The notes under the pieces were generated by a model, which made no database searches, had not been told where the DNA came from, and was given only the letters and a program-made list of their open reading frames with translations. From the IMG/VR virus record IMGVR_UViG_3300036715_002961, positions 24,801 to 88,800 of that record: 64,000 nt of DNA. One strand, given 5' to 3'. Numbering within the stretch: position 1 is the stretch's first letter; each line of letters opens with the position of its first letter. Made by a program: the position numbers and the translations under genes. The stretch comes from a virus. Below are positions 1 to 64,000 of the stretch, piece after piece.

Positions 1-463
1 AATGCCGCTGGATCGGCGTCGAGAACGACGACATGCGACCGACGCGGACGATCCGCATGTCTTCCGGGCGGGGGGACGACGAGCCCGCGCGAATCGTCGA
101 GCCAGTGACTTCGAAAATCACGCGTAGGAGGCTACCGCGTTTGAGGACTCCCTCGAACACCTCGCGCACGCGATAGGGCGTCACAATGGCAGTCTCAGCG
201 CCCGTAGCACCGTCGAGGACGACGACGGGGGAGCGGTTGAGCAGCGTCGAATGCCACGAGCCGGAAAACTGGGACGGCATCACGCGAGCGCCGAGCGCCT
301 GTTGGACCGCGTCGACACCGTTTCCGGGGAGCCATTTCGTGACGACCTTTTGAGCGGTCGTCCACGTTGCACCTGTGATCAGCGGCAGCGCCGAACCTTG
401 CAACCGGATGCGCAGGCCGCCCGGATTCAGCTCTTCGATGGTCATGGCGGCCGCGTAGGTCAT
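1..463 (-). CDS. Tail tube initiator / baseplate-proximal protein (P2 gpU or Mu DNA-circularisation N-terminal-like), runs off the window edge
   Basis: Hand translation from ATG 463: MTYAAAMTIEELNPGGLRIRLQG...KWLPGNGVDAVQQALGARV...FSGSW; open to position 1. Lies downstream of the tape measure gene in a myovirus tail operon. Confidence 0.55.
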   Translation of the reverse strand, partial: MTYAAAMTIEELNPGGLRIRLQGSALPLITGATWTTAQKVVTKWLPGNGVDAVQQALGARVMPSQFSGSWHSTLLNRSPVVVLDGATGAETAIVTPYRVREVFEGVLKRGSLLRVIFEVTGSTIRAGSSSPRPEDMRIVRVGRMSSFSTPIQRH

Positions 464-477
464 GGCGAGACCGTACC

Positions 478-509
478 AAAAAAGCCGCCCTGGTTTCCCG
501 GGGCGGCTG
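478..509 (-). terminator. Rho-independent terminator
   Basis: Minus strand AGCCGCCCCGG-GAAA-CCAGGGCGGCT followed by TTTTT. Confidence 0.8.
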
Positions 510-515
510 GCGGAG

Positions 516-680
516 TCACTTGGCCTTCTTTTTCATCCAGGCCATGAGCGGGTTTGGCTTCGACCCGGCTTTCTTGGGGGCGGGCTCGTCGGACTCACTC
601 GGCGGGGACGAAGCCGAGGCGTCGTCGTCGGGCTCGTCGGATTCGCTCGGGGGAAACGGGGGCTTTTTTGCGCTTGCCAT
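516..680 (-). CDS. Small 54-aa Pro/Asp/Lys-rich protein with a duplicated PPSESDEP motif
   Basis: MASAKKPPFPPSESDEPDDDASASSPPSESDEPAPKKAGSKPNPLMAWMKKKAK; GGAGAG RBS upstream and terminator directly downstream; below the ORF-track size cut-off. Confidence 0.65.
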   Translation of the reverse strand: MASAKKPPFPPSESDEPDDDASASSPPSESDEPAPKKAGSKPNPLMAWMKKKAK

Positions 681-722
681 GATGATGTTCTCCAGAGGGG
701 AAATGCGGGATGCCCCCTTGTA

Positions 723-2573
723 TCAGAAACCGAACGGAAGCACGCCGCGGGCTTGCACCCGACGTGCGGCGTGCTGCGCAATGTCTTGGCGGAACAGGAC
801 GGCGACGCGGTCGGGTTCCTGGTCCTTGAAATCTTGTTTGATGTTGAACGTATTGCCATTGAAATTGACGACCGGCTGCTTCCCCTCGACGCCGAGGTTG
901 GGTGCGGCCGATTTCGCGATCTGCTGGGCTTTCTTGGGGTCAGTCGACGACAGCGCCTTGATGAACTCGCCGAACCCTTTGTCCAGAATTTCGGGACCTT
1001 GCTTTGCGATCGCGTCAGCCATTTGCTTGGTCGTCGTGATGTACTTGGCAATGTTCTGCATCGCCGCTTCGTCGTGGAGGCGCGAGGCCTCGTTGAAGAT
1101 CTGGAGAGCTTTTTTCGTGTTCCCCGACATGGCGGCCTGCTGGGCATCGCCGACGGACATGGTCGTGTCCGCGCGCGTGCCGAGCGCGTTCACGAAATTC
1201 TGACTAGTCTGGCTTCCGGCGCCGAGCTGGTGGCCGGCCAATGCCTCATATTTGTAGTATTCCGCTTGCAGTTTTTCGGTGTCGCCGCCGCCGGTGGAAC
1301 GAACCTTCGCGAGGACTGCGTCAGCGCGGGACTGGGCGACGTCCTTGGATACAGCGGCGAGCGAATCCATCATAAAATCCACGCCTTTCAGCATGAATTT
1401 GATCGCGTCCATGATGCCGTCGCCGATGGCGCGGCCGGCCGATTCCCAGTTTTCAAAACTGTCGTCACCACGACCGAACGCTTGTTCCCAGAGGGCGACG
1501 ACCTCGGCGCTGCTCTTGTCGAAGGCGTCGATCGCGCCGGTCGTGAACTGGATCGCATGGCCGAGGGATTTTGACAGGCTCTCGCCGAGCGCTTCGCCAC
1601 CGTCGAGCAGGTGTTGACCGAGTTCCGTTGCTGTGCCGTCCGCTTCGAGGAACTTGTCTTTGATCGCGTTCATGCCGACGCCGAGCGCTTCGTAGAGAGG
1701 CTTGCCCATGCCTTCCATGAAGTTGCCTTTGAAAACGTCCATGGATGTCTTGGCTTGCTCGAACGTGAGCGGCACTTTCTCCATTTTCTCGGCCATGCGC
1801 CCGATTGCCTTCTCGGCCAGCTCCATTTGCTTTTCGGGCGTCATTTTCATCATTTCCGAGGCAACGGACTTCGCGTTGCCTCGGAGAAGACCAGACGCCG
1901 AGATCAGCCCGACAATCGGGTTCTTCGCGCGGATGACGCCCATTTGCATCTGCTCAAACGCAGAAGAGAGCGCGGTCGCGCCGCCGGGGATGGCCTTGCC
2001 CGCTTGCGCCATCGCGGCGGTCAGCTCGACGGCCTGGTCGACAGATTTGCCGCCGCGGCTGATGACGTCGTCGAAAACCTGCACGAGCGCGTCGTCGGTC
2101 GTTCCGGCCGCCATCGCGATCTCTTCGAGGCCGTCCTTGATGTCGCCCGCGTAGTCTTTGAGACCCTCGTACGAGTTCGCGTTCTTGTCGATCATCGTGA
2201 GGACGCCGGCAAGCGAACGCACCTGAGCTTCGCTTTCGGCCCACGCCTCGACCGCCGCTTCGGGCATTTCTTTGATCGCCTCAACCGCCTCGTGGACCTT
2301 CTCGGTGGCGAAATCGACGATCTTGCTGCCGATGCGTTCCTGGAACCCGCGGGCGAAGTCGGATGCGAAACCTTTGAGGCCCTCTTCGGCTTTCTCGCTG
2401 GCGTCCTTGGGGGCAGACGCCTGGATGGTTTGCCAGGACCGCAGAACCTCAACCCATGAGTTTTCGGACTGTTTGAAGCCGCTCGCAATGTCCTGAGAAA
2501 TCTTGGCGGCGTCGGCTTGCGTGGCCGAGCCATCGAGAACAATTTTGACGCGGACCTGCGGTTGATCGGACAT
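723..2573 (-). CDS. Tail tape measure protein
   Basis: ~616 aa Ala/Gly-rich helical protein; follows the tail chaperone pair; tape-measure-like segment (ALSSAFEQMQMG). Confidence 0.85.
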   Translation of the reverse strand: MSDQPQVRVKIVLDGSATQADAAKISQDIASGFKQSENSWVEVLRSWQTIQASAPKDASEKAEEGLKGFASDFARGFQERIGSKIVDFATEKVHEAVEAIKEMPEAAVEAWAESEAQVRSLAGVLTMIDKNANSYEGLKDYAGDIKDGLEEIAMAAGTTDDALVQVFDDVISRGGKSVDQAVELTAAMAQAGKAIPGGATALSSAFEQMQMGVIRAKNPIVGLISASGLLRGNAKSVASEMMKMTPEKQMELAEKAIGRMAEKMEKVPLTFEQAKTSMDVFKGNFMEGMGKPLYEALGVGMNAIKDKFLEADGTATELGQHLLDGGEALGESLSKSLGHAIQFTTGAIDAFDKSSAEVVALWEQAFGRGDDSFENWESAGRAIGDGIMDAIKFMLKGVDFMMDSLAAVSKDVAQSRADAVLAKVRSTGGGDTEKLQAEYYKYEALAGHQLGAGSQTSQNFVNALGTRADTTMSVGDAQQAAMSGNTKKALQIFNEASRLHDEAAMQNIAKYITTTKQMADAIAKQGPEILDKGFGEFIKALSSTDPKKAQQIAKSAAPNLGVEGKQPVVNFNGNTFNIKQDFKDQEPDRVAVLFRQDIAQHAARRVQARGVLPFGF

Positions 2574-2626
2574 GCCCGCCAATATAAAGCGCCCCGCGCG
2601 GGGCGGGTTCCCGTGGGGGCGCTTCT

Positions 2627-2947
2627 TTATTCCGTAAGGTTGCTGAGAGGAGCCTCAGCGCTCATGATCTCGCCGAGAAGTTCCATTGCCATGTTGAGTT
2701 CGCGGGCCGGTCGGTCGTCCCAATAGCGAATGTCGATTCGGCCGTAGCGAGACAGTTTGAGCTTTTGAGCGAAACGCCTGCGACGGTATTCTTCGCCCGT
2801 AAACTCACAGATTTTAAACGTCCACATGGGGTCGCGCCCACACATGAGACCGTCGAAAACCTCTTCGATTTCTTCTTCGTCCCGTTCTCGACCGTCAGCC
2901 GTTACCCATGCAAGGCCGTTCCGACAACGAGACAATTGGAGAAAAAA
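2627..2947 (-). CDS. Tail assembly chaperone, -1 frameshift extension (gpGT-like)
   Basis: ORF lies in the -1 frame of the upstream chaperone, entered at T TTT TTC (2941-2947); no good start of its own. Confidence 0.75.
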   Translation of the reverse strand, partial: FFLQLSRCRNGLAWVTADGRERDEEEIEEVFDGLMCGRDPMWTFKICEFTGEEYRRRRFAQKLKLSRYGRIDIRYWDDRPARELNMAMELLGEIMSAEAPLSNLTE

Positions 2948-3429
2948 TCATTCAGTTCCGGTTCCGTGAACTTGTGCGCGCGCACGTACAAGTTAGTGAT
3001 CAACTCGCGGCATTTCGGACCAATGTCGTTCCAGAACTTGCGAACGTCACTGCGCTTGCCGCTCGCCGACCAGTCGGATTTGCTGCCGTCAATCGCGCGG
3101 ATCATGACCTTCGCGCACTCCCGGTAGAGGCGATAGGCGCCCGTCGCGCCGGCACGTTCGGCTGCGCGGTTTTCCTCGGCATCGGTCAGCGCCCACAGAA
3201 CGACGATGCGATCGCCGGCGCTCGGCCGGTGCGTCCATTCGGATTTGAGGCGAAGGATCCACACGGTAGCGCCTTCGGGGGCACGGTCGCGGATCTCGTC
3301 AGGAATTGCCTTCTGAGCCCATTCGGGAAGGGGCTTGGAGCCGTCGGCAAGGTTGGGATCGTCTTCTTCGGGGCCGGGGCCCGCGTCGACGTCGGTTTCT
3401 TCGAGAATTTCTTCGCTGACTTCAGTCAT
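2902..3429 (-). CDS. Tail assembly chaperone (gpG-like)
   Basis: Between tail tube and tape measure; acidic N-terminus; slippery site near the 3' end. Confidence 0.75.
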   Translation of the reverse strand: MTEVSEEILEETDVDAGPGPEEDDPNLADGSKPLPEWAQKAIPDEIRDRAPEGATVWILRLKSEWTHRPSAGDRIVVLWALTDAEENRAAERAGATGAYRLYRECAKVMIRAIDGSKSDWSASGKRSDVRKFWNDIGPKCRELITNLYVRAHKFTEPELNDFFSNCLVVGTALHG

Positions 3430-3511
3430 GGTTTGCGCCTTCAAAAGGGAGGGCGGCGATGCAGGCTAGGAAGGCGCAACCCATCCGATGAACCATCCTG
3501 CATCGCCGCCC
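3430..3511 (-). promoter_or_regulatory. Structured 5' leader of the chaperone gene (15-bp stem; loop complementary to the RBS)
   Basis: GGGCGGCGATGCAGG/CCTGCATCGCCGCCC perfect stem (3497-3511 with 3451-3465); loop GGTTGCGCCTTC (3470-3481) complementary to GAAGGCGCAAACC (3430-3442) just before the ATG. Confidence 0.6.
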
Positions 3512-3532
3512 AAAAAACAGGGGGTAGCCCTG
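3512..3532 (-). terminator. Probable weak Rho-independent terminator after the tail tube gene
   Basis: CAGGG...CCCTG stem followed by TTTTTT on the minus strand. Confidence 0.55.
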
Positions 3533-3548
3533 GCGCCTTAGAATCCGA

Positions 3549-3989
3549 TCAAGAGAGTCGGGCGTCGCCGCCGGAGCACTCGAAGTTGATCGTGCACTTC
3601 ACATACTGCACACGATCGGCGATTTCCAGCGGGAACCCGCCAAACGCACAACCGCGGTAGTTGATCGTCGGCGTGTCGCCGTTGGCGAAGCTGAGGACGA
3701 TGGAAATCGTGAACTCAAGATCCGGCTTGATCCGCTGGGCTTTTTCACGGACCAGGTTGCGGAAACCCAAGAGCTTCTGGGAGGAAATGTCGAGGTCAAT
3801 CGACCCCTTGGTCCCTTTGAAGATCATGTCTTTCTCTTCCGAGAGCTGACCAAGGTAACCCTTGGAAATGATCTCGTAGACGTCCTCTTCGCTGAACTTC
3901 GTGATCTCGGAAATCTCTTCCCGGATCTCGCCGTCGACGGAGACGATGATCGTTACTTCTTGACCTTTGATGCGATTCTTCGGTGCCAT
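3549..3989 (-). CDS. Tail tube protein
   Basis: 146 aa beta-rich protein directly downstream of the sheath; AGGAG RBS. Confidence 0.8.
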   Translation of the reverse strand: MAPKNRIKGQEVTIIVSVDGEIREEISEITKFSEEDVYEIISKGYLGQLSEEKDMIFKGTKGSIDLDISSQKLLGFRNLVREKAQRIKPDLEFTISIVLSFANGDTPTINYRGCAFGGFPLEIADRVQYVKCTINFECSGGDARLS

Positions 3990-4001
3990 GGGCGTCTCCT
4001 A

Positions 4002-6515
4002 TCAGGCGGCGAGCAGCTCTTGAACTTCGACGCTCTCGCCCGCCGTCACGGCAAACACGATCGCGTTGAGACCTGGGATGATTCGGACCTTCACGATGAT
4101 CCGGTAGAGGCCGCGGGCGAGAAGGTCCGCGGTGTTGCCGCTCTTCGAGTCGCGCGTGTAGCCCTCGATGCGCTGGCTCGCCGGGTTTTCCTTGGAGAGC
4201 AGCGCCGCGAGGAACGCGTCGACGTTCTCGTCGAGGTTTTTCCGCCGAGAGAGCGTTGACGCCTTTTTTGAGGGCGGACCGCCGATCAGGGCCAGCGTGT
4301 CTTGGACGTAGTCGGCCATGTTGCGCCGATTGATGGAGACGAGCGAGGGATAGGCCGCCGGGTCGACGGACGTCACGCCGCTCTGGAAACCGGCGATCGA
4401 ACTGTCGAACGACGCCGAACAGACGCCAGCGCGCTTGAGGATCTTGTAGTCGTTGATCTCGAAATTCTGGACGTTTGCGCCCGACTCGAAACCAACGATG
4501 TTTCCGAGCAGCTGCGTTTGCTGCGCCGGATTTTCCTCAGGTAGGAGCTGCGTCATGATGGAAACGAGGCAAGCGTCGGCGCCCACGTCGATCTGCCCAG
4601 ACGTCGAAAACCCGGCGCCGCCGCTTGCGCCGTTCGCGGCAATGTCAGGCAGAACCAGCGAGAAGTTGGGGTAGCAGTAGTAGACGCGGTCGCTCGCCGT
4701 CGCGCCGACGCCCGGTTCAGCCACGCGCGAAGCGGCGACGTCGCGGGCGGTGTTCATCGGGGCCCGGGCGACGAACTTGCGACCGAGGCATCCGTTGGCC
4801 GTCGCGTCGATCGCGTTCGCCCGGCCCATGCGGCGAACGGCGTTGGACTGGCGCGCGGACCAGATGAAATTGGCGTCGCGGGCGACCGAACGACGACTCT
4901 TGGTCTTGTCAAAGGCGGCCTGGTAGCGGACGTCGATCTGTGGCTCGGTCAGCGCCGCCGTGATAGCGAGCGGGTTGACGAAATCGAAGGCGCCGATGTC
5001 GACGACGCGACCGATGCGGTTGAGGCCGCCGATGGCGACCGACGTTCCGGTGCCGTCGTCGAGGGCATGACGGACCTTGGCCGAGTAGCCGCTGGGCGAG
5101 GCCGTGACGGCGACGCTCTGCATGGTCACGAAAGCCTGCGAGCCGGCGTCGAGCAGAACGGTACCAGCGGGAAGCGATCCGGTCGCTACACCGGCTGCCT
5201 GCGCGACGCCGACAACGAGGCCGAGCTTCGTGAGGACGGTTCCGGCCGAGGCGCCGACCACGCGGACCGAGCCGCCGTTTGCCTGCCCCGTGAAAAGGAT
5301 ACGGGTCGCGTCGTAAGCGCTCGCGAGAGCGTACCCGGCGGCTGCGTTGATTCGCGCGATGACCTGCGCCTGCGTCTGGTCGCCGACAAGGAACCCGACC
5401 GCGAAGGTTCCGCGGCCGTCAACCGCGAGCTGGAGGGACTCGCCGCCGACGAACCCGGTGGAGTAGGTCCCGGCGGTCGAGAGCAGGCGGGCGCGACCGT
5501 CGGCCGAGTTCATGGCGCCAGCCATGAACCCAAGCGCCGAGGCGGTGCCGCCGGCGACCCTCAAAAAGTCGGCGTCGCTCGCGTAGGCGTAGGAGACGCG
5601 GATTGCGCCGCTGGAAACCTTCTCAACGGTCGAGCCGCTGACGGCCGCTTCAACGATCGATTTGACCTCGGAAAACGAGACGGCGTCGACGTCGCCGATG
5701 TTGCCCGTTCCGAGGGTCGTAGCGACCGCGAAACCGAGCTTCGCGAGGACGCCCGACGAGGCCGCCACGACTCGAACGGATCCGCGAGAGCCTCGCCGGC
5801 GACCGGTCAGGCGGATGGCCGTCGCCGTCGCCGGATCGGCAAACGAGAACCCGGCGGCGGCGTTGATTCGAGCGATGACCTGCGCCTGCGTTTGGTCGCC
5901 CGCAAGAAACACAACGGTGAAGTCGCTCGCGTCGTCGTAGCCGAGCGTCAACGACTCGCCGCCGACGAACCCGGTGGCGTAGGTCCCGGCGCCCGACGTG
6001 ACGTTCGCAGCGGCCGCCGTAAACGTCGCGGCGAGCGAGACGCCGTCGCCCTTGTCAAACGAAATGGTGTCGCCCGGTTCGAGGTTGTACGAGAACGACG
6101 CGGCGCCGAGCAGGCTTGCGCGACGGTTGAACGACACCGCGCCAACGCTTGTGTCGACGCGACACAAGATCAGTCGCGAGAAGATGCGGCCGTAGATCTG
6201 CGCGTAGCCGTTGCCGTTCCAGTACTCGGGGACCAACGCGTCGTCCGCGCGACGCACGCGCGCACAAGGGTTCTGCGCGCCGATACCGTCGTAGGTGTAA
6301 CCGAACCCGCCGAAAACGCGAAGGTAGTCTTCGGCTCCAGCGATCTCGGTGGGGGATTCAAATGGACCATCTTCGAACTCACCGACGCAAACGGCTGTGC
6401 CGGTTCCAGCGCCGACGACGGGGGCCGGCGGCGTCAGGTCGAGAATGTTGACGGCCTCGATTTCGAGAAGAACATCGGGCCCGGGATCGGTGGTGAAACG
6501 GCGAACGAACGGCAT
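4002..6515 (-). CDS. Tail sheath protein with inserted duplicated domains
   Basis: Start MPFVRRF with GGAGG RBS; N-terminal VGEFEDGPFESPTEI...Y.RVFGG; C-terminal INRRNMADYV...GLYRIIVKVRIIP typical of contractile sheaths; 837 aa. Confidence 0.9.
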   Translation of the reverse strand: MPFVRRFTTDPGPDVLLEIEAVNILDLTPPAPVVGAGTGTAVCVGEFEDGPFESPTEIAGAEDYLRVFGGFGYTYDGIGAQNPCARVRRADDALVPEYWNGNGYAQIYGRIFSRLILCRVDTSVGAVSFNRRASLLGAASFSYNLEPGDTISFDKGDGVSLAATFTAAAANVTSGAGTYATGFVGGESLTLGYDDASDFTVVFLAGDQTQAQVIARINAAAGFSFADPATATAIRLTGRRRGSRGSVRVVAASSGVLAKLGFAVATTLGTGNIGDVDAVSFSEVKSIVEAAVSGSTVEKVSSGAIRVSYAYASDADFLRVAGGTASALGFMAGAMNSADGRARLLSTAGTYSTGFVGGESLQLAVDGRGTFAVGFLVGDQTQAQVIARINAAAGYALASAYDATRILFTGQANGGSVRVVGASAGTVLTKLGLVVGVAQAAGVATGSLPAGTVLLDAGSQAFVTMQSVAVTASPSGYSAKVRHALDDGTGTSVAIGGLNRIGRVVDIGAFDFVNPLAITAALTEPQIDVRYQAAFDKTKSRRSVARDANFIWSARQSNAVRRMGRANAIDATANGCLGRKFVARAPMNTARDVAASRVAEPGVGATASDRVYYCYPNFSLVLPDIAANGASGGAGFSTSGQIDVGADACLVSIMTQLLPEENPAQQTQLLGNIVGFESGANVQNFEINDYKILKRAGVCSASFDSSIAGFQSGVTSVDPAAYPSLVSINRRNMADYVQDTLALIGGPPSKKASTLSRRKNLDENVDAFLAALLSKENPASQRIEGYTRDSKSGNTADLLARGLYRIIVKVRIIPGLNAIVFAVTAGESVEVQELLAA

Positions 6516-6588
6516 CTGGCGACCTCCAAGGGGGTTTGTGGTCGGCAGTACATCACACGCCACGGGAACCCGGGTTCCCGCGGGGCGG

Positions 6589-7356
6589 TTATCTGAGCGG
6601 GACGTTGCGCAGGTTTCGAGGCGAACCGTCGAGGACGAGGATGCCATCGGCGACCTCGGTCGCGCTTGGCGGGTCGTCGACGCCGACGACGATCTGGGCT
6701 TCGAATGGGACGTAAGGGATCAAAACGACAAGAGTTTGGCTCATCGTGACCTCGACAGACGCTTCGCGGCGGTTACGAATCGCCGATTCTTCGTCACGTT
6801 GACGGTCGCTTTCTTGCCAAAATTCGACGACTTGCTCGTAGTAGTCGGGCAAGAGGAACCGCACGCCGCGGTTTTCCTGCGTCGGATTGAGCGCGTAGGC
6901 AATGCACGAAATAATCGAGCGAGATTCAGCCTTTGAAGATGCGTGGATCTCGATGGCGAATCGCTCGGTGCGGTAGCCGACCCGCTGAAGAACCGTTCCG
7001 AAACCGAACTGGTCGCAGGTCTCTTCCATGACCTGCGGGCCCATGCCAGGGGGCTCGGTTTCCGGGTTCTGGAGCGTCATAAAAACAAGCGACGGGCGGC
7101 GAAGCTCGACCTCGCCGTCGGGCCATCCGATGTGAATGTCCGCCGGCGGGATCTTGAAAAGGATCGGTTCGCCAAGTTCGCCAGTGACCGGGTCTTTGTC
7201 GCCGGGGCGGTAGAAGTTGAGAAGGGACATGTAGCGTTTGAGGACGCGAAGGCCACGCGTGCGGACGTCGACCGAAACGGCAGCCGGGGCTGGCCGAGGG
7301 GGAAACGACGCGTAGGGCGTGCCGACGACCAATTTGGAAAGGGGGAGATCAGCCAT
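6589..7356 (-). CDS. Probable tail terminator / neck protein
   Basis: Position between the HK97-gp10-like gene and the sheath; 255 aa. Confidence 0.5.
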   Translation of the reverse strand: MADLPLSKLVVGTPYASFPPRPAPAAVSVDVRTRGLRVLKRYMSLLNFYRPGDKDPVTGELGEPILFKIPPADIHIGWPDGEVELRRPSLVFMTLQNPETEPPGMGPQVMEETCDQFGFGTVLQRVGYRTERFAIEIHASSKAESRSIISCIAYALNPTQENRGVRFLLPDYYEQVVEFWQESDRQRDEESAIRNRREASVEVTMSQTLVVLIPYVPFEAQIVVGVDDPPSATEVADGILVLDGSPRNLRNVPLR

Positions 7357-7849
7357 TGAATGCCTCTTCGATTGCGTCTGCGATCTCTTCGACCAGGAAC
7401 TCGCCGCTGAGTTTCATCGCGCGTTCCAGGATTCGAAGGCCCTTGCCCTCGTTGAAGATGCCGCGCTTTTGCATGGATTTGGCGATAGCGAACGCGATTG
7501 AGGGCGCTTCGTCCTGCGTTCCGATGCCTTTGCGGACAACCCAACGCGCGAGGTCTTCGAGCATTTGACGGCCGATCTTCACGTTTTGAGACCGAACGCC
7601 GTACTCGATGAACGGGGCATGGGGAGCGACGTTGTAGATCTCGACGCCGTCGGGGGTCGGTTCGGACCGCCAGCCGGCGCGGTAGGCGCCTCGGTCGACG
7701 GGAACACGGGGCTCAGAGGGGATCAGCTCGTTGACGATATGAGCGACGACGCGAGCGCCCGCCGAAACGATGCCCGCGCGAGCCGCCTTCTCGACGCTGG
7801 TCCCAATGTATTGCCGGAGCGCCGGATCCTTGAGGTCGAAAATGGGCAT
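7349..7849 (-). CDS. Virion morphogenesis protein, HK97 gp10-like
   Basis: PVDRGAYRAGW...YNVAPHAPFIEYG motif; start MPIFD with GAGG RBS. Confidence 0.75.
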   Translation of the reverse strand: MPIFDLKDPALRQYIGTSVEKAARAGIVSAGARVVAHIVNELIPSEPRVPVDRGAYRAGWRSEPTPDGVEIYNVAPHAPFIEYGVRSQNVKIGRQMLEDLARWVVRKGIGTQDEAPSIAFAIAKSMQKRGIFNEGKGLRILERAMKLSGEFLVEEIADAIEEAFNG

Positions 7850-7850
7850 G

Positions 7851-8618
7851 TCAGTCCTCGTTGACGCCGGCTTGGTTGCGTCCCGCGCGCGAGCGATCCT
7901 CATCGGCACGCTCCAGCACGAGAGACCAGTCGGCGCGGTTGCGGCGCTTCGTGGGGAGGCTCGCGGCGCGGAAGCGCATGCGCTCTGCGTCTTTAACGCC
8001 GACCTCGACGACCTCCCAAAAAAACGAAACGCGATCAGGGATCCGACGAGACGACCCGGGATCCATCGCGCCCGCGAGGACTAGTGCCGCTTCGTCGGCG
8101 CGAAGGCCCATGAGCGACGCGGGGACGCCCGGTGGGGGCTCGCAGACCGACTGCGTGCACGCGCCAAGGCTCGCGAAAAATTCGGGGTTGGGAAGCGTCC
8201 GGCCGAGCAAGTTGTCGGCGGTCAGCAAGAGCGAAATTCCGTCGACGCGGATCGAACCCACGGGAACCACACCACCGGAAAATCCCTGGAGCGCGACGCT
8301 GCTCAGATCGGAGACGACCGGGCGGGGGAGAAGCTTGACGCTCGCGAGCAGGCGGGCGCGACCCTCGCCGCGCTCGGCGCCGCTCCATTGCTCCCAAATC
8401 AGGTAGACGTCCCAGGGCGTGAGGCCGAGACGGTCGCGCGTCTTCGAGCGGATCCGGGCGACCATCGGGGCCATGCGCTGGAGGATGGTCGGACCAGGGC
8501 CGCAAGCGGGCTCTTCCGCGAGGGTCTCCATGGCGATGCCGCCGGCGGGCCACGCCGAGACGAGCGGTTGCGGGCACGCGCTGCAATCGGTCTCACACTG
8601 CCCGCAACCGCAGTACAT
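7851..8618 (-). CDS. Probable head-closure (stopper) protein
   Basis: Position in the head-tail joining block; Cys-rich N-terminal extension; start uncertain. Confidence 0.45.
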   Translation of the reverse strand: MYCGCGQCETDCSACPQPLVSAWPAGGIAMETLAEEPACGPGPTILQRMAPMVARIRSKTRDRLGLTPWDVYLIWEQWSGAERGEGRARLLASVKLLPRPVVSDLSSVALQGFSGGVVPVGSIRVDGISLLLTADNLLGRTLPNPEFFASLGACTQSVCEPPPGVPASLMGLRADEAALVLAGAMDPGSSRRIPDRVSFFWEVVEVGVKDAERMRFRAASLPTKRRNRADWSLVLERADEDRSRAGRNQAGVNED

Positions 8619-8923
8619 CAGCGCCCCCCGTCCTGGGCCGCGCCCGCGTCGCGCGAGGCACCCTCACGCCCGCGTTGGGCCGCCTTGGTCAGCTCGCGAA
8701 CGACCGGTTCGAGGTCGGCGGTGACGCCGCAAATCGTGCGCAGCGCGGGCATGTCAGCATCAGGGTGTTCGGCGACGCAAACGGCGAGCGTCAGGTCGAC
8801 CGCGCCGCGGATGACAGCCTTGTTGGCGGCCGGCGAACAGGCGGGCGGAACGACCGCGATCAGCGCGGCGCCGAGAACGGAGAGAAGAGCGAAACGGAAC
8901 GGAATGGCCGGGCGATTGCACAT
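8618..8923 (-). CDS. Small predicted lipoprotein / membrane protein
   Basis: Hydrophobic signal FALLSVLGAALIAVVPPAC followed by a short Cys-containing domain; AAGGA RBS. Confidence 0.55.
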   Translation of the reverse strand: MCNRPAIPFRFALLSVLGAALIAVVPPACSPAANKAVIRGAVDLTLAVCVAEHPDADMPALRTICGVTADLEPVVRELTKAAQRGREGASRDAGAAQDGGR

Positions 8924-8934
8924 GGAGAATCCTT

Positions 8935-9372
8935 TCAGAGAACGGGGACGTTGATGCCACCGGAACAGCCCTTGAGCCACTCGCGCATGTCGTAGGGATT
9001 GACCGGGCATCCCAAGAGATTCGCGAGGCCTTGCTGGGCGATTTTGTAGGTAGAGGCGAGCTTTCGAAGTCGCTTTTCGTCGACGGTAATCTCGCCAATA
9101 GACGAGATTTCGTTGAGATCGGAGTTGCAGAAAACCTGGTTCATAATGTCGTCGAGACGAGCCAGGAACTTCATGAGACGCGGCACGGAATGAATATTGA
9201 GCTGCGTCATCGAATTTTCGATCGCGAACAGCGGATGCACGAGAATCGGGACGCCGAGACCGTAGGTCGTCGCCGATGAAACGTCGAGATACCCCATGTG
9301 CTCGCGCACGCGGGATTTGGTCTCTTCGGACAGGACTGCGACTTTCGGGGGTAGTCTCGTGATGCCGCTCAT
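8935..9372 (-). CDS. Probable head-tail adaptor protein
   Basis: Helical 145-aa protein (LSEETKSRVREHMGY) two genes downstream of the capsid gene. Confidence 0.55.
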   Translation of the reverse strand: MSGITRLPPKVAVLSEETKSRVREHMGYLDVSSATTYGLGVPILVHPLFAIENSMTQLNIHSVPRLMKFLARLDDIMNQVFCNSDLNEISSIGEITVDEKRLRKLASTYKIAQQGLANLLGCPVNPYDMREWLKGCSGGINVPVL

Positions 9373-9388
9373 GGCGCCAAAATACACG

Positions 9389-9418
9389 AAACCCTCTGTC
9401 GCCTGGACAGAGGGTTCG
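9389..9418 (-). terminator. Hairpin / probable terminator
   Basis: AACCCTCTGTC-CAGGC-GACAGAGGGTT stem followed by TCGTGTATTTT. Confidence 0.6.
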
Positions 9419-9441
9419 GTTTTCGGAAATGCAAGAGTCGG

Positions 9442-9762
9442 TCAGGGCGCCACGGGGGAGAGCTGCACGCCTTGGGAGCGCAGCGAGTCGAGGTCGTAGG
9501 AGGCCGCGTTGACGATCTTCCCGGCGGGAAGGGTGTAAATGCAGCCATCGGCCGCGATCCGGGCGGCCGCGACGACGACGAAATCGCCGCTTTTGGGGGT
9601 GTGGTTGGGGACGAACTCGCGAACCGGAAAATCGGGCAACGCGAGATTGGGTGCGTCCTCGACGGCCGGTTGAACGTCGCTCGGAGCGACCAGCGGCGAG
9701 GCCGCTTCGTTGTCAGAGGCTGCAAGTTCTTCGACGGACATTTGAGCGCGTGCACGGGCCAT
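9442..9762 (-). CDS. Hypothetical protein downstream of the capsid gene
   Basis: 106-aa ORF with GAGG RBS, bounded by terminators. Confidence 0.6.
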   Translation of the reverse strand: MARARAQMSVEELAASDNEAASPLVAPSDVQPAVEDAPNLALPDFPVREFVPNHTPKSGDFVVVAAARIAADGCIYTLPAGKIVNAASYDLDSLRSQGVQLSPVAP

Positions 9763-9780
9763 GGGGAGAACCTCTCAGAG

Positions 9781-9814
9781 AAAAAAGGGGGCGACCGAAA
9801 CTTGGCCTCCCCCT
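9781..9814 (-). terminator. Rho-independent terminator after the major capsid gene
   Basis: AAGGGGGAGGCCAAG-TTT-CGGTCGCCCCCTT with T-run. Confidence 0.7.
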
Positions 9815-9844
9815 TCATAGCATTTGAATACCAACAGAACGAAA

Positions 9845-11245
9845 TCAGTACCCAGCGTGCTGGAGAACGATCGCGCGTTTGAAGCGCTCGGGGCCGCTCG
9901 GGGCGAGAATGTCCGACGGCGGCGTGAAGCTCGTCGTGATCGACCAGGTATGCGAGACCTTCTGCTGCATACGGTCGACCGGCGCGCGCATGATCAGGCG
10001 GATCCGGTCGGTCATGATCGCGACGCCGTTGTTGACGATGTCGAACATGCCGGTCTTGCCCGTGATGCCCGCTTCGGTCGTGAAAAGCCCCTCGTCGAGG
10101 TACTTTTCAACGAGCGCGCCCTTGCCCGTCAGGATCGTGTGCCCGATGGGAACACCGTTCGCGTTGACGATTTCGTTGCCGAGATCCGGAGCGTAGAACG
10201 ACGAGGTTCCGGTGGAGACGAGCGAGCCGGTATTGGTCGTTTCCGGCGCGTCGGTGTTGAGGAAGAACATGATCCCCGACGTCTGGCCGATGAAACCTTC
10301 GCGGTACGCGGCACCATCGGGAAGGCTCTGGTTGAGCCGCTGGTAGACGGGATCGGAGAAGATCTGTGCGTTGGTCAGCGGCGAAATGTGCGCGTGGTAG
10401 AACCCGTCGTCGTGCGGGGTGACGTTGTGGCGTCGGAGGTACGCGACCGCGTTGATCACCTGCTGGAGAAGGAACGTGTCAGTCGCCGCAATCGAGTCAA
10501 CCGACGTTCCGCCAGAGGGGCGAACGATGCGGCTCGCGTAGACGGAAACGATCGGGGAGCGAGCAACGAAGGCGGCGCCCACTGCGGCGGAGAGCAGGAG
10601 CTGACCGGGGCCGTAAACGTCGGCGGGGTCGTTGGGCGTAAACCCGATGACATAGCAGCGCTTCTTGGCTACGCCGGTCCCGACGTCGATCGGGAGCGCG
10701 TAGGTGGCAGAGACCGGCTGCGGGCGGGCGCTGACGTTCGGGAGAAGAACGTCGATGAACCCGTTGAGGGACGCGACGGCGATGGTCGTATCGGTAGCGC
10801 CGATGGCGGCGGTCGCGACCGTGTTGCCGGCGAGGTACGCCCGGAACAGATTGTTGCGCGCAATTCGGTTGACCGACATGCCGGCTTGCAGGCCCTGCTG
10901 GCGAATGTTGGTCAGGAACAGGTTCGCAGCGGCGACTGTCGAGGTCGGCATGTGCGTGTCCATCGTCGCGCCGAACTGCTGGATCCGAGCAACCCACTGC
11001 TCGTAGATCATCGGCGTCGGCAGCGGGTCTTCGCCCGGCGTCAGCGGCTTGGTCACGGCCGGGAGAAGGCCCGGACGCGACATGATGATCTCTTCACCCG
11101 CACCCGACGGGAACTCTTCCGAAACCGCTTCTGCGCGGAACTGGATCGTCGGGAAAAGGGAGTCGTGAAACGCGCGTTCGAGAGCGCCGGTCTGAATGAG
11201 ATCGGCGATCTGGGCGGGCATGATTGACGCGAGCTGATTGGCCAT
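9845..11245 (-). CDS. Major capsid protein
   Basis: 466 aa; follows the scaffold; HK97-fold-like segments (LTPGEDP, YHAHISP, GFIGQTSGIMF, D.MQQKVSHTW); own terminator. Confidence 0.85.
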   Translation of the reverse strand: MANQLASIMPAQIADLIQTGALERAFHDSLFPTIQFRAEAVSEEFPSGAGEEIIMSRPGLLPAVTKPLTPGEDPLPTPMIYEQWVARIQQFGATMDTHMPTSTVAAANLFLTNIRQQGLQAGMSVNRIARNNLFRAYLAGNTVATAAIGATDTTIAVASLNGFIDVLLPNVSARPQPVSATYALPIDVGTGVAKKRCYVIGFTPNDPADVYGPGQLLLSAAVGAAFVARSPIVSVYASRIVRPSGGTSVDSIAATDTFLLQQVINAVAYLRRHNVTPHDDGFYHAHISPLTNAQIFSDPVYQRLNQSLPDGAAYREGFIGQTSGIMFFLNTDAPETTNTGSLVSTGTSSFYAPDLGNEIVNANGVPIGHTILTGKGALVEKYLDEGLFTTEAGITGKTGMFDIVNNGVAIMTDRIRLIMRAPVDRMQQKVSHTWSITTSFTPPSDILAPSGPERFKRAIVLQHAGY

Positions 11246-11364
11246 GGGGAAACCTCGATTGATGGAAAGTTGCGTTCCCCGGAATCCACCTGTTACCGCC
11301 GGCGTCGCGTGTTGGGGTTCGCCACAGTCGCACTTTCAAAAAGATCGTGTCAAACCAGGGGCAC

Positions 11365-11396
11365 AAAAAAAGAACCGCCCCGGCGAAGGGGCGGTT
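11365..11396 (-). terminator. Rho-independent terminator after the scaffold gene
   Basis: AACCGCCCC-TTCGCC-GGGGCGGTT followed by CTTTTTTT. Confidence 0.8.
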
Positions 11397-11423
11397 TGGA
11401 GAGGAACCCGGGTTCTCGTCCGG

Positions 11424-12248
11424 TTAGACGGTGTAACCCTTTTGCCGCATAGCTGCGCGGAACTCCTCTTTCGAGAGTTTCCGCATGTCCACAACGCCGT
11501 TGCCACCCGCTGCGTCGACGCGGGGTTCCGCTTCGGGACCCGGGTCTTTGGGGCCGGTTTGAAGCGGGGTCTTGGGGACCTGAGGAGGGGTGTACCCCTT
11601 GGCGCGGGCGGGATGCTTGGCAATGTAGTCCTTGATGAAGGAATTTACCGCTTTGCGTCCAGATCCGGCCTGGTAGGCATCAGGGTTCCGCTTGATGTCG
11701 CGAGCGAGCTTGTCGGCGACGACGTCGTGGTACTCAGGGTCGACGACCGCTTCGAGGGCCGATTTGACCAGGAACGCGCCCGCGCGTTCAGCCGCTCGGA
11801 TCTCGACGCGCTCGACGCGGGCTTCGGCCTGCTCGCGAAGCTTGCGCTCGCTTGCCAGCTCTTCGCGCCTCCGCTCGTCTTCGGAGAGCTTGGCTTTGCG
11901 GTTTTCTTCTTCGCGAGCGCGAAGGGTTTTGAGTTCCTCTTGGCTCGCTTTGATGGCTTCGACGTCGTCGGTGCCGAACAGCTCGCGGAGCTGCGCCTTG
12001 GACGCGCGCGCGAGGCGAGCCGCGAATTTCTTTTTCGAGAGCTGAATGACTTGATCGCCTTCGAGATCATCGTCGTCATCGTCGCTCTCGCCGCTCGTCG
12101 TGCCCGCGGGAGCGGTCGAGGGGGAAGCCGCCGGCGGCGCAGCGGGCGCGGGTGGGGAGGGGGAGGGGGGCGAACCAGCCGCCGGGGGCGTCGCGGGGGC
12201 CGCGGGCTCGGTCGGCTGATTCGGGTCGGTCGGGGAGAGTTGCGCCAT
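11424..12248 (-). CDS. Capsid scaffolding protein
   Basis: Pro/acidic N-terminus, central coiled coil (AKLSEDERRREEL), basic C-terminal helix; directly upstream of the capsid gene. Confidence 0.8.
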   Translation of the reverse strand: MAQLSPTDPNQPTEPAAPATPPAAGSPPSPSPPAPAAPPAASPSTAPAGTTSGESDDDDDDLEGDQVIQLSKKKFAARLARASKAQLRELFGTDDVEAIKASQEELKTLRAREEENRKAKLSEDERRREELASERKLREQAEARVERVEIRAAERAGAFLVKSALEAVVDPEYHDVVADKLARDIKRNPDAYQAGSGRKAVNSFIKDYIAKHPARAKGYTPPQVPKTPLQTGPKDPGPEAEPRVDAAGGNGVVDMRKLSKEEFRAAMRQKGYTV

Positions 12249-12263
12249 TTTTGAGGTCCTAGG

Positions 12264-12941
12264 TCAGATGATCGGGGAGACGGCCGCGAGCTGCGTCGGA
12301 AGCGACGTCGCCCGGTCGACCGCGAGCTTGACCGTCGCCTTTGTCACGGCGTCGGCGCCCGCGAAGGTAATCGTCGTCTTAGCCAAATTCAAGCGAGCTT
12401 GACCGGCGGCCGGCACCCCAGCACCGGGGGCGAGGACGATCTTTCGACCGGCCGCAGTCCCGACGTCTGCGTTGACTTCCTCGGCGAGGATCGTCGAACC
12501 CGCGTAGGCCGCGGGGAGCGTCAGAACATTGGCCACAACGGGGCCGGTGTATTCGACCACGTCGTGCTGTTCGGGGACGTAGAGAACGTCGACGTTGGTC
12601 TGGGCGTCGGCGGCGAGAAACGCAATATCGCCCGACGGCGTGATGGCCGCCTGCCCGGTCGCCGGGGTCGTTCCGAACCCCACGATCGTCATTTCGCCGG
12701 GGACTCCGCCCGCGAGAACCGTCACGCGGAGAAGCGACGCGGCCTTCGCGTCGTCGGGGAGTTTGATCGTTTGAAGCGTCGTGAGGCTCGACGGATCGGC
12801 CGCCGGGGTCGCACCGCGAATGACAGTCGGAAGGGACAAGAGAAGCGAGCCGAACTGAATGAACTTGAGGAGGTCGGCGACCTGCCCCGCGGTGATTCGG
12901 TTGGCGACACTCTTGAGGCTGTTTGCGAGAAGATTGATCAT
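12264..12941 (-). CDS. Probable virion structural (head decoration-like) protein
   Basis: 225 aa Ala/Thr/Val-rich beta protein in the head module; AAAGGA RBS. Confidence 0.5.
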   Translation of the reverse strand: MINLLANSLKSVANRITAGQVADLLKFIQFGSLLLSLPTVIRGATPAADPSSLTTLQTIKLPDDAKAASLLRVTVLAGGVPGEMTIVGFGTTPATGQAAITPSGDIAFLAADAQTNVDVLYVPEQHDVVEYTGPVVANVLTLPAAYAGSTILAEEVNADVGTAAGRKIVLAPGAGVPAAGQARLNLAKTTITFAGADAVTKATVKLAVDRATSLPTQLAAVSPII

Positions 12942-12956
12942 GATCCGAGGGTCCTT

Positions 12957-13340
12957 TCAGAGATTGCCGCTGGCGCAGAACTCGGCGCTAGCGACGCCCA
13001 TGACTTCGGCGAGAACCACTCGGTTGGACGAGGGGAACGTCGCGAAAAAGAGGGTATCGACGGCGAACGTCGCGGTCGAATTGTCCTTGTACGTCAAACG
13101 CAGCACCAGAGGGCTCGAGCATTTGAGGTAAAAGAAATCGGCTTCTTTGACGCTCAGCGGGCCGACCACGGGGAGGGGCACGAACGCCACGGCCGATGAA
13201 ACAGAAGCGGCGCCAGTCTGCCGAGAGCCAGACGGTTGCACCAGCTCGAAGGGAAGGTTCGCGATGGAGGCTGTCGGGCTGCACGAGTCAACCGCGCCGC
13301 CGCCGATGACGACGGCCCCGCGCATGACGACCGATTCCAT
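12957..13340 (-). CDS. Hypothetical beta-rich protein, head module
   Basis: 127-aa ORF translationally coupled to its neighbour. Confidence 0.55.
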   Translation of the reverse strand: MESVVMRGAVVIGGGAVDSCSPTASIANLPFELVQPSGSRQTGAASVSSAVAFVPLPVVGPLSVKEADFFYLKCSSPLVLRLTYKDNSTATFAVDTLFFATFPSSNRVVLAEVMGVASAEFCASGNL

Positions 13341-13537
13341 CAGCCGCCGCCGTTGAGTTTGAACGGCGTGTTGGTCGCGCCGCGCGGGGTCGGCGGGTTG
13401 ATGATCAGGCGGATGCCGCCCGGCGGGATCGTCTCAGGGTTCGGACCTTGCGGCGACGAAACGGGACACGAGTTGCGCGTGGGAGCGGGGGCGGGGGTCG
13501 ACGAGGACGGGGAACCGCCGAAGGGGAGATTGCTCAT
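13340..13537 (-). CDS. Small proline-rich protein
   Basis: 65 aa; GAGGTG RBS; stop overlaps the next start. Confidence 0.55.
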   Translation of the reverse strand: MSNLPFGGSPSSSTPAPAPTRNSCPVSSPQGPNPETIPPGGIRLIINPPTPRGATNTPFKLNGGG

Positions 13538-13541
13538 GATT

Positions 13542-13730
13542 TCACCTCAATACGAAGGATTTGGGGGGAGTTGCGATGGGAAGGCGTGGGAGCGTGGGAG
13601 GATGATTTGGCGTCGTGTCGACGCGTTCGCCCGCGACTCTCGGGTCGATTTTGGAGACCGGGGCGGTCGGCATTTTAGGAGCGCCCGCGGGGACGGGCGG
13701 CGAAGTGATTTTGAACGGGGGTTTCGCCAC
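13542..13730 (-). CDS. Small proline-rich protein
   Basis: GTG start (VAKPPFKITSPP...), 62 aa, TATCGT hexamer 6 nt upstream. Confidence 0.5.
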   Translation of the reverse strand: MAKPPFKITSPPVPAGAPKMPTAPVSKIDPRVAGERVDTTPNHPPTLPRLPIATPPKSFVLR

Positions 13731-13756
13731 GCGGCGACGATACGGGAACCCGGGTT

Positions 13757-14785
13757 CTATCGGCGCCGCCCCGCTCCAATTTCGGATCGGGGGACGGTCG
13801 AGAGCAGGGGTCGCGGGGGAGGCGAGCCCTTGCGACCTTCGCTTCGCCAGCGCGCGAGAACCTCGGCGTCGGTTCGAGGGGTCAGGTACTTGGGTAACGG
13901 CCAAGTAATTTTGTGCAGAACGACGATCTCGCGGTCGTTCGGTCGCGCGGGTGGATTTTCGATTTTCCCTTGCCACGTGTCGAACGACTCGCCGATGCGG
14001 CGGATTTGTCCATGCACTGCGTAGGAGTCGGCCGAGGTTCGATCGTCAAACGTAGCACTGAGGATCCGAAGCAGTTTCCCGCCGCCGACTTGCCGACCGA
14101 CCTCTTCGTGAGTCTCGGCCGCGGCGCGGTTATAGGCACCCATGGTCTCGGTGCGAACAATCCGCTCGGCCCAATAGCGCGGCGACTCTTGCAAAAATGG
14201 CGACTCGGCCGTGATGTCGCGTTCCATGTCGGACCAGCTTTTGCGCTGGATCACTCCCTGCTGGAGACGCGCTTCAAACTGGCCGATGACGCCGGTCCCA
14301 TATCGCTCCAAAATGCCGGCTTTCGCGCGGTGGGTTTCGTCGAGGCCGTTGCGCGCCCCTTCGCCCGACGTTCCGAGGCGCTGTAGGATGGAGGCTCGCG
14401 CGCCCTCGCTTGCTACGTCGAGGGCTTTTGCCTCGTTGAACGCCAGCGGCTGGACGATCCCGGCGAAGCTCGTCTCGGCGACGTTTAGGTAGGTTTGCGT
14501 GTGGTCGACGGCGGCGGCCGCGGCTTGCTCGCCATTTTCGAGGACGACGGCCGCAATGGCTGGTTGGAGATCGCGAAGAACCGCACGCACCTGGACGAGC
14601 GCGGTGTTCATTTGCTCCAGGGTGAAGGTACCAGCGCCGCGACCGCCGCGCGTGTAGCGCGCGATGCGCACTTCGAGTTCGGCCTGCGAATCCCGCAAGA
14701 TCCCCAGCAAACGCTGACGCCCGACTGTCTCAGACAGTCGGGCCGCTTGCATCTGGTTCAATCGCATAACCTCGAAGGGCGTCAA
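13757..14785 (-). CDS. Minor head protein, MuF / SPP1 gp7 family
   Basis: AERIVRTETMGAYN and PPARPNDRE motifs; directly downstream of the portal. Confidence 0.85.
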   Translation of the reverse strand: MTPFEVMRLNQMQAARLSETVGRQRLLGILRDSQAELEVRIARYTRGGRGAGTFTLEQMNTALVQVRAVLRDLQPAIAAVVLENGEQAAAAAVDHTQTYLNVAETSFAGIVQPLAFNEAKALDVASEGARASILQRLGTSGEGARNGLDETHRAKAGILERYGTGVIGQFEARLQQGVIQRKSWSDMERDITAESPFLQESPRYWAERIVRTETMGAYNRAAAETHEEVGRQVGGGKLLRILSATFDDRTSADSYAVHGQIRRIGESFDTWQGKIENPPARPNDREIVVLHKITWPLPKYLTPRTDAEVLARWRSEGRKGSPPPRPLLSTVPRSEIGAGRRR

Positions 14786-16503
14786 ATTTCGTCGTCCTCT
14801 TCGTCGTCCTCTTCATCGCCGGCCGCGGGCGGAGCATGCGCGCCTGGCTTGGGCGTTTCAAACGGGGGGAACATGCCCGCCGCCTCTTCGGCCGCAGCCG
14901 CCTTTTCCTTGGCAGCTTGCGCGTTGATGCGCTCCCATTCTTTGACGGGGTCGAGGCCGAGCTGGCGGGCCATGACCTCGGATGCGCCTTGCTTCGAAAC
15001 GAATGCCTTGCCGCCGGTGCTCGTCTGCAACGTCATGGCCGTCGCGCTTTGGTCCGCGGGGGTCGGCGGGAAGTAGTCGGGCCAAATGAGGTCGAGTTCT
15101 TCAGATTTCCCAGGGTTGCGCTCGACGTATTGAACCTGCTTTTGAACGGTCCCATCGGGAAGCGCGATGTCGGTTTCAACCACGCGCGGGGGCATCATCG
15201 TCGAGAGGCGCGCTTCGACCTGCATACCGTCGCGTTGAACGAGGATAGTTTTTCCGGCGTTCGCCCGGGCGACTTTCAGCATGTTCTGGACGATGTTTTT
15301 GATCGATCGCCCGTATTGCGTGCGAAGAATGTCGCATTGAGCCAGCATCGGCGCATAGATCGCGCGGATGGCGACAGACGACATGCCTTGAGCGGCGAGC
15401 TGCTCGGCGTCTGGGATAACGCAGGCGGTGCATTCGAGAATTTGAGAGCGAATCGTCGCGACCTGCTTCGCGCCCGCTTCGATGGAAGTTCCTGAAAGTT
15501 CCAGGTATTCCGCCGACCCGCTTTCGCCGACAATCAACGCGTTGTCTGAGCCTTTCTTGATGCCTCCACGGGAGACTTCTTCGGGGTCCATGCCGAGGAC
15601 AAGAGTAGGATCCGAGTTCTTCGTCGCGCCGTAGGTCGTGGTCGAGTTCAGCGCGTCGAGCGAGTCAAACTGCGACCACATGTTCTCGTAGTCCGATTGA
15701 CCGTCGACGCCTTTCGCGGGAATGTTCTGGATCCATTCCATGTGCGTAATGCCGTCTTTGTGCTCGACGGTTCGCTCGACGTCGACAACCCATTCGGGCA
15801 TTTTGCCCGCTTCGGCCGGAACGGTCTTGAAGATAATGTCGGCGTCGGGAGTCCAGTCGCGGCGGTACCAGTAGGGGATCTCGGCAAACTCGCGTCCGTT
15901 CCAGCCAGTCTTGTGAATGACGTAGACCTCGGAAACGTGCCGCAACATCAGCTTGTTTCGATCACGCCACGAATGGACGAACAGGTTCTTCGCTTGATGG
16001 GTTTCAAAGCGAGGAACTCCGTTGTCGTAGCACCAGGAAATCGCCGCGGTGCCGGAGTTTCCACCGTACATGCGACATTGAATCATCGCGTGAGCCAGCT
16101 CACCGAACTTGGCGATGGCGCTGGCGAAATCCGTTGCTTCCGCATCGCCCGGGGCCAATAACGACGGGAACCGGCCGTCGGAAAAGAGCAAGGCCGTGAA
16201 TGCGTCGACGATCTTTTTGGGCAGGCGGTAGGGAGCTGAGGGTCGGCGGTCGAGGATCGGGACCGTAAACGGCGCGGGGGCCGACGCGGACAACGGCGAA
16301 GAACGGTCGGTGACGGCGCACCCTTCGATGTTGTAGGCCTTGTGGTCGTGTTGCTTACCCTCGTAGAAACTCTCTTTGAAGGCAAGGTTCGTGTAGCGCT
16401 GACCAGAGAGGATCACGCTCGGGTTGAACGACGATTCGCTGTTTGAACCGGTCGTCGAGAAGTTGATCGGGTTTTGGGGGGAGTCGACCGGAAAATTGCT
16501 CAT
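14782..16503 (-). CDS. Portal protein (SPP1 gp6-like)
   Basis: 573 aa; FYEGKQH, KIVDAFTALLF, GQSDYE, SSVAIRAIYAPM motifs; acidic tail; upstream of MuF. Confidence 0.85.
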   Translation of the reverse strand: MSNFPVDSPQNPINFSTTGSNSESSFNPSVILSGQRYTNLAFKESFYEGKQHDHKAYNIEGCAVTDRSSPLSASAPAPFTVPILDRRPSAPYRLPKKIVDAFTALLFSDGRFPSLLAPGDAEATDFASAIAKFGELAHAMIQCRMYGGNSGTAAISWCYDNGVPRFETHQAKNLFVHSWRDRNKLMLRHVSEVYVIHKTGWNGREFAEIPYWYRRDWTPDADIIFKTVPAEAGKMPEWVVDVERTVEHKDGITHMEWIQNIPAKGVDGQSDYENMWSQFDSLDALNSTTTYGATKNSDPTLVLGMDPEEVSRGGIKKGSDNALIVGESGSAEYLELSGTSIEAGAKQVATIRSQILECTACVIPDAEQLAAQGMSSVAIRAIYAPMLAQCDILRTQYGRSIKNIVQNMLKVARANAGKTILVQRDGMQVEARLSTMMPPRVVETDIALPDGTVQKQVQYVERNPGKSEELDLIWPDYFPPTPADQSATAMTLQTSTGGKAFVSKQGASEVMARQLGLDPVKEWERINAQAAKEKAAAAEEAAGMFPPFETPKPGAHAPPAAGDEEDDEEDDEI

Positions 16504-16763
16504 CGGATACCTCGCGCCGCGAGACTACCGTCGAGAGGACCGTCGTGGGAGGGGGGCGGCCCATTATCAGCCGAGGGCCGCTTGACGAGCATCGCCGCCG
16601 CTTCGGGCGTGACGACTTGCGACGACGAGCACCAGGCCGGATCGTCGTCTTCGTCCTCAGGGGAACCTGGGTTCCCCTCATGGGCCTCAAATTGAGAAAC
16701 GCGCTCGACGACCGCCTTAGCGATCATGAGCGCGAATCGGCGAATCGTAAGTCGGATTTGCAT
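16500..16763 (-). CDS. Hypothetical protein
   Basis: 87-aa ORF coupled to the portal start. Confidence 0.45.
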   Translation of the reverse strand: MQIRLTIRRFALMIAKAVVERVSQFEAHEGNPGSPEDEDDDPAWCSSSQVVTPEAAAMLVKRPSADNGPPPSHDGPLDGSLAARGIR

Positions 16764-16775
16764 CCGACTTACGTA

Positions 16776-18011
16776 TCAGAGAGCGTGCGAGAACTGAACC
16801 GACCAGCGGCCGGCCGCGTCGCGAACGCAGCCTCGGCGGATGGTTCCAGCGCCGTCACCGAACAGCGTGTAGCTCACCACGTCGGGAGCGGTCGCGCCCG
16901 AATAGGCGATCTGCACGTTGTTGATGCCCCACGTTACGCCGGTGATCGGGATCTCGGCCGCGCCCGCGCGAAGCTCGAACCCTTCGCCGAGGCGCCAGCC
17001 GGCGTGCTCGACGGTATGCGTTGAGCCATACAGCGACGCATCGCGGACGATGGGGCGGTTGTAGGCGACCTCGACGAAACCGGCTCCGAGAGCCGTTGCA
17101 GTGGGGTAGAGCGGGACGAAGTCGGCACGCCGGCGGATGTAGTCGCCGACCGCCTCGCCGTACATGAAGCCGAGATCGCGGGTTCCGGCGGCGTCCAAAT
17201 GGAAATCGCCGACCCAATAGGACAGGTGGGTTTTGGCGCCCACGAGGACGAATTTGTCGGGATGCGCGAGGTAGGTCGCGAGCATCACGTCGGGAATGTT
17301 TGACGCCTCGCCCGCGGGGATCGGCCACCCGGCGGACGGTTGCGTGAGGAACAGTTTGACGTCGCGCGTCTGGCCCGTGAGCGCCTTCAAGTCGGCGTTG
17401 TAGTCGGCCCACATTTGGAGCAGGTCTGCGCCGTAAGTCGCCGAGCCGTAGTCGGTCTCGCCGTGCGTCAGAACGACGGCGGAGATCTCGAACGCCTCGC
17501 CGGCGGTCGCGTACAGGTCTCGGAATTTCGTCATTTCTTGGATGGAACCCGTGTAGGACGGGACTGAACCCCCCTTCTTGATTCCGTCCATGCCTTGACC
17601 ATTTTGCCCGACGACCGCGTGGGCGGTTTTGGCGCGGACGCGCGAGTAGATCCGGTCGGCCATCGGGGTTGTGGGGCTCTGCCAGCCGACGTTGCTCGGC
17701 CATTCGGACGTGGATCCACCGCGCATCGGTTCGGATAGCGGCGCCAGCGACCAGCCAGACGACGGGCCGGTGAGGCCGACAAGCATTTCGCCGCGCGCCG
17801 ACGGGCCGGCGTAGACCGGGGGGTAGACAATATCGCCCGCGCGCCCGCCTACCGACAGAGACTGCCCGGTGCTGACGACGCCGAACGTTTTGCTGGGACC
17901 GGAGACGGGGCGGGGACGATGGAAGATCACGGGGTCGCTTTCGGGAGACGGTTCGAGCACGCACGCGCACGCGAGGACTGAGAAAATAGCGAGGAATTTT
18001 GCAGGGTTCAT
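16776..18011 (-). CDS. SGNH-family carbohydrate esterase (SASA/CE6-like) with lipoprotein signal
   Basis: GQSLS, HGETD and DFH catalytic blocks; N-terminal FLAIFSVLAC lipobox. Confidence 0.75.
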   Translation of the reverse strand: MNPAKFLAIFSVLACACVLEPSPESDPVIFHRPRPVSGPSKTFGVVSTGQSLSVGGRAGDIVYPPVYAGPSARGEMLVGLTGPSSGWSLAPLSEPMRGGSTSEWPSNVGWQSPTTPMADRIYSRVRAKTAHAVVGQNGQGMDGIKKGGSVPSYTGSIQEMTKFRDLYATAGEAFEISAVVLTHGETDYGSATYGADLLQMWADYNADLKALTGQTRDVKLFLTQPSAGWPIPAGEASNIPDVMLATYLAHPDKFVLVGAKTHLSYWVGDFHLDAAGTRDLGFMYGEAVGDYIRRRADFVPLYPTATALGAGFVEVAYNRPIVRDASLYGSTHTVEHAGWRLGEGFELRAGAAEIPITGVTWGINNVQIAYSGATAPDVVSYTLFGDGAGTIRRGCVRDAAGRWSVQFSHAL

Positions 18012-19582
18012 GGGATGTTGTAGGTCGAGCGGAGCGCCGACACGGCGCTCGTCACCTCCCCATCAGATAACCCACGATCCATGATCGACAAACGCTTCAG
18101 GTACGCGGGGGCGCGCGCGGTCGACGATTCGTTGTTTGCGTAGTTGGTCCGGTCGGCGATCGAACCGACGCCAGCGAGCGTGGACCACGCTCCGTCGTTG
18201 ATTTTCATCTGAAGATTTCCACCGGCAAATCGCCAGGTTAAGACGTGGTAGCCAGCGGGGACGGGGGTAGTTACGTGCTTGAACCCGCCGTCGAACAGGC
18301 CGCCCATGTAGATAGGGGTCCCGGCGTTGTCGTAGACGCCGAGGCCCCAGTAGGCACCGCCGCCGCCCGTGCCGATCAGCCGCGGAACATCGTGGAACTC
18401 GGTGCCGCCGACGATAACGGACGGAATGTTGAGGACCGCCATGAGCGTGAACGCGTCGGGAGCAAGGAAATCGTCGACGATGCTAGCGGGGACCGTCCAC
18501 AGTTGGTCGGCCGAGTTGCTGTAGGGGTCGTGCGTCGGGTCGGCGACGTCGACGGGACCCTTCGACGCAGCGCCCGCAACGGCGACAAAATCGATGGTCG
18601 TCCCGCTGCCGACGTAATGGGGAACGCGAGTCGCGTTGGTCCCGTCTCCGTCGAGGTCGAACTGCCAGCCAAGTGTGTCGTAGGAAAACGGCGGAACAAC
18701 CTCGGCGCTCGTCGGGAGACGCGTCAGAACGATGCTCGCGCACCATTCAACGATGTCGCCGGCCGATCCAGCGACGACGACCTTGGGCCGGTTCGTGCCC
18801 GCGTCCCAATCAAGGTAGGCCGTCCACAAGGCAGCTTTCGCGCCGTCGGAGACCATGCGGTCGAGGCTCGGTGACGCAAGGGGGTAGGTCACTACGCCCG
18901 CGCGGACAACAAAAGACGCGGAAATGTCGAATGTCGCAAAGTCTCCGCCGCCCTTGTATTTCGCGAGGACCTCGGCCGAAGCCTTGATGACGCCGTTCGT
19001 CGGAACGACGTTGCCCAGGCCCCAAGGGAACGTGATGGAGATCTCGGTGGCATCGTTGGTCGAAACGACGGCGGCGCTGGCGTCCTGCGCGAGCAATCCA
19101 GCGCCCGGCGGCGACCAGAGTTGCGAGGCCGTCGTGACCACGCCGCCGCCACTACCCGCGCCGGAATCGACGGCTTTGAGATACTCTTCGAGGTAGGGCG
19201 ACCAGCCGCGAGTTTGCCCACCGACGTTGAGGCTCGACGGATCGCCGAGGAAAGGGGGGATGATGCGCCCACTGGCTTCGGGGATCAAAACAGCCTTGCG
19301 CGTCGTCGAGCGGAACCCGTCGCGGTCGATGACTTCCAGCTCGATGAGGTAGCCGCCGGCGACGTCGGGCGTAAACGCGGTCTCGGGGACGTCGACTGCG
19401 AGGACACCAGCGACGAGGGCCGAGGCGGTCGGAGCGCTGAGCAAGGTCCAACGCAAGCGGGCGATCGAACCCGACGAGACGCTACGAGCTACGACCGGAA
19501 CAGCGACAGCTACCTCGGCGGCTGCGTCGGCGGGAAACGTGGTCGTCGATTGGGAAAATTGAAGTTTCGCGAGGACGCTCAT
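18008..19582 (-). CDS. Virion fibre-like protein with N-terminal Ig/PKD-like and C-terminal LamG/ConA-like domain
   Basis: WTLLSAP...FTPDVAGGYLIELEV; C-terminal YHVLTW...INDG...IMDRGLSDGEV. Confidence 0.6.
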   Translation of the reverse strand: MSVLAKLQFSQSTTTFPADAAAEVAVAVPVVARSVSSGSIARLRWTLLSAPTASALVAGVLAVDVPETAFTPDVAGGYLIELEVIDRDGFRSTTRKAVLIPEASGRIIPPFLGDPSSLNVGGQTRGWSPYLEEYLKAVDSGAGSGGGVVTTASQLWSPPGAGLLAQDASAAVVSTNDATEISITFPWGLGNVVPTNGVIKASAEVLAKYKGGGDFATFDISASFVVRAGVVTYPLASPSLDRMVSDGAKAALWTAYLDWDAGTNRPKVVVAGSAGDIVEWCASIVLTRLPTSAEVVPPFSYDTLGWQFDLDGDGTNATRVPHYVGSGTTIDFVAVAGAASKGPVDVADPTHDPYSNSADQLWTVPASIVDDFLAPDAFTLMAVLNIPSVIVGGTEFHDVPRLIGTGGGGAYWGLGVYDNAGTPIYMGGLFDGGFKHVTTPVPAGYHVLTWRFAGGNLQMKINDGAWSTLAGVGSIADRTNYANNESSTARAPAYLKRLSIMDRGLSDGEVTSAVSALRSTYNIP

Positions 19583-19678
19583 GGGCCAGAAATAGCAAAC
19601 GCCGAGCGGCGCTGTAGGCCGACTCGGCGAATGTCGTCGAAGAGGGGAACCCGGGTTCCCCTCGCGCGCGGGGGCGCG

Positions 19679-20227
19679 TCAGGTGTCGAGGGTAGCGGCC
19701 GCCCAAATCAACCGAGATCCCGCGGTCATGCCGTAGAGGCGTAGCTCGAAATAGCCCTCGGCGGCGACGTGAAGATCAGCCGATCCGATGAGACGGCGGA
19801 GACGGTCGCGTTTGACGTCACCGGGGCGCTCGGCTTCCTCGAATGGGGGGAGCGATTCGAATGTAGGTTGCGGGGGTTGGACGCGAATGTTCGCCGGGAC
19901 GCCGCCGAGGCCCGTCGCGACGAGCGGTTTGAGCCACGCACTGAAATTCCGCTCGTCGAGAACCTCGACCTCGGCGGCGAAGTGCAGGCGGCGATGCATC
20001 GGCGTCGCGTAGAGCGTCAACGATCCGAGGTTTCCAGCCTGGGGCGACGAGGCTCCAAAAAAGTTGCGGCTCTGATGGCAAGCGACGCCTGATCCGAAAA
20101 GGCGCGAGCCGTCGACGGGAAGGCAAATCGCGCCTTGACGCAGCTCGATGATCGACTTGAGTTCTTGGCTCTCGATGAGCGAGCCGTCACGGGTACGAGT
20201 CGCTCGAAATGCTAGAAATTGATTCAT
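19679..20227 (-). CDS. Hypothetical protein
   Basis: 182 aa ORF, start overlaps the upstream stop. Confidence 0.55.
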   Translation of the reverse strand: MNQFLAFRATRTRDGSLIESQELKSIIELRQGAICLPVDGSRLFGSGVACHQSRNFFGASSPQAGNLGSLTLYATPMHRRLHFAAEVEVLDERNFSAWLKPLVATGLGGVPANIRVQPPQPTFESLPPFEEAERPGDVKRDRLRRLIGSADLHVAAEGYFELRLYGMTAGSRLIWAAATLDT

Positions 20228-20805
20228 TCTTGGGTCCCCTCTTCTGCGGTCGTGTCGTCGAGTTTCCAGGCGGAGAACGCGTTGTTGGCCCGCCACGCGC
20301 GGACGCTAGCGCGCTTCTCGTCGCGCTGACAATGCCCGCTCGTGTAACCGCTCAGGTCGTTGCAACGGCGGTAAGAGGTGCGGACCATATGAAGCGCGAT
20401 CCGCGCGCACAAACGCGGATCGGACGAGATCGCCGCGCCGTCGTAGCCGCGGGGGTCGGAGGTTGGGACGTAGGAGAACTCCCGCTCTTGGAGCAGAATT
20501 TTGACGCCCTTCGGCACGCGGATCTGGAGCGCGCAAACGGACTCGCCGTGGTCGCCCTTGACGCGACCGTCGAGGACGTCAGCGCGAAAGCTGGACTCGT
20601 AGGAGGCGATAGAGGCGAGAAGAGCGGCGGTGCGGACGCGACCAGCCGGGCCGGCGAAGATCGCAGGCTCGGCGGGGTCGAACGCGACTTCGACCATGTG
20701 CGCGAGGGCCGCTTCGTAGCGGCCGCGCTCGGCGTCCCGCTGTTTGGCGGGAAGGGTCCATGCGAGAGCGGCGGTCGTGAGGAGGGCGAGAAGTTTGGTT
20801 TGCAT
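20224..20805 (-). CDS. Secreted lysozyme-like / lytic transglycosylase
   Basis: Signal peptide; IASYESSF (catalytic Glu, ES motif) and ALQI (GLMQ-equivalent). Confidence 0.65.
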   Translation of the reverse strand: MQTKLLALLTTAALAWTLPAKQRDAERGRYEAALAHMVEVAFDPAEPAIFAGPAGRVRTAALLASIASYESSFRADVLDGRVKGDHGESVCALQIRVPKGVKILLQEREFSYVPTSDPRGYDGAAISSDPRLCARIALHMVRTSYRRCNDLSGYTSGHCQRDEKRASVRAWRANNAFSAWKLDDTTAEEGTQE

Positions 20806-20893
20806 AACGGCGTCGCTCTTAGCGATCAATCGCCATCGGGCAAAGGAAAACCGAAGTTCACTCCGAAATCGAAAGCAAATTCCGGCAACTCGC

Positions 20894-21607
20894 TCAGTCA
20901 ACGAACCCGCAAAATCGACGAAGCGCCGCCTCGTCGCCGTTGAAAACGTTGAGGTCGCACCAGCCCTCGACACCGGGGCATTTGGGAACGTTCCCCCATT
21001 TGACCGTGACGGGGTCGCCGGCGAACTGGAAAAATGCCCAATCCTCTTCGCTCCACGGTTCGACGACAGGGGGCTTGTCTACGTCGCGATTCACCGGGCG
21101 CCCGGGGTACTGCGGGATCCACAGACGGAACCCGGTCAGTTCGCTAGCGCGGCGGACGAAGGCGGGCTTGAATCGAGCGACGAACGCCTTGCCCGTGTAG
21201 AGCAGGCCGGTGCGACCGGTTTCGATTTTCACCTGGTCGAGAAAGTTGGTCGCGAAGTCGACGACCTCGTCGGGCGTAGCCGAATGACCTTCGAGATCTT
21301 CGAGGTCGAGGCAGGGGGGAAGTTCGTTGGCCGCGTACGGCGCCCGGTAGACCTCACAGAGGCGTTTGGCTTCCTCGCGCGCGTCAAACGCCACCGTCTC
21401 GCCGGGGGCGCGTTCGAGCTGCGCGTAGTGGTAGGAGCCGCCGAGACGACCCGTGCGCGAGACCGCGGCGAGCTGCTCGAATCGAAGGCGGTTCGCCGAG
21501 CTGCGGCCGTCGGTGGATTTGACGTAAACGAAACGGACCGACGCGGGAACCTGGTCCCAGTCGATCCGTTTTTGCCATCCTGAAATGTCGATTCCAAATG
21601 CTCGCAT
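20894..21607 (-). CDS. Endolysin, glycoside hydrolase family 25
   Basis: GIDISGWQ, GSYHY, LDLE, YTG, DLNVF motifs. Confidence 0.93.
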   Translation of the reverse strand: MRAFGIDISGWQKRIDWDQVPASVRFVYVKSTDGRSSANRLRFEQLAAVSRTGRLGGSYHYAQLERAPGETVAFDAREEAKRLCEVYRAPYAANELPPCLDLEDLEGHSATPDEVVDFATNFLDQVKIETGRTGLLYTGKAFVARFKPAFVRRASELTGFRLWIPQYPGRPVNRDVDKPPVVEPWSEEDWAFFQFAGDPVTVKWGNVPKCPGVEGWCDLNVFNGDEAALRRFCGFVD

Positions 21608-21624
21608 GAGGTGAGCTTAGCGCA

Positions 21625-22053
21625 CTAGACGGCCGCCAAATCGAGCGCGATGCAGAACGTATGCGTTGCGGACACGAGGCCAGCCGTGGTGGCGGCGATG
21701 AGCGCCACTTCGACGCCACCGCCGCCGATGTTCTGGAGGCGGGTCGGGTCGATTGCACCCTCGGCGGGGACGATGAGCGGGAGCGAGATCCGCTGGTTCT
21801 GCAACGCGTTCACCGCGGCGCCCGTCCAGAACCAGCGGTTTGAGTAGTGGTCGAACATCGCGAGGCGAAGCGGAACTACCGTCGCCCCTTCGTCGGCCGA
21901 GGGGAGCCAAACGGCGCTGACACGCTGAAGGGGGGATCCAACATTGTTTGAGCCGCGATGCGAAACACAGTTGTCCTTGCTCGGGGTTTGATTGGCGAGA
22001 GTATCGGTACCAATGGACGCGAGCGCCCGGTCGAAGTTCTTGTGAAATTTCAT
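21625..22053 (-). CDS. Hypothetical protein
   Basis: 142-aa ORF in the fibre operon. Confidence 0.55.
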   Translation of the reverse strand: MKFHKNFDRALASIGTDTLANQTPSKDNCVSHRGSNNVGSPLQRVSAVWLPSADEGATVVPLRLAMFDHYSNRWFWTGAAVNALQNQRISLPLIVPAEGAIDPTRLQNIGGGGVEVALIAATTAGLVSATHTFCIALDLAAV

Positions 22054-22056
22054 GAT

Positions 22057-23493
22057 TCATTCCCAGAAAGAGTTAACCGTCGCGGTACCGCGAATGACCT
22101 GCCCGGCGTTGACCGCACCCGACACGATGCGGAAAAAAATGTGAAGATAGGTACCAGGCTCGACGATGAGGGGGGCGTCGAAGTTGCGGTCGATGTTCTC
22201 CATTTTTTGACCGATCGGAGCAGCGGCCGCGAGCGTTTGGAAGCCGAGCGCTTCGCGACGGGGAGCGCGACCGGCGGCCGCTTCGGCCGTCGCGAGCGAG
22301 ACGCCAGTCGAGCCGACCGCGATACCCCATTGAAGGATCACCGGGGTCGCGGAGTTCGCGAGGCCCGTGTTGACGGTGTCGATCCACATCCCGCGAATAA
22401 TCAGCTTTTTGCCGGGAACCGTCGCAGAAGGCGTGGGAACCTGAAATGCAAAAAGAGCGAAGTCGATGTCGAGAGTCGCCAGAAGTGCGAATGCGAACTG
22501 CCCGCCCTTGGTCGTGTAGCCGGCCGTCGCATTCGCCAGCGTCGCCGCAACGGGGGCCGTCGAGTTGACGTAGTTAGCCGTTTGCCCCTGTGTATGTCCC
22601 GATGCCCCCTGGATACCAGAAAGGCCCATACCGACCTGCTGCGTAGCCCATAGACGGCCAGTTTGGAGATCACCAATGGAGACCGTGTAGCTACCGAGAC
22701 GGAAGCTACAGCCGCTGGACGCAGCGGCGACGATCGCATGTCGAACCGCAAATGGAAGGCTGGCGGATTGGACCGTCGCGGGGAGGTTCGGCGAGCGCGC
22801 GATACGGAGAACTTCCAGATTGTCGATCCAGAACTTGATCTGACCACGCGCGAGGGTGATGGTGAACCGGTACGTTTGCCCCGGGGTCATTGTGAATCCG
22901 GGCACTGGTGCCACGGTTTCGACGGAGTTGTAGTTGACGACACCAAAGACACCGGCCGACGAAATGCGGAAAAAAACACCGTCAGTCGGGGCAAACGGAG
23001 TAGCGCCACCGTCGGAGAAAAGCCCTGCGTCGATGGTCGTGTTCGTTCCGACAACCGCCGAAATGCTTCCCTGGAACTCGACATAGAGGCTCGACGCACC
23101 CATGATGGGAAACGTGCTGTAGGTTTGGAAGCGGACACCCGAGTTAGCCGTGGTTGCCACGGCGCCGTTAAAGATCAGATATTGACCGCCGTAGACGAGC
23201 GTCAGTGTGGTCGCAACAACTCGGTGTTTCGAAGTATTTTGGGCGGTGTAGGCGAAAACCTCTTCGTCCCAAATGGAATCGATGCCCACGCGAAGACGGT
23301 AGTCGTCGCTGGTTTCGGGGGAGACGAGATCGGGGGTTCCGATAATTGAACCGTCGTCATTTTCGCTGACGATTCGGACTGCGCCGACCTGGGTAGGGGT
23401 CGAGATATTCGCGAGATTCACCTTGGCACGAGCGTCGGTATCGACGCCCATCGTGATCCCAGTGGTTCCGTCTGCAATCGGCATTCCTGACAT
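22057..23493 (-). CDS. Probable fibre / virion protein with a lectin-like beta-sandwich
   Basis: 478 aa Thr/Ala/Gly-rich; DGVFFR...YRFTI...IKFWIDN. Confidence 0.55.
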   Translation of the reverse strand: MSGMPIADGTTGITMGVDTDARAKVNLANISTPTQVGAVRIVSENDDGSIIGTPDLVSPETSDDYRLRVGIDSIWDEEVFAYTAQNTSKHRVVATTLTLVYGGQYLIFNGAVATTANSGVRFQTYSTFPIMGASSLYVEFQGSISAVVGTNTTIDAGLFSDGGATPFAPTDGVFFRISSAGVFGVVNYNSVETVAPVPGFTMTPGQTYRFTITLARGQIKFWIDNLEVLRIARSPNLPATVQSASLPFAVRHAIVAAASSGCSFRLGSYTVSIGDLQTGRLWATQQVGMGLSGIQGASGHTQGQTANYVNSTAPVAATLANATAGYTTKGGQFAFALLATLDIDFALFAFQVPTPSATVPGKKLIIRGMWIDTVNTGLANSATPVILQWGIAVGSTGVSLATAEAAAGRAPRREALGFQTLAAAAPIGQKMENIDRNFDAPLIVEPGTYLHIFFRIVSGAVNAGQVIRGTATVNSFWE

Positions 23494-23494
23494 T

Positions 23495-25114
23495 TTATCC
23501 TCGCAAATATCCTACTTCGACCGAGCCAAATACCTTCCAGTCCGAACGGACTCGAACGGTGTAACCAACTCCCGGGTTGACCTCGAAACGGGCCGTCGCG
23601 GGGAGAATCGAATGCACGAACGCACCGTTGTCTGCGGTAGAACCTTGAAGGTTGGCGACAAAGACAGTCGACGCGGACACGGATGGATCGACGACGACCG
23701 TTTCGGCGAGCTGACCGCCGGAAACGCCGAAGTCGACGGTGACAAATCCGGAGATCCCTCCAGAGGAACCCGGGTTCGAGACCAGCGTGTACGGCGCCGT
23801 TAGGGGGACGGACGCCCACGCCTTCGCGGATGTGTCGGCATTGTCTGTAAACTTGAAGTTAGCAGCGGCGCCCGCAATCGTCGGTCGCTGGGTGAACGCA
23901 AACTGTGCGCCGCCGCCAATGAGCACGCCAGACCCCGCACTCGTTCCGTACGTTGCCCCGGCCGACTCAAGGTTTGAAAACGGCGTGAGAACAATGCCGT
24001 TTAAGACGCCATCAAAAAACCCGCAGTTCTGAATGACAGCCGACGACCCCGTCATGAGTTTGAGGGACTCATTGTAGCGAGTCCCGCCCGCTGTTGCAGC
24101 AAATGTGCAGTCCGCGAAGGTGACGCCATTGCCAGCAAAAACTTCACAGCGGCGAATGGTGCACCAAGTGTAGAAACCATTGAGCGCAGTGGCTTGCGGA
24201 TTCAGCGAATCGAAGTAGCACTTGATGATATTCGCGGAAGATCCGCCAATCATTCCGCTGGAAAATGACCGGACCCTGCACCGCGTCATGACCGCAAAGC
24301 CAAGCGACGGGGCCGTGGGCTCGAAGACGTCAAGGGCGCCATCGGTCCCGATATCCAGAGCGTCAATCAGCAAATATGCTTGTCCGCTCCGGTACTGGGT
24401 GACGCGCAACAATCCCGGATAGACGCGAGGCAAACGCCACTCATCGTAGCTGTCGGTCGGCGGCAACGTCACATCGGGGTAGACAAATGCCGGTGGCACG
24501 AGGTCGACGTCGCAGCCCGCGTCGAGGCCCGCGACGAGCCCAGTCGCCTTGTGGACCCAGTGAAATGCGCCGTTGCTGCCGCGGATCAGCTGCCCCGGAG
24601 CGAGAGGGAAACCGACGGGGGCCGTGACCGAGGCACGCGTGTTGGCGGGCGCGCTGAGCGCCGTTGCCGCGGACCCAGCGCGGGCCGTGGCGACGATACC
24701 GTTGGCGCCAGTGATCGCGAAATACCCGCCGCCGCCGTCGATGCAAATATCGAGGTAGATTGGATCGGTATCGGGAGTGTCCGACATCACGTGCACGATC
24801 GTTTGCTGCGGGATGCGCTTACCATTAAGGCGCGCACCAAGCTCCGCCCACGTGGCGATTGCGGTCCCGCTCGTGAGCCCGTTGTTGGCGTCGTTTCCAG
24901 TCGCGGGATCGATGTACCAGGCGGCTTGCGTACTCACTGCTTGGGGAAGCGGCGTGGAGCCGCCCGACGAAGCGCCGTTGTCTACCCAGGCCGCCCCGTT
25001 GTAGGTCCACAAATGACCATCGCCAGACAACACCACCGTGTCGCCCTTCGCGGGCGACACGGGAAGGGCGGCGACGACGGCCGGCCGAAGGGCGCTGAGC
25101 AGCTCGATGGCCAT
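23495..25114 (-). CDS. Tailspike-like protein with beta-helix (pectate-lyase-like) region
   Basis: WYIDPATGNDANNGLTSGTAIATW motif; repetitive I.NC.F-type strands. Confidence 0.65.
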   Translation of the reverse strand: MAIELLSALRPAVVAALPVSPAKGDTVVLSGDGHLWTYNGAAWVDNGASSGGSTPLPQAVSTQAAWYIDPATGNDANNGLTSGTAIATWAELGARLNGKRIPQQTIVHVMSDTPDTDPIYLDICIDGGGGYFAITGANGIVATARAGSAATALSAPANTRASVTAPVGFPLAPGQLIRGSNGAFHWVHKATGLVAGLDAGCDVDLVPPAFVYPDVTLPPTDSYDEWRLPRVYPGLLRVTQYRSGQAYLLIDALDIGTDGALDVFEPTAPSLGFAVMTRCRVRSFSSGMIGGSSANIIKCYFDSLNPQATALNGFYTWCTIRRCEVFAGNGVTFADCTFAATAGGTRYNESLKLMTGSSAVIQNCGFFDGVLNGIVLTPFSNLESAGATYGTSAGSGVLIGGGAQFAFTQRPTIAGAAANFKFTDNADTSAKAWASVPLTAPYTLVSNPGSSGGISGFVTVDFGVSGGQLAETVVVDPSVSASTVFVANLQGSTADNGAFVHSILPATARFEVNPGVGYTVRVRSDWKVFGSVEVGYLRG

Positions 25115-25917
25115 TACGCGATCACCACTACGGTGTATTGATTGAGAGAAGGGGCAGTCGCGAACTTGAGGCGGGTCGTGGTCGTCGAGAGGTTGATCGT
25201 TTCGACGACCACGCGGGCGCCGTCGCTAACGCGATAGACCTCAGCGATGACGTTGGTCGTTCCGAAGGCGTGATTGACGTCGAACTGCGTAGCGGCTCCA
25301 TCGCCGATCGTCGCGCTCGCGCGCTTCGCGAGGCCGGGATAGCCGGCGAGGGTCGACGGGGTGACCGCGCGGACCGCGTCGACACCAGCGTTGACCTCGA
25401 TCGAGGTCGCCAGCTCGACGATGCCGGCGACGGTCGTGGAGGCCGCGGGGACGGCCGCGGTGAGGTTCGTGAACGCGAGGGCCGAGACGTCGACGACTGG
25501 GTTCTGAGTCGACAAAAACCAGCGCGTACCCGCGTTAGTCGAACCTTCTTCGACCGGGACGACTGAGCCTTCAATCTCGGCGGTCGCGTCGAAATCGGTC
25601 GCTCGCGGCATCGCAGCGGCCGCGCCGTTCCAAATGCGAATGCCGTTTTCGGAGGGGGTCGTCTGGTTCGCGAGCAGGACGCGATCGCCAACCGAGAGCG
25701 CGACTCCGTCGAGGCTAGCGCCCGGGGAGGCGATGTTGACGTTTCCCGGCGGTAGGACGCGCACTGCGTCTTTCCAGGCGAGCAGGTTGACCGCTGCGGC
25801 AATGGCCGTGTCGACGTACGATTTGCTGGTCGCGTCGCCCGCGCTCACGGGCGTAGGCAGGTTTGTGATCTTCGCCGAGTTGTTCAGGTCGAAGTCGGAA
25901 AGTACTGAAATCGGCAT
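25114..25917 (-). CDS. Tail or head fibre protein
   Basis: ITNLPTP...DATSKSYVD, WKDAVRV, GDRVLLANQTTPSENGI, ASTTVAGIVELAT fibre motifs. Confidence 0.8.
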   Translation of the reverse strand: MPISVLSDFDLNNSAKITNLPTPVSAGDATSKSYVDTAIAAAVNLLAWKDAVRVLPPGNVNIASPGASLDGVALSVGDRVLLANQTTPSENGIRIWNGAAAAMPRATDFDATAEIEGSVVPVEEGSTNAGTRWFLSTQNPVVDVSALAFTNLTAAVPAASTTVAGIVELATSIEVNAGVDAVRAVTPSTLAGYPGLAKRASATIGDGAATQFDVNHAFGTTNVIAEVYRVSDGARVVVETINLSTTTTRLKFATAPSLNQYTVVVIA

Positions 25918-25922
25918 AGGAT

Positions 25923-25980
25923 CCTCAACTGAGATGGGCGGTACCGGCGAACCTCAACTGAGATGGGCGGTACCGGCGAA
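25923..25980. repeat. Perfect 29-bp tandem duplication
   Basis: CCTCAACTGAGATGGGCGGTACCGGCGAA at 25923-25951 and 25952-25980. Confidence 0.95.
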
Positions 25981-26676
25981 CGGCTGGTTGAACCGAACTT
26001 CGAGAACGTTGTTTGAGAGATGGAATATTTCGGTGCTCACAGACAGGCCGCCGACGGACACGACGCCGACGGAGGGGCGAAATCCGAAATTGTGGGCGAT
26101 GGTCCACACCGCGAGAGGATCCGCAGCCACAAAGTCGAGGGTTTTTCCCGACGGGCCGGGCGGCCCTTGGGGTCCGGGGACGCCGCGAAGGGCGTTGGAC
26201 GGAACGACGACCGGCGGGCAATCCGGGGCTGAAATCACTACAACGGGCTCGTCGGGATTCGGATGCGAGTACGTGGGCCCGTTCGCCGCGCACTCGCAAA
26301 TGTGCCCCCCGTCGACGTCGTCGTCGGCGAGAACCACAAACGTCTGAACACTGGTTCGCGCGGGCCCGGTCGGCGTGAATACTTCCAGCCACAAACGCCA
26401 AACGCCGATTTCGTCAAGGTCGCCGTCTTGCAGCTCGCGCGAAAAAACCGCTTGCTGCGAGGTCGCCTCGACCAGGTCGACCGACCAGATTTTTTGCGTA
26501 CCAGACGGTTTCGTGACGTAGGCCGCACCGCCAGTAATCGCCGCCGGGTCGAGCGGCGGGAAGGGCGCGCGCGGGTTCGGCGGCGGGCGCGGAACAACGA
26601 TCGGGATGCGGTAGCCCACGCCCATCGATGGGCGGTAGGCAGCGCCCGGTTTGAGTTTGCAGCCACATGATCGCAT
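25954..26676 (-). CDS. Fibre-associated protein (BppU-like N-domain, short collagen motif, HNxG C-domain)
   Basis: YVTKPSG...GDLDEIGVWRL; GVPGPQGPPGPSG; WTIAHNFGFRPSV; start uncertain (26676 or 26625). Confidence 0.6.
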   Translation of the reverse strand: MRSCGCKLKPGAAYRPSMGVGYRIPIVVPRPPPNPRAPFPPLDPAAITGGAAYVTKPSGTQKIWSVDLVEATSQQAVFSRELQDGDLDEIGVWRLWLEVFTPTGPARTSVQTFVVLADDDVDGGHICECAANGPTYSHPNPDEPVVVISAPDCPPVVVPSNALRGVPGPQGPPGPSGKTLDFVAADPLAVWTIAHNFGFRPSVGVVSVGGLSVSTEIFHLSNNVLEVRFNQPFAGTAHLS

Positions 26677-26728
26677 GGGCTGGATGATACTCGACGGGAA
26701 CCCGGGTTCCCGTCGAGCGGGGGCGATT

Positions 26729-27031
26729 TCAGTCGACGCAGCGGACCGTGCCGCAGCTCCGAACCGCGGCGCGAGTAGGCGCAGCGGCGAGGCATTCGGG
26801 CTTGAGGTCGATATGCGTGTTCGCACGGGCGCGAGCGCATACCTGGTAGCAGGTCAAACCCGCGTCGACTGGCGCTAATTCGGGGCAACCGAGGGCGCGC
26901 AGGTTGTCGCAGGCTCGCGCGCAGATAGCGCTAGGGCGCGCGTCTACCTCGTCGGGGGGCGAGGATGGCGAGCCGGCGCACGCGACGAGCAGAAAGGCGA
27001 CCAGGGGGATCGAATCGAAGAGGCGCTTCAT
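26729..27031 (-). CDS. Cys-rich lipoprotein
   Basis: MKRLFDSIPLVAFLLVAC lipobox; CxxxC repeats (CARAC, CYQVC). Confidence 0.7.
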   Translation of the reverse strand: MKRLFDSIPLVAFLLVACAGSPSSPPDEVDARPSAICARACDNLRALGCPELAPVDAGLTCYQVCARARANTHIDLKPECLAAAPTRAAVRSCGTVRCVD

Positions 27032-27807
27032 GGGGCGACCTGTACCACGTAGAGATCGCAAGTTCCGGGGTCGAGGATCCGGGCCTCGTCGAACCATACG
27101 AACCCGCCGTCGGCCCACTGGTCACCCCACGAATTGAGGATCCGGAAACGCGTGCCGTTGGCGTCGGTTTCGTAGCCAACGCACGCGAGCATGTGCCGGC
27201 CGAGTTCTTCACCGTCGAAGGCTCCGATGGGCTTTTTGCCGGTCGCGTCCTCGAATGCCTGGTCGACGCGGATCGCGAAAATGACCGGGTAGCCACGCGA
27301 GAGGGCGTGGCGCATTTCATCGACGCGAGTGCGGCCGACCGAATCGATCCGGTACCAGGCGGGGAGACTCGCGGCGCCGCCGGCTTGTAGGACGTCCATG
27401 GGCAGCGGTTCGAGGACGCGCTCGGCGTAGTCGGCGTCGAACGGCCAAACTCGCTCAGGCGGGACGCCGAAGTCGCGAACGGCGCGAAACAGCGTCCGCG
27501 CGGCGGTCCCCTCGTCGACCAGCGGTTCGGAGGCGGGCTTGTCGTAGAGGCGGGCGAGGGCGTAGAGCGCGAGGGCGGATGCCTCGGATCGGAATGCGCC
27601 AAGGCGGCGAAGGCGGACGTCGATCGCCGCAGCGGTGGCCTGGCCGACGCACGACGACGAGCCGAGCTGGTCGCGAACGCGCGCGACGTAGGGGGTCAAA
27701 TCGGCGCGCGCGGGGAGGAACACGAACGCGCCGAAATGAGCGCGGGTTGAGGGGGAATCGTCGGGGGAGTCGTCGATGATGTGGCCGTAGCCGCGTTTGA
27801 TGTTCAC
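27028..27807 (-). CDS. Papain-like cysteine peptidase (C1A)
   Basis: DQLGSSSCVG (Gln, Cys), HMLACVGY (His), ILNSWGDQWADGG (Asn). Confidence 0.92.
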   Translation of the reverse strand: MNIKRGYGHIIDDSPDDSPSTRAHFGAFVFLPARADLTPYVARVRDQLGSSSCVGQATAAAIDVRLRRLGAFRSEASALALYALARLYDKPASEPLVDEGTAARTLFRAVRDFGVPPERVWPFDADYAERVLEPLPMDVLQAGGAASLPAWYRIDSVGRTRVDEMRHALSRGYPVIFAIRVDQAFEDATGKKPIGAFDGEELGRHMLACVGYETDANGTRFRILNSWGDQWADGGFVWFDEARILDPGTCDLYVVQVAP

Positions 27808-27827
27808 GCGGCTACGGTATCAAATCG

Positions 27828-28598
27828 CTACGTCGCGAACCGATTTAGGCGGACTTCGGCGTGCCCCCCCTTTCGGGGTTTCATGTGGGAAACGAGGTCG
27901 GGGAAGCGAGCGACCAGATCGTCTGCCGCCGCCCTTGAGGTCTCGTGAGAGCGACCGAATGCCATGCAGCCGCCAGCCTCGACGCGGGCGCGGTTTTTTG
28001 GAGCCAGGTCGTTGAAGCGAACCACGGCGCGATCGTCGAGCCAGTAGAAGATGGTGCGCTCAATGTCGTCTTTGACGGGGACGGTCAAGCGATGCCGGCG
28101 GTCGTTGACGATTCCGTGCAAGGTTCCGATGATCGAGCGAAGGTCGAACGTCACGCCGCCGCCCATGAAATAGGGATTGAATAGCGGATACAGGCCCCAG
28201 ATCCGCGCGCGGGCGGCCGCACATACTTCGAACCCGGCATTGAAGACGCCGACCAGGTCGTTGACCTTCGAGAACGCGTTCGAGTTCTTTTCCGGGGATG
28301 CATAGACGGAATCGACGTCGTCGTCGCTTTGAACGATGAGGGCGCCATCTGGGAAGTAGTCGGTGATGAAGTTCCTTTGAGCCGTGAGCCCTTTCACGCC
28401 GACGACGAGTAGCCCATAGGAGTCCCGCGGGACGGCACACGCGTAGGCCGCGCGCTCCGCTTCGTCAGCGACAAAGATGTAAATGCGCTCGCGCTCGACA
28501 CCGCCCGCGCGAAGGGTTTGGAGGGCGCGACAGTCGATCAGGCTCGCGCGTTGGTAGCTCGGAATCGCCACTACCCAGTCAGTCGGATCGGAAATCAT
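27828..28598 (-). CDS. TET-associated glycosyltransferase (TAGT / GREB1-like, GT-A fold)
   Basis: VAIPSYQRA, QRNFI, SDDDV (DxD), KDDIERT, GGC motifs; two genes from the TET/JBP gene. Confidence 0.8.
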   Translation of the reverse strand: MISDPTDWVVAIPSYQRASLIDCRALQTLRAGGVERERIYIFVADEAERAAYACAVPRDSYGLLVVGVKGLTAQRNFITDYFPDGALIVQSDDDVDSVYASPEKNSNAFSKVNDLVGVFNAGFEVCAAARARIWGLYPLFNPYFMGGGVTFDLRSIIGTLHGIVNDRRHRLTVPVKDDIERTIFYWLDDRAVVRFNDLAPKNRARVEAGGCMAFGRSHETSRAAADDLVARFPDLVSHMKPRKGGHAEVRLNRFAT

Positions 28599-29269
28599 TG
28601 GAGGATCCCTCGTACAAGCCAGAATGCTTCCGCGGCCGCTTCCCCGACCTCTTCGCCTCGCGTTTCCGCCCATCGACGTACGCGGTCGACCGTGAGCCAG
28701 GTTCCCGGTCGGGCGAACTGGCTCTCGTAAGCAGCGCACGCGGCGAGCTTCGCGGATAGGTCGGCCGGCGAGAGCGGGAACAGGAACTTGCCGCCGGGAA
28801 GCTCGGGGGCGGGCCATACCGCCGCGTACGGGTATTCGTAGAGGGCGAGCATGACGCCGATGGTCGCCTCGCGCGGGCGTAGGGCCGCGAGAGTCGCGCG
28901 ATAGACGGCCTGGTGGTCTTGGTGGTGAGAGGCGTAGGCGACGAAAATTGACGTCGGGCGGAACTCGTCGATCCGGGCGTCAATCGACCCGACTAGATCG
29001 CGCTGGGCGACCATGTCGAGGCGCGATTGACGGTCGAGGCCCGCGGGGACGATGGCCCAGTCCTCTTCGGCTAGACCGAGGGCGCGCATGGAGGCGCGGA
29101 CCTCGTCGAGCGTTTGAACGGCACGACGCACGGGAGTCTCCCCGAAACTCAGGAAATCGACGCAACATTGCTTCCCTGCGCGCGTTTTGGCGGCGAGAAG
29201 GCCGCCGCAACCGAGCGCTTCGTCGTCGGCGTGGGGGGCGAGAACCAAGATCCGATCATCCCATCTCAT
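28595..29269 (-). CDS. PIG-L / LmbE family N-acetylhexosamine deacetylase
   Basis: LAPHADDEALGCGG, HHQDH, K..A.AAYESQ motifs. Confidence 0.92.
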   Translation of the reverse strand: MRWDDRILVLAPHADDEALGCGGLLAAKTRAGKQCCVDFLSFGETPVRRAVQTLDEVRASMRALGLAEEDWAIVPAGLDRQSRLDMVAQRDLVGSIDARIDEFRPTSIFVAYASHHQDHQAVYRATLAALRPREATIGVMLALYEYPYAAVWPAPELPGGKFLFPLSPADLSAKLAACAAYESQFARPGTWLTVDRVRRWAETRGEEVGEAAAEAFWLVRGILQ

Positions 29270-30171
29270 TCGCCGATCTCCAGTGATTGACCGTCGCGTA
29301 GTTCCTTGAGCCGTTCGTTCGGATCGACGCAATCGAGCATCTTTTCGCGCATGTAATAGACGACGGAAATCCGTTCTGCGTCCTCGGATTCCGAGACCAT
29401 GTCGGTGACACCGTGCCACTCGTGCGAGTTGAAAAACAGCACGTCTCCATCTTGGAGATCGACCGCGACACCGTATTCAGGGAATCCGAGAAGCGCGCCC
29501 GTGTACTTGCCCCGGCGGACCATGGAGATCACGCCGAATCCGTCTTTGAAGTCGCCTTTGTCCGTGTGGGTTCCGCTCGGCGCCGTGTTGTTGTTGACGG
29601 TCAGTGTCGTGAAGGGCGTCCCGGAAATGACGAACTCGGAGCGACAACGATCGCAGGCGGTGAGCTGGGCCTTGTAGCGGCTCGGCGAGGTCCGCTTGAA
29701 GAGGTCCGCGACGTGCGTGATCATCGGCATGATCGTCTGCCACTTTTCAGGCTCTTGCGCATTGAACGAGGTCTCGCGGCAGAACGGGAATCGGCCGCCT
29801 TGGCGATCGAAGTATCCGATGATTGCGGACGCAACAGCCACGAGGTGTCCGTTGGCATCACGCGTCTCTGTGTTTTTGCCAACGGTTCCATCCGCGAATA
29901 CTTTACGGGGACGTTTGGCACCCGCATATGCACCGCGATTCGTCGATTTCCGCTTACGTAGATCGTGGAGGGCGGGGTAAGCGCCATCGGTCAGCTCGAC
30001 GGGGATGGCCCTACGACGGAGCATCAGCAATGGCGCTCCGTCGGGCTTATAAACGTCCGCATCGCCGGTGAGCAGAACGGGGAGGTCGGAGGCCGAAAGC
30101 AGCTTACCGGCGAATACAGACGCACCGCCGGCGACGCGAGAGCGGAGTTGAAGCACGGGGACGGCGGTCAT
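29266..30171 (-). CDS. TET/JBP-like 2-oxoglutarate Fe(II) dioxygenase
   Basis: IIGYFDR, FTTLTVN, HTDKGD (HxD), HEWHGVT (distal His), ERISVVYYMREKM (2OG-binding Arg). Confidence 0.88.
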   Translation of the reverse strand: MTAVPVLQLRSRVAGGASVFAGKLLSASDLPVLLTGDADVYKPDGAPLLMLRRRAIPVELTDGAYPALHDLRKRKSTNRGAYAGAKRPRKVFADGTVGKNTETRDANGHLVAVASAIIGYFDRQGGRFPFCRETSFNAQEPEKWQTIMPMITHVADLFKRTSPSRYKAQLTACDRCRSEFVISGTPFTTLTVNNNTAPSGTHTDKGDFKDGFGVISMVRRGKYTGALLGFPEYGVAVDLQDGDVLFFNSHEWHGVTDMVSESEDAERISVVYYMREKMLDCVDPNERLKELRDGQSLEIGE

Positions 30172-30791
30172 TGGATCGCCTTTCGAAGCGCCGCAAGGAC
30201 GGTTTGAGAGAGGTCGGTCGTTTGGAGCTTCGCCGCGGCGCGCTTCGCGAGGGCGATGAACTCGGTGTGTTCCGGTTTTTGGAACAGAACCGAAACCAGG
30301 TTGACCGTGGTCTTGGCGGGGTCGAGTGAGACAGCTGGGAACCCGGGTTCCCTCGCGGGCGCGGGGACGTCGACGGGAATTTCGGGGATCCCCAGCTCAA
30401 GAAAAAATTCGTCGCCGTCGATGGGGACCTCCATGCCGTCGAGCATCGCGCGCAACAGAGCCGGATCGAACGCGCCGCGCTTCGCGTTGAGTTTGATCGT
30501 CAACGCTTTCGCCTGCACTTCGGTCAGGTCGTGCAGCTCGACGACTGGGCCGACGAGGAAACCGAGTTCCCGGGCGGCGCGCCATCGGTGCTCGCCGTCG
30601 ATGATGAGATCGCGGCGCTCGCCGGTCTCGTCGGTAGCCCAAACGAGCAGGGCCTGGGAGGCGATCCATCCGTCGTTGCGGAGGCCGTGAACAAGCGCGG
30701 CGCGCTCGCGCGCGCTCATGCGGTTGGGGTTCCATGGGTTCGGATTGAGCGAGAGAAGCGGCAGATTTTTGGCGGGTTGCATCGGTTTCAC
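30168..30791 (-). CDS. ParB/Srx-like protein, paralogue A
   Basis: NPWNPN, IIDGEHRWRAA motifs; C-terminus with strand-helix-helix pattern. Confidence 0.85.
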   Translation of the reverse strand: MKPMQPAKNLPLLSLNPNPWNPNRMSARERAALVHGLRNDGWIASQALLVWATDETGERRDLIIDGEHRWRAARELGFLVGPVVELHDLTEVQAKALTIKLNAKRGAFDPALLRAMLDGMEVPIDGDEFFLELGIPEIPVDVPAPAREPGFPAVSLDPAKTTVNLVSVLFQKPEHTEFIALAKRAAAKLQTTDLSQTVLAALRKAIQ

Positions 30792-31450
30792 GTGTCACCT
30801 ACGACGAGCTTGAGGGCCGAGAGGATGGTTTCGGGGACGGGGCGGCCGGCGATCAACGCGCGGAACTCGGCGTGCTCGGGGACGTCGAAAAACAGCTGCA
30901 CGTTGACGACGGCGGGCCGGGTCGACTGATGATCTTCGCCGACGGCGAACACAGGCGCGGCGGCGCCAATGGAGCTTTCCTCAGCCTGGATTTCCAGGGG
31001 CGCGACGGCGAGCATTTGCATGAGGCTCTCGCGCTCGATGCCAAGGTCGAGGCCGAGATCTTCGGATCCGAGGGCGAACTGAATCTCGCGAACAAGCGCT
31101 TCGAGACTCTCGCGTTTGAAGGTCCCGCGCTTCGAGTTGAGCTTGATCGTGAGCTTCTTTGCGTCGTTTTCGGAGAGGCCTTCGAGGCGGACGATCGGCC
31201 CTTCAACGATGCCGAGGCCGGTCGCCGCGCGCCATCGGTGCTCGCCGTCGATGATGAGATCGCGGCGCTCGCCGGTGGCGTCCGTGCTCCAAACGAGCAG
31301 GGCCTGGGAGGCGATCCAACCGTCGTTGCGAAGGCCAGCTTCGAGGCTCTCGCGCTCGAACTCGGTCATGCGGTTAGGGTTCCACGGGTTCGGCCGGAAC
31401 TGGTCGAGCAGTTCGTTCTGGCAGTTGCCGATGATTTTCTGGGTCGTCAT
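30788..31450 (-). CDS. ParB/Srx-like protein, paralogue B
   Basis: NPWNPN, IIDGEHRWRAA; N-domain nearly identical to its neighbour. Confidence 0.85.
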   Translation of the reverse strand: MTTQKIIGNCQNELLDQFRPNPWNPNRMTEFERESLEAGLRNDGWIASQALLVWSTDATGERRDLIIDGEHRWRAATGLGIVEGPIVRLEGLSENDAKKLTIKLNSKRGTFKRESLEALVREIQFALGSEDLGLDLGIERESLMQMLAVAPLEIQAEESSIGAAAPVFAVGEDHQSTRPAVVNVQLFFDVPEHAEFRALIAGRPVPETILSALKLVVGDT

Positions 31451-31595
31451 AGGTTGCGCCTTCGGGTTGATTGCATTTGCGGGTTAGTTCACGAAAAAAG
31501 CCGAAATCCGTTGAAAATCGGCTCGGTCGAGTTGTACGAATCGGGCGAGAGCTTCGACGGCGGGCCGATTCGTTCGCCAGACGCGCTGGATCCAT

Positions 31596-32054
31596 TCAAG
31601 TTTGATTTGCATCGGGGGGCGCGTCGAGGTCGATGAGGCGGGCCGAGACAAAATCGCCGCCGGCGAGCCACGCGGCGGTGGTCCGATGATGGCCGTCGTG
31701 GAGGTAGTTTTTGCCGCCGGCGCGCACCACGATCGGGACGTCGACGAGGGCGCCATGGCCGACGGCGCGGCGGCCGGGGACGATCTCGACGTCGCCGCGC
31801 TCGTACTGCATGAGGCGCGAGTCGCTGACGGTTCGTTGAATCGCCATGAGCGAGGCGATCTCGACCTCGACGACGGGGGCCGTCAGCGTGCGAGCGGCGA
31901 TGGCCGCGTCGGCGATGAGCGCCTTGTAGGCATCGCGGTCGGCGACGGGGAACGGGACCAACAACCGACCGCCGTCGGCCTCGTTGAGGTAGCGGGCGGG
32001 GTCGGGTAGGACGCCCCGTTGAGCCCATAAAACGAATGCAGAACGCGGTTTCAC
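31596..32054 (-). CDS. Short ParB/Srx-fold protein
   Basis: IASLMAIQRTV...PIVV...LHDGHHRTTA. Confidence 0.7.
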   Translation of the reverse strand: MKPRSAFVLWAQRGVLPDPARYLNEADGGRLLVPFPVADRDAYKALIADAAIAARTLTAPVVEVEIASLMAIQRTVSDSRLMQYERGDVEIVPGRRAVGHGALVDVPIVVRAGGKNYLHDGHHRTTAAWLAGGDFVSARLIDLDAPPDANQT

Positions 32055-32063
32055 GCCGCGACC

Positions 32064-32399
32064 CTAGCGAGGAGTCGCAACGCTTGTAAACCAGTCTCCA
32101 AACGCCTCCCCGTGGCGCCACGCGCGGACGATGACAAATGCGGCCGAGTCGAGTCGAGCGCCCGTCGGTTCATCGCCGACCAGCTGCCCCGCGAAAACCA
32201 TAGTCGACGCGAACAGGTGCGGCGACGGGCGGGTTCCTCGACCGATGCGCGCCTCCATGAGCAGAACCCATGCGCAGGCGAAGTTCGCGAGGGCCGGGTC
32301 GTTCTGCGAAACGTCTTGGTACCAAAGGATAAGGGCTTGAAAATCGGTCAATTTTTCGTCCCGCGGGTGGGAGGGGAAAACCAGCCGCCACCGGTCCAA
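32064..32399 (-). CDS. Hypothetical protein
   Basis: 111-aa ORF, TTG start. Confidence 0.45.
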   Translation of the reverse strand: MDRWRLVFPSHPRDEKLTDFQALILWYQDVSQNDPALANFACAWVLLMEARIGRGTRPSPHLFASTMVFAGQLVGDEPTGARLDSAAFVIVRAWRHGEAFGDWFTSVATPR

Positions 32400-32749
32400 T
32401 GACCGGCGAGCAGCGCGGCGGCGAGGCCGTCGACCTCGGCGTCGGAAATGGTGTCGTCGAGCGGCTCGGGAAACGACGCTAGCAGCTCGTTGAGCGCGTT
32501 CACGAGACTGGCGACCGCGGATCCCTCGTCGCGTGCGCGGATGTTGAAAAGCTCGTGGTCGAGGGCGCGGCGACCGGTGCGGCGATGGACCTCGGAAACG
32601 ATGAGTGCGAGCAGCACGGCGTCACCACTGCCCGTGATGCGAACGTCGGTCTCGACGCGGTAGGCGGCGTGGTTCCGCGGGCGCGTAGACGCCATGCGGC
32701 GGGCGTGGATGCGCCGCAATCGTCGCAGAACGTCCGCCAGCTCGGTCAC
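32348..32749 (-). CDS. Hypothetical protein
   Basis: GTG start overlapping the upstream stop. Confidence 0.45.
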   Translation of the reverse strand: MTELADVLRRLRRIHARRMASTRPRNHAAYRVETDVRITGSGDAVLLALIVSEVHRRTGRRALDHELFNIRARDEGSAVASLVNALNELLASFPEPLDDTISDAEVDGLAAALLAGHWTGGGWFSPPTRGTKN

Positions 32750-33072
32750 ACGCGCCACACGACTGCGACGCAAACGATGGACGCGATGACCGAGCAAAGG
32801 ACCGCAACGACGAAAACGATCGTCGCGACGCCGACCAGCGATCGAACATCGGGCGGCGGGGGCGGGGTATGCGACGAGAGGCGCGCCCCTAGCTCGCGGA
32901 TCAGGTCCTTGAGGCTCAGGACGTCGCGCCGAAAAAGCTCGCTCTGGTCGAGAGCCGTCTGCGAAATCCGATGGGCTTCCTCGCTGCGGCGGAGCGCTTC
33001 GGAGGCCGTTTTGAGAGCCGTTTGGGAGACCTGGTGGACCGAATCGAGGTCGACCTTTGCGGGCGCTTGCAT
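32746..33072 (-). CDS. Membrane protein (coiled coil plus C-terminal TM helix), possible holin
   Basis: C-terminal LVGVATIVFVVAVLCSVIASIVCVAVVW. Confidence 0.55.
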   Translation of the reverse strand: MQAPAKVDLDSVHQVSQTALKTASEALRRSEEAHRISQTALDQSELFRRDVLSLKDLIRELGARLSSHTPPPPPDVRSLVGVATIVFVVAVLCSVIASIVCVAVVWRV

Positions 33073-33088
33073 GCGTAGACCTTACTCG

Positions 33089-34783
33089 CTAGCGCCCGCG
33101 AATGGCAGGGCGAACCTTGATGCCGCCGGCGCGGTTCGGATCATTGACACCCGCGCCCGGGGTCTTCGAGGGGAGAGCACCGAATTTCCGCGCCTGCTCG
33201 CGAGCGAACCAACATGCCATGAGGACGTCGCCCGTATGGCGTTCGGGGCGGTAGTAGAGGCATTCGTCGATCCATCGCTGCACCTTCGGATCGCAGCGGC
33301 CGAGTTTGTCGTTCGGGATGATCCAAGCGCCGTTGTAAAGCTCGACGAAAATCGAGAGAACGCCGTGCTCGGGGTGGGCCTTGTTTCGGCCCGTCGTGTG
33401 GGGACGAATCGGGATAGAAACGTCGGCCTCACGCGTGAATTGCAACAAAAGATCCTGCGCGGCGTTGTTCTCGACGCGAACGATCAGGCCGTACTTTTTG
33501 GCGTAGGCGGCAAGCTTGCGGACGATCGTGGGGCCGTCATACTTGCCGTAATCGATGTCGACGATCAGGCGGTGGCCGGTCGAAAGGACCTCGAAAATGA
33601 AGAACGCGACGTCGTCGCTGCCCTCGTTGCGAGAGACCGCAATGTCGAGACCGCCGTAGGTACCCTTGGGGTTGCCAGTCCAACGGCCAAGTTGGTGATA
33701 GCCGAGCATGCGCGCGTTGCGCTTGCAGTTCTCAACCCATTCGGCTTTGCAGTAGGCGGATCCGTCGTCGCGACAGACGCTGTAGAAGAGGCGGAGCCGC
33801 TCAATGTCGATCGGATGGTCGCGGCGCAACTGCGCTTCCCAGTCGCCGTTGAAGCGCTCAGGCCATAGCGCCGACGTCTCGGTGTGGGCGCCGCCGGCGA
33901 CGGCCGGGTTGATGCGCAAACGCTCGCCAAACGTGGGATCTGCGCCAGCGCCGGGGGCCGGGCGGACCATGGGATGATCCCAATATTGGCGATTGAAGGC
34001 GTACTCGTCGCCGGCCTTGTCGTTGACGTAAATGTGACCGTCGACCTGCATCCGCATAGTGGGCCATCCAGCTTTTTCCATGGAATGAAGGAGGTCGTCG
34101 GGATGCCAGGCCGAGTTGGTCAGGACGACCGAGCCGCGGGGATTGACCGATTCAGGCTCGACGCGCGAGTTGATGACCTGGGTAAATGTCTTGATGAGAG
34201 CCTCGCGCTGGTCCTTCGTTTGAGTGTTGCTCTCGTTCAGGAGGTCGTCGCCGAAAAGATGGTCGTAGCGACCGCCAGCGATGCCTTTTGAGTCGATGCC
34301 GAACGCGGTGAGCGTGTCGTCTTTGGAGCGCTTCGAATGCTTGACACGAAGCTTGGTCGAGGTCCATGTAGAGCCGGGGCGGACCTTCCCGTAGGAGAGG
34401 AATTTGAACGCCTCGCTACCCTCGATGTAGGACTTGACTAGACCGACGATTTTCGCCGCTTGGGCCTCGGTGGCCGAGAAGACGGCGACGCGGACGGTCG
34501 GATCGCGAGCGATCAGCCATAGAATGTACGCGACAATCGAGAAGGTTTTCGTGTGGTTAATCGGCAGGATGAAGACGCTCTTCCGATGATGGTTCATGAA
34601 ATCCATCATCAGAACCTGATGCACGACGGGGCTGACGAACGCGCCGCTTAGCTCGTCTGTCATGACCAGGCCGGCGAACGTGGGCAGGTCGTTCTGCGCG
34701 ACCTCTCGAAGCTCGTACAGCGCACGCAACGCGTCTTCTACGTCGGCCTGGGAGACAACGGTCGGCGACCTCGAAACGTCCAT
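33089..34783 (-). CDS. terL: Terminase large subunit
   Basis: Walker A variant LPINHTKT, GGRYDHLFGDD Walker B, WHPDD, GLDIA and GDVLMACWFA RNase-H-like nuclease motifs. Confidence 0.93.
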   Translation of the reverse strand: MDVSRSPTVVSQADVEDALRALYELREVAQNDLPTFAGLVMTDELSGAFVSPVVHQVLMMDFMNHHRKSVFILPINHTKTFSIVAYILWLIARDPTVRVAVFSATEAQAAKIVGLVKSYIEGSEAFKFLSYGKVRPGSTWTSTKLRVKHSKRSKDDTLTAFGIDSKGIAGGRYDHLFGDDLLNESNTQTKDQREALIKTFTQVINSRVEPESVNPRGSVVLTNSAWHPDDLLHSMEKAGWPTMRMQVDGHIYVNDKAGDEYAFNRQYWDHPMVRPAPGAGADPTFGERLRINPAVAGGAHTETSALWPERFNGDWEAQLRRDHPIDIERLRLFYSVCRDDGSAYCKAEWVENCKRNARMLGYHQLGRWTGNPKGTYGGLDIAVSRNEGSDDVAFFIFEVLSTGHRLIVDIDYGKYDGPTIVRKLAAYAKKYGLIVRVENNAAQDLLLQFTREADVSIPIRPHTTGRNKAHPEHGVLSIFVELYNGAWIIPNDKLGRCDPKVQRWIDECLYYRPERHTGDVLMACWFAREQARKFGALPSKTPGAGVNDPNRAGGIKVRPAIRGR

Positions 34784-34798
34784 TCAGCGACGGATACC

Positions 34799-34828
34799 AA
34801 AAAACCCGCCTGGATGCACCAGGCGGGT
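34799..34828 (-). terminator. Rho-independent terminator
   Basis: ACCCGCCTGG-TGCAT-CCAGGCGGGT followed by TTTTT. Confidence 0.8.
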
Positions 34829-34850
34829 CGGAAGGCGAAAGGCGCGACTG

Positions 34851-35792
34851 TCAGGGCTCGAACTGAACTGGCACAACGGCCTTGGAGGCAAGGTCGCAAA
34901 TATCAACGCGAATAAGACGGCTATCGTGTCGGAAGTGCTCCCGCAACTTTTTGAGTTTTGCGAGGGCCGCTTGCATCGTCGGATAGGTAGTGGCGACCGA
35001 GCCGACTTCGTCGCCCTCGGCGAACTCGTCGCCGAAACGACACGCGCCATACGCGTCACTCACGACCACGATAAACCCTTCAGATTGACGGATGAACGTA
35101 CGGCTCAGATACGAGTTGATCGCAGTCGTGCGAGCAGCATCTTCGTGAGCCGCGCGAAACGCGCGCGAATACTCGCCTGGGAGGGGGGCGCTAATGATCT
35201 TCGAGACGTCGACCGAATCACTCTTGGGTTCGGGCTCTTTGGGGAGCTGCACCTTCAAACGCGCGATGTGGCTTAGGTTTGCCTCGCGCTCGCGACGAAG
35301 ATTGCAAGCGGCTTCGTGCTCCTTCAAACGCGCGATCTCGATCTCGTCGAGGCGGTTGATCGCCAACTTGGTCTGCACGACCAGCGCGGCGTTTGCATCG
35401 TGCAGCTCTTTGCGGGCAGCGGCCGCCTCGGCGCTAGCTGCTTCGCCGACACTGGCCAGGGGTCGAAGATCGGCGAGTTGCTTGGTCAGGTCGTTGATCT
35501 TCGCTTCGTAGTCGGCGCGCTGGCGGGCGGCGCTGTCGAACAGGCTGGCGATTTCGTCCGCCTGGTTCCGGTTGTCCTCATCCAGGCCGGCAACCGTCTT
35601 TTCGAGCTGCTCGATGCGAGCGTTCTGGGCCACGACGCGCTTTTCGTCCTCGGCCACGAGAGCCGATTCGACGCGAGCCTTGAGCGCCTGGATTCGTTCG
35701 TTGAGGTCGGCGACCGCCTTGTCGAGGGGGTCGCGGGCGAGGGTTTCTTGGCAGAGGATAGAGGCGACGATGGTGGTCAAAAATCGGAGCAT
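34851..35792 (-). CDS. Coiled-coil protein between the terminase subunits
   Basis: 313 aa with long heptad region. Confidence 0.6.
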   Translation of the reverse strand: MLRFLTTIVASILCQETLARDPLDKAVADLNERIQALKARVESALVAEDEKRVVAQNARIEQLEKTVAGLDEDNRNQADEIASLFDSAARQRADYEAKINDLTKQLADLRPLASVGEAASAEAAAARKELHDANAALVVQTKLAINRLDEIEIARLKEHEAACNLRREREANLSHIARLKVQLPKEPEPKSDSVDVSKIISAPLPGEYSRAFRAAHEDAARTTAINSYLSRTFIRQSEGFIVVVSDAYGACRFGDEFAEGDEVGSVATTYPTMQAALAKLKKLREHFRHDSRLIRVDICDLASKAVVPVQFEP

Positions 35793-36460
35793 TAGCGGGC
35801 TTTCGTGGGCGACGATGGCTGCGGGGAATCGACGATCGCCGGTTGGTCTTTGGAGTGTCCAGGGGGGAGAAAATGACGGGAGCCGGTGCGCCCGGCGCGG
35901 TAAGCGGCGGCAAGGTCGAGGACACGGGAACCACCGAACAGGCCGAGGACTGCCGCGGCAATTTCACTGTCTTCCTTGACGGAGACGTCGACGTTGATCG
36001 GGGCGTAGGCGCCGATCAACTTGTGCAGCTGGTCGCGCGCCTGGCTCTCGGCGAGGAACGACGGGCGCTGGACGACGACCGTGGAGCCGTCCTCGGCCTT
36101 GCGCGTGACACCGTTTTTCGCGCGGCGGATCTGGTCCTGGACGCCGCGAAGGGCGACTGCGCGGTGTTTGACGATCCGCGTCTCCATTTCCTGAACCCAA
36201 GTCGCTTCGATCCGGTCGATCAGTACCAACGCCCGCGCGCGAGAGATGAAGGGGAGTTTGCCGCTTTGGGCGAGGCCTTGGACCTGTCGGGCGACCTGCT
36301 CCCGCGAAAGGGCGTTGGTCAACAGCTCTTCGATCGTCGCGACGTGGATCTTCGTGTCGGCGATCGTGTATTTCTGGGTTACGAGGCCGCGGTTCTCGGC
36401 GCTCATGCGCTGGCTAGGCGTGAGACCGGCGGGCGAGCGGGCGGTTTTGGGGCGGGGCAT
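35792..36460 (-). CDS. terS: Probable terminase small subunit
   Basis: MPRPK start, HTH-like region, C-terminal KLIGAYAPINVDV typical of TerS; upstream of terL. Confidence 0.6.
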   Translation of the reverse strand: MPRPKTARSPAGLTPSQRMSAENRGLVTQKYTIADTKIHVATIEELLTNALSREQVARQVQGLAQSGKLPFISRARALVLIDRIEATWVQEMETRIVKHRAVALRGVQDQIRRAKNGVTRKAEDGSTVVVQRPSFLAESQARDQLHKLIGAYAPINVDVSVKEDSEIAAAVLGLFGGSRVLDLAAAYRAGRTGSRHFLPPGHSKDQPAIVDSPQPSSPTKAR

Positions 36461-36470
36461 CAAAACGACG

Positions 36471-36782
36471 TTAAACTGCATGCCAGGGGGCCGCAAGCAT
36501 GGACGGGAACCCAGGTTCTCGTCCGCGGGACGCCTGGAGAAAGGCGCCGAGGCGCCGAGCGGCGGCGCGGATCGCCTCACGACGCCCCGCAAACGCGTCG
36601 ATCGCCCGGTTGAGGCGCAGCGAATCGGGAACCGGGCGCGCGCCCGCGAGCGCCGCGCGACGCTCCCATTCTTGAAGATGCTCGCAAAATGCTAGCTCGG
36701 CCCAACGGTCGACGATGCCGCGAGGGCGGCGAGCGTCGCCGACACGGGCGATCCACCGCCAACGCTGCACTGAGCGCTTCAC
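36471..36782 (-). CDS. Hypothetical Arg-rich protein
   Basis: GTG start overlapping the upstream stop. Confidence 0.4.
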   Translation of the reverse strand: MKRSVQRWRWIARVGDARRPRGIVDRWAELAFCEHLQEWERRAALAGARPVPDSLRLNRAIDAFAGRREAIRAAARRLGAFLQASRGREPGFPSMLAAPWHAV

Positions 36783-36919
36783 GACGCGGCCTCGCCTTCT
36801 TTTTCCAGCGCGAAGCGCCGCTGCACCACGATCTTGGCCGACGCCTTCGACAGGCATACGAACTGCGTGAAAATGATGCTTTCGTGCATGTCGCGCACGA
36901 TGAAGTAGCGGACGGTCAC
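36779..36919 (-). CDS. Small hypothetical protein (46 aa)
   Basis: VTVRYFIVRDMHESIIFTQF...; GTGA coupling at both ends. Confidence 0.5.
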   Translation of the reverse strand: MTVRYFIVRDMHESIIFTQFVCLSKASAKIVVQRRFALEKEGEAAS

Positions 36920-37194
36920 GACGTGACCTTGGGGGCAGGGGCGACCGAGTTCGGGAAGCGGCGGCGGACAAATGCGACCGCCTTTGTTTCCGCGTCGGGG
37001 CCATTCGCCCGGATCTCGTCAGCGATCGCGCGTGGCATCGATAGCCAGACGCCGGAACCGCCGTAGACGAAGATCGCGGCCTTCTCTACGTCGAATTTGG
37101 CGGAGAATTTACCGCCTTGGTAGTTCGATTCCACGAAAAAGTGGGTGATCGTCACAGTTTCGCCGTCGCGGATGCGGAAAAATTCAGTGTTCAT
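36916..37194 (-). CDS. Hypothetical early protein
   Basis: MNTEFFRIRDGE..., GAAAGG RBS. Confidence 0.6.
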   Translation of the reverse strand: MNTEFFRIRDGETVTITHFFVESNYQGGKFSAKFDVEKAAIFVYGGSGVWLSMPRAIADEIRANGPDAETKAVAFVRRRFPNSVAPAPKVTS

Positions 37195-37262
37195 GGGGAT
37201 CGACCTTTCAGGGGGAGGGAAGGGAATGGAAGCGGGGCGGCTCCTAACCGCCCCGCTTTGGC

Positions 37263-37529
37263 TCAGATTTGGGTGAAGCCGAGGTTTAGGAGCGCCAGTA
37301 GCGTCTCCGCTTCGCGAAGGTTCAGAACCGCCTTCGCGACCCGATCCACGGGGACGCCCCATCGGCGACCCTCGTGGGGGTAGGAGTCGACCTCGACGAT
37401 GACCAGGCGACCGTGTTCGTCGATGGTCGCTACAGCCGCTTCGCCGTCGACCGTCAGCTCGGCGAAGAGCCAAGTCGAGAGAATGTCGGCGTAGCCGTCG
37501 TTGCGTTTGGGGTAGTCAAACTTGAGCAT
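37263..37529 (-). CDS. Hypothetical early protein
   Basis: Directly downstream of promoter cassette 1; followed by an 11-bp hairpin (37230-37258). Confidence 0.65.
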   Translation of the reverse strand: MLKFDYPKRNDGYADILSTWLFAELTVDGEAAVATIDEHGRLVIVEVDSYPHEGRRWGVPVDRVAKAVLNLREAETLLALLNLGFTQI

Positions 37530-37616
37530 TTGGAGCCTTCTTTCGGTTCATCGTCGGGTTCTTCCCCGCGACAAGGATCAACATAAACCGGAGAGCAGAG
37601 ACGCGCAATGGTTTTT
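37530..37616 (-). promoter_or_regulatory. Early promoter-hairpin-RBS cassette, copy 1
   Basis: AAAAACCA-TTGCGC-17nt-TATGTT, then GATCCTTGTCG, stem with GAAGAA loop, ACCGAAAGAAGG, ATG. Confidence 0.85.
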
Positions 37617-37638
37617 AGGCCCCTGCGCGCCGATTTTT

Positions 37639-38046
37639 TCACTTCGCCAGAACCGACTGGCTGCGGAAGCGAGCCGTGACGTAGCGGATGTCCACAAGGA
37701 TCTTGACGGTGGCGGCGAACGCATAGGCCTCTTCGGCCGTTGCGAACCGCTCGCCGTACATGTTGGGGGAGCGACCCGACTTGCGGAAGTTCACGACGAA
37801 GTGGGGGACGAACGAAGCGGCGGCCTTCGCCTCACGGGCGAGCGTCGCCGCGAGCTTCTTCTTACCGTAGACTTCGTCCGTTGCGCAGCGTTCGCAAAGG
37901 GCGACGTAGCCGTGGGCGAGGGCGTAGTCGGCGCTCATGTATTCGACGCCAGCGGGCTTGTTGCAGAGTTCGCAGGGGCACCCGGCGTAGCGGCCGTCGG
38001 CGGTACGGTTTTCGTTCGTCGAGGCGGTCTTGTAGGTCGTCGTCAT
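37639..38046 (-). CDS. Early protein with CxxC...CxxC zinc-finger motif
   Basis: CELC...CERC; downstream of cassette 2. Confidence 0.65.
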   Translation of the reverse strand: MTTTYKTASTNENRTADGRYAGCPCELCNKPAGVEYMSADYALAHGYVALCERCATDEVYGKKKLAATLAREAKAAASFVPHFVVNFRKSGRSPNMYGERFATAEEAYAFAATVKILVDIRYVTARFRSQSVLAK

Positions 38047-38136
38047 TTGGAGCCCCTTCTTTCGGTTCGTCGAGCCGGTTCTCCCCGGCGACAAGGATCA
38101 AGCTAAACCAGAGAGCGACTACGCGCAAGGGTTTTT
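38047..38136 (-). promoter_or_regulatory. Early promoter cassette, copy 2
   Basis: TTGCGC-17-TAGCTT; GTCGCCGG-GGAGAA-CCGGCTCGAC; ACCGAAAGAAGG. Confidence 0.85.
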
Positions 38137-38622
38137 CTATGCAGTGGGCGCTTTTTCTTGCAGGTAGGCGGCGAAGAGGCGTTTCGCTGCGTCGAGATAC
38201 GGCCGCAAGAGTTTAAAATCGTAATTGAATTTACCCCACTGGACGCCCGTTACGTCGGCGAGCGACTCGACTAGCTCGCGCTCGGCGGTCATCTGCGCCG
38301 ACTCCGCGACGAGCAGCGGGCAAAAACCCACGGTCGAGACGGGGAGATCCCCACGGGCGACGCGGGCCGCCTCGCACGAGGAGTCGAAGATCGCGGCGTC
38401 GGCCTTCGAGAGCAGCCACGTGTCCTTGTGCTCTCGGATGAGGGTCACGTCTTCGGCTAGGTCGGCGAGTTCCGCGGCGGGGCGGAACGAATGGCGGGCG
38501 AGGATCTCGGCCTGGTAGCCGCGGACGATCGGACGCACGCGGGCGACCTCGGCTTCGGCGGCGAGCAGGGCGCGGAAGGCGATGAGTTGGCGGTCGGTGG
38601 CGACGAAGGGCTGGGAGAACAT
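38137..38622 (-). CDS. Hypothetical early protein
   Basis: MFSQPFVAT..., GAAAGGA RBS. Confidence 0.65.
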   Translation of the reverse strand: MFSQPFVATDRQLIAFRALLAAEAEVARVRPIVRGYQAEILARHSFRPAAELADLAEDVTLIREHKDTWLLSKADAAIFDSSCEAARVARGDLPVSTVGFCPLLVAESAQMTAERELVESLADVTGVQWGKFNYDFKLLRPYLDAAKRLFAAYLQEKAPTA

Positions 38623-38684
38623 GGGATCGGATCCTTTCTGAGGGGGTAGGGGCCGGGCGGCTTCTCGACGCCCAGGGGAGTGAC

Positions 38685-38918
38685 TCACGCGCCGACGACG
38701 GACTTGACACGGGCGATCTCGCGAGCTGCTTCGTTGCGGGACTTGAAGGCGGTCTCGAAGACGATGCCGTAGCCGTCTGTGAACTCGCCGCCGAGGCGGT
38801 CCGCGAGGGCGGCGAGGGCGCCGGCGACGCGCTTGTTGCCGACGCGGGAGGAGGTAACGACCGCCGTGAAGCCGCCGAGGGTCGGGACAATCGAGAAGAG
38901 GAGGTCGGAAGCGTTCAT
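38685..38918 (-). CDS. Hypothetical early protein (MNASD start)
   Basis: Downstream of cassette 3. Confidence 0.65.
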   Translation of the reverse strand: MNASDLLFSIVPTLGGFTAVVTSSRVGNKRVAGALAALADRLGGEFTDGYGIVFETAFKSRNEAAREIARVKSVVGA

Positions 38919-39006
38919 CGGGGGGCCTTCTTTCGGTTCGGCACCGGTTCTTCCCGGCGACAAGGATCAACATAAACCCAAGAGTGCGGGCGCGCAACGG
39001 TATTTT
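38919..39006 (-). promoter_or_regulatory. Early promoter cassette, copy 3
   Basis: TTGCGC-17-TATGTT; CGCCGG-GAAGAA-CCGGTG; ACCGAAAGAAGG. Confidence 0.85.
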
Positions 39007-39047
39007 CTACGTATGGGCTACGATTTCTTGCAAAGGCCGCAAATCGC

Positions 39048-39251
39048 CTAGCGCGAGGCCTCCCATTCTTCGTGAAGAACCCGCTCGCGAGCATCGCGGG
39101 CCTCGGCCGCGCGGGCCCATTTCGCGTTTGCACTGGTCACGCGGGCGCGAGACGAGCCAGGGGGGAGCTGGGATCGGCGGTAGGAGGCGCGGGCGGCGGC
39201 GGCTTGCAAACGGCACCACTCGCGGTCAGAAGCGGGATCGAAGGGGGGCAT
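39048..39251 (-). CDS. Small hypothetical protein
   Basis: MPPFDPASDREW..., 67 aa. Confidence 0.4.
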   Translation of the reverse strand: MPPFDPASDREWCRLQAAAARASYRRSQLPPGSSRARVTSANAKWARAAEARDARERVLHEEWEASR

Positions 39252-39274
39252 GGCGAAGGGGGCGGGAAAACGCG

Positions 39275-39568
39275 TTAAAGGGGCCACGGGGCGAGCGGGG
39301 GAGCGTCTCGCAACGCCCGGTATTTCGCCCGGATCCGGTTGGAGGGCGTGTCTTTCCAGCAATTTTCGAACGTCAGGCCGACGCACGCGCGGGCGCTCGT
39401 GTCACCGCCGGATCCGGTGATGTGGGCCATTTCTGCCTGACCCCGGGTTAGCTCGCGGTAGGCGTACTGCGGACACACGAACGGGAGAGAGCCGCGGCGT
39501 TTGGCATTGCAGCGGTGGGGAGGCGGCGCGAGGCACGTTTGAGGGCGGGCGACGGTGGGCTTCCTCAT
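39275..39568 (-). CDS. Hypothetical protein
   Basis: MRKPTVARPQTC..., coupled to the upstream ORF. Confidence 0.35.
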   Translation of the reverse strand: MRKPTVARPQTCLAPPPHRCNAKRRGSLPFVCPQYAYRELTRGQAEMAHITGSGGDTSARACVGLTFENCWKDTPSNRIRAKYRALRDAPPLAPWPL

Positions 39569-39729
39569 GGGATGTCTCTGCCGGTCATTTTTGCCACGAT
39601 CTTGGTCAGCGCGATGTGAGCTTCCCGCTGCTCGGCGAGCAGGCGAGAGGTTCGGTAGCCGACGACAAAGCTCCGAATCAGCAAGAAAGTGGTGAGGGTG
39701 TTCATGAACTGCTGCCACGTCATGGTCAT
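39565..39729 (-). CDS. Small hypothetical protein (54 aa)
   Basis: MTMTWQQFMNTLTTFLLIRSFVVGY... Confidence 0.4.
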   Translation of the reverse strand: MTMTWQQFMNTLTTFLLIRSFVVGYRTSRLLAEQREAHIALTKIVAKMTGRDIP

Positions 39730-39779
39730 CGTATGGTTCCAGGTAGGGGGTTAGAAGGCAATGGGGTAGCGCTTGAGGC

Positions 39780-40136
39780 TCACGCGAACAGCTCCACCGC
39801 CGTCACGGCGTGCAGGGCGGCCTCGGCGCCGACACGGTCGACGAATGCAGCGGCGAGGCCGAACGCGCTGCGGTCGGGGCGCTCGGCGGGCTGGAGACAT
39901 TCACGCCACGTCTCGACGGCGGAATCCGTGAGATCTTGGGGCGGCTCGTTGGGGGCCGTGAACGCCAAAATGCGCGCGAAGGGGGCGTTGGGGTCGCCGA
40001 GACGGCCGACCGAGACGACCTCGCCGCCGAGGCCGAGGTAAGCAATCGGACTCGCGCCGCCGAGCAGGGCGATGGCGACGCGGGCAATGGCGACGGTGCG
40101 GGGGGAAGCGGAATCGGGGAAAAAATCGAGATTCAT
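39780..40136 (-). CDS. Hypothetical early protein
   Basis: 118 aa, GAGGA RBS. Confidence 0.6.
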   Translation of the reverse strand: MNLDFFPDSASPRTVAIARVAIALLGGASPIAYLGLGGEVVSVGRLGDPNAPFARILAFTAPNEPPQDLTDSAVETWRECLQPAERPDRSAFGLAAAFVDRVGAEAALHAVTAVELFA

Positions 40137-40181
40137 GGGAGGATCCTCAGGTAGCGGGAAGGAAGGGAACCCGGGTTCCCT

Positions 40182-40496
40182 TCACGAAATACCAGCGCAG
40201 CTGATGCGACCAGCATAAGATTTGGGGTCGTTCAGATAGGCGCGGACGCCCTTTGCCGGGCCTTTCCAGCTCGCCGACTTGAAGATCTCGTTGGTCGCGA
40301 GGTCGATGAATCCCCAGCACGAACGGTGGTGGGCACCGCCGTAGGAGACGATGACCCGGGTGTACTTGCGCCCCTTCTCGAACGATACCGTGAAGGCCCC
40401 GCCCATGAGCATGGCCACGCGCTCGGCGGGGGCGTGGACGGCGATGGCCGCGGTAAGGGTCGCAAGGTCGGCGGCGGTACGGTCGGAAGCGTTCAT
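40182..40496 (-). CDS. Conserved small phage protein (GRKY...FID...ASWKxPAKxVR family), MNASD start
   Basis: Motif recognisable as a widespread phage hypothetical family; downstream of cassette 4. Confidence 0.7.
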   Translation of the reverse strand: MNASDRTAADLATLTAAIAVHAPAERVAMLMGGAFTVSFEKGRKYTRVIVSYGGAHHRSCWGFIDLATNEIFKSASWKGPAKGVRAYLNDPKSYAGRISCAGIS

Positions 40497-40584
40497 TTTT
40501 GGGCCTTCTTTCGGTGGTCGGCGGGTTCTTCCCCGTCGACAAGGATCAAGCTAAACCAGAGAGCCCCGACGCGCAATGGTTTTT
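40497..40584 (-). promoter_or_regulatory. Early promoter cassette, copy 4
   Basis: TTGCGC-17-TAGCTT; GTCGACGGG-GAAGAA-CCCGCCGAC; ACCGAAAGAAGG. Confidence 0.85.
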
Positions 40585-40722
40585 AGACCCCTGCGCACCG
40601 ATTGTGGGGCGTCACCCCCTCGACCCCGCGCGGCCTCCATGAGAGAACCGCACGAGCGGTCGCGAATGGGCGCGCCCTCAGCGGAGACGCGCAGGGGGGT
40701 TTCTCCTCGGCGCGCCGATTTC

Positions 40723-40968
40723 TCAGAACTGAACAGCCGAGCGACCAGCGACACGGTCGGCGTAACCCGCAGCGAACACGGGGCAATCGCAACCGGGAAG
40801 GCCTACGTGGGCCATTCCGTGCAGCTCTTCGAAGTGCGCCGCCTGGTAGCCGTTGTTGTATTGGGCGCTCGCCACGAAGGACGCCTCGCCGGCATACAGC
40901 CGCCGCGCGCGCTTGGTGTAGGACGACTTCGAAGAGACGATGGCGGAAACGAGGTCGGAAGCGTTCAT
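40723..40968 (-). CDS. Hypothetical early protein (MNASD start)
   Basis: Downstream of cassette 5. Confidence 0.65.
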   Translation of the reverse strand: MNASDLVSAIVSSKSSYTKRARRLYAGEASFVASAQYNNGYQAAHFEELHGMAHVGLPGCDCPVFAAGYADRVAGRSAVQF

Positions 40969-41056
40969 TTGGAGCCTTCTTTCGGTTCGGCGCCGGTTCT
41001 TCCCGGCGACAAGGATCAACATAAACCCGAGAGCGCTGGCGCGCAACGGTTTATTT
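40969..41056 (-). promoter_or_regulatory. Early promoter cassette, copy 5
   Basis: TTGCGC-17-TATGTT; CGCCGG-GAAGAA-CCGGCG; ACCGAAAGAAGG. Confidence 0.85.
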
Positions 41057-41080
41057 CTCCCCGCGCGCCGATTTGTCGAT

Positions 41081-41260
41081 TCAGTAGCTTCCGGGTGTCA
41101 AATCTCCGTAAATCGTGTCGAGCGGCGAGCATTTGGGGCAGTAGCCGCGAGAGAGCAGGGCGTCCGACTCGCGACAGATCCGACAACGGGGTGACCGAGG
41201 GGGGCGGGGATGGGCCAGGAACGCACGAATTTGGGCCTCTAAGCGCTTGCGGCTAGACAT
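41081..41260 (-). CDS. Small zinc-finger protein
   Basis: CRIC...CPKC. Confidence 0.5.
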   Translation of the reverse strand: MSSRKRLEAQIRAFLAHPRPPRSPRCRICRESDALLSRGYCPKCSPLDTIYGDLTPGSY

Positions 41261-41390
41261 CGCGGTTTCTCCGCTTCTCGCGGTCGACGAGCTTCCTACG
41301 GTCATTCTCGGCCGCCCGGCGACGACGATTGCGCTCGGCGATCTCGGTCGATTCGTCGACCGGGTCGAACAGGGTTCCGGGGTCGTTCAT
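41253..41390 (-). CDS. Small basic protein
   Basis: MNDPGTLFDP..., GGAG RBS. Confidence 0.45.
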   Translation of the reverse strand: MNDPGTLFDPVDESTEIAERNRRRRAAENDRRKLVDREKRRNRDV

Positions 41391-41424
41391 GGGCGAGTCT
41401 CCGTTGCAAGGGGTTCGCGGTAGG

Positions 41425-41679
41425 TCATGGGGCACCTGCGGAGGGGGCCAGTTTGGCACGTAAATCGGTGTAGAGCGCGTCGACTGCGGTGTCCCTGGCA
41501 CCAGGGCCTAGGACCGCGTCGAAGGCCGCGTCGAGGGCCGCGCCGTCGGCTACGCGCGCGAGGATGCGGGCGCTGAGGAGGGCGTTGCGGTGCTCGTCGC
41601 TCGTCGCCGACGACAGGGGGAGACGGGAAACCGCCCGGATCTCGTCGATCCGGGCGAAAACGCGGGCCGAAGCGGTCAT
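41425..41679 (-). CDS. Hypothetical early protein
   Basis: 84 aa, ATGA coupling. Confidence 0.55.
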   Translation of the reverse strand: MTASARVFARIDEIRAVSRLPLSSATSDEHRNALLSARILARVADGAALDAAFDAVLGPGARDTAVDALYTDLRAKLAPSAGAP

Positions 41680-41987
41680 TTTGAGGCCTTCGGGGCGAAG
41701 TCGAGGTTGCAGAGGATTTCGCAGGGGAAAAACCGCGAGTTTCCGACGTAATCGGCGACCTGAACGACGGGGCGGATGGCCGACGATTGGACGGCGAACC
41801 CGCGCGGAACGGAGCGGCGAAGGGCTGCGAGGGTCGTCGAGACGTCGGCGTTGCTCTCGATGCGGACGCCCCAGCCGTCGCCGAGGGCGGCGCGCGAAGC
41901 GGCGCGCTTGAGCCCGGCTATGGTGCGGGGCTTGGAAATGACGCGGACGGGTTCGCCGTTGAAGAGGGCTTGGACGGTGATGATCAT
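41676..41987 (-). CDS. Hypothetical early protein
   Basis: 103 aa, AAGGA RBS. Confidence 0.6.
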   Translation of the reverse strand: MIITVQALFNGEPVRVISKPRTIAGLKRAASRAALGDGWGVRIESNADVSTTLAALRRSVPRGFAVQSSAIRPVVQVADYVGNSRFFPCEILCNLDFAPKASK

Positions 41988-42011
41988 GGGTAGTTCCTTG
42001 GGGTTAGGGGT

Positions 42012-42308
42012 TCAGTAGACGCGACAACGGCCGGCGAGGGCGCGTTGATCCTCGTCGATGCCGAAGATGGTGGAGGGGAATGCGCGAACGAGACCGATCT
42101 TGGCGCCACACTTGATGCAGACGGCGTCGCATTCGTAGGCGTTGAGGGCGAGGTTGGCACGCTTCCCGCGACCAGCGACGCGCACGGGCGAGGGCTGCTT
42201 CGAGGGCTTGCAGGCGGGGCAAGCGCACGGGAAGGGCGCCGAGGTCGGCGAGGGTTCCTCGACCGCCTCGACCTCGGTTCCGTCGTCGAGAACGAGAACG
42301 ATCCTCAT
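42012..42308 (-). CDS. Zinc-ribbon protein
   Basis: CPAC...CIKC; GGAGG RBS. Confidence 0.6.
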   Translation of the reverse strand: MRIVLVLDDGTEVEAVEEPSPTSAPFPCACPACKPSKQPSPVRVAGRGKRANLALNAYECDAVCIKCGAKIGLVRAFPSTIFGIDEDQRALAGRCRVY

Positions 42309-42436
42309 TTGACGACCTCCTGCACAGCTTTGCGAACTGCATCGCGCTGTTCGTCGGCGATGATCTGCATGACGACGGGGATCATGGAGTGCGGGTAGAG
42401 GCCGCGGCGGAGTTCCTCTTGAAGCTTCTGAATCAT
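42305..42436 (-). CDS. Small hypothetical protein (43 aa)
   Basis: MIQKLQEELRRGLYP..., first gene after cassette 6. Confidence 0.55.
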   Translation of the reverse strand: MIQKLQEELRRGLYPHSMIPVVMQIIADEQRDAVRKAVQEVVK

Positions 42437-42524
42437 GGTCGGGGGCCTTTCTTAGGGCCGGCGGTTCTCCCCGCCGACAGAAAGAACCCTAAACCACGGA
42501 GCGTGGACGCGCAACGGTATTTTT
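42437..42524 (-). promoter_or_regulatory. Early promoter cassette, copy 6 (variant leader)
   Basis: TTGCGC-17-TAGGGT; GTCGGCGG-GGAGAA-CCGCCGGC; AAGAAAGG. Confidence 0.8.
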
Positions 42525-43051
42525 CACCGACTGGGACGATTCACGCCAAACGACCGCAGTCGCGAAAGAACCCGTCGGGGCGAAAGACTCCCGTCGCAGC
42601 ACGCGTCGGAGCGGCGACAGGCTCCCCACGGACGCGAGGCGCGGACGGTGGGGGCGAGCGAGTAGGAGCCGAGGCGGGCGGTCTCGTTGCCTTCGTCGTC
42701 GAGGCGGATAGCGAATGCGCGGCGGTCGCGACCAAATCCAAACAAAACACGAGACCGGCTGCGGCTGGCCACAAAAACCACGGAAACGTGGTCTGCGGAG
42801 GCCGGCGAGCGCCCTTCGTAGGCGACGCCGACTTGAAATCGATGGGGCGGGAACCGGGTCGCTCGGCGCTGGACAAGGGCGCCATCGCAGGCAATGCGAG
42901 AGATCGTTCGCCACGGGCGCCCGCGGGTACCATCCTCGCAAGGGAACCCGGGTTCTCGTAGATCGTCGCAAACAGGGCGGCCGAGGCCGGGGTAGCCGCG
43001 CGCGGGCGAGCATGTCTCGCGAATAGGAAGCGAAGGGGGCGGGGCGCTCAT
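42524..43051 (-). CDS. Hypothetical protein
   Basis: MSAPPPSLP..., ATGA coupling; 3' part of the spurious 537-aa ORF. Confidence 0.45.
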   Translation of the reverse strand: MSAPPPSLPIRETCSPARGYPGLGRPVCDDLREPGFPCEDGTRGRPWRTISRIACDGALVQRRATRFPPHRFQVGVAYEGRSPASADHVSVVFVASRSRSRVLFGFGRDRRAFAIRLDDEGNETARLGSYSLAPTVRASRPWGACRRSDACCDGSLSPRRVLSRLRSFGVNRPSR

Positions 43052-43359
43052 GGGGCAGCTCGTTCGGTCAGGTGCAGGGCGACCATGTCGCGGTCGCGAG
43101 GGCGGAAAAGGGCACGGTCGGCGTAGCCTCGGAATCGGAGGGGATTGCCCGCCGAGTCGACGACAATGAGGCCGGCGAGTTGGTCGACGTCGGCCGGGCG
43201 CTCGACGAGCGCAACGATGCGAGTTTCGAATTTGGCCGATCGGGTGTCGGCGAGCAGGCGGTCGGCAGCGGCGCGCATCGTCGCCGGGAACAGGGCGACG
43301 CCGGAAACGGAGGTGAAGGGGCGGTTGGTGCGGTCGAGGACGGCGTAGCCAAAAATCAT
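43048..43359 (-). CDS. Hypothetical early protein
   Basis: MIFGYAVLDR..., GAGG RBS. Confidence 0.6.
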   Translation of the reverse strand: MIFGYAVLDRTNRPFTSVSGVALFPATMRAAADRLLADTRSAKFETRIVALVERPADVDQLAGLIVVDSAGNPLRFRGYADRALFRPRDRDMVALHLTERAAP

Positions 43360-43494
43360 GGGATGCCTCAGAAGGGGGCGCGTGCGAGGATGAGGGCGCA
43401 GCGGACACGGGGGCATAGCCGCGCGTCCAGCCGTCGCCGTGGCAGGTAGGATCGAGAGAGGGGGGCGGTCCTGGCGCACGGGGACGGCGGCGCT

Positions 43495-43791
43495 TCACAG
43501 ACGGCAGCCGCGATCGTCGGACGGGTAGGAGTCGGAGGACGTCGCCGCCGTGCTGCTCGGTCCAATGGACAGCGGCCTGACGGAGACCCTCGTGGCTGGC
43601 GAACGCGAGCATGTAGGCGATGCCTACGCCGTTTCCCGTGAAACATTGCTCACCCGCGAGGCGAAGGTAGGAACCGTCGCGGTTGCGGGCGGAGAAGATC
43701 AGTTTGAGGACGCCGCTGGGCGTGGTCGTCTCGACGACTGCGTAGATGGTCTCGGCGGGGCGAACAGGGGCGCGGCGGAGTCTCGAATCAT
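43495..43791 (-). pseudogene. Frameshifted early gene downstream of cassette 7
   Basis: The ATG frame stops after 30 codons; protein-like sequence (AETIYAVVETTTPSGVLKLIF...) continues in another frame from the C-run at 43757-43760. Confidence 0.5.
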
Positions 43792-43880
43792 GGGGGGCCT
43801 TCTTTCGGGTGCGTCGAGCCGGTTCTTCCCGGCGACAGAAAGAACCATAAACCGAGACGCGGAAGCGCGCAACGGTTTTT
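43792..43880 (-). promoter_or_regulatory. Early promoter cassette, copy 7
   Basis: TTGCGC-17-TATGGT; GTCGCCGG-GAAGAA-CCGGCTCGAC; CCGAAAGAAGG. Confidence 0.85.
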
Positions 43881-43916
43881 AGACCGCGCGCGCTTTTTTG
43901 GACAGGAACCCGGGTT

Positions 43917-44210
43917 CTACAAGTGAAACCGCCGGCGAAGGGCCGGGCGGGACGCCAGAATGGGGGCAAGGGGGCCGAGCATGGAGACGATCCCAGTAGG
44001 GCCGAACTCGGCGAGGCGGCGGCGATCATTCGCCACAAGCTCGCGAACCGCATGGCGGCGGGCGTCGATCGTGTAGTGCTTTCGCGAACGCCGATTTTGA
44101 CAGCGACCGACGCGACGGAATAGCCGCCAAGGGCCACCGAGGACGGTATGCACGAGGGCCGCTTGGGCCCGGTAGATGGCGAGCAGGGGGTCGAGGGCGG
44201 ACCGTCTCAT
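43917..44210 (-). CDS. Hypothetical basic protein
   Basis: MRRSALDPLL..., ATGA coupling. Confidence 0.45.
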   Translation of the reverse strand: MRRSALDPLLAIYRAQAALVHTVLGGPWRLFRRVGRCQNRRSRKHYTIDARRHAVRELVANDRRRLAEFGPTGIVSMLGPLAPILASRPALRRRFHL

Positions 44211-44398
44211 GGGCGAGCCGCGAGGGTCGAGCGGCGCATGTGCTGGGCTTTGCAGCGGCGAGAGCCGATTACATAGGCCTTGCGCTGCTTTCGCGTGTCG
44301 AAGGCGGCCGGGTAATGGGACCGCTCGGCGCAGGGCCAGCCACGGCGAGCGGCGCGACGGGCGGCGGCGAAGCGGGGGCATAGGTCGTTGGTTCTCAC
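44207..44398 (-). CDS. Small basic protein resembling the C-terminus of the upstream ORF
   Basis: ARRAAR...HYPA motif in both. Confidence 0.4.
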   Translation of the reverse strand: MRTNDLCPRFAAARRAARRGWPCAERSHYPAAFDTRKQRKAYVIGSRRCKAQHMRRSTLAARP

Positions 44399-44955
44399 AA
44401 GTCCCCCACAAGGTGAATCCACCGACCGGCGAGGTCGCGATAGCGCGCCGCGTGCAGGCGGCGGCATTGGATCAGGCAGGACTTGAGGTAGCGACGAGAG
44501 GCCGGAACGGAGCCGTCGCGCGTGGCGCGGAAACGGTCGGGGCGACGACAGACGGCGGTGATAGCAGGGTAGTGATCGCGAGCCGCTCGGCGCGCTTTTG
44601 CGTAGGTCGGGTCGAGGTTCGAGGCGCGGCCGGCACGCCGACAGGGGACGATCGTGATCGTACCCGCGAAGGCGGGCCCCTTACCGGGGAGCGCGGCGGC
44701 GCTGTCGGAGAGGGGGACCGGGGCGTAGGGGTCGAAATAGGCCACAAATGGGACCTCGACACCTTCGATGAGGACCGTGCAGCGGCGCGCCTCGATGGTC
44801 CGAAGGGGCGTTGCCGCGGCCTTGATACGCTCGACCGCGGCGGTTACGTCGGCAAGCGTCAAGGGGTCGCCCGCGGACACGGAAAGGGCCGCGTCGACGG
44901 ACGTGAAAACGGAGGGAATGGAACCCGGGTTCCCTTCGTCACGGTCGGCGCTCAC
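44395..44955 (-). CDS. Hypothetical protein
   Basis: 186 aa, GTGA coupling. Confidence 0.55.
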   Translation of the reverse strand: MSADRDEGNPGSIPSVFTSVDAALSVSAGDPLTLADVTAAVERIKAAATPLRTIEARRCTVLIEGVEVPFVAYFDPYAPVPLSDSAAALPGKGPAFAGTITIVPCRRAGRASNLDPTYAKARRAARDHYPAITAVCRRPDRFRATRDGSVPASRRYLKSCLIQCRRLHAARYRDLAGRWIHLVGDL

Positions 44956-46070
44956 GGATTCACCGGATCGTTGATCGTCGCGACGACCACCGGCGGTACC
45001 AGCCAGTCTAGGCCGACGAGGCGCGATGCGAGCTGCGGCGAAGTACCACCGCGATAGATGGTCCGCACACGCGCCGGTTCGTCGGGGAGCGTCAAAAATG
45101 CCAGCTCGACGCGAGCGGCGGGTTCCTGTGGCGGGTCGTAGGTTTCAAACGCGGGGCCGACGAGGTAGGCGGCGTGGTCGTAGGCGCGGATGCGGGCTAC
45201 GTTCGGGGCGTCCGTCGCCACGACGGGGGCGAGATCTTGGGCGATGAGAGAGACGGGGAGATGCGCATCGATGACCAGAGAATCGGTCGCGCCGGGGAGG
45301 CCGACCAGCTTGACGCGACGCGCGCGGCGGGCCTCAAAGAACGGGAAATCGCTGGGAAATGCGTCGTAACGGAGCCACGGCGCGCGCTCGTCGATGCGAT
45401 GCCCTTGGAGCCAAAAAATGGGGGTATTTCCGGCCGACGGCATCACGTCGGGATCGGGGAGTCCGTGGTCGGCTTCGTCGCGTGCTCCGAGGGCGTCAGC
45501 GCCGCGGGCGAGCAGGGCTTCGTAGGAGGTAAACCACCGTTCGGCGCGGGCGTTCATGGGGAGCCATTCGCGCGGATTGGAGAGGTCGAGGGGGAGGAGG
45601 AGCGAGCCTTTGGCGAGGGACTTGAGGAGGCCGACGAAGTGGGGGGAGATCTTGCTGGTGTTCGGATCGCAGGCGAGACCGTAGGTGTGGAGGAGGCGGT
45701 CGGCCACGTCGGCAGGGGTGTTGGAGAAGGCAGCGTAGTGGGCGACTTCGTCGCGAATACGCTGGAATTCATCAGGGTCCAGCCGCAAACAGGGCGTGGG
45801 TACGGGGAGGCGATCGGCGGGGTCGCCGAGGACGGATTCGAGGATCTTGGCGATGTAGGGGACGTCGCCGTCGACGAGGGCGTGGGCGATGGAGTTGAGG
45901 GCGCGCGCGAAGCGGCGAGCGTCGCCTTGGGGGTTGGGGGCGTCGGATTGGAAGGCGTTGAGGTAGTGCGCGTGGGCCTTGCTGTCGCGGTGGGGCTCGA
46001 AGCGACTGTCGTCGTCGAGATGGGGGCAGAAGGGGATAAAGCGGTTGCGGATCTCGGCGGGGACGTCCAT
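44952..46070 (-). CDS. Hypothetical protein
   Basis: MDVPAEIRNRF..., 372 aa; start uncertain. Confidence 0.6.
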   Translation of the reverse strand: MDVPAEIRNRFIPFCPHLDDDSRFEPHRDSKAHAHYLNAFQSDAPNPQGDARRFARALNSIAHALVDGDVPYIAKILESVLGDPADRLPVPTPCLRLDPDEFQRIRDEVAHYAAFSNTPADVADRLLHTYGLACDPNTSKISPHFVGLLKSLAKGSLLLPLDLSNPREWLPMNARAERWFTSYEALLARGADALGARDEADHGLPDPDVMPSAGNTPIFWLQGHRIDERAPWLRYDAFPSDFPFFEARRARRVKLVGLPGATDSLVIDAHLPVSLIAQDLAPVVATDAPNVARIRAYDHAAYLVGPAFETYDPPQEPAARVELAFLTLPDEPARVRTIYRGGTSPQLASRLVGLDWLVPPVVVATINDPVNP

Positions 46071-46219
46071 GGGCGGGGGGCTTTCGGGAAATAAGGTGTT
46101 GGAATCGGCGGATTGCGTGCAGGTTACAGGCGGTGGATCGGCCGGTGAAGGCAACTCGACAAGGGCGGCCAGCTCGGCGACCTTCGCGAAGGCTCTCTCG
46201 CCGACCTCGACGGCGGCGC

Positions 46220-46693
46220 TCAGGGCGGCGAGAGGGTCGCTTTGTCGCCCGGCTCGGCGAAGGGGGCGTGAGCGGCAACGGCAGCGGCGGGGAACAGGTC
46301 GAGGGATGGCGATCGGCAGCTGGGCGGCTCGCCCGAAAGTGACGTCGTGACGAACAGATGCATGGAGGCCGGTTCGTGGCCCGCGCCAGCTTGGCATTGC
46401 AGGCCCTGCGCGTCGCGGAACGAGCATTGCGGTTGCTCTGCCAAGGGCGGCGCTTCAAGCTCCGCGATACGCGCTTCGGCCGCCGCGAGGGCTTCGATGA
46501 GCTTGGGGACCGCGTTGACGCAGTCGACGAGCAGTTTCTCGACGGGGGCTTCCGCGTCGAGTTCGGCGACGCTTTCGCCGCGGGCGGCAAAAACGCTGTG
46601 TGGGATGCTGCCCAGGAACTGCCAGGGGAGAGGAATTCGAGCGGTAACGCGCGCGATGGCGAGTGCAAGCGATTCGCGTTCAAATTTGTTCAT
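46220..46693 (-). CDS. Hypothetical protein with short coiled coil and Cys/His motif
   Basis: VPKLIEALAAAEARIAELE; C...C..GH...H. Confidence 0.55.
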   Translation of the reverse strand: MNKFERESLALAIARVTARIPLPWQFLGSIPHSVFAARGESVAELDAEAPVEKLLVDCVNAVPKLIEALAAAEARIAELEAPPLAEQPQCSFRDAQGLQCQAGAGHEPASMHLFVTTSLSGEPPSCRSPSLDLFPAAAVAAHAPFAEPGDKATLSPP

Positions 46694-47247
46694 CGTCTGA
46701 AAGCTCCATGGTCGTAGAAAACTTCACCGCGAGGGCGGCCGAGCAACAGGCGACGCCCGTTGGCCTCGTAACTTTCGTCGGGATGGCGGACGAATGGCAC
46801 AACGCAAATCCCGCGTGCGCGGGGGGTTTGGTACCAGGCCATTTCACGCAGAAGGCCGCAAACTGCACGGTCGAAATCACGACAAATTTCGCGTACATCG
46901 CGAGGATGCACGAACACATACACGGGGGTTACGGGGTGGTAGAGTAGTTGGGCGAGAACCAGCAAAATCATGGTCGACGTCTTGCCGCGGGGGCGAAGGC
47001 GGACTGCGAGCTGCTGGCGAAGGTCACGTTGATGAGCCTTGCGACGACTGCGTGTAGCGCGAAGGTTCTTCGCGCTAGCGCCCGCGCCGCGGACGATCTC
47101 GCGGGCAATGTCACGAGCAAGGCCCCGACCCTCGTCGTAGGGGGGCGAATGGCGCCGAGGGCGCTCGGGAAACATGAGCACGTAGGTCTCGCCGGGCAAC
47201 AGCGGCGGAAGGTCGCGGGGCGGCGCCGCGTCTTCGAGGTAGGGCAT
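46690..47247 (-). CDS. Protein with possible degenerate P-loop
   Basis: RPRGKTS followed by a hydrophobic helix, and VFYDH near the C-terminus. Confidence 0.45.
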   Translation of the reverse strand: MPYLEDAAPPRDLPPLLPGETYVLMFPERPRRHSPPYDEGRGLARDIAREIVRGAGASAKNLRATRSRRKAHQRDLRQQLAVRLRPRGKTSTMILLVLAQLLYHPVTPVYVFVHPRDVREICRDFDRAVCGLLREMAWYQTPRARGICVVPFVRHPDESYEANGRRLLLGRPRGEVFYDHGAFRR

Positions 47248-47290
47248 CGACAACGGGTTAAACCGAGAAGCGCTTACGCGCAAGGGTTTT
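47248..47290 (-). promoter_or_regulatory. Early promoter cassette, copy 8 (leaderless, no hairpin)
   Basis: AAAACCC-TTGCGC-17-TAACCC, 7 nt before the ATG. Confidence 0.65.
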
Positions 47291-47539
47291 CTTTGGTCCG
47301 TGCGTCGCGACGGCGTGCCTGGCGCAGAGGAGGGCGAATGCGAGTTTGTCGCGAATGCCTGGTCTGTCGCCGATGCCTCGGATCCACACGCGAAGGGCGA
47401 GGGTGTAGAGCGAGGCGAGGCGCCTATATGCGCGCAGCAAGGCCGCTCTAGCCCCTTTTGGGCGGATGGTCTGGACGATGGCCCATTCGCGTCGGCGGAG
47501 ACGCGCTACGAGGCGCCGGGCGCGGTCCTCGCGGGTCAT
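47258..47539 (-). CDS. Hypothetical basic protein
   Basis: MTREDRARRL..., ATGA coupling. Confidence 0.45.
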   Translation of the reverse strand: MTREDRARRLVARLRRREWAIVQTIRPKGARAALLRAYRRLASLYTLALRVWIRGIGDRPGIRDKLAFALLCARHAVATHGPKKTLARKRFSV

Positions 47540-47928
47540 TGCGATGCCATGAGGTAGGTCACCACGTGGAGGCGGCATTCGGCGAGGCCGTGGCCGTCGA
47601 CCAGGGCGATAAAGCGAAGCGCGGATTCGACAAAGTCGCCGGTGCCGCGAGTCGTCGTCGGGATCTTGATCAGCGCGCGAAGATCGCGGCGGAATCGACG
47701 GACCACGGGGCCGGCTCGACGACCCTCAAGCGCGGTGGTCCACAGCCAGCCGAAACCCGCGACGCGGGCGGCGCTTTGGGACGCGGCGGTGAACAGGACG
47801 CTGGGGTCCGTCGGCGCGCCGGGGACGACGACGGATACACGCATGTCGCCCGGTATGGCAGACGGGTTGTAACCGTCGCCGAAGGTTTGAATGGAAGGGA
47901 TCTCGACAATGGGGCGGGGCTTACTCAC
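47536..47928 (-). CDS. Hypothetical protein
   Basis: 130 aa, GGAGG RBS. Confidence 0.55.
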   Translation of the reverse strand: MSKPRPIVEIPSIQTFGDGYNPSAIPGDMRVSVVVPGAPTDPSVLFTAASQSAARVAGFGWLWTTALEGRRAGPVVRRFRRDLRALIKIPTTTRGTGDFVESALRFIALVDGHGLAECRLHVVTYLMASQ

Positions 47929-48830
47929 CGGGTCAACCTCCTGAACTCATGCAAACTTTCGGTCAACGCAGCGGCGTACTGTTTCGCCCGCTGCTCCATG
48001 GCGGTCATGGCCGTCAGTAGCTTGTCAAAATCGATCTTCATTCGATCGTGTTTGATCACGAGGTCGGCCGTCTCGCGCTCTGCTTTGACGACCGCTTTCG
48101 TGAGGACGTCGATCTGGTCGCCGTCGGGGCCGGGTTTGAGGCGAGCTTCGAGGGCGGTCACGCGCGCCATGGCGGCGTTGGCAGCTTCGTTGTACAAGCC
48201 AGGGCCGCGTTTGACGTAGTCGGGAAGGCCGGGGGCGCCGGCTACGATGACCGCGGTTCCAGGCACGGACGCAGCGGCCCATTTGAGCGCCGCGTTGGCC
48301 GCGTCTGAAGACTGAAAATAGACAGCGCAACTCGGGTCGAGCGTCAAAAACGCGTTAGAGATCACCGGGTCTTCGGCGAGGTAGAACCGCGGGTTCGAGT
48401 CGGGAAGTTGCGAGATAGCCGGTTCGGCGCCGTTGGGGATCGCGGCGAAACCGACCGACGGGACCTCGACGACCCAGCCGGTTTCGTAGGCGTGGCAGAG
48501 GAAGTCGGGTGGATTGCGCAAGATCTCGTTGGAGTACATGCGCGCGAGGGTCGAGATCCGTTCGCAGGCGGCCGCGTGGCGATGATGGATAGCGTCGAGT
48601 TCCTGTCGGAGAGCAGGGGAACCCGGGTTCTCTTCGAGCACTTCAAGGCGTCGAAACAAAACGGGGACGTAGGTGCGTGCCCATTCAGCAAGGCGGAAAC
48701 GTCCGCGGTCGGGGAAGCTCTCGCCGGCGCTCTCTTGAACGATCGCGTCAAACTCGGTCTTGGCAACCTTGGCAACAGATGCGTGGAAGGTCTCGGATTC
48801 GGCCGCGCGGGTCAGCTCGTTTTCTGACAT
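47925..48830 (-). CDS. Hypothetical protein with coiled coils
   Basis: 301 aa from MSENEL. Confidence 0.6.
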   Translation of the reverse strand: MSENELTRAAESETFHASVAKVAKTEFDAIVQESAGESFPDRGRFRLAEWARTYVPVLFRRLEVLEENPGSPALRQELDAIHHRHAAACERISTLARMYSNEILRNPPDFLCHAYETGWVVEVPSVGFAAIPNGAEPAISQLPDSNPRFYLAEDPVISNAFLTLDPSCAVYFQSSDAANAALKWAAASVPGTAVIVAGAPGLPDYVKRGPGLYNEAANAAMARVTALEARLKPGPDGDQIDVLTKAVVKAERETADLVIKHDRMKIDFDKLLTAMTAMEQRAKQYAAALTESLHEFRRLTR

Positions 48831-48978
48831 GTTCAACGGCCCTTTCGATCCCGTTGGCAAACACACATCTTCTCACCGCTAACGACCTCAATGCGCTGGT
48901 AGCCGCGAACATGAACGCCAGTTTTACGCGGGATTCGGAACAGCTTGAGGGTCGTAACCAACTTGGTATTTGCGAGCA

Positions 48979-49284
48979 TTAATCCTCCGATTCAGGGTCG
49001 TTCGGGTCGTCCCATTGTCGGCAGATGCGCTGAAGCAATACAGCGAGGACGCCGATGAGGGACGAATGGACGGTTGTCATGCCGCGGCGGGGCGCGACGA
49101 CGTGACAAACCGTGTTGTCTGCGTCGCGCCCGACGGCGACCAGCTCGATGATCTCGCCTCGTTTGGCTTTTTCGTAGAGTTCGCGAGTCGCACGAATCGC
49201 GACGGGGTTGGGGAGACGTTCCGGCTTGAGGCGACGCGCAAGGAGATCGGCGACCTCCTTGGCAAAGTTGGGTCGCCGGCCCAT
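48979..49284 (-). CDS. Hypothetical protein
   Basis: MGRRPNF...ELYEKAKRGEIIELVAVG. Confidence 0.55.
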   Translation of the reverse strand: MGRRPNFAKEVADLLARRLKPERLPNPVAIRATRELYEKAKRGEIIELVAVGRDADNTVCHVVAPRRGMTTVHSSLIGVLAVLLQRICRQWDDPNDPESED

Positions 49285-49424
49285 CAGGTCAGCTTGTTGA
49301 TCTCGACGGTGGGCGACCATCCGAACGCGCACGTGCCATCGTCGAAAACGACGCCTTGAGCGACGATTCCCGTACCGGAAATGCCGGTCGCGTCATCGAT
49401 GCGGTATAGCTCGAATGTCTTCAT
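49284..49424 (-). CDS. Small conserved phage protein (DxTGISGTGxVAxGVxFxDG motif)
   Basis: MKTFELYRIDDATGISGTGIVAQGVVFDDGTCAFGW..., 46 aa. Confidence 0.6.
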   Translation of the reverse strand: MKTFELYRIDDATGISGTGIVAQGVVFDDGTCAFGWSPTVEINKLT

Positions 49425-49428
49425 TTTC

Positions 49429-49857
49429 TCAACCTTTCTTGGGCATTTCGCCCGATGCAAAAATCACGTCGACCGATTGAAGAAACCGGCTGTAGTGGGC
49501 GTCGACTGCACCATGCGCGAACGGACTGCAGGCGGGAAAGTTGGTGAGCCACGCGTGGCAGTGAACAACGAACTCGGCGAACGCCATCGCGATCGCGAGG
49601 CCGACTTCGGGGCGAAGCTCGGCCATGCATTCGACCTCGCCGGCGGCGGTGGGGCGCCCCATCGGGACCAGGGCGCCGACCTCGATGTCGTCGAGTAGGT
49701 CGGGGTCTGCTTCGTGGGCGGCTTCGTTCGCGGCCGAGAGCGCTTCTTCGAAGGAATAATGGAGGAGGATTCCGACGCAGCTCTCGTAACTTGGGTCGTG
49801 GCGCGTGCTGTAAAACCCACTGTTTTCGCCGCTGATCAATAGGGGATTCGGTCTCAT
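49429..49857 (-). CDS. Hypothetical protein
   Basis: 142 aa, GAGGA RBS. Confidence 0.55.
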   Translation of the reverse strand: MRPNPLLISGENSGFYSTRHDPSYESCVGILLHYSFEEALSAANEAAHEADPDLLDDIEVGALVPMGRPTAAGEVECMAELRPEVGLAIAMAFAEFVVHCHAWLTNFPACSPFAHGAVDAHYSRFLQSVDVIFASGEMPKKG

Positions 49858-50591
49858 GTTCGTTCCTCGCCGAGAACGCAAATCAGCTCGGCGCTGTGGG
49901 TGTGGTTTCCGGCCTTTCGGCGGCTCGTGACGGTTCGGCGGAAATCGACGAAGGGGAGCCAGTTGGGCGCGAGGCCCGTCTTCGGATCGCGGGCCTCACA
50001 CACGATGACCTCGCCGGGGAGCGACGCGAGCTGCGCGCCGAGGGTCGAGTAGGCGAGGGGGGCTGTCTTGTAGCGGTAGTTGAACTGGTAGGGCGGGTCG
50101 ACGAACCAGGTCGCGGGGGCGGCTGGGGACGCGAACAGGTCCTCGGCCGAGTCGGTCAGGATCCACGAACGGACCGCAGAAAACTCGGCAGCGACGCGGG
50201 CGCGGGTCGAGGCGGTCCACTGGCCGGGTTTTGATCCCCAGACGGACGTGGTCCAGCAATTTCCCACGTTGTTCGTGCGCTGCCACGTTTTGAGCAGCGT
50301 CGATTGGCCGATGTTCAGGCCGAGCGTCCGAATGTCGACGCCTTCGGGGATGTCGAGCGGGATTTCGAGGATCTGGACGGCGGTCGCCTCGGAAATCAGC
50401 CAGCGCCAGAGGAGGCGAAGATGGGGGTCGCGCTCGGCGATGATGACGCGACGACCAGCGCCGAATCGAAGCGCGTAGCCGGCGGATCCGGCGTACGGCT
50501 CGACGACGCGGTCGAACCGGGGCGCGGGATAGTGCTTGCTGGCCGACCACTTCGAGCCGAACCATTTGAACAGGGGGCCGGTGACGCTCAC
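49854..50591 (-). CDS. DNA adenine methyltransferase, Dam/D12-like
   Basis: FKWFGSK, VEPYAGSA (motif I), FVDPPY (motif IV). Confidence 0.85.
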   Translation of the reverse strand: MSVTGPLFKWFGSKWSASKHYPAPRFDRVVEPYAGSAGYALRFGAGRRVIIAERDPHLRLLWRWLISEATAVQILEIPLDIPEGVDIRTLGLNIGQSTLLKTWQRTNNVGNCWTTSVWGSKPGQWTASTRARVAAEFSAVRSWILTDSAEDLFASPAAPATWFVDPPYQFNYRYKTAPLAYSTLGAQLASLPGEVIVCEARDPKTGLAPNWLPFVDFRRTVTSRRKAGNHTHSAELICVLGEERT

Positions 50592-51292
50592 GGCTCGCAC
50601 CGTTCGCGCCATTCGTCGAGCAGCAACTCGACGATCTCTGCGTCGGCTACCGTGTCAATGGGGCGAGTCGTCGCGACGGTTGAGTTGTCGAGGTTGAGGA
50701 ATCGCCCGATTTCACAGTTGGTAAACTCCCGATCGCGAAGAACTCCGACAACGATGCGGCGGGCGCGAACTACGCTTTTGAACCGGGCGCTGGTGAGCAG
50801 GTCGTCGGCGAAAACGTCGCAGCAATTGGCGGCAGTCTTGACCAGGCGAGCGATGCGCGGGGGAAGATCGACAAGAGTTCGCCGCTTGGGCCTCGGCTTG
50901 AGCTTCTTTGGTGGCTTAGACTGCACCGCCGGGGCGCTTGTGGGCGGAAGCGCGGGGGTGGGCGGAAGCGCGGGGGTGGGCGGAAGCGGCGGAAGCGGGC
51001 GCGGAACTGGCGGAAGCGGGCGCGGAACTGGCGGGATGATGACCGGGTCGAACGACGAATCAGAATGGGGGGCGTGAGCGGGGGCGACAGGAACCCGGGT
51101 TCCCTTGAGCTTGTTCAGCGGATGCTGGCAGACAGGGGGAGCGGCGATCGTTCCGATCAGCCGCTTGTCGACCGACGACGTTTTCTCGTTGCCGCATTTT
51201 TTGCAGCGCCAGAGGGTCGTGACGAGCCAGCTGTAGTCGGCGCGAGGCGTCGACGAAACCAGATCCCAGTTGGAGAGGGGGGTGCCTTTCAT
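50588..51292 (-). CDS. Zn-ribbon + proline-repeat linker + DnaA domain-IV-like HTH protein
   Basis: CKKC; PVPRPLP/PPTPAL repeats; DDLLTSARFKSVVRARR...EIGRFLNLDNSTV matches the DnaA C-terminal signature. Confidence 0.7.
   Translation of the reverse strand: MKGTPLSNWDLVSSTPRADYSWLVTTLWRCKKCGNEKTSSVDKRLIGTIAAPPVCQHPLNKLKGTRVPVAPAHAPHSDSSFDPVIIPPVPRPLPPVPRPLPPLPPTPALPPTPALPPTSAPAVQSKPPKKLKPRPKRRTLVDLPPRIARLVKTAANCCDVFADDLLTSARFKSVVRARRIVVGVLRDREFTNCEIGRFLNLDNSTVATTRPIDTVADAEIVELLLDEWRERCEP
50940..51033. repeat. In-frame tandem repeats (18-bp and 21-bp units)
   Basis: GTGGGCGGAAGCGCGGGG x2+ and GGCGGAAGCGGGCGCGGAACT x2. Confidence 0.85.
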
Positions 51293-51606
51293 CGCAGGAC
51301 CTTTTGAACGTGAACTTCGGGACGAACTGCGATGCGCTCTTCGCGACTCGCCACGCGGCGGTTGATGGATCGGGACGCCTGGATCGCAAGGCCGTGGCCG
51401 ACGCCATGGAGGGCCATCAGCGCGAGCTTGAATGGAGGAAGGGCGCTGCGGTAGGTCACACGGATCGGCGGAATGACGGGGATCGTGATGATCCAAAACC
51501 CGGCGGCATCGCGCAGAAGGCGAACCGCGGGCGGGGTCTTCGAAGAGCTAATCGCGTCGCGAAAAACATATTCAGACTCGCGGTCTTTGAACCAAGTGTA
51601 TCGCAT
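51289..51606 (-). CDS. Hypothetical protein
   Basis: MRYTWFKDRE..., TGATG coupling. Confidence 0.5.
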   Translation of the reverse strand: MRYTWFKDRESEYVFRDAISSSKTPPAVRLLRDAAGFWIITIPVIPPIRVTYRSALPPFKLALMALHGVGHGLAIQASRSINRRVASREERIAVRPEVHVQKVLR

Positions 51607-52526
51607 CAGTAGAACCTGAATCCGATCTCGGCCATCTTCTCGTATGGCGTCCATTTGTAGGGGTTTACAATCTCGGGAACACACTCGGGGGAAACCAGAC
51701 TGAGCGGCAGCTCAATGACAGCTTCGTGCTCCATAGACGCGATCCAGGACGGCACGGGCAAATCGCCGAAACGAGGGTGGGAGGGGGCGGCCGAGGGGCG
51801 AAGAACCCGCGCGAAACCGTTTTGACATTCGTACGCGTCGGGGTCGTGGAGAACCCTCAACCAGTCGCGACTAGTCAAACGCCGAAGTTCGACGACCGGG
51901 TCGAACTTCCAGAACCAAGGGCGACGGGCTCCGACGCGAACGCCTTCAGGTGCATCAACTACCGTTCCGGGGTAAACGACCTTGCACGCTTCGACCGCAC
52001 TTTCGAGAATGTACGTTTGACCTTCTTCAGTCAGGCCGGTGAGTTCGGTCCACGCGTCGGGGGGCGTTTCGTATGGGTCGGATCCGATGTAGCGTTCGAT
52101 AAACTCGGACGTAAACGTGGTGTTCCAAGCCCTGAATGCTTCGTTCCATTCACCAGAAAGGCCGCGAGCGGCTACAGTCTGCACGAAGGCCCATTCGATG
52201 CCTAGGATCGCATCTTCGTTTGACGTAGTTGGGCACGCGCCAACGAACACATGCATGACCTCGTGCAACAGAGCCATGAGGGTGTGTTTGTTCCGGTTGT
52301 TCCGCGCCGACAGATTCGGCATGAGAACAGAGCCCGAATAGGAGATCGCGCCTTTGACCGGCCCGCGGAATGCCACGCGCGGGTCGGTCACCGCGTTGTC
52401 TTCTACGCCCTCGCAAATGTGAATGTTATGGAATGCGGCGAACTCGAACACGGCCGCGAACAGGACGTCGATCACTTCGACTGCGATAGATCGGCGAGCA
52501 GATAGCGATGGAGGCGGTAGAATCAT
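51606..52526 (-). CDS. Zincin-like (HExxH) metalloprotein
   Basis: ALLHEVMHV followed by NE. Confidence 0.55.
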   Translation of the reverse strand: MILPPPSLSARRSIAVEVIDVLFAAVFEFAAFHNIHICEGVEDNAVTDPRVAFRGPVKGAISYSGSVLMPNLSARNNRNKHTLMALLHEVMHVFVGACPTTSNEDAILGIEWAFVQTVAARGLSGEWNEAFRAWNTTFTSEFIERYIGSDPYETPPDAWTELTGLTEEGQTYILESAVEACKVVYPGTVVDAPEGVRVGARRPWFWKFDPVVELRRLTSRDWLRVLHDPDAYECQNGFARVLRPSAAPSHPRFGDLPVPSWIASMEHEAVIELPLSLVSPECVPEIVNPYKWTPYEKMAEIGFRFY

Positions 52527-52610
52527 GGAACCACGCGCTGAGGGTTTGGTCGGGATCGGCGGATTCGAGCGCTGCGATGGTGGCCCACGACCAGCGCAAA
52601 GCGGCTTGAT

Positions 52611-52997
52611 TCATCGGCGATTGATGAGGAGCGATTCGAGCTTAGAAATCTTCTCGCCGCGCGCCTTCCGGATCTCCTGGACGAGGGTTGGCGGCGCGTT
52701 GGCGTAGCGAAACGACTCGATCATGAGCTGGACGTCGACCAGCTCGCGGGCGAACTCGGCGATGGCGTCGGGGCGGGCGCGGCGCCAATGCGCAGCGGCG
52801 ACGATCAGCTCGGCAGCTTCTTCTTGGAGATGGAGAAGGCGGGGGCCGATCCCATCGCGGGCGGCTTGCGTCAAAATCGACCGGGCGCGCGCGTCGGGAA
52901 CGAATGCGTAGGGGTCGTCGGGCGCCACAGGGGCGACATGCGCGACATGCGCGACATGCGCGGCCTGCGCAGCTACGACAGCTCGGCGACGGGCCAC
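52611..52997 (-). CDS. MazG-like nucleotide pyrophosphatase
   Basis: LQEEAAELI...ELVDVQLMIE (EExxE...ExxD). Confidence 0.75.
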   Translation of the reverse strand: MARRRAVVAAQAAHVAHVAHVAPVAPDDPYAFVPDARARSILTQAARDGIGPRLLHLQEEAAELIVAAAHWRRARPDAIAEFARELVDVQLMIESFRYANAPPTLVQEIRKARGEKISKLESLLINRR

Positions 52998-53182
52998 GTC
53001 GGTGCGCCAAGGGGTCGAGGGGCGCGGGAGTTTGAGAGCTTCTCGACGAGCCGCGAGAGGGCGAGGTTGGTCGCCTTGAGCTGCTCGGTTTCCTCGACGA
53101 GGCTGTCGATCCGTTCCTGCTTTTCGTCGCGGAACGGATCCGCTTCGGGGGAGGGTTCGGGCGAGCGGTAGGGATCATTCAC
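52973..53182 (-). CDS. Small coiled-coil protein
   Basis: 69 aa. Confidence 0.45.
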   Translation of the reverse strand: MNDPYRSPEPSPEADPFRDEKQERIDSLVEETEQLKATNLALSRLVEKLSNSRAPRPLGAPTWPVAELS

Positions 53183-53747
53183 TGATTTCGTTTCCGATCT
53201 GGGTCCAGCCGGGCCGAGTGCGGCGAGCGAAAAACTCGACCTTTCGGAGACCGGGCGTTACGAGTTGGTCTAGAAGTTGGTAGAACTCCTCTGGTTTTTC
53301 GCTGTGCGTGCGACGGTCGGCGAAGAACACGGACCGAATCGACCGGCTTTCAATGAGCGAAGTTCCGCGCCCGCGGGCGGCGATGATGCAGGTTTCATGG
53401 GCGGCGCGGACATAGCGCCCCATGCCGAACGCGAGGCCGTTGGTGGTCGTTTTGACCCAAACCAGTTCGGTTTTTGGCTCGAATCCCCAGGCCCGCGCCG
53501 TCGCGATCGCTTCGGTCGGCTGGCTGGAGACACGCCAGAGAAAAAGCAGGGCGTCGGGAGTCAATTGCAGCTCGACGTCCGACGCGAACGATTCGATTGC
53601 CGCCTGGTCGAGCAGGTCGTAGTTGGCACCCGCGCCACGGGCGCCGAGGGCGTCGGAAAATGACCACGGGGGGTCGGCGACGACGACAGAGAACGGACCG
53701 AGGCCACGTAGCAACGGTGGCTGTTTGCGCGCGTTGGGCGTCCTCAT
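53175..53747 (-). CDS. MT-A70 family adenine methyltransferase
   Basis: VVADPPW, LFLW, WGF, WVK, GMGRY.R..HE, HSEKPE, EFFAR...GW...GNE. Confidence 0.92.
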   Translation of the reverse strand: MRTPNARKQPPLLRGLGPFSVVVADPPWSFSDALGARGAGANYDLLDQAAIESFASDVELQLTPDALLFLWRVSSQPTEAIATARAWGFEPKTELVWVKTTTNGLAFGMGRYVRAAHETCIIAARGRGTSLIESRSIRSVFFADRRTHSEKPEEFYQLLDQLVTPGLRKVEFFARRTRPGWTQIGNEISE

Positions 53748-53829
53748 CGAACAGCCTCATCGAGCAATAGGTAGACGACCACGAAACCCATGCCGACCAT
53801 GACGGCGACCGTAAATGCGACGGGTGCCA

Positions 53830-54126
53830 TCAGTTGGAAACCGCGAGCGGGTTCGGGTGGGTGCAGTTCATCCCGTAGAAAGCCCCGCGCATGAGGGGGC
53901 CGCGCATGTGCGGATCGATGAAGATCCGAGGGCCAAACAGAATCGGCAGGCCGAAGGGGAAGGCAAGGCTCGCGGTCGGGAACAGCTCGCGAAGCTCGGC
54001 GAGAACGACACCGGCTGCGGCGGGGGAGACGACGACCGCGATCCCCGTGCTACCGCCAGCGCCGTTCAGGTTCGCGAGAATTTGAATGACGGCGGCGGCG
54101 TTGGGCTGCGGAATTTGTGGGTTCAT
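53830..54126 (-). CDS. Hypothetical protein
   Basis: 98 aa, ATGA coupling. Confidence 0.45.
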   Translation of the reverse strand: MNPQIPQPNAAAVIQILANLNGAGGSTGIAVVVSPAAAGVVLAELRELFPTASLAFPFGLPILFGPRIFIDPHMRGPLMRGAFYGMNCTHPNPLAVSN

Positions 54127-54533
54127 TCTGGTCCGGTTCGGTGCGTGAAAGCACCGATCAAGGTGTCAATATCTTTGGATTTCAGAAGGTCCGCGACCTT
54201 CTGCATGGCGTCCTCTTCGAGTTGCCTGACACGCTCGCGCGTCAGGCCGAGAACCGATCCGACCTCGCCGAGGCTCATGCCCCCACGGTCCGCGTAATCG
54301 AGCGCGCATTCGCCAGCGGCGAGGATGTAGCGACAGGACGCGTAGGTGCAGGGGCGGGGTGTTAGCTCGCATTCGAGCCGCGTTAGAGGCAACCGCCGGC
54401 GTCGGCGGTTGTAGAGGAGCGGCGAGAGGCTACGACAATGACGCCAGCGAATCGCCCGGGGCAACAGCCCGCATGTACGTGCCCACGGGGGCGACCCTTG
54501 ACACTTCCCCTTTCCCTCTTCGCAAATGGCCAT
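54123..54533 (-). CDS. Stand-alone sigma70 region-4 HTH protein with Cys-rich N-domain
   Basis: TRLEC..PRPC...SCR...CALD.ADRGG then SLGEVGSVLGLTRERVRQLE; start uncertain. Confidence 0.8.
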   Translation of the reverse strand: MAICEEGKGKCQGSPPWARTCGLLPRAIRWRHCRSLSPLLYNRRRRRLPLTRLECELTPRPCTYASCRYILAAGECALDYADRGGMSLGEVGSVLGLTRERVRQLEEDAMQKVADLLKSKDIDTLIGAFTHRTGPE

Positions 54534-54581
54534 GCCTTGCGATAGCCGAGGTCAGCGGAAGTTGCGAGCGCGCTAGCACGA

Positions 54582-55055
54582 TCAGATAGTAATACCGCGA
54601 ACGGCCTGCAATAAAGTGTATGCGCGAATGAGCTTCGCGTTCTCGACTTCCATGGCCTTGGTGATTTTCGGAAGGCGGCCGTTGATCACACTTTCGAATT
54701 TCACGATGAGTTTCGAGATGATCTCGTCGATACCCATCGGGTAAACACCCGGCTCGTAGCCGTACAGCCAGAGAGCACTAGCCCGATCGCCGTCGTCCGA
54801 TTCGGTGTAGGCGTAGCGAAGCGTCGGCGTGACCTCGATGCAACAGTAGAGATTCAGCGACACGACGCGGGGGCCGCTTTTGTCCCACGGACGACGGGGC
54901 GCGGCGATGTAGGAAAGGGCCTCACCGACCGTCGTGAGGATCTCTTCTGCGAGAACCGATTCGGAGCGCATGACCTTTTCCTTTTTGGAGAAGTGGGTGC
55001 GTTCCAACGTCACGAGGTCGGCAGAGGACTTGTGCAAATCTTCGATATTCTTCAT
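54582..55055 (-). CDS. Hypothetical protein
   Basis: MKNIEDLHK..., GGAG RBS; downstream of cassette 9. Confidence 0.65.
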   Translation of the reverse strand: MKNIEDLHKSSADLVTLERTHFSKKEKVMRSESVLAEEILTTVGEALSYIAAPRRPWDKSGPRVVSLNLYCCIEVTPTLRYAYTESDDGDRASALWLYGYEPGVYPMGIDEIISKLIVKFESVINGRLPKITKAMEVENAKLIRAYTLLQAVRGITI

Positions 55056-55132
55056 TAGGTTCTCCCGGTGGTCGCTTTCTGCGGCGACACGAAGAACCAT
55101 AAACCGCGGCGCACCGACGCGCAAGGGTTTTT
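55056..55132 (-). promoter_or_regulatory. Early promoter cassette, copy 9 (divergent leader)
   Basis: AAAAACCC-TTGCGC-17-TATGGT; GTCGC...GCGAC hairpin. Confidence 0.75.
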
Positions 55133-55661
55133 ATGCGAAACGTCCGCCCATCGCCACAACCGACGGCAACGGGTCGGGCTGGTCGGGACTCACGGCGTGA
55201 CGGCGGAGCGCCTGGATGTGCTCGTCTGCGAACACCTGGTCGACCGTTTTTGCGTACTTCATTTCGCTGAGGACCGACCAAACTACGTGACGCAAATGGT
55301 CGTATTTGTGGCCCAAATCGCGAACGTTGATATCTTGGGCGGGGGGCGCCGGTTCGGATTCGGTAACCGCTACCGGGGGGTGCTTCCCCGACATAATCAA
55401 GCCGATGATCCCATATCCGGCGATGTCGCCCCACGGGGATTCGCCGAACGCGTCGGCATCCTTTGCCAGCCGCGAAAGCTTGTCGAGGACGCGCACCATG
55501 AGCAGCGTTTGCGTGAACATTTTCGGGGGGATCGGCTCGCCGTCGAAAAGGATCTCAAGAATCTGGCCGGATTTAGCAAACGACGATCCATAGGCCTGAT
55601 TTTTCTTGAAGAGCAGCTCACCGAGGTTGCGGCAAGCTTCGAGAATCACTTCGCGTTTCAT
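55131..55661 (-). CDS. Nucleotide-modification-associated domain protein (DUF1599-like)
   Basis: KKNQAYGSSF...RVLDKLSRL...ESPWGDIAGYGI. Confidence 0.8.
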   Translation of the reverse strand: MKREVILEACRNLGELLFKKNQAYGSSFAKSGQILEILFDGEPIPPKMFTQTLLMVRVLDKLSRLAKDADAFGESPWGDIAGYGIIGLIMSGKHPPVAVTESEPAPPAQDINVRDLGHKYDHLRHVVWSVLSEMKYAKTVDQVFADEHIQALRRHAVSPDQPDPLPSVVAMGGRFA

Positions 55662-55849
55662 GGTTGCACCTTGCACTTGGAATGTAGGACGGAATAGAGG
55701 GCGACGCGACGACGGGGGGCGACGCAGCGCCACCGGGTTACGTCGCCGCAGCGGCTGCACGTCAGGCGGACGTCTGCTGCATCGCCCTGGTCGTCCCATT
55801 CCCCGCTTGTGTGGGGCGACCAGGGCGGTGACCAGCTAGCGACGGTCAT
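55658..55849 (-). CDS. Small zinc-finger protein
   Basis: CSRC...HSKC. Confidence 0.45.
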   Translation of the reverse strand: MTVASWSPPWSPHTSGEWDDQGDAADVRLTCSRCGDVTRWRCVAPRRRVALYSVLHSKCKVQP

Positions 55850-56099
55850 ACGCACGGCGCGCGCGGCCAAGGGCCCGCCGGTAGCGCGCGAGCTGGCGGC
55901 CTTGGCGCGAGGACGTGGCTACGAGGCCGTTGTAGCGGTCGAGCAGACTCTGGCAGGCTTGCTGCGTCGCCGCGTGCGCGGCTTGCTCAGCCTGGAGGCG
56001 TTCAGAGAGCATTTGGACTGCGTCTCGGGAGAGAGCGGACGCACTGGAGAGGACGTCGAGCGCGTCGGCGACGAGGTTGCGTTGGGGGTCGGATTTCAT
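55836..56099 (-). CDS. Small coiled-coil protein
   Basis: 87 aa, ATGA coupling. Confidence 0.5.
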   Translation of the reverse strand: MKSDPQRNLVADALDVLSSASALSRDAVQMLSERLQAEQAAHAATQQACQSLLDRYNGLVATSSRQGRQLARYRRALGRARRAYDRR

Positions 56100-56506
56100 C
56101 GACCCAAGAGGCGTTTGCGCTCGGCGAGCTGGTTCATGATGCGTTCCTCTTCGCTGCCGACGGGGATGATCGGCGACGGGGGGTAATGGGGCCCCTCGCC
56201 GAGCAGCGACACGGGGGGCGAGTTGTCACGCCAGCCGGGCTGCTCACGGTCGGCGACGGCATCGGGGTCGGGGAGCGCGAGTTGGCGAGCGTCGTACTCA
56301 AAACCGCGCGCGAAACCGGTCTGGTAGGAGGTCCGAATGAGGCGGATCGCAAACGCGCGCCAGTCGGCCGGGGACGCGGACGGATAGAGAGCCTCGAAAT
56401 CGGCGACCATGCTGTTGAGGCGGCGCGGGGGCTCGACGCCCTCGTACCAAATGCCGATGAGTTTTTCGATCCATCGGCGGAGCCAGGGGAGGCGGGCGAG
56501 GTTCAT
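56096..56506 (-). CDS. Hypothetical protein
   Basis: 136 aa, ATGA coupling. Confidence 0.55.
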   Translation of the reverse strand: MNLARLPWLRRWIEKLIGIWYEGVEPPRRLNSMVADFEALYPSASPADWRAFAIRLIRTSYQTGFARGFEYDARQLALPDPDAVADREQPGWRDNSPPVSLLGEGPHYPPSPIIPVGSEEERIMNQLAERKRLLGR

Positions 56507-57081
56507 TTGACCTTGTAATCAGCGCCGACGATGGACCGCCACGGGGCGTCGGCTGGCTTGAGGGTCGACTCGACGAACGCGTCGAGGGCGGCCTTGGTCG
56601 GGAACGACAGCTCGACGACATGCTTCGCGACCGGCTCGGGGGGCAGATCCACGGGGACGATCGGATCGTTGATCCGAACGAACGACTCGACCTCGGAAAC
56701 TGCGAAGCCGGTGAGCGATAGGTCGAAATTCTGCTTCGACAGGTCGATGAGGACGGCGGAGAGTTTCTGCTCATCCCATTCAGCGGCTTCGTTGAGGCGG
56801 TTGTCGGCGAGCGTAAACGCGGCGGCCTGCTCGTCGGTCAACTCGATGAAATGGACCGGAATTTCCCTCAAACCGAGCTTGAGAGCGGCTTTGACGCGGG
56901 TATGACCGGCGAGGATCCGAAGGTCGGAGGTACGAACGACAACGGGCGACGCAAATCCGAAGGTCTCGATGCTGCGGGCAACCTTCGCGACGACGTCGTC
57001 GTTACGACGAGGGTTTTGATCCCAGGGGACCAGGCGGCGGGGGTCGATGACGAGGCTATTCGTGATCTTTTTTGAGGCCAT
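56503..57081 (-). CDS. ParB/Srx N-terminal-domain protein
   Basis: LVPWDQNPRRND, SIETFGF..PVVV, ILAGHTR.KAA, LADNR.NE..EWD. Confidence 0.88.
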   Translation of the reverse strand: MASKKITNSLVIDPRRLVPWDQNPRRNDDVVAKVARSIETFGFASPVVVRTSDLRILAGHTRVKAALKLGLREIPVHFIELTDEQAAAFTLADNRLNEAAEWDEQKLSAVLIDLSKQNFDLSLTGFAVSEVESFVRINDPIVPVDLPPEPVAKHVVELSFPTKAALDAFVESTLKPADAPWRSIVGADYKVK

Positions 57082-57622
57082 GAGCGACGATCCTTTGAAG
57101 AGCGCTGTGCGTGAGCAACGCGTCGAGGTAGGAGGCCGCAACCGAGCATTTTTCGGGGGCGGCATCGGGGAGGGGCGCGGGGTCCCGTAGCAGCAAAATC
57201 GGCGAGAGGACGCCGATTAGACCGGTACGGCGGACGTAGGCAGAGGGGAGGAAAATTCGCCAGGGCTGACCGTTGCGACGAAAGATCAAGAGCGGCTCGC
57301 CGGCCTGCTCGTCGGCTGCTTTCCAGGACTGCCGCCACCACGACCAGGCGGGATGTCGGGCGGCGGCGCCGCGGGCGGTTTGGAGCCGAGAGCCGGCCTC
57401 GCGCCGTTTCACTTCGATGACGAAGGGAAAGTCGACCGAGGTCGTCATGAGGTCGCCCGACGCCTTGAACCCAGCGCGAAGATCTTTCGTGCCCCAGCCG
57501 CCCGACGCGGGCGTTCGCGCGAAGCGAGCGGCGGGGTCGTGGGCCTGCCACCAGGGGGCGACCAGGCGAGCGATTTCCAGCTCGGCCGAGGCGCCCTTGA
57601 CGCGGCTGCTCCTACCGCCCAC
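57056..57622 (-). CDS. Holliday junction resolvase, Hjc-like PD-(D/E)xK
   Basis: SRVKGASAELEIA...GD...IEVKRR...W.Q...PLLIFRRN. Confidence 0.85.
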   Translation of the reverse strand: MGGRSSRVKGASAELEIARLVAPWWQAHDPAARFARTPASGGWGTKDLRAGFKASGDLMTTSVDFPFVIEVKRREAGSRLQTARGAAARHPAWSWWRQSWKAADEQAGEPLLIFRRNGQPWRIFLPSAYVRRTGLIGVLSPILLLRDPAPLPDAAPEKCSVAASYLDALLTHSALQRIVAHGLKKDHE

Positions 57623-57845
57623 GGCGACGGGCGCTCAGGGCGGCGCGACGGGCGGCGCGGTTGGGAAGGGCGGCGATCTGCTCTCGATGACGCTTCTGGG
57701 CGTTTTCCAGGATCGCAGCCAGCTCGACGCGCCCTTCGGGGGTCTTGGTCAGCTCGTTGTAGCGTTCGAGCATCGCGCGCTGCGTCTTGGTCAAATTCGG
57801 GAAGGAATCGATGTCGAGGGGCTTGGAGAGGTCGACCGGGTTCAT
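57612..57845 (-). CDS. Hypothetical protein
   Basis: 77 aa ending NRAARRAA. Confidence 0.55.
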   Translation of the reverse strand: MNPVDLSKPLDIDSFPNLTKTQRAMLERYNELTKTPEGRVELAAILENAQKRHREQIAALPNRAARRAALSARRRGR

Positions 57846-59818
57846 TGGATCCTTGGGACGGCCGAGCCGTCGTTGTTTTCGATGGAGATGCGAGAGGGGA
57901 GTGCGTCGAGCGCGTCGGGGGAATGGGCGATGACGAAGGCCTGCTGGATACCGGCGGCCGCGAGCATTTTAGGGATCGCGGCCGAGAGGGCGCGGCGGTT
58001 TGCCTTGTCGAGTTGGCCGAACGGCTCGTCGAGGATCGCGAGCGAGAGCTTGCCACCGCGTTGCGCGCGGAGCCACGCGGAAGCGGCAAGTTGGAATGTC
58101 AGGCCCGCCAGATCTTCGGCCGCGCCCGACTGGTCCGAGAGCAGAATTTCGAGCTTGTCGGAGGTCTGGAGGCCGCGGGCGGCGCCGCACGCACCGCACA
58201 CTTTGATCTTGGCCGAGGCCGGGAACGCAGCGCCGCAAACATCGCAAGCCTTTGCAGGCTCCTTGCCTTCGCGCTGCCACGAAACGCTGAGCGAGAGGTT
58301 GATTCCGGCAGCCGAAAGCATGTCGTTTGCGAGCACTTGGATCGCGCCGAGGCTCTGCTCTGCGACCATCCGTTGCGCACCCGTGCGACCAAACACGACC
58401 CCGGCGGCGCGTAACAGGTCAACCTCGGTTTGCGTCTTACGAATCGCCTCTTCGTGCTCGGCTTTCGAGGCATGGAGCTTGTCGATGTAGGCGAGATCGC
58501 GGTCGGCCGCTTCGAGCAGGGCCGACGCTTCGCGAACGTCACGCGTGGCGGATGAAAACTCGTCGTCGGCGCTACGGTACTCGGCCGTGACTGCGTCGGC
58601 GTCCGACTGGGCGAGCAGCGCTTTGGCCTCTTTGTACCGAGGGATCAAAAACTGCACGTCGTTGCGCAGCGAATGGATGCGGCCTTCGAGGCGCGCGAGG
58701 CGCGCGCGGATCTGCGTCGCGCGCTCTTCGGTCGCACGCGCATCGCGGGCGGAGCGGTCGAGACCGGTCAGCTCGGCGGCGATTGCTGCCGATTTCTTTT
58801 CGGCGTTGCTCCGCTGCATGTCGATTTCGAACCGGGCTGGGCACTCGAAATCGACGACGGGGCAACGGCCGTCGAACTTCCCGCCGGCGACCAGGTCGAG
58901 AGACCGGCGGGTCGACGCCAGCTCGTTGCATCGCACCTCAAGAGCCGATGTTTTTGCACGCAAAGCGGATGCTTCGCCGCCTTCGGGGAGAGCGGCAATA
59001 TCCGACCGAAGGCTGGCGATCTCTTCGCCGACGGTCTGCCCGTCAGCGACAAGGGCGTTGCGGCGCGCGACGACCTCGCGAGCGGCGGCGATGCGGTTGA
59101 CCGCTTCGACGTTCCCGACAACACGGTCTTTCGCCGCGCTGAGTCGTTTCGCCGCCGTAGACGACTCGTCGAGGGCGTAAACGCGACGGTCGAGGACGTC
59201 TTCGCGGTCGCGGGTCGCGAGCTGCGCGGTGGTCTCGTCGAGGCGCGCACGGGACGCGGCGAGCTGCGCAAGGGCGACGCTGAGCCGACCGCGAACCAGC
59301 GTGTCGGCCGCCTGGAGCGGTTCCAAGCGGAGCCACGCGGAGACGATCTCCATGCGCGTTTCCGGGCGCGCGAGGATCAGGCGAGCGATCTGGCGCTGCT
59401 GAATGCAGGTCGAGGCAAAGAAATCGGCCTCGTCGACACCCGTCAGCTCGACGATGCGGCGCTGCGCTTCGTCCTGGGTCGATTCGGCGGTGGCACCGTC
59501 GAGAACGTGGCGACACGTCAGAACCGTTTTCTTGCCTCGGTGACGCTCGCGGCGAACGATCGTGCCGTCGTCGAACTCCAACTGCACAGCACCGAACGAC
59601 TCGTTGTTGTTGATCCATTCGTCGGCGGTGCGCTTGCGATGGACGCCATAGAGCGCAAACCCGATCGATTCGATGAGCGAGGTTTTGCCGAGCCAGTTGG
59701 AGCGCTCTTCGTTGTCGGTCGAGCGGGCGACGATCGCGTAGGCTGTGTCGTCGATGTCGAGGTCGAAGGCGCCGCGGTAGCAAAGCCAGTTTGCGAGGAT
59801 AATTTTGGAAATTCTCAC
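57842..59818 (-). CDS. sbcC: SbcC/Rad50 (T4 gp46-like) ATPase
   Basis: NWLGKTS Walker A, Q-loop, coiled coil with central CP hook, QSGAA signature, ILDEPFGQLD, IAH. Confidence 0.9.
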   Translation of the reverse strand: MRISKIILANWLCYRGAFDLDIDDTAYAIVARSTDNEERSNWLGKTSLIESIGFALYGVHRKRTADEWINNNESFGAVQLEFDDGTIVRRERHRGKKTVLTCRHVLDGATAESTQDEAQRRIVELTGVDEADFFASTCIQQRQIARLILARPETRMEIVSAWLRLEPLQAADTLVRGRLSVALAQLAASRARLDETTAQLATRDREDVLDRRVYALDESSTAAKRLSAAKDRVVGNVEAVNRIAAAREVVARRNALVADGQTVGEEIASLRSDIAALPEGGEASALRAKTSALEVRCNELASTRRSLDLVAGGKFDGRCPVVDFECPARFEIDMQRSNAEKKSAAIAAELTGLDRSARDARATEERATQIRARLARLEGRIHSLRNDVQFLIPRYKEAKALLAQSDADAVTAEYRSADDEFSSATRDVREASALLEAADRDLAYIDKLHASKAEHEEAIRKTQTEVDLLRAAGVVFGRTGAQRMVAEQSLGAIQVLANDMLSAAGINLSLSVSWQREGKEPAKACDVCGAAFPASAKIKVCGACGAARGLQTSDKLEILLSDQSGAAEDLAGLTFQLAASAWLRAQRGGKLSLAILDEPFGQLDKANRRALSAAIPKMLAAAGIQQAFVIAHSPDALDALPSRISIENNDGSAVPRIQ

Positions 59819-60309
59819 AGGCGAACCTCGGCGGCGATGCTTTGAATGAGGGCGTTGAACGCAGGGCGATGTTGTTCGGGGAGAACAACGGCGGCGGCGG
59901 CCTGCTCGACGGCCTCGCGAAGGGACGGAACCGCGACGACCGCGAGTTTTGAGACGTCGGGGATGACCGCGCCTTTGGGGCGGGGAAACACGATGACGGA
60001 GGCGGCGACGTCTGCGAGAGCCGCTTTCGAGAGCCGAATGTCTTCGTCGGTCGCGTCCACGCCGGGGCGAAGGCGGACGATCTTGTCGGCGTAGCGCGAG
60101 GGGACGAGGATCGGGAGATCTGTGACCGTCACCAGGTCACGAAGAACGTCGATCCGCTCGCTCTCGACCACGAGGGGAACCCGGGTTCCCGTCTCAACAG
60201 CGGGCGGCGGGGCGAAGTACTCAGCCGCGCTCGGGGGCGGTTTCTTAGTCTTCGGAGGCTTGTCAACGGGCGGGTCGGTCGGTTGTTTTGAGGACGATTT
60301 GCGAGCCAT
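59815..60309 (-). CDS. Hypothetical protein between SbcD and SbcC (possible detached SbcD C-terminal domain)
   Basis: Translationally coupled to both; KIVRL... beta/alpha segment and terminal helices. Confidence 0.5.
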   Translation of the reverse strand: MARKSSSKQPTDPPVDKPPKTKKPPPSAAEYFAPPPAVETGTRVPLVVESERIDVLRDLVTVTDLPILVPSRYADKIVRLRPGVDATDEDIRLSKAALADVAASVIVFPRPKGAVIPDVSKLAVVAVPSLREAVEQAAAAVVLPEQHRPAFNALIQSIAAEVRL

Positions 60310-61028
60310 TATTCGCCTTTCACGATGAGAAACGCGCGATCGTTCAGCTCTTCGCAGAACGTCAGCTTTGCGAGCGAGCCGGGGATCTCAATCGGGTTCG
60401 ATGAGCCACGGGGGTAGAACGATTGGCGGGCGTGATAATGCCCGTTGAACCGGTGCATCTGCTCGGTCTCTTCGACCGGAAACAGAACGTCGCGACCGCG
60501 GCGCATGTCCGTAGTTTCTTCGCCGGGATGCATGCCGGGAATCGTGAGATGCCCGAACACAAGGTCGCCGGCGCGGGCGTTCGCGCGAACGTACTCGGCG
60601 GGCGAGTACGTGTGTGACGAGGCCGTAAACGGGAGGAACGCGAGGTTGCGGTCGGAGCCGGTGAGACGGGCAACCGACGGGCGCTCAATGACGTGAACCA
60701 AACGCAACGAACCACGCTCAAGGCCGTAAAGGGGGCAAAGACTCGTGAGACCGCTGCCGTCTTCGATGACGTCGTGATTCCCGGCCATGTAGTACTGAAT
60801 CACGCCGCGCTCGCGCAGCTCGGCGGCGAACGCAATCAGCTCTTGAAGAGCGGCGAATGCGTTGGCGCCGGTGTCGGGGTCGCAGAAATCGCCCATGAAA
60901 ATGAAGGTATCGCCGGGGTCGAGAGCGGACGCGACTTGCTGCATGCCGGCGATGAGTTCGGGGAGCCGACGAACGCCGTGCGTTACCCAGTTGAGATGCC
61001 AGTCGGAGGAAATCACGATTTTCGGCAT
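60309..61028 (-). CDS. sbcD: SbcD/Mre11 (T4 gp47-like) metallophosphoesterase nuclease
   Basis: SDWH, GDFCD, GNHD, FGH, GHYH, PGSL motifs. Confidence 0.9.
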   Translation of the reverse strand: MPKIVISSDWHLNWVTHGVRRLPELIAGMQQVASALDPGDTFIFMGDFCDPDTGANAFAALQELIAFAAELRERGVIQYYMAGNHDVIEDGSGLTSLCPLYGLERGSLRLVHVIERPSVARLTGSDRNLAFLPFTASSHTYSPAEYVRANARAGDLVFGHLTIPGMHPGEETTDMRRGRDVLFPVEETEQMHRFNGHYHARQSFYPRGSSNPIEIPGSLAKLTFCEELNDRAFLIVKGE

Positions 61029-61303
61029 AGTGTTTTCTCGGTTAACGACGACGAACGGACGCCTGATTGCGCCTCGTATTCGCGTTCTGCTTCTTGCCAT
61101 TCAGCGGTGATCAGGGCCGCGGTGCGCTTGTCCTTGCATTCAAAAAAGACCAGAAACCGTGTTTTCTCTTCGACGGTCGAAATGACGATCGAAATGACCG
61201 AGGCCGAGTAGTATTTTGAAACATGGCTACACGCACGGACGGCGCCGTTGGGTCCCGGGGCGATTAGGTAGTTGTACCCAAGCGGCGGATCATTGGTCTC
61301 CAT
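61013..61303 (-). CDS. Hypothetical protein
   Basis: 96-aa ORF between recA and sbcD. Confidence 0.45.
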   Translation of the reverse strand: METNDPPLGYNYLIAPGPNGAVRACSHVSKYYSASVISIVISTVEEKTRFLVFFECKDKRTAALITAEWQEAEREYEAQSGVRSSSLTEKTLCRKS

Positions 61304-62447
61304 CGATCACACCATCCGGGTTTGACGAGTGCTCTGCTTCGAGCCAAGCGGCGACACGAGCAATGAACGCGTCGCGGTGGGGGGACTCACGTAGGATGGC
61401 CAAAAACGCGTATTCGCCTTGGGCCTGGCCGATCTCAGGATCGGAAAGCCACGACGACGACTTTTTGATCAATCCGGCTTTGAGAGCCACGTCGAACGCG
61501 TCGCGGCACGGGTCGAGGCCGGCGGCCGACACGAGACCGTTGGCCGTGCAGAAATAAAACTTTGAGTTTTTGCCGTCCTTGCCGCCGAGCTTCGTTTTTC
61601 GGATCGTTCCGACGTGGCGCTCGCCGTAGACGACCTGCGCCTCGCCCTCTTTCTTGGGACCGATCCAGCCGGCGCGCTCGATGCGGACGACGAGCGATGA
61701 ATCGAAAAAGACGGCCTTGCCGCCGGTGACTTTGTAGTCGTTGCCGTACTTCTTATCGTTCGCGTCGGCGTCGGGATCTTCGCTCTCGCGGACGATCATG
61801 ATGATCGATGCGTTGTGCGCGTCGAGCAGCGGGACCAGCTCGTCGAGCCAGGCGGCGGTGTAGGCGGCACGAACCTGGCCAGCGCGACCGCCGACGCCGT
61901 CGACACCGTTTTTGGTCACGCCAGCCGCGACCTTCGAGGCGAGGCCGGCGGGCGTGAGCTTGCGCAAACTGTCGACGATCATCAGGGCGCCGCCGTCGGC
62001 CGGCAACTGCCCCTTGGCCCGGGCGGCCGAAACGGCCTGGAGCCATTTGCGGGCGTTGTCCATGGCCTCTTCGTAGGTCGCCGGCTTCGAGCCGAAAAAC
62101 AAGTCGCTACGAGCCGTCTCGGGGCCCATGATCAGGGCGGGGAATTTGTCGTCGAGCGTGCGCTCGGCATCGTTGTACATGACCGGGCTGCCGGCATCGA
62201 TGAAGCTCGCGGCGACGGTTAGGACGAATGTCGTCTTGCCTTCGTTGGACGGGCCATGAACCATCACGACGCGCTGAAGCGGAAAACCGTTGACGCGGGT
62301 CGCAGCGTTGAACGAAATGAGGCGTGTTTTGACCGACCGGATCGGCTGAAAAACATCACGCGCCGGGGTGAAGCCGTCGATTGAGAATGCCGTCTTTTGG
62401 AGCGCTACCGCGAGCGCTTTCGACGGCATGGTCGGATTCCTTGCCAT
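61290..62447 (-). CDS. recA: RecA/UvsX-like recombinase
   Basis: GFPLQR, GPSNEGKTT, DAE, IVDSL, TGGKAVFFDSS motifs; AGGAG RBS. Confidence 0.9.
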   Translation of the reverse strand: MARNPTMPSKALAVALQKTAFSIDGFTPARDVFQPIRSVKTRLISFNAATRVNGFPLQRVVMVHGPSNEGKTTFVLTVAASFIDAGSPVMYNDAERTLDDKFPALIMGPETARSDLFFGSKPATYEEAMDNARKWLQAVSAARAKGQLPADGGALMIVDSLRKLTPAGLASKVAAGVTKNGVDGVGGRAGQVRAAYTAAWLDELVPLLDAHNASIIMIVRESEDPDADANDKKYGNDYKVTGGKAVFFDSSLVVRIERAGWIGPKKEGEAQVVYGERHVGTIRKTKLGGKDGKNSKFYFCTANGLVSAAGLDPCRDAFDVALKAGLIKKSSSWLSDPEIGQAQGEYAFLAILRESPHRDAFIARVAAWLEAEHSSNPDGVIDGDQ

Positions 62448-62477
62448 GTATGTCTCCTACAGGCGCACCGTGGCGCC

Positions 62478-62573
62478 GGGGCTCTTCGCGAGAATCGAAC
62501 CCGCGCACACGGTAGGGGAGCCGAGATAGGTGCAAACTATCTCGGCTGCTCGCCCGCATGTTCCAAAAGAGCC
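62478..62573 (-). ncRNA. tRNA-like structured RNA (no D-arm, extended arm with TTTGCAC loop)
   Basis: GGCTCTTT/GAAGAGCC acceptor-like stem; GCGGG-TTCGATT-CTCGC T-arm; AGCCGAGATAG-TTTGCAC-CTATCTCGGCT arm. Confidence 0.5.
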
Positions 62574-62681
62574 GTCACTCGCGGATTGGCAGTTTGCAGG
62601 TTGCCGCGAGTCAACCGGGAAGGGAACACCCATCAGCACGCGCGGTAGTCCACAAAACCCGCGCGCGCTGAACTGCCATTA

Positions 62682-64000
62682 TCAGAAAGGGATCTCGTCG
62701 TCGGGATCCGGGGAACCGTCCTCGCCAACCGATTCAACGGCGGCGGGGGCGGGCGGCGCAGCCTGCTTCGGCTTAGCAGCGGGAGCGGGAGCGGGAGCGG
62801 GAGCGGGAGCGGGAGCGGCAGCGGCAGCGGCAGCGGCAGCGGCAGCGGCAGCGGGGGCGACGCCGTCAACAAGCGCGTAGCGCTGGCCGCAATGGGGGCA
62901 AACTTCCGCGGTGACCGAGATCTGCTTTTGGCACTTGTAGCAGGGCTCCGTTTCCTCGACCGGGGGGGCCGTGTCTACGGGACGGCGCCCGCCTCCAAAC
63001 GCGACGGGGGGCGATGCAGGGGCCGACGTGGCAGGGGCCGGCTCGGATGCCTCAGAATCGGCCGCGAGGCGCTTGCGTTCGAGCGCTCGGTCGCGAGCGG
63101 CGCGGCGTTCTTCTTCGTAGGCAGCGTCGGCCGCGTCCTGTTCCTCGAACGTCTCGCCCGGGCGCGCATTCGCGAAGATTTGGTCGAAGGGAATCCCGAT
63201 GCGCGGGTTCGCGTAGGTCTCCATGGTCTCGCGAAGCGTGAACGCGTCGAAGGGTCGGCATTCAGCGTGAACCGCGGGCGGGACCGGGCCGTCGATCATT
63301 CGAAGAATCGCCGCGTTGGGCGTCTTCGAGAGACGGGTCGACGCATCGTATTTGTCTTGGAAATTCGGCTTCTTGTTATCGAATTCCCATTCGATTGCGT
63401 AGGGGTTCAGCCAAGGCAAACCGTCCTCGCGACCGCGGTCTTTCTGCGCCTTCTGGATCGCGGTGCGCATTTTCTGGATCAGAATGCCCGGCTCGGTCGA
63501 GACGATCAAGCCGGTGTCCGGGTTCGCCTCGTCGACGTAGCAAACGACGTAGTTTTCCTTGGGGGACGCGTTTTCCTTCCACGCCTCGGTGAGAGCAATG
63601 CCCGCTTGGCGAAGTGACGTTCGCTCGCCATCCGTGAGGTCCCGACGACCGAACAGATTGAGATAGCCGCCGACGTGGATCACGACGTTGTCCTTGGGGT
63701 AGGTCGCGTCGTTGAAATCGAACAGCACGTCGGTCCAAGAAATCTGGCGCGTTTCAAGGGCGGCGAGCAGCCAGTCGGAGAGCAGATCGAACGGACACGA
63801 TTCAGCGGCGACCTTGAACCGGTTGGAACCGCGTTCGTACCCTTCGAGGCGACGCCGCGCAAGGTGCGCAGTCTACTCGTGGCAGACGTGCGGGACGCCA
63901 AAAAACTTGACGATCTTCTCTTTGTCTTCCGGCTTTTCCTTCATTTCGATCCGCTTGGGGAACGTGTGAAGGTTGACGCGAATCGGGATGACGCGCTTGT
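62682..64000 (-). CDS. Probable single-stranded DNA-binding protein (5' truncated; in-frame TAG at 63873-63875)
   Basis: C-terminal DDEIPF SSB tail; zinc ribbon CYKC...CPHC; adjacent to recA; frame open to the window edge apart from one TAG. Confidence 0.65.
62776..62853. repeat. Compound hexamer microsatellite (GGAGCG)n(GCAGCG)n encoding an Ala-run and (AP)n linker
   Basis: Directly visible tandem hexamers within the SSB linker. Confidence 0.9.

What the first reader, a model, noticed from the sequence alone, without database searches (positions are those of the whole stretch)
6564..60190. Genome-wide network of a 12-16 bp palindrome (GGGAACCCGGGTTCCC) in a phage encoding four ParB-like proteins
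Seen: 14 perfect GAACCCGGGTTC copies (starts 6566, 11404, 13746, 19647, 23766, 26698, 30339, 40167, 42944, 43906, 44921, 48619, 51091, 60177) and 2 one-mismatch copies (16663, 36507), mostly 1-6 kb apart. My rough estimate of the chance expectation for this 12-mer at about two-thirds GC is ~0.01 per window. Copies lie in spacers and inside genes in all three reading frames (peptides GTRVP, EPGF, NPGS), often in linkers, so selection acts on the DNA. Some intergenic copies extend to 22-28 bp perfect palindromes (19642-19663, 26690-26717, 40162-40183). Known: ParB-family CTPases load on dispersed 14-16 bp palindromes (parS; the Bacillus Noc site ATTTCCCGGGAAAT shares the CCCGGG centre), and mycobacteriophage stoperators are dispersed repressor sites. 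Inference: these are binding or loading sites for a phage dimeric protein. The best candidates are the ParB paralogues co-transcribed with the TET/glycosyltransferase genes, which would make a site-loaded clamp system that directs DNA modification, compaction or packaging.
Basis: partly seen in the sequence, partly recalled or inferred. Interest (0 to 1): 0.9.

Follow-up and report, generated by a model that had tools for sequence, protein, structure and literature searches.

The report
Private dispersed palindrome sites in phage

Summary
The window has 14 perfect and 2 one-mismatch GAACCCGGGTTC copies at the stated places, and the 88.8-kb record has 20 perfect copies against 0.01-0.05 expected.

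The word is really a 13-mer, always in one orientation relative to the genes. It lies mostly in spacers, usually just after a stop codon. Copies inside genes sit in variable linkers.

Spacing is more even than chance in 6 of 7 related genomes (combined P 5e-12). At least nine relatives each carry a different perfect 16-24-bp palindrome, in all-or-none copies.

Full dyad symmetry, half-site mixing, weak hairpins and the absence of U-tracts point to double-stranded DNA read by a symmetric dimer. They argue against terminators or RNA hairpins.

The TET/glycosyltransferase link fails: two relatives have the sites but no TET. The TET-adjacent ParB paralogues have a CTPase-type fold and no helix-turn-helix. 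Their C-terminal domain does not co-vary with the palindrome.

A better candidate lies outside the window, next to the DNA polymerase gene. It is a zinc-ribbon protein with a ParB/Noc-type DNA-binding domain (Z 8.3-9.0). No binding has been shown.

The scan has met this kind before on other phage DNA. In print, the closest parallel is the unexplained 17-bp repeat of Cluster O mycobacteriophages.

The parts
6566..6577 (.). palindrome site, perfect 12-mer (18-bp palindrome); spacer, 11 nt after a stop codon
11404..11415 (.). site, perfect; 8 nt after a stop, followed by a canonical terminator (11396-11373) ahead of the major head gene
13746..13757 (.). site, perfect; overlaps the TAG stop of gene 13757-14710
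16663..16674 (.). site with one mismatch (GAACCTGGGTTC); spacer between the tail-fibre and portal genes
19647..19658 (.). site, perfect (22-bp palindrome 19642-19663); 20 nt after a stop
23766..23777 (.). site, perfect; inside gene 23495-25114 (codon 445 of 539)
26698..26709 (.). site, perfect (28-bp palindrome 26690-26717); 19 nt after a stop
30339..30350 (.). site, perfect; inside the disordered linker (EPGF) of ParB_N gene 30168-30791
36507..36518 (.). site with one mismatch (GAACCCAGGTTC); 25 nt before the start of gene 35792-36481
40167..40178 (.). site, perfect (22-bp palindrome 40162-40183); 3 nt after a stop
42944..42955 (.). site, perfect; in a non-coding stretch 42436-43048
43906..43917 (.). 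site, perfect; in a non-coding stretch 43359-44395
44921..44932 (.). site, perfect; 19 nt after the stop of gene 44952-46070, at or just before the start of gene 44395-44955
48619..48630 (.). site, perfect; inside called gene 47925-48836 (codon 68 of 303)
51091..51102 (.). site, perfect; inside called gene 50588-51292 (codon 63 of 234)
60177..60188 (.). site, perfect; inside called gene 59815-60309 (codon 40 of 164)
30168..30791 (-). ParB_N (CTPase-type fold, GEHRWRA) + linker + C-terminal strand-helix-helix protein.
30788..31450 (-). tandem paralogue of the gene above. G001, G307 and G308 each have only one copy.

Best explanation
The palindromes are docking sites on double-stranded DNA for a symmetric, sequence-specific dimer encoded by the phage. 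The dimer's specificity drifts together with its sites, so each lineage ends up with a private word.

The most likely reader is the 389-residue protein encoded just upstream of the DNA polymerase gene. It lies at genome 4424-5593 on the minus strand, about 19 kb before the window. It has an N-terminal helical part, a CxxC...CPxC zinc ribbon, a ParB/Noc-type helix-turn-helix DNA-binding domain and a small C-terminal beta domain.

About twenty sites are kept at roughly 4-kb intervals over the whole genome. They sit where a fixed 16-bp word costs least: spacers directly after stop codons, and linkers inside proteins.

What the bound protein does is inferred, not shown. I think genome-wide control or insulation of the single-direction transcription is most likely, in the manner of KorB operators or stoperators, or else marking and organisation of the phage chromosome.

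Shown: the sites themselves, their placement, spacing and turnover, and the fold of the candidate protein.
For: 1. Excess and all-or-none conservation.
- 20 copies are seen against 0.01-0.05 expected.
- G307 has 26 perfect 18-mers and none with 1-2 mismatches. G001 has 20 perfect 16-mers and one with 1 mismatch. Each genome's word has 0 copies in the other three.

2. Private words in relatives.
- G001 (terminase only 38% identical) has 21 copies of the same core, as CTGGGAACCCGGGTTCCCAG.
- G307: CCCAAACCCGGGTTTGGG x26. G308: ATTCGAAAAGCGCTTTTCGAAT, about 19 sites.
- G312 x15, G313 x18 and G314 x29 copies of their own 18-20-mers.
- More in L229, L247, L220, L227 and L270.

3. Evidence for DNA and against RNA.
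- In the eight well-populated families, the arms found by a gap-tolerant search run to the centre, so even the would-be loop is self-complementary.
- In G308, 7 of 8 variant sites combine different half-site types without compensation. The same is seen in L247.
- Predicted hairpin energies range from -6.3 to -17 kcal/mol.
- 0 of 16 window sites fit a hairpin-plus-T-run scan, and site 11404 is followed by a real terminator.
- Copies inside genes lie in real, conserved genes: helicase residue 101 of 487, an insertion in the DNA polymerase tail, and a conserved 450-residue protein at residue 337.

4. Placement.
- Sites in spacers number 14 of 22, 11 of 21, 17 of 26 and 17 of 20, against 6-11% non-coding DNA (P 4e-9 to 3e-15).

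5. Spacing.
- The coefficient of variation is 0.37-0.64 against about 0.93 under the null. P is 0.010, 0.011, 0.0004, <0.0002, 0.068, 0.009 and 0.0001, and Fisher's combined P is 5e-12.

6. Candidate reader.
- Residues 188-304 align with ParB/Noc/Spo0J DNA-binding domains at Z 8.3-9.0, rmsd 2.1-3.2 A over 91-98 residues.
- The top 10 rows are all ParB/Noc, and the next unrelated row scores 5.6.
- Orthologues are present in 8 of 8 complete palindrome-bearing genomes tested, and in G318, which has 9 copies of a 12-mer.
- None is found in G310, G316 or G319, where I saw no palindrome family.
- G000 and G001 share the word. They alone share Lys-aromatic-Ala at the start of the putative recognition helix, although the two proteins are only 23-25% identical overall.
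Against: - No binding has been shown.
- Foldseek E-values for the candidate are weak (0.1-0.7). Pfam and a PDB sequence profile find no ParB domain in it. A Z of 8-9 for a helical domain is in the range the tool itself calls middling.
- G317 is 98% complete and has the candidate protein, yet I saw no perfect palindrome family in 60 of its 90.8 kb.
- The three records without the protein are incomplete (59-88%). In two of them only about 20 kb was examined.
- All the correlations are confounded by shared descent.
- G307 and G308 have similar recognition helices but different words.
- The sites hug stop codons or ribosome-binding sites: 40 of 56 spacer sites are nearer the upstream stop (P 0.002). 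The G000 word is oriented with transcription. An RNA-level reading explains both of these more directly.
- No site lies consistently next to the candidate gene.
Confidence: 0.5

Rival explanations
1. The TET-adjacent ParB paralogues (30168-30791 and 30788-31450) load at the palindromes as CTP-dependent clamps and direct DNA modification, compaction or packaging.
For: - The N-domain has the ParB/Noc/KorB CTPase-type fold: Foldseek E 4e-6 and PDB sequence hits to Noc/Spo0J at E 1e-4, with GEHRWRA aligned to GERRWRA.
- Homologues are present in G001, G307 and G308.
- G000 alone has two paralogues and alone has an asymmetric word.
- One site lies in the gene's own linker.
- KorB offers a precedent. 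I saw PMC11790492 only as a search listing and abstract; the copy number of its operators is recalled.
Against: - There is no helix-turn-helix. After residue ~133 come a disordered linker and a strand-helix-helix.
- The C-terminal strand is almost the same in G308 (ARMVQLYF) and G312 (VRMVQLFF), whose words are unrelated. It differs between G000 and G001, which share the word.
- Full-length homologues occur in loci without a repeated palindrome, such as L248, L255 and L257.
- TET, PIG-L and TAGT have no match in G001 or G307.
- No ParA was found in the Pfam scans of about 110 proteins.
Confidence: 0.1
2. The palindromes act as hairpins in the sense transcript. They would be processing sites, barriers to exonucleases, or nut-like antitermination signals read by a fast-evolving RNA-binding protein.
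For: - Sites lie 0-21 nt after stop codons, or in G308 10-20 nt before the ribosome-binding site.
- The G000 word is oriented with transcription, 11:0.
- All genes lie on one strand.
- Site 11404 sits just upstream of a strong terminator, as nut sites do. The nut comparison is recalled.
Against: - The centre of every populated family is itself self-complementary, which an RNA loop does not need.
- Variant half-sites are mixed without compensation.
- In 10 of 22 G000 sites the sense RNA would carry an A-C mismatch where the antisense strand has G-U.
- G308's hairpin is weak, at -6.3 kcal/mol.
- Some copies lie inside essential genes.
- No Rfam family matches in the window.
Confidence: 0.13
3. 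The palindromes are selfish, REP-like mobile elements that spread recently in each lineage.
For: - Copies are identical within a genome, and the words are private and patchy among relatives.
- The intragenic copy in the G001 DNA polymerase lies in a ~20-residue insertion.
- Positions turn over between G000 and G001.
Against: - Even spacing and a lack of large gaps are not expected of random insertion.
- There are almost no decayed copies.
- The same 16-mer is kept in G000 and G001, although their proteins are 25-57% identical.
- No transposase family appeared in the Pfam scans.
Confidence: 0.07
4. The sites are read by a host factor, for example a LexA-type repressor (the word fits GAACN4GTTC), or they belong to a host repeat family.
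For: - The word fits the Bacillus-type SOS box GAACN4GTTC (passage read in PMC4234289).
- Some Chloroflexota MAGs carry 2-11 copies of the 14-mer, against 0 for the reversed control. One set belongs to a 72-nt tandem repeat.
- G000 and G001 share the word without being closer to each other than to G307 or G308.
Against: - The N4 is CCGG in 20 of 24 (G000) and 21 of 22 (G001) GAACN4GTTC matches, and the flanks are fixed too.
- Relatives use words that fit no single host motif.
- Density in the 5 whole MAGs checked is at most 11 per 5 Mb, against 20 per 88.8 kb in the phage.
- Only 1 of 300 other sampled Chloroflexota genomes has the 14-mer.
- About a fifth of the bacterial hits are simply the tips of longer hairpins.
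Confidence: 0.07

Closest known systems
17-bp dyad repeat of Cluster O mycobacteriophages (TGTTCGGNNNCCGAACA; PMC4351075: abstract, passages and section 8 read)
   Same: - Both have tens of invariant copies spread through a 70-100-kb phage genome.
- Both show a mix of short spacers and coding sites.
- In both, the word is absent from other phages.
- The authors suggested a dimeric regulator, and the function is unknown.
   Different: - Here the palindrome is perfect to the centre, with no free spacer.
- Relatives carry quite different words, and even spacing is shown statistically.
- The phage clade and its hosts are unrelated.
- A candidate reader with a ParB/Noc-type domain can be named.
KorB operators (OB) on plasmid RK2, and Noc/ParB sites (NBS, parS) (PMC11790492: listing and abstract only; site sequences and numbers recalled)
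   Same: - Short perfect palindromes are dispersed over a whole replicon.
- They are read by a ParB-family helix-turn-helix dimer.
- Action can extend beyond the site.
   Different: - The candidate reader lacks the N-terminal CTPase domain and has a zinc ribbon instead.
- The CTPase-type fold sits in separate proteins without a helix-turn-helix.
- No ParA was found.
- The element is a phage genome with no integrase or partition genes found.
- CTP dependence is untested.
Stoperators of Cluster A mycobacteriophages (PMC9283540: abstract and passages read; PMC6550527: listing only)
   Same: - More than twenty repressor sites lie throughout the genome, in short intergenic spaces.
- Orientation is tied to the direction of transcription.
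- Site sequence co-evolves with the protein.
   Different: - Stoperators are asymmetric 13-mers read by a monomer in temperate phages.
- Here the sites are palindromes of 16-24 bp, and no integrase or immunity repressor was found.

Membership tests
ParB/parS-type systems (ParB, Noc, KorB) | Site is a short (about 13-16 bp) palindrome | tested here: met
   The core is a 16-bp perfect palindrome, extended to 18-24 bp in relatives.
ParB/parS-type systems (ParB, Noc, KorB) | Reader carries the ParB/Noc-type helix-turn-helix DNA-binding domain | tested here: met
   Met by the protein at genome 4424-5593: Z 8.3-9.0 against ParB/Noc/Spo0J DNA-binding domains. Foldseek E-values are weak, and there is no Pfam or PDB sequence match. 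Not met by the TET-adjacent paralogues.
ParB/parS-type systems (ParB, Noc, KorB) | CTPase N-domain (GERRxRA) and DNA-binding domain in one polypeptide | tested here: not met
   The DNA-binding-domain protein has a helical N-terminus and a zinc ribbon. The ParB_N proteins (GEHRWRA) lack a helix-turn-helix.
ParB/parS-type systems (ParB, Noc, KorB) | ParA-type partner ATPase | tested here: not met
   No ParA/CbiA-type family was found at E <= 0.01 in Pfam scans of about 110 called proteins. A few replication proteins were scanned with PHROGs only.
ParB/parS-type systems (ParB, Noc, KorB) | Specific binding to the site, and CTP-dependent sliding | not testable with these tools
   Needs EMSA, BLI or ChIP-seq with and without CTP.
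Cluster O-type dispersed dyad repeats | Tens of invariant inverted-repeat copies throughout the genome, both between and inside genes | tested here: met
   There are 20 perfect copies in 88.8 kb. Of the 22 sites, 14 are in spacers and 8 in genes.
Cluster O-type dispersed dyad repeats | Word absent from the host genome | tested here: inconclusive
   The host is unknown. The 5 MAGs checked whole have 1-11 copies per 5-6 Mb.
Stoperators (Cluster A mycobacteriophages) | Asymmetric 13-mer read by a monomeric repressor | tested here: not met
   The sites are palindromes. Only the flanking base is asymmetric in G000.
Stoperators (Cluster A mycobacteriophages) | Short intergenic location with orientation tied to transcription | tested here: inconclusive
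   The spacer bias is strong. Orientation bias is seen in G000 (11:0) but not in G308 (12 vs 12 deviations).
Intrinsic terminators | G+C-rich hairpin followed by a U-tract | tested here: not met
   0 of 16 window sites were reported by the terminator scan, and no T-run follows the sites.
REP elements with RAYT transposase | Y1 transposase gene and high copy number in the host chromosome | tested here: inconclusive
   No transposase family appeared in the Pfam scans. The host genome is not known.

The most novel reading that the evidence does not exclude
This is a 'split ParB' self-marking system. The zinc-ribbon protein with the ParB/Noc-type DNA-binding domain docks on about 20 evenly spaced private palindromes. 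It then recruits or loads the separately encoded CTPase-fold ParB_N proteins, which spread from the sites. The phage chromosome is thereby marked as self, for silencing, protection or, where present, TET/glycosyl modification. Competition among co-infecting relatives drives each lineage to a new word.
Probability: 0.12. Interest if true: 0.85.

Novelty: new variant of a known kind. Interest (0 to 1): 0.62.

Why it matters
Dispersed invariant palindromes have been seen in phage genomes since the Cluster O work of 2015, without an explanation. This clade offers a natural experiment.

- It would give a tractable case of protein-DNA specificity co-evolving at about twenty sites at once.
- It would show a ParB/Noc DNA-binding module working without its CTPase domain.
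- It would give a handle on how large lytic-looking phages organise or control a genome that is transcribed in one direction.

Tried and rejected
- Intrinsic terminators: rejected. There are no T-runs, and 0 of 16 sites were flagged.
- Restriction-site logic: rejected. CCCGGG is not enriched or avoided outside the word.
- CRISPR-repeat mimicry: considered and rejected. No array-like spacing appeared in the hits. The one tandem case (G003, 72-nt period) has conserved 'spacers'.
- LexA box (GAACN4GTTC): rejected as the main reading, because the spacer and flanks are fixed and relatives use unrelated words.
- G-U strand test on the palindrome flanks: no consistent strand. It favours plus in G000 and slightly minus in G001.
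- Divergent plus-strand repressor gene in the non-coding stretches: no coding-like ORF found.
- The gene downstream of the DNA polymerase (genome 409-1143) as reader: it is a conserved helical protein with no DNA-binding signature in Pfam or PHROGs. Not pursued further.
- Close relatives of G000, to date site gain and loss: none found in phage records, viral contigs or metagenome contigs.
- The zinc-ribbon protein gave only 3-6 hits with the word-indexed protein search before the full HMMER search found the family.
- The member carrying the Pfam Sigma70_r4 hit was not found by two Pfam batches. I located it only with a recalled helix-turn-helix pattern, so that assignment is provisional.
- Gene calls are my own crude codon-bias calls. 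Start codons are uncertain, so 'inside gene near the start' cases may in fact be spacers.
- Supplementary files of papers were not requested.
- Searches behind 'not in print': the 12-mer as text found one unrelated paper. One four-term search on phage palindromic intergenic repeats was run. No search was made for ParB DNA-binding-domain-only proteins, so I make no claim about their novelty in print.

Full report
**What is there.**
- The window is bases 24801-88800 of an 88,800-base virus record with 63.5% G+C.
- Profile matches identify a large terminase, portal, major head protein, tail fibre, baseplate, DNA polymerase, primase, DnaB-like and other helicases, SbcCD-like nuclease subunits and a UvsX-like recombinase.
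- My codon-bias gene calls put all 113 genes on the minus strand, covering 89% of the record.
- GAACCCGGGTTC occurs 14 times perfectly and twice with one mismatch in the window, at the stated coordinates.
- It occurs 20 times perfectly in the record, against 0.01-0.05 expected under Markov orders 0-4.
- The conserved word is in fact GGAACCCGGGTTC on the plus strand: 20 of 20 copies, against 10 of 20 for its mirror. All copies therefore share one orientation relative to the genes.
- CCCGGG itself is at expectation.

**Placement.**
- Of the 22 sites (20 perfect and 2 near), 14 lie in spacers that make up 11% of the DNA. Six of these lie 0-20 nt after the stop codon of the upstream gene.
- The same holds in relatives: 11 of 21 (G001), 17 of 26 (G307) and 17 of 20 (G308), with P from 4e-9 to 3e-15.
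- Of 56 spacer sites, 40 are nearer to the upstream stop than to the next start (P 0.002).
- In G307, 12 of 17 spacer sites start 1-6 nt after the stop.
- In G308 the sites either touch the TGA stop or lie 10-20 nt before the ribosome-binding site.
- Copies inside genes are in real, conserved genes, but in variable segments. These are a ~20-residue insertion in the tail of the G001 DNA polymerase, residue 101 of 487 of a helicase, residue 337 of 450 of a conserved protein, and the disordered linker of the ParB_N gene in the window.

**Spacing.** Gaps between sites are more even than chance. The coefficients of variation are 0.60, 0.60, 0.51 and 0.37, against about 0.93 for random positions or random gene junctions. 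They are 0.64, 0.57 and 0.45 in three further complete genomes. Fisher's combined P over the seven genomes is 5e-12.

**Relatives.**
- A scan of viral contigs for the 14-mer found one multi-copy record, G001 (98.4 kb). It has 21 perfect copies, as CTGGGAACCCGGGTTCCCAG, although its terminase is only 38% identical. Of the 113 proteins, 41 have BLASTP matches at 24-57% identity.
- Relatives found through the major head protein (50-60% identity) and through the ParB_N protein family lack this word, but many have their own:

| Record or locus | Word | Copies |
|---|---|---|
| G307 | CCCAAACCCGGGTTTGGG | 26 |
| G308 | ATTCGAAAAGCGCTTTTCGAAT | about 19 sites |
| G312 | GTCGGTGATCGATCACCGAC | 15 |
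| G313 | TTGGAAACCCGGGTTTCCAA | 18 |
| G314 | CCGCAACACGTGTTGCGG | 29 |
| L247 | GACCAAAAGGYGCYTTTTGGTC | 5 in 20 kb |
| L229, L220, L227, L270 | smaller sets of their own words | 2-3 each |

- Some relatives show none in the DNA examined: G310, L218, L221, L222, L224/225/231, L248, L257, L258, L263, L264.
- Copies are all-or-none. G307 has 26 perfect 18-mers and none with 1-2 mismatches. Each genome's word is absent from the other three.

**DNA or RNA?** Four observations favour double-stranded DNA read by a symmetric dimer.
- In the populated families, the inverted arms run to the centre, so the would-be loop is self-complementary too.
- In G308, each half-site independently takes one of three forms, and 7 of 8 variant sites are uncompensated. 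L247 behaves alike.
- Hairpin stability is not conserved, ranging from -6.3 to -17 kcal/mol.
- No site fits a terminator scan. Site 11404 is followed by a separate canonical terminator ahead of the major head gene.

Three things speak for an RNA-level role: the closeness to stop codons, the closeness to ribosome-binding sites, and the orientation of the G000 word. I keep that reading as a rival.

**Who reads the sites?** Pfam confirms the cluster of ParB_N x2, Tet_JBP, PIG-L and TAGT. The link to the palindromes fails on four counts.
- TET, PIG-L and TAGT have no match in G001 or G307.
- The two paralogues have a ParB/Noc/KorB-type N-domain, then a disordered linker and a strand-helix-helix tail. 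I read that tail as ribbon-helix-helix-like, which is my inference. They have no helix-turn-helix.
- The tail's strand is nearly identical in G308 and G312, whose words are unrelated. It differs between G000 and G001, which share the word.
- Full-length homologues occur in loci without palindromes.

I tested this.
- The 389-residue protein at genome 4424-5593 has orthologues in all 8 complete palindrome-bearing genomes tested, at only 22-29% identity.
- An AlphaFold model built on a 72-sequence alignment has mean pLDDT 79.
- Residues 188-304 of the model align with ParB/Noc/Spo0J DNA-binding domains at Z 8.3-9.0. The top ten rows are all of that family.
- Foldseek E-values are weak, and sequence profiles see nothing.
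- The start of the putative recognition helix varies between genomes. G000 and G001 alone share Lys-aromatic-Ala.
- The protein is missing from G310, G316 and G319, all incomplete and with no palindrome seen. It is present in G318, which has 9 copies of a 12-mer.
- It is also present in G317, where I found no perfect family in 60 of 90.8 kb.
- The association is therefore suggestive. It is confounded by descent and is not proof.

**Host question.**
- The host is unknown.
They returned almost only single sites.
- Five MAGs checked whole had 1-11 copies of the 14-mer per 5-6 Mb.
- Only 1 of 300 other sampled Chloroflexota genomes had any copy.
- About a fifth of the bacterial hits are tips of longer hairpins.
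- That density is at least 100-fold below the phage's, but it does not exclude a host factor.

**Comparison with what is known.**
- The closest described case is the 17-bp dyad repeat of Cluster O mycobacteriophages. It has 34 copies, both between and inside genes, and its function is unknown (PMC4351075).
- KorB operators and Noc/ParB sites are the closest mechanistic models. Stoperators are the closest in placement and co-evolution (PMC9283540).
- This is not a canonical ParB system. The DNA-binding domain and the CTPase-type fold lie on different proteins, and no ParA was found.

**Verdict.** The finding is real. The scan has reported the same kind on other phage genomes before, so this is a further member of a recurrent, still unexplained kind.

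Noticed in passing
whole record (window 1-64000 and 24.8 kb upstream): Strong avoidance of two 6-bp palindromes: GAGCTC 0 seen against 38 expected, and CTCGAG 2 seen against 58 expected. This suggests host restriction pressure.
   Followed up: no
genome 107-232 and the last 126 bases of the record (window 63875-64000): The last 126 bases repeat bases 107-232 of the record. This is either a terminal redundancy or an assembly overlap that is offset from the record's start.
   Followed up: partly
window 11373-11396 (minus strand): A canonical terminator (9-bp G+C-rich stem and T-run) lies about 10 nt downstream of palindrome 11404 and upstream of the major head gene.
   Followed up: partly
window 54123-54392 (minus strand): An 89-residue protein whose C-terminus looks like sigma-70 region 4.2. 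Pfam Sigma70_r4 matched some member of the scanned set at E 8e-9. I assigned the hit to this gene using only a recalled pattern.
   Followed up: partly
window 53175-53714 (minus strand): An MT-A70-type DNA methyltransferase (PHROG E 3e-50). Among the four full genomes it is shared only with G001 (51% identity), the one relative with the same palindrome.
   Followed up: no
window 42436-43048 and 43359-44395: Two stretches of 0.6 and 1.0 kb have no coding-like ORF on either strand. Each holds a palindrome. They may be an origin or a regulatory or RNA region. Rfam finds nothing there.
   Followed up: partly
window 31596-32054 (minus strand): The 'third ParB/Srx-fold gene' of the first-stage notes has no ParB match in Pfam or PHROGs at E <= 0.01. 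It is conserved at 42-43% identity in G001, G307 and G308.
   Followed up: partly
window 62478-62572 (minus strand): ARAGORN calls one 95-nt tRNA-Ala(TGC)-like gene. No Rfam family reaches its gathering score anywhere in the window.
   Followed up: no
one of the genes in window 31596-63728 (member not identified): A Pfam Tad4 (Thoeris inhibitor) match at E 7.5e-5 and a PDDEXK_15 endonuclease (57056-57622, E 2e-20) hint at anti-defence content.
   Followed up: no
G001:C1:87406-90063 (L080): The terminase of the relative G001 lies in a 913-residue open frame. Its two matching parts are about 1 kb apart, which looks like an intein or another insertion.
   Followed up: no
L211:1366-1797 (a Chloroflexaceae MAG contig): A 72-nt tandem repeat whose units carry GGGGAACCCGGGTTCCCC-like hairpins. 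It is a host repeat family that shares the phage's core word, probably by chance.
   Followed up: partly
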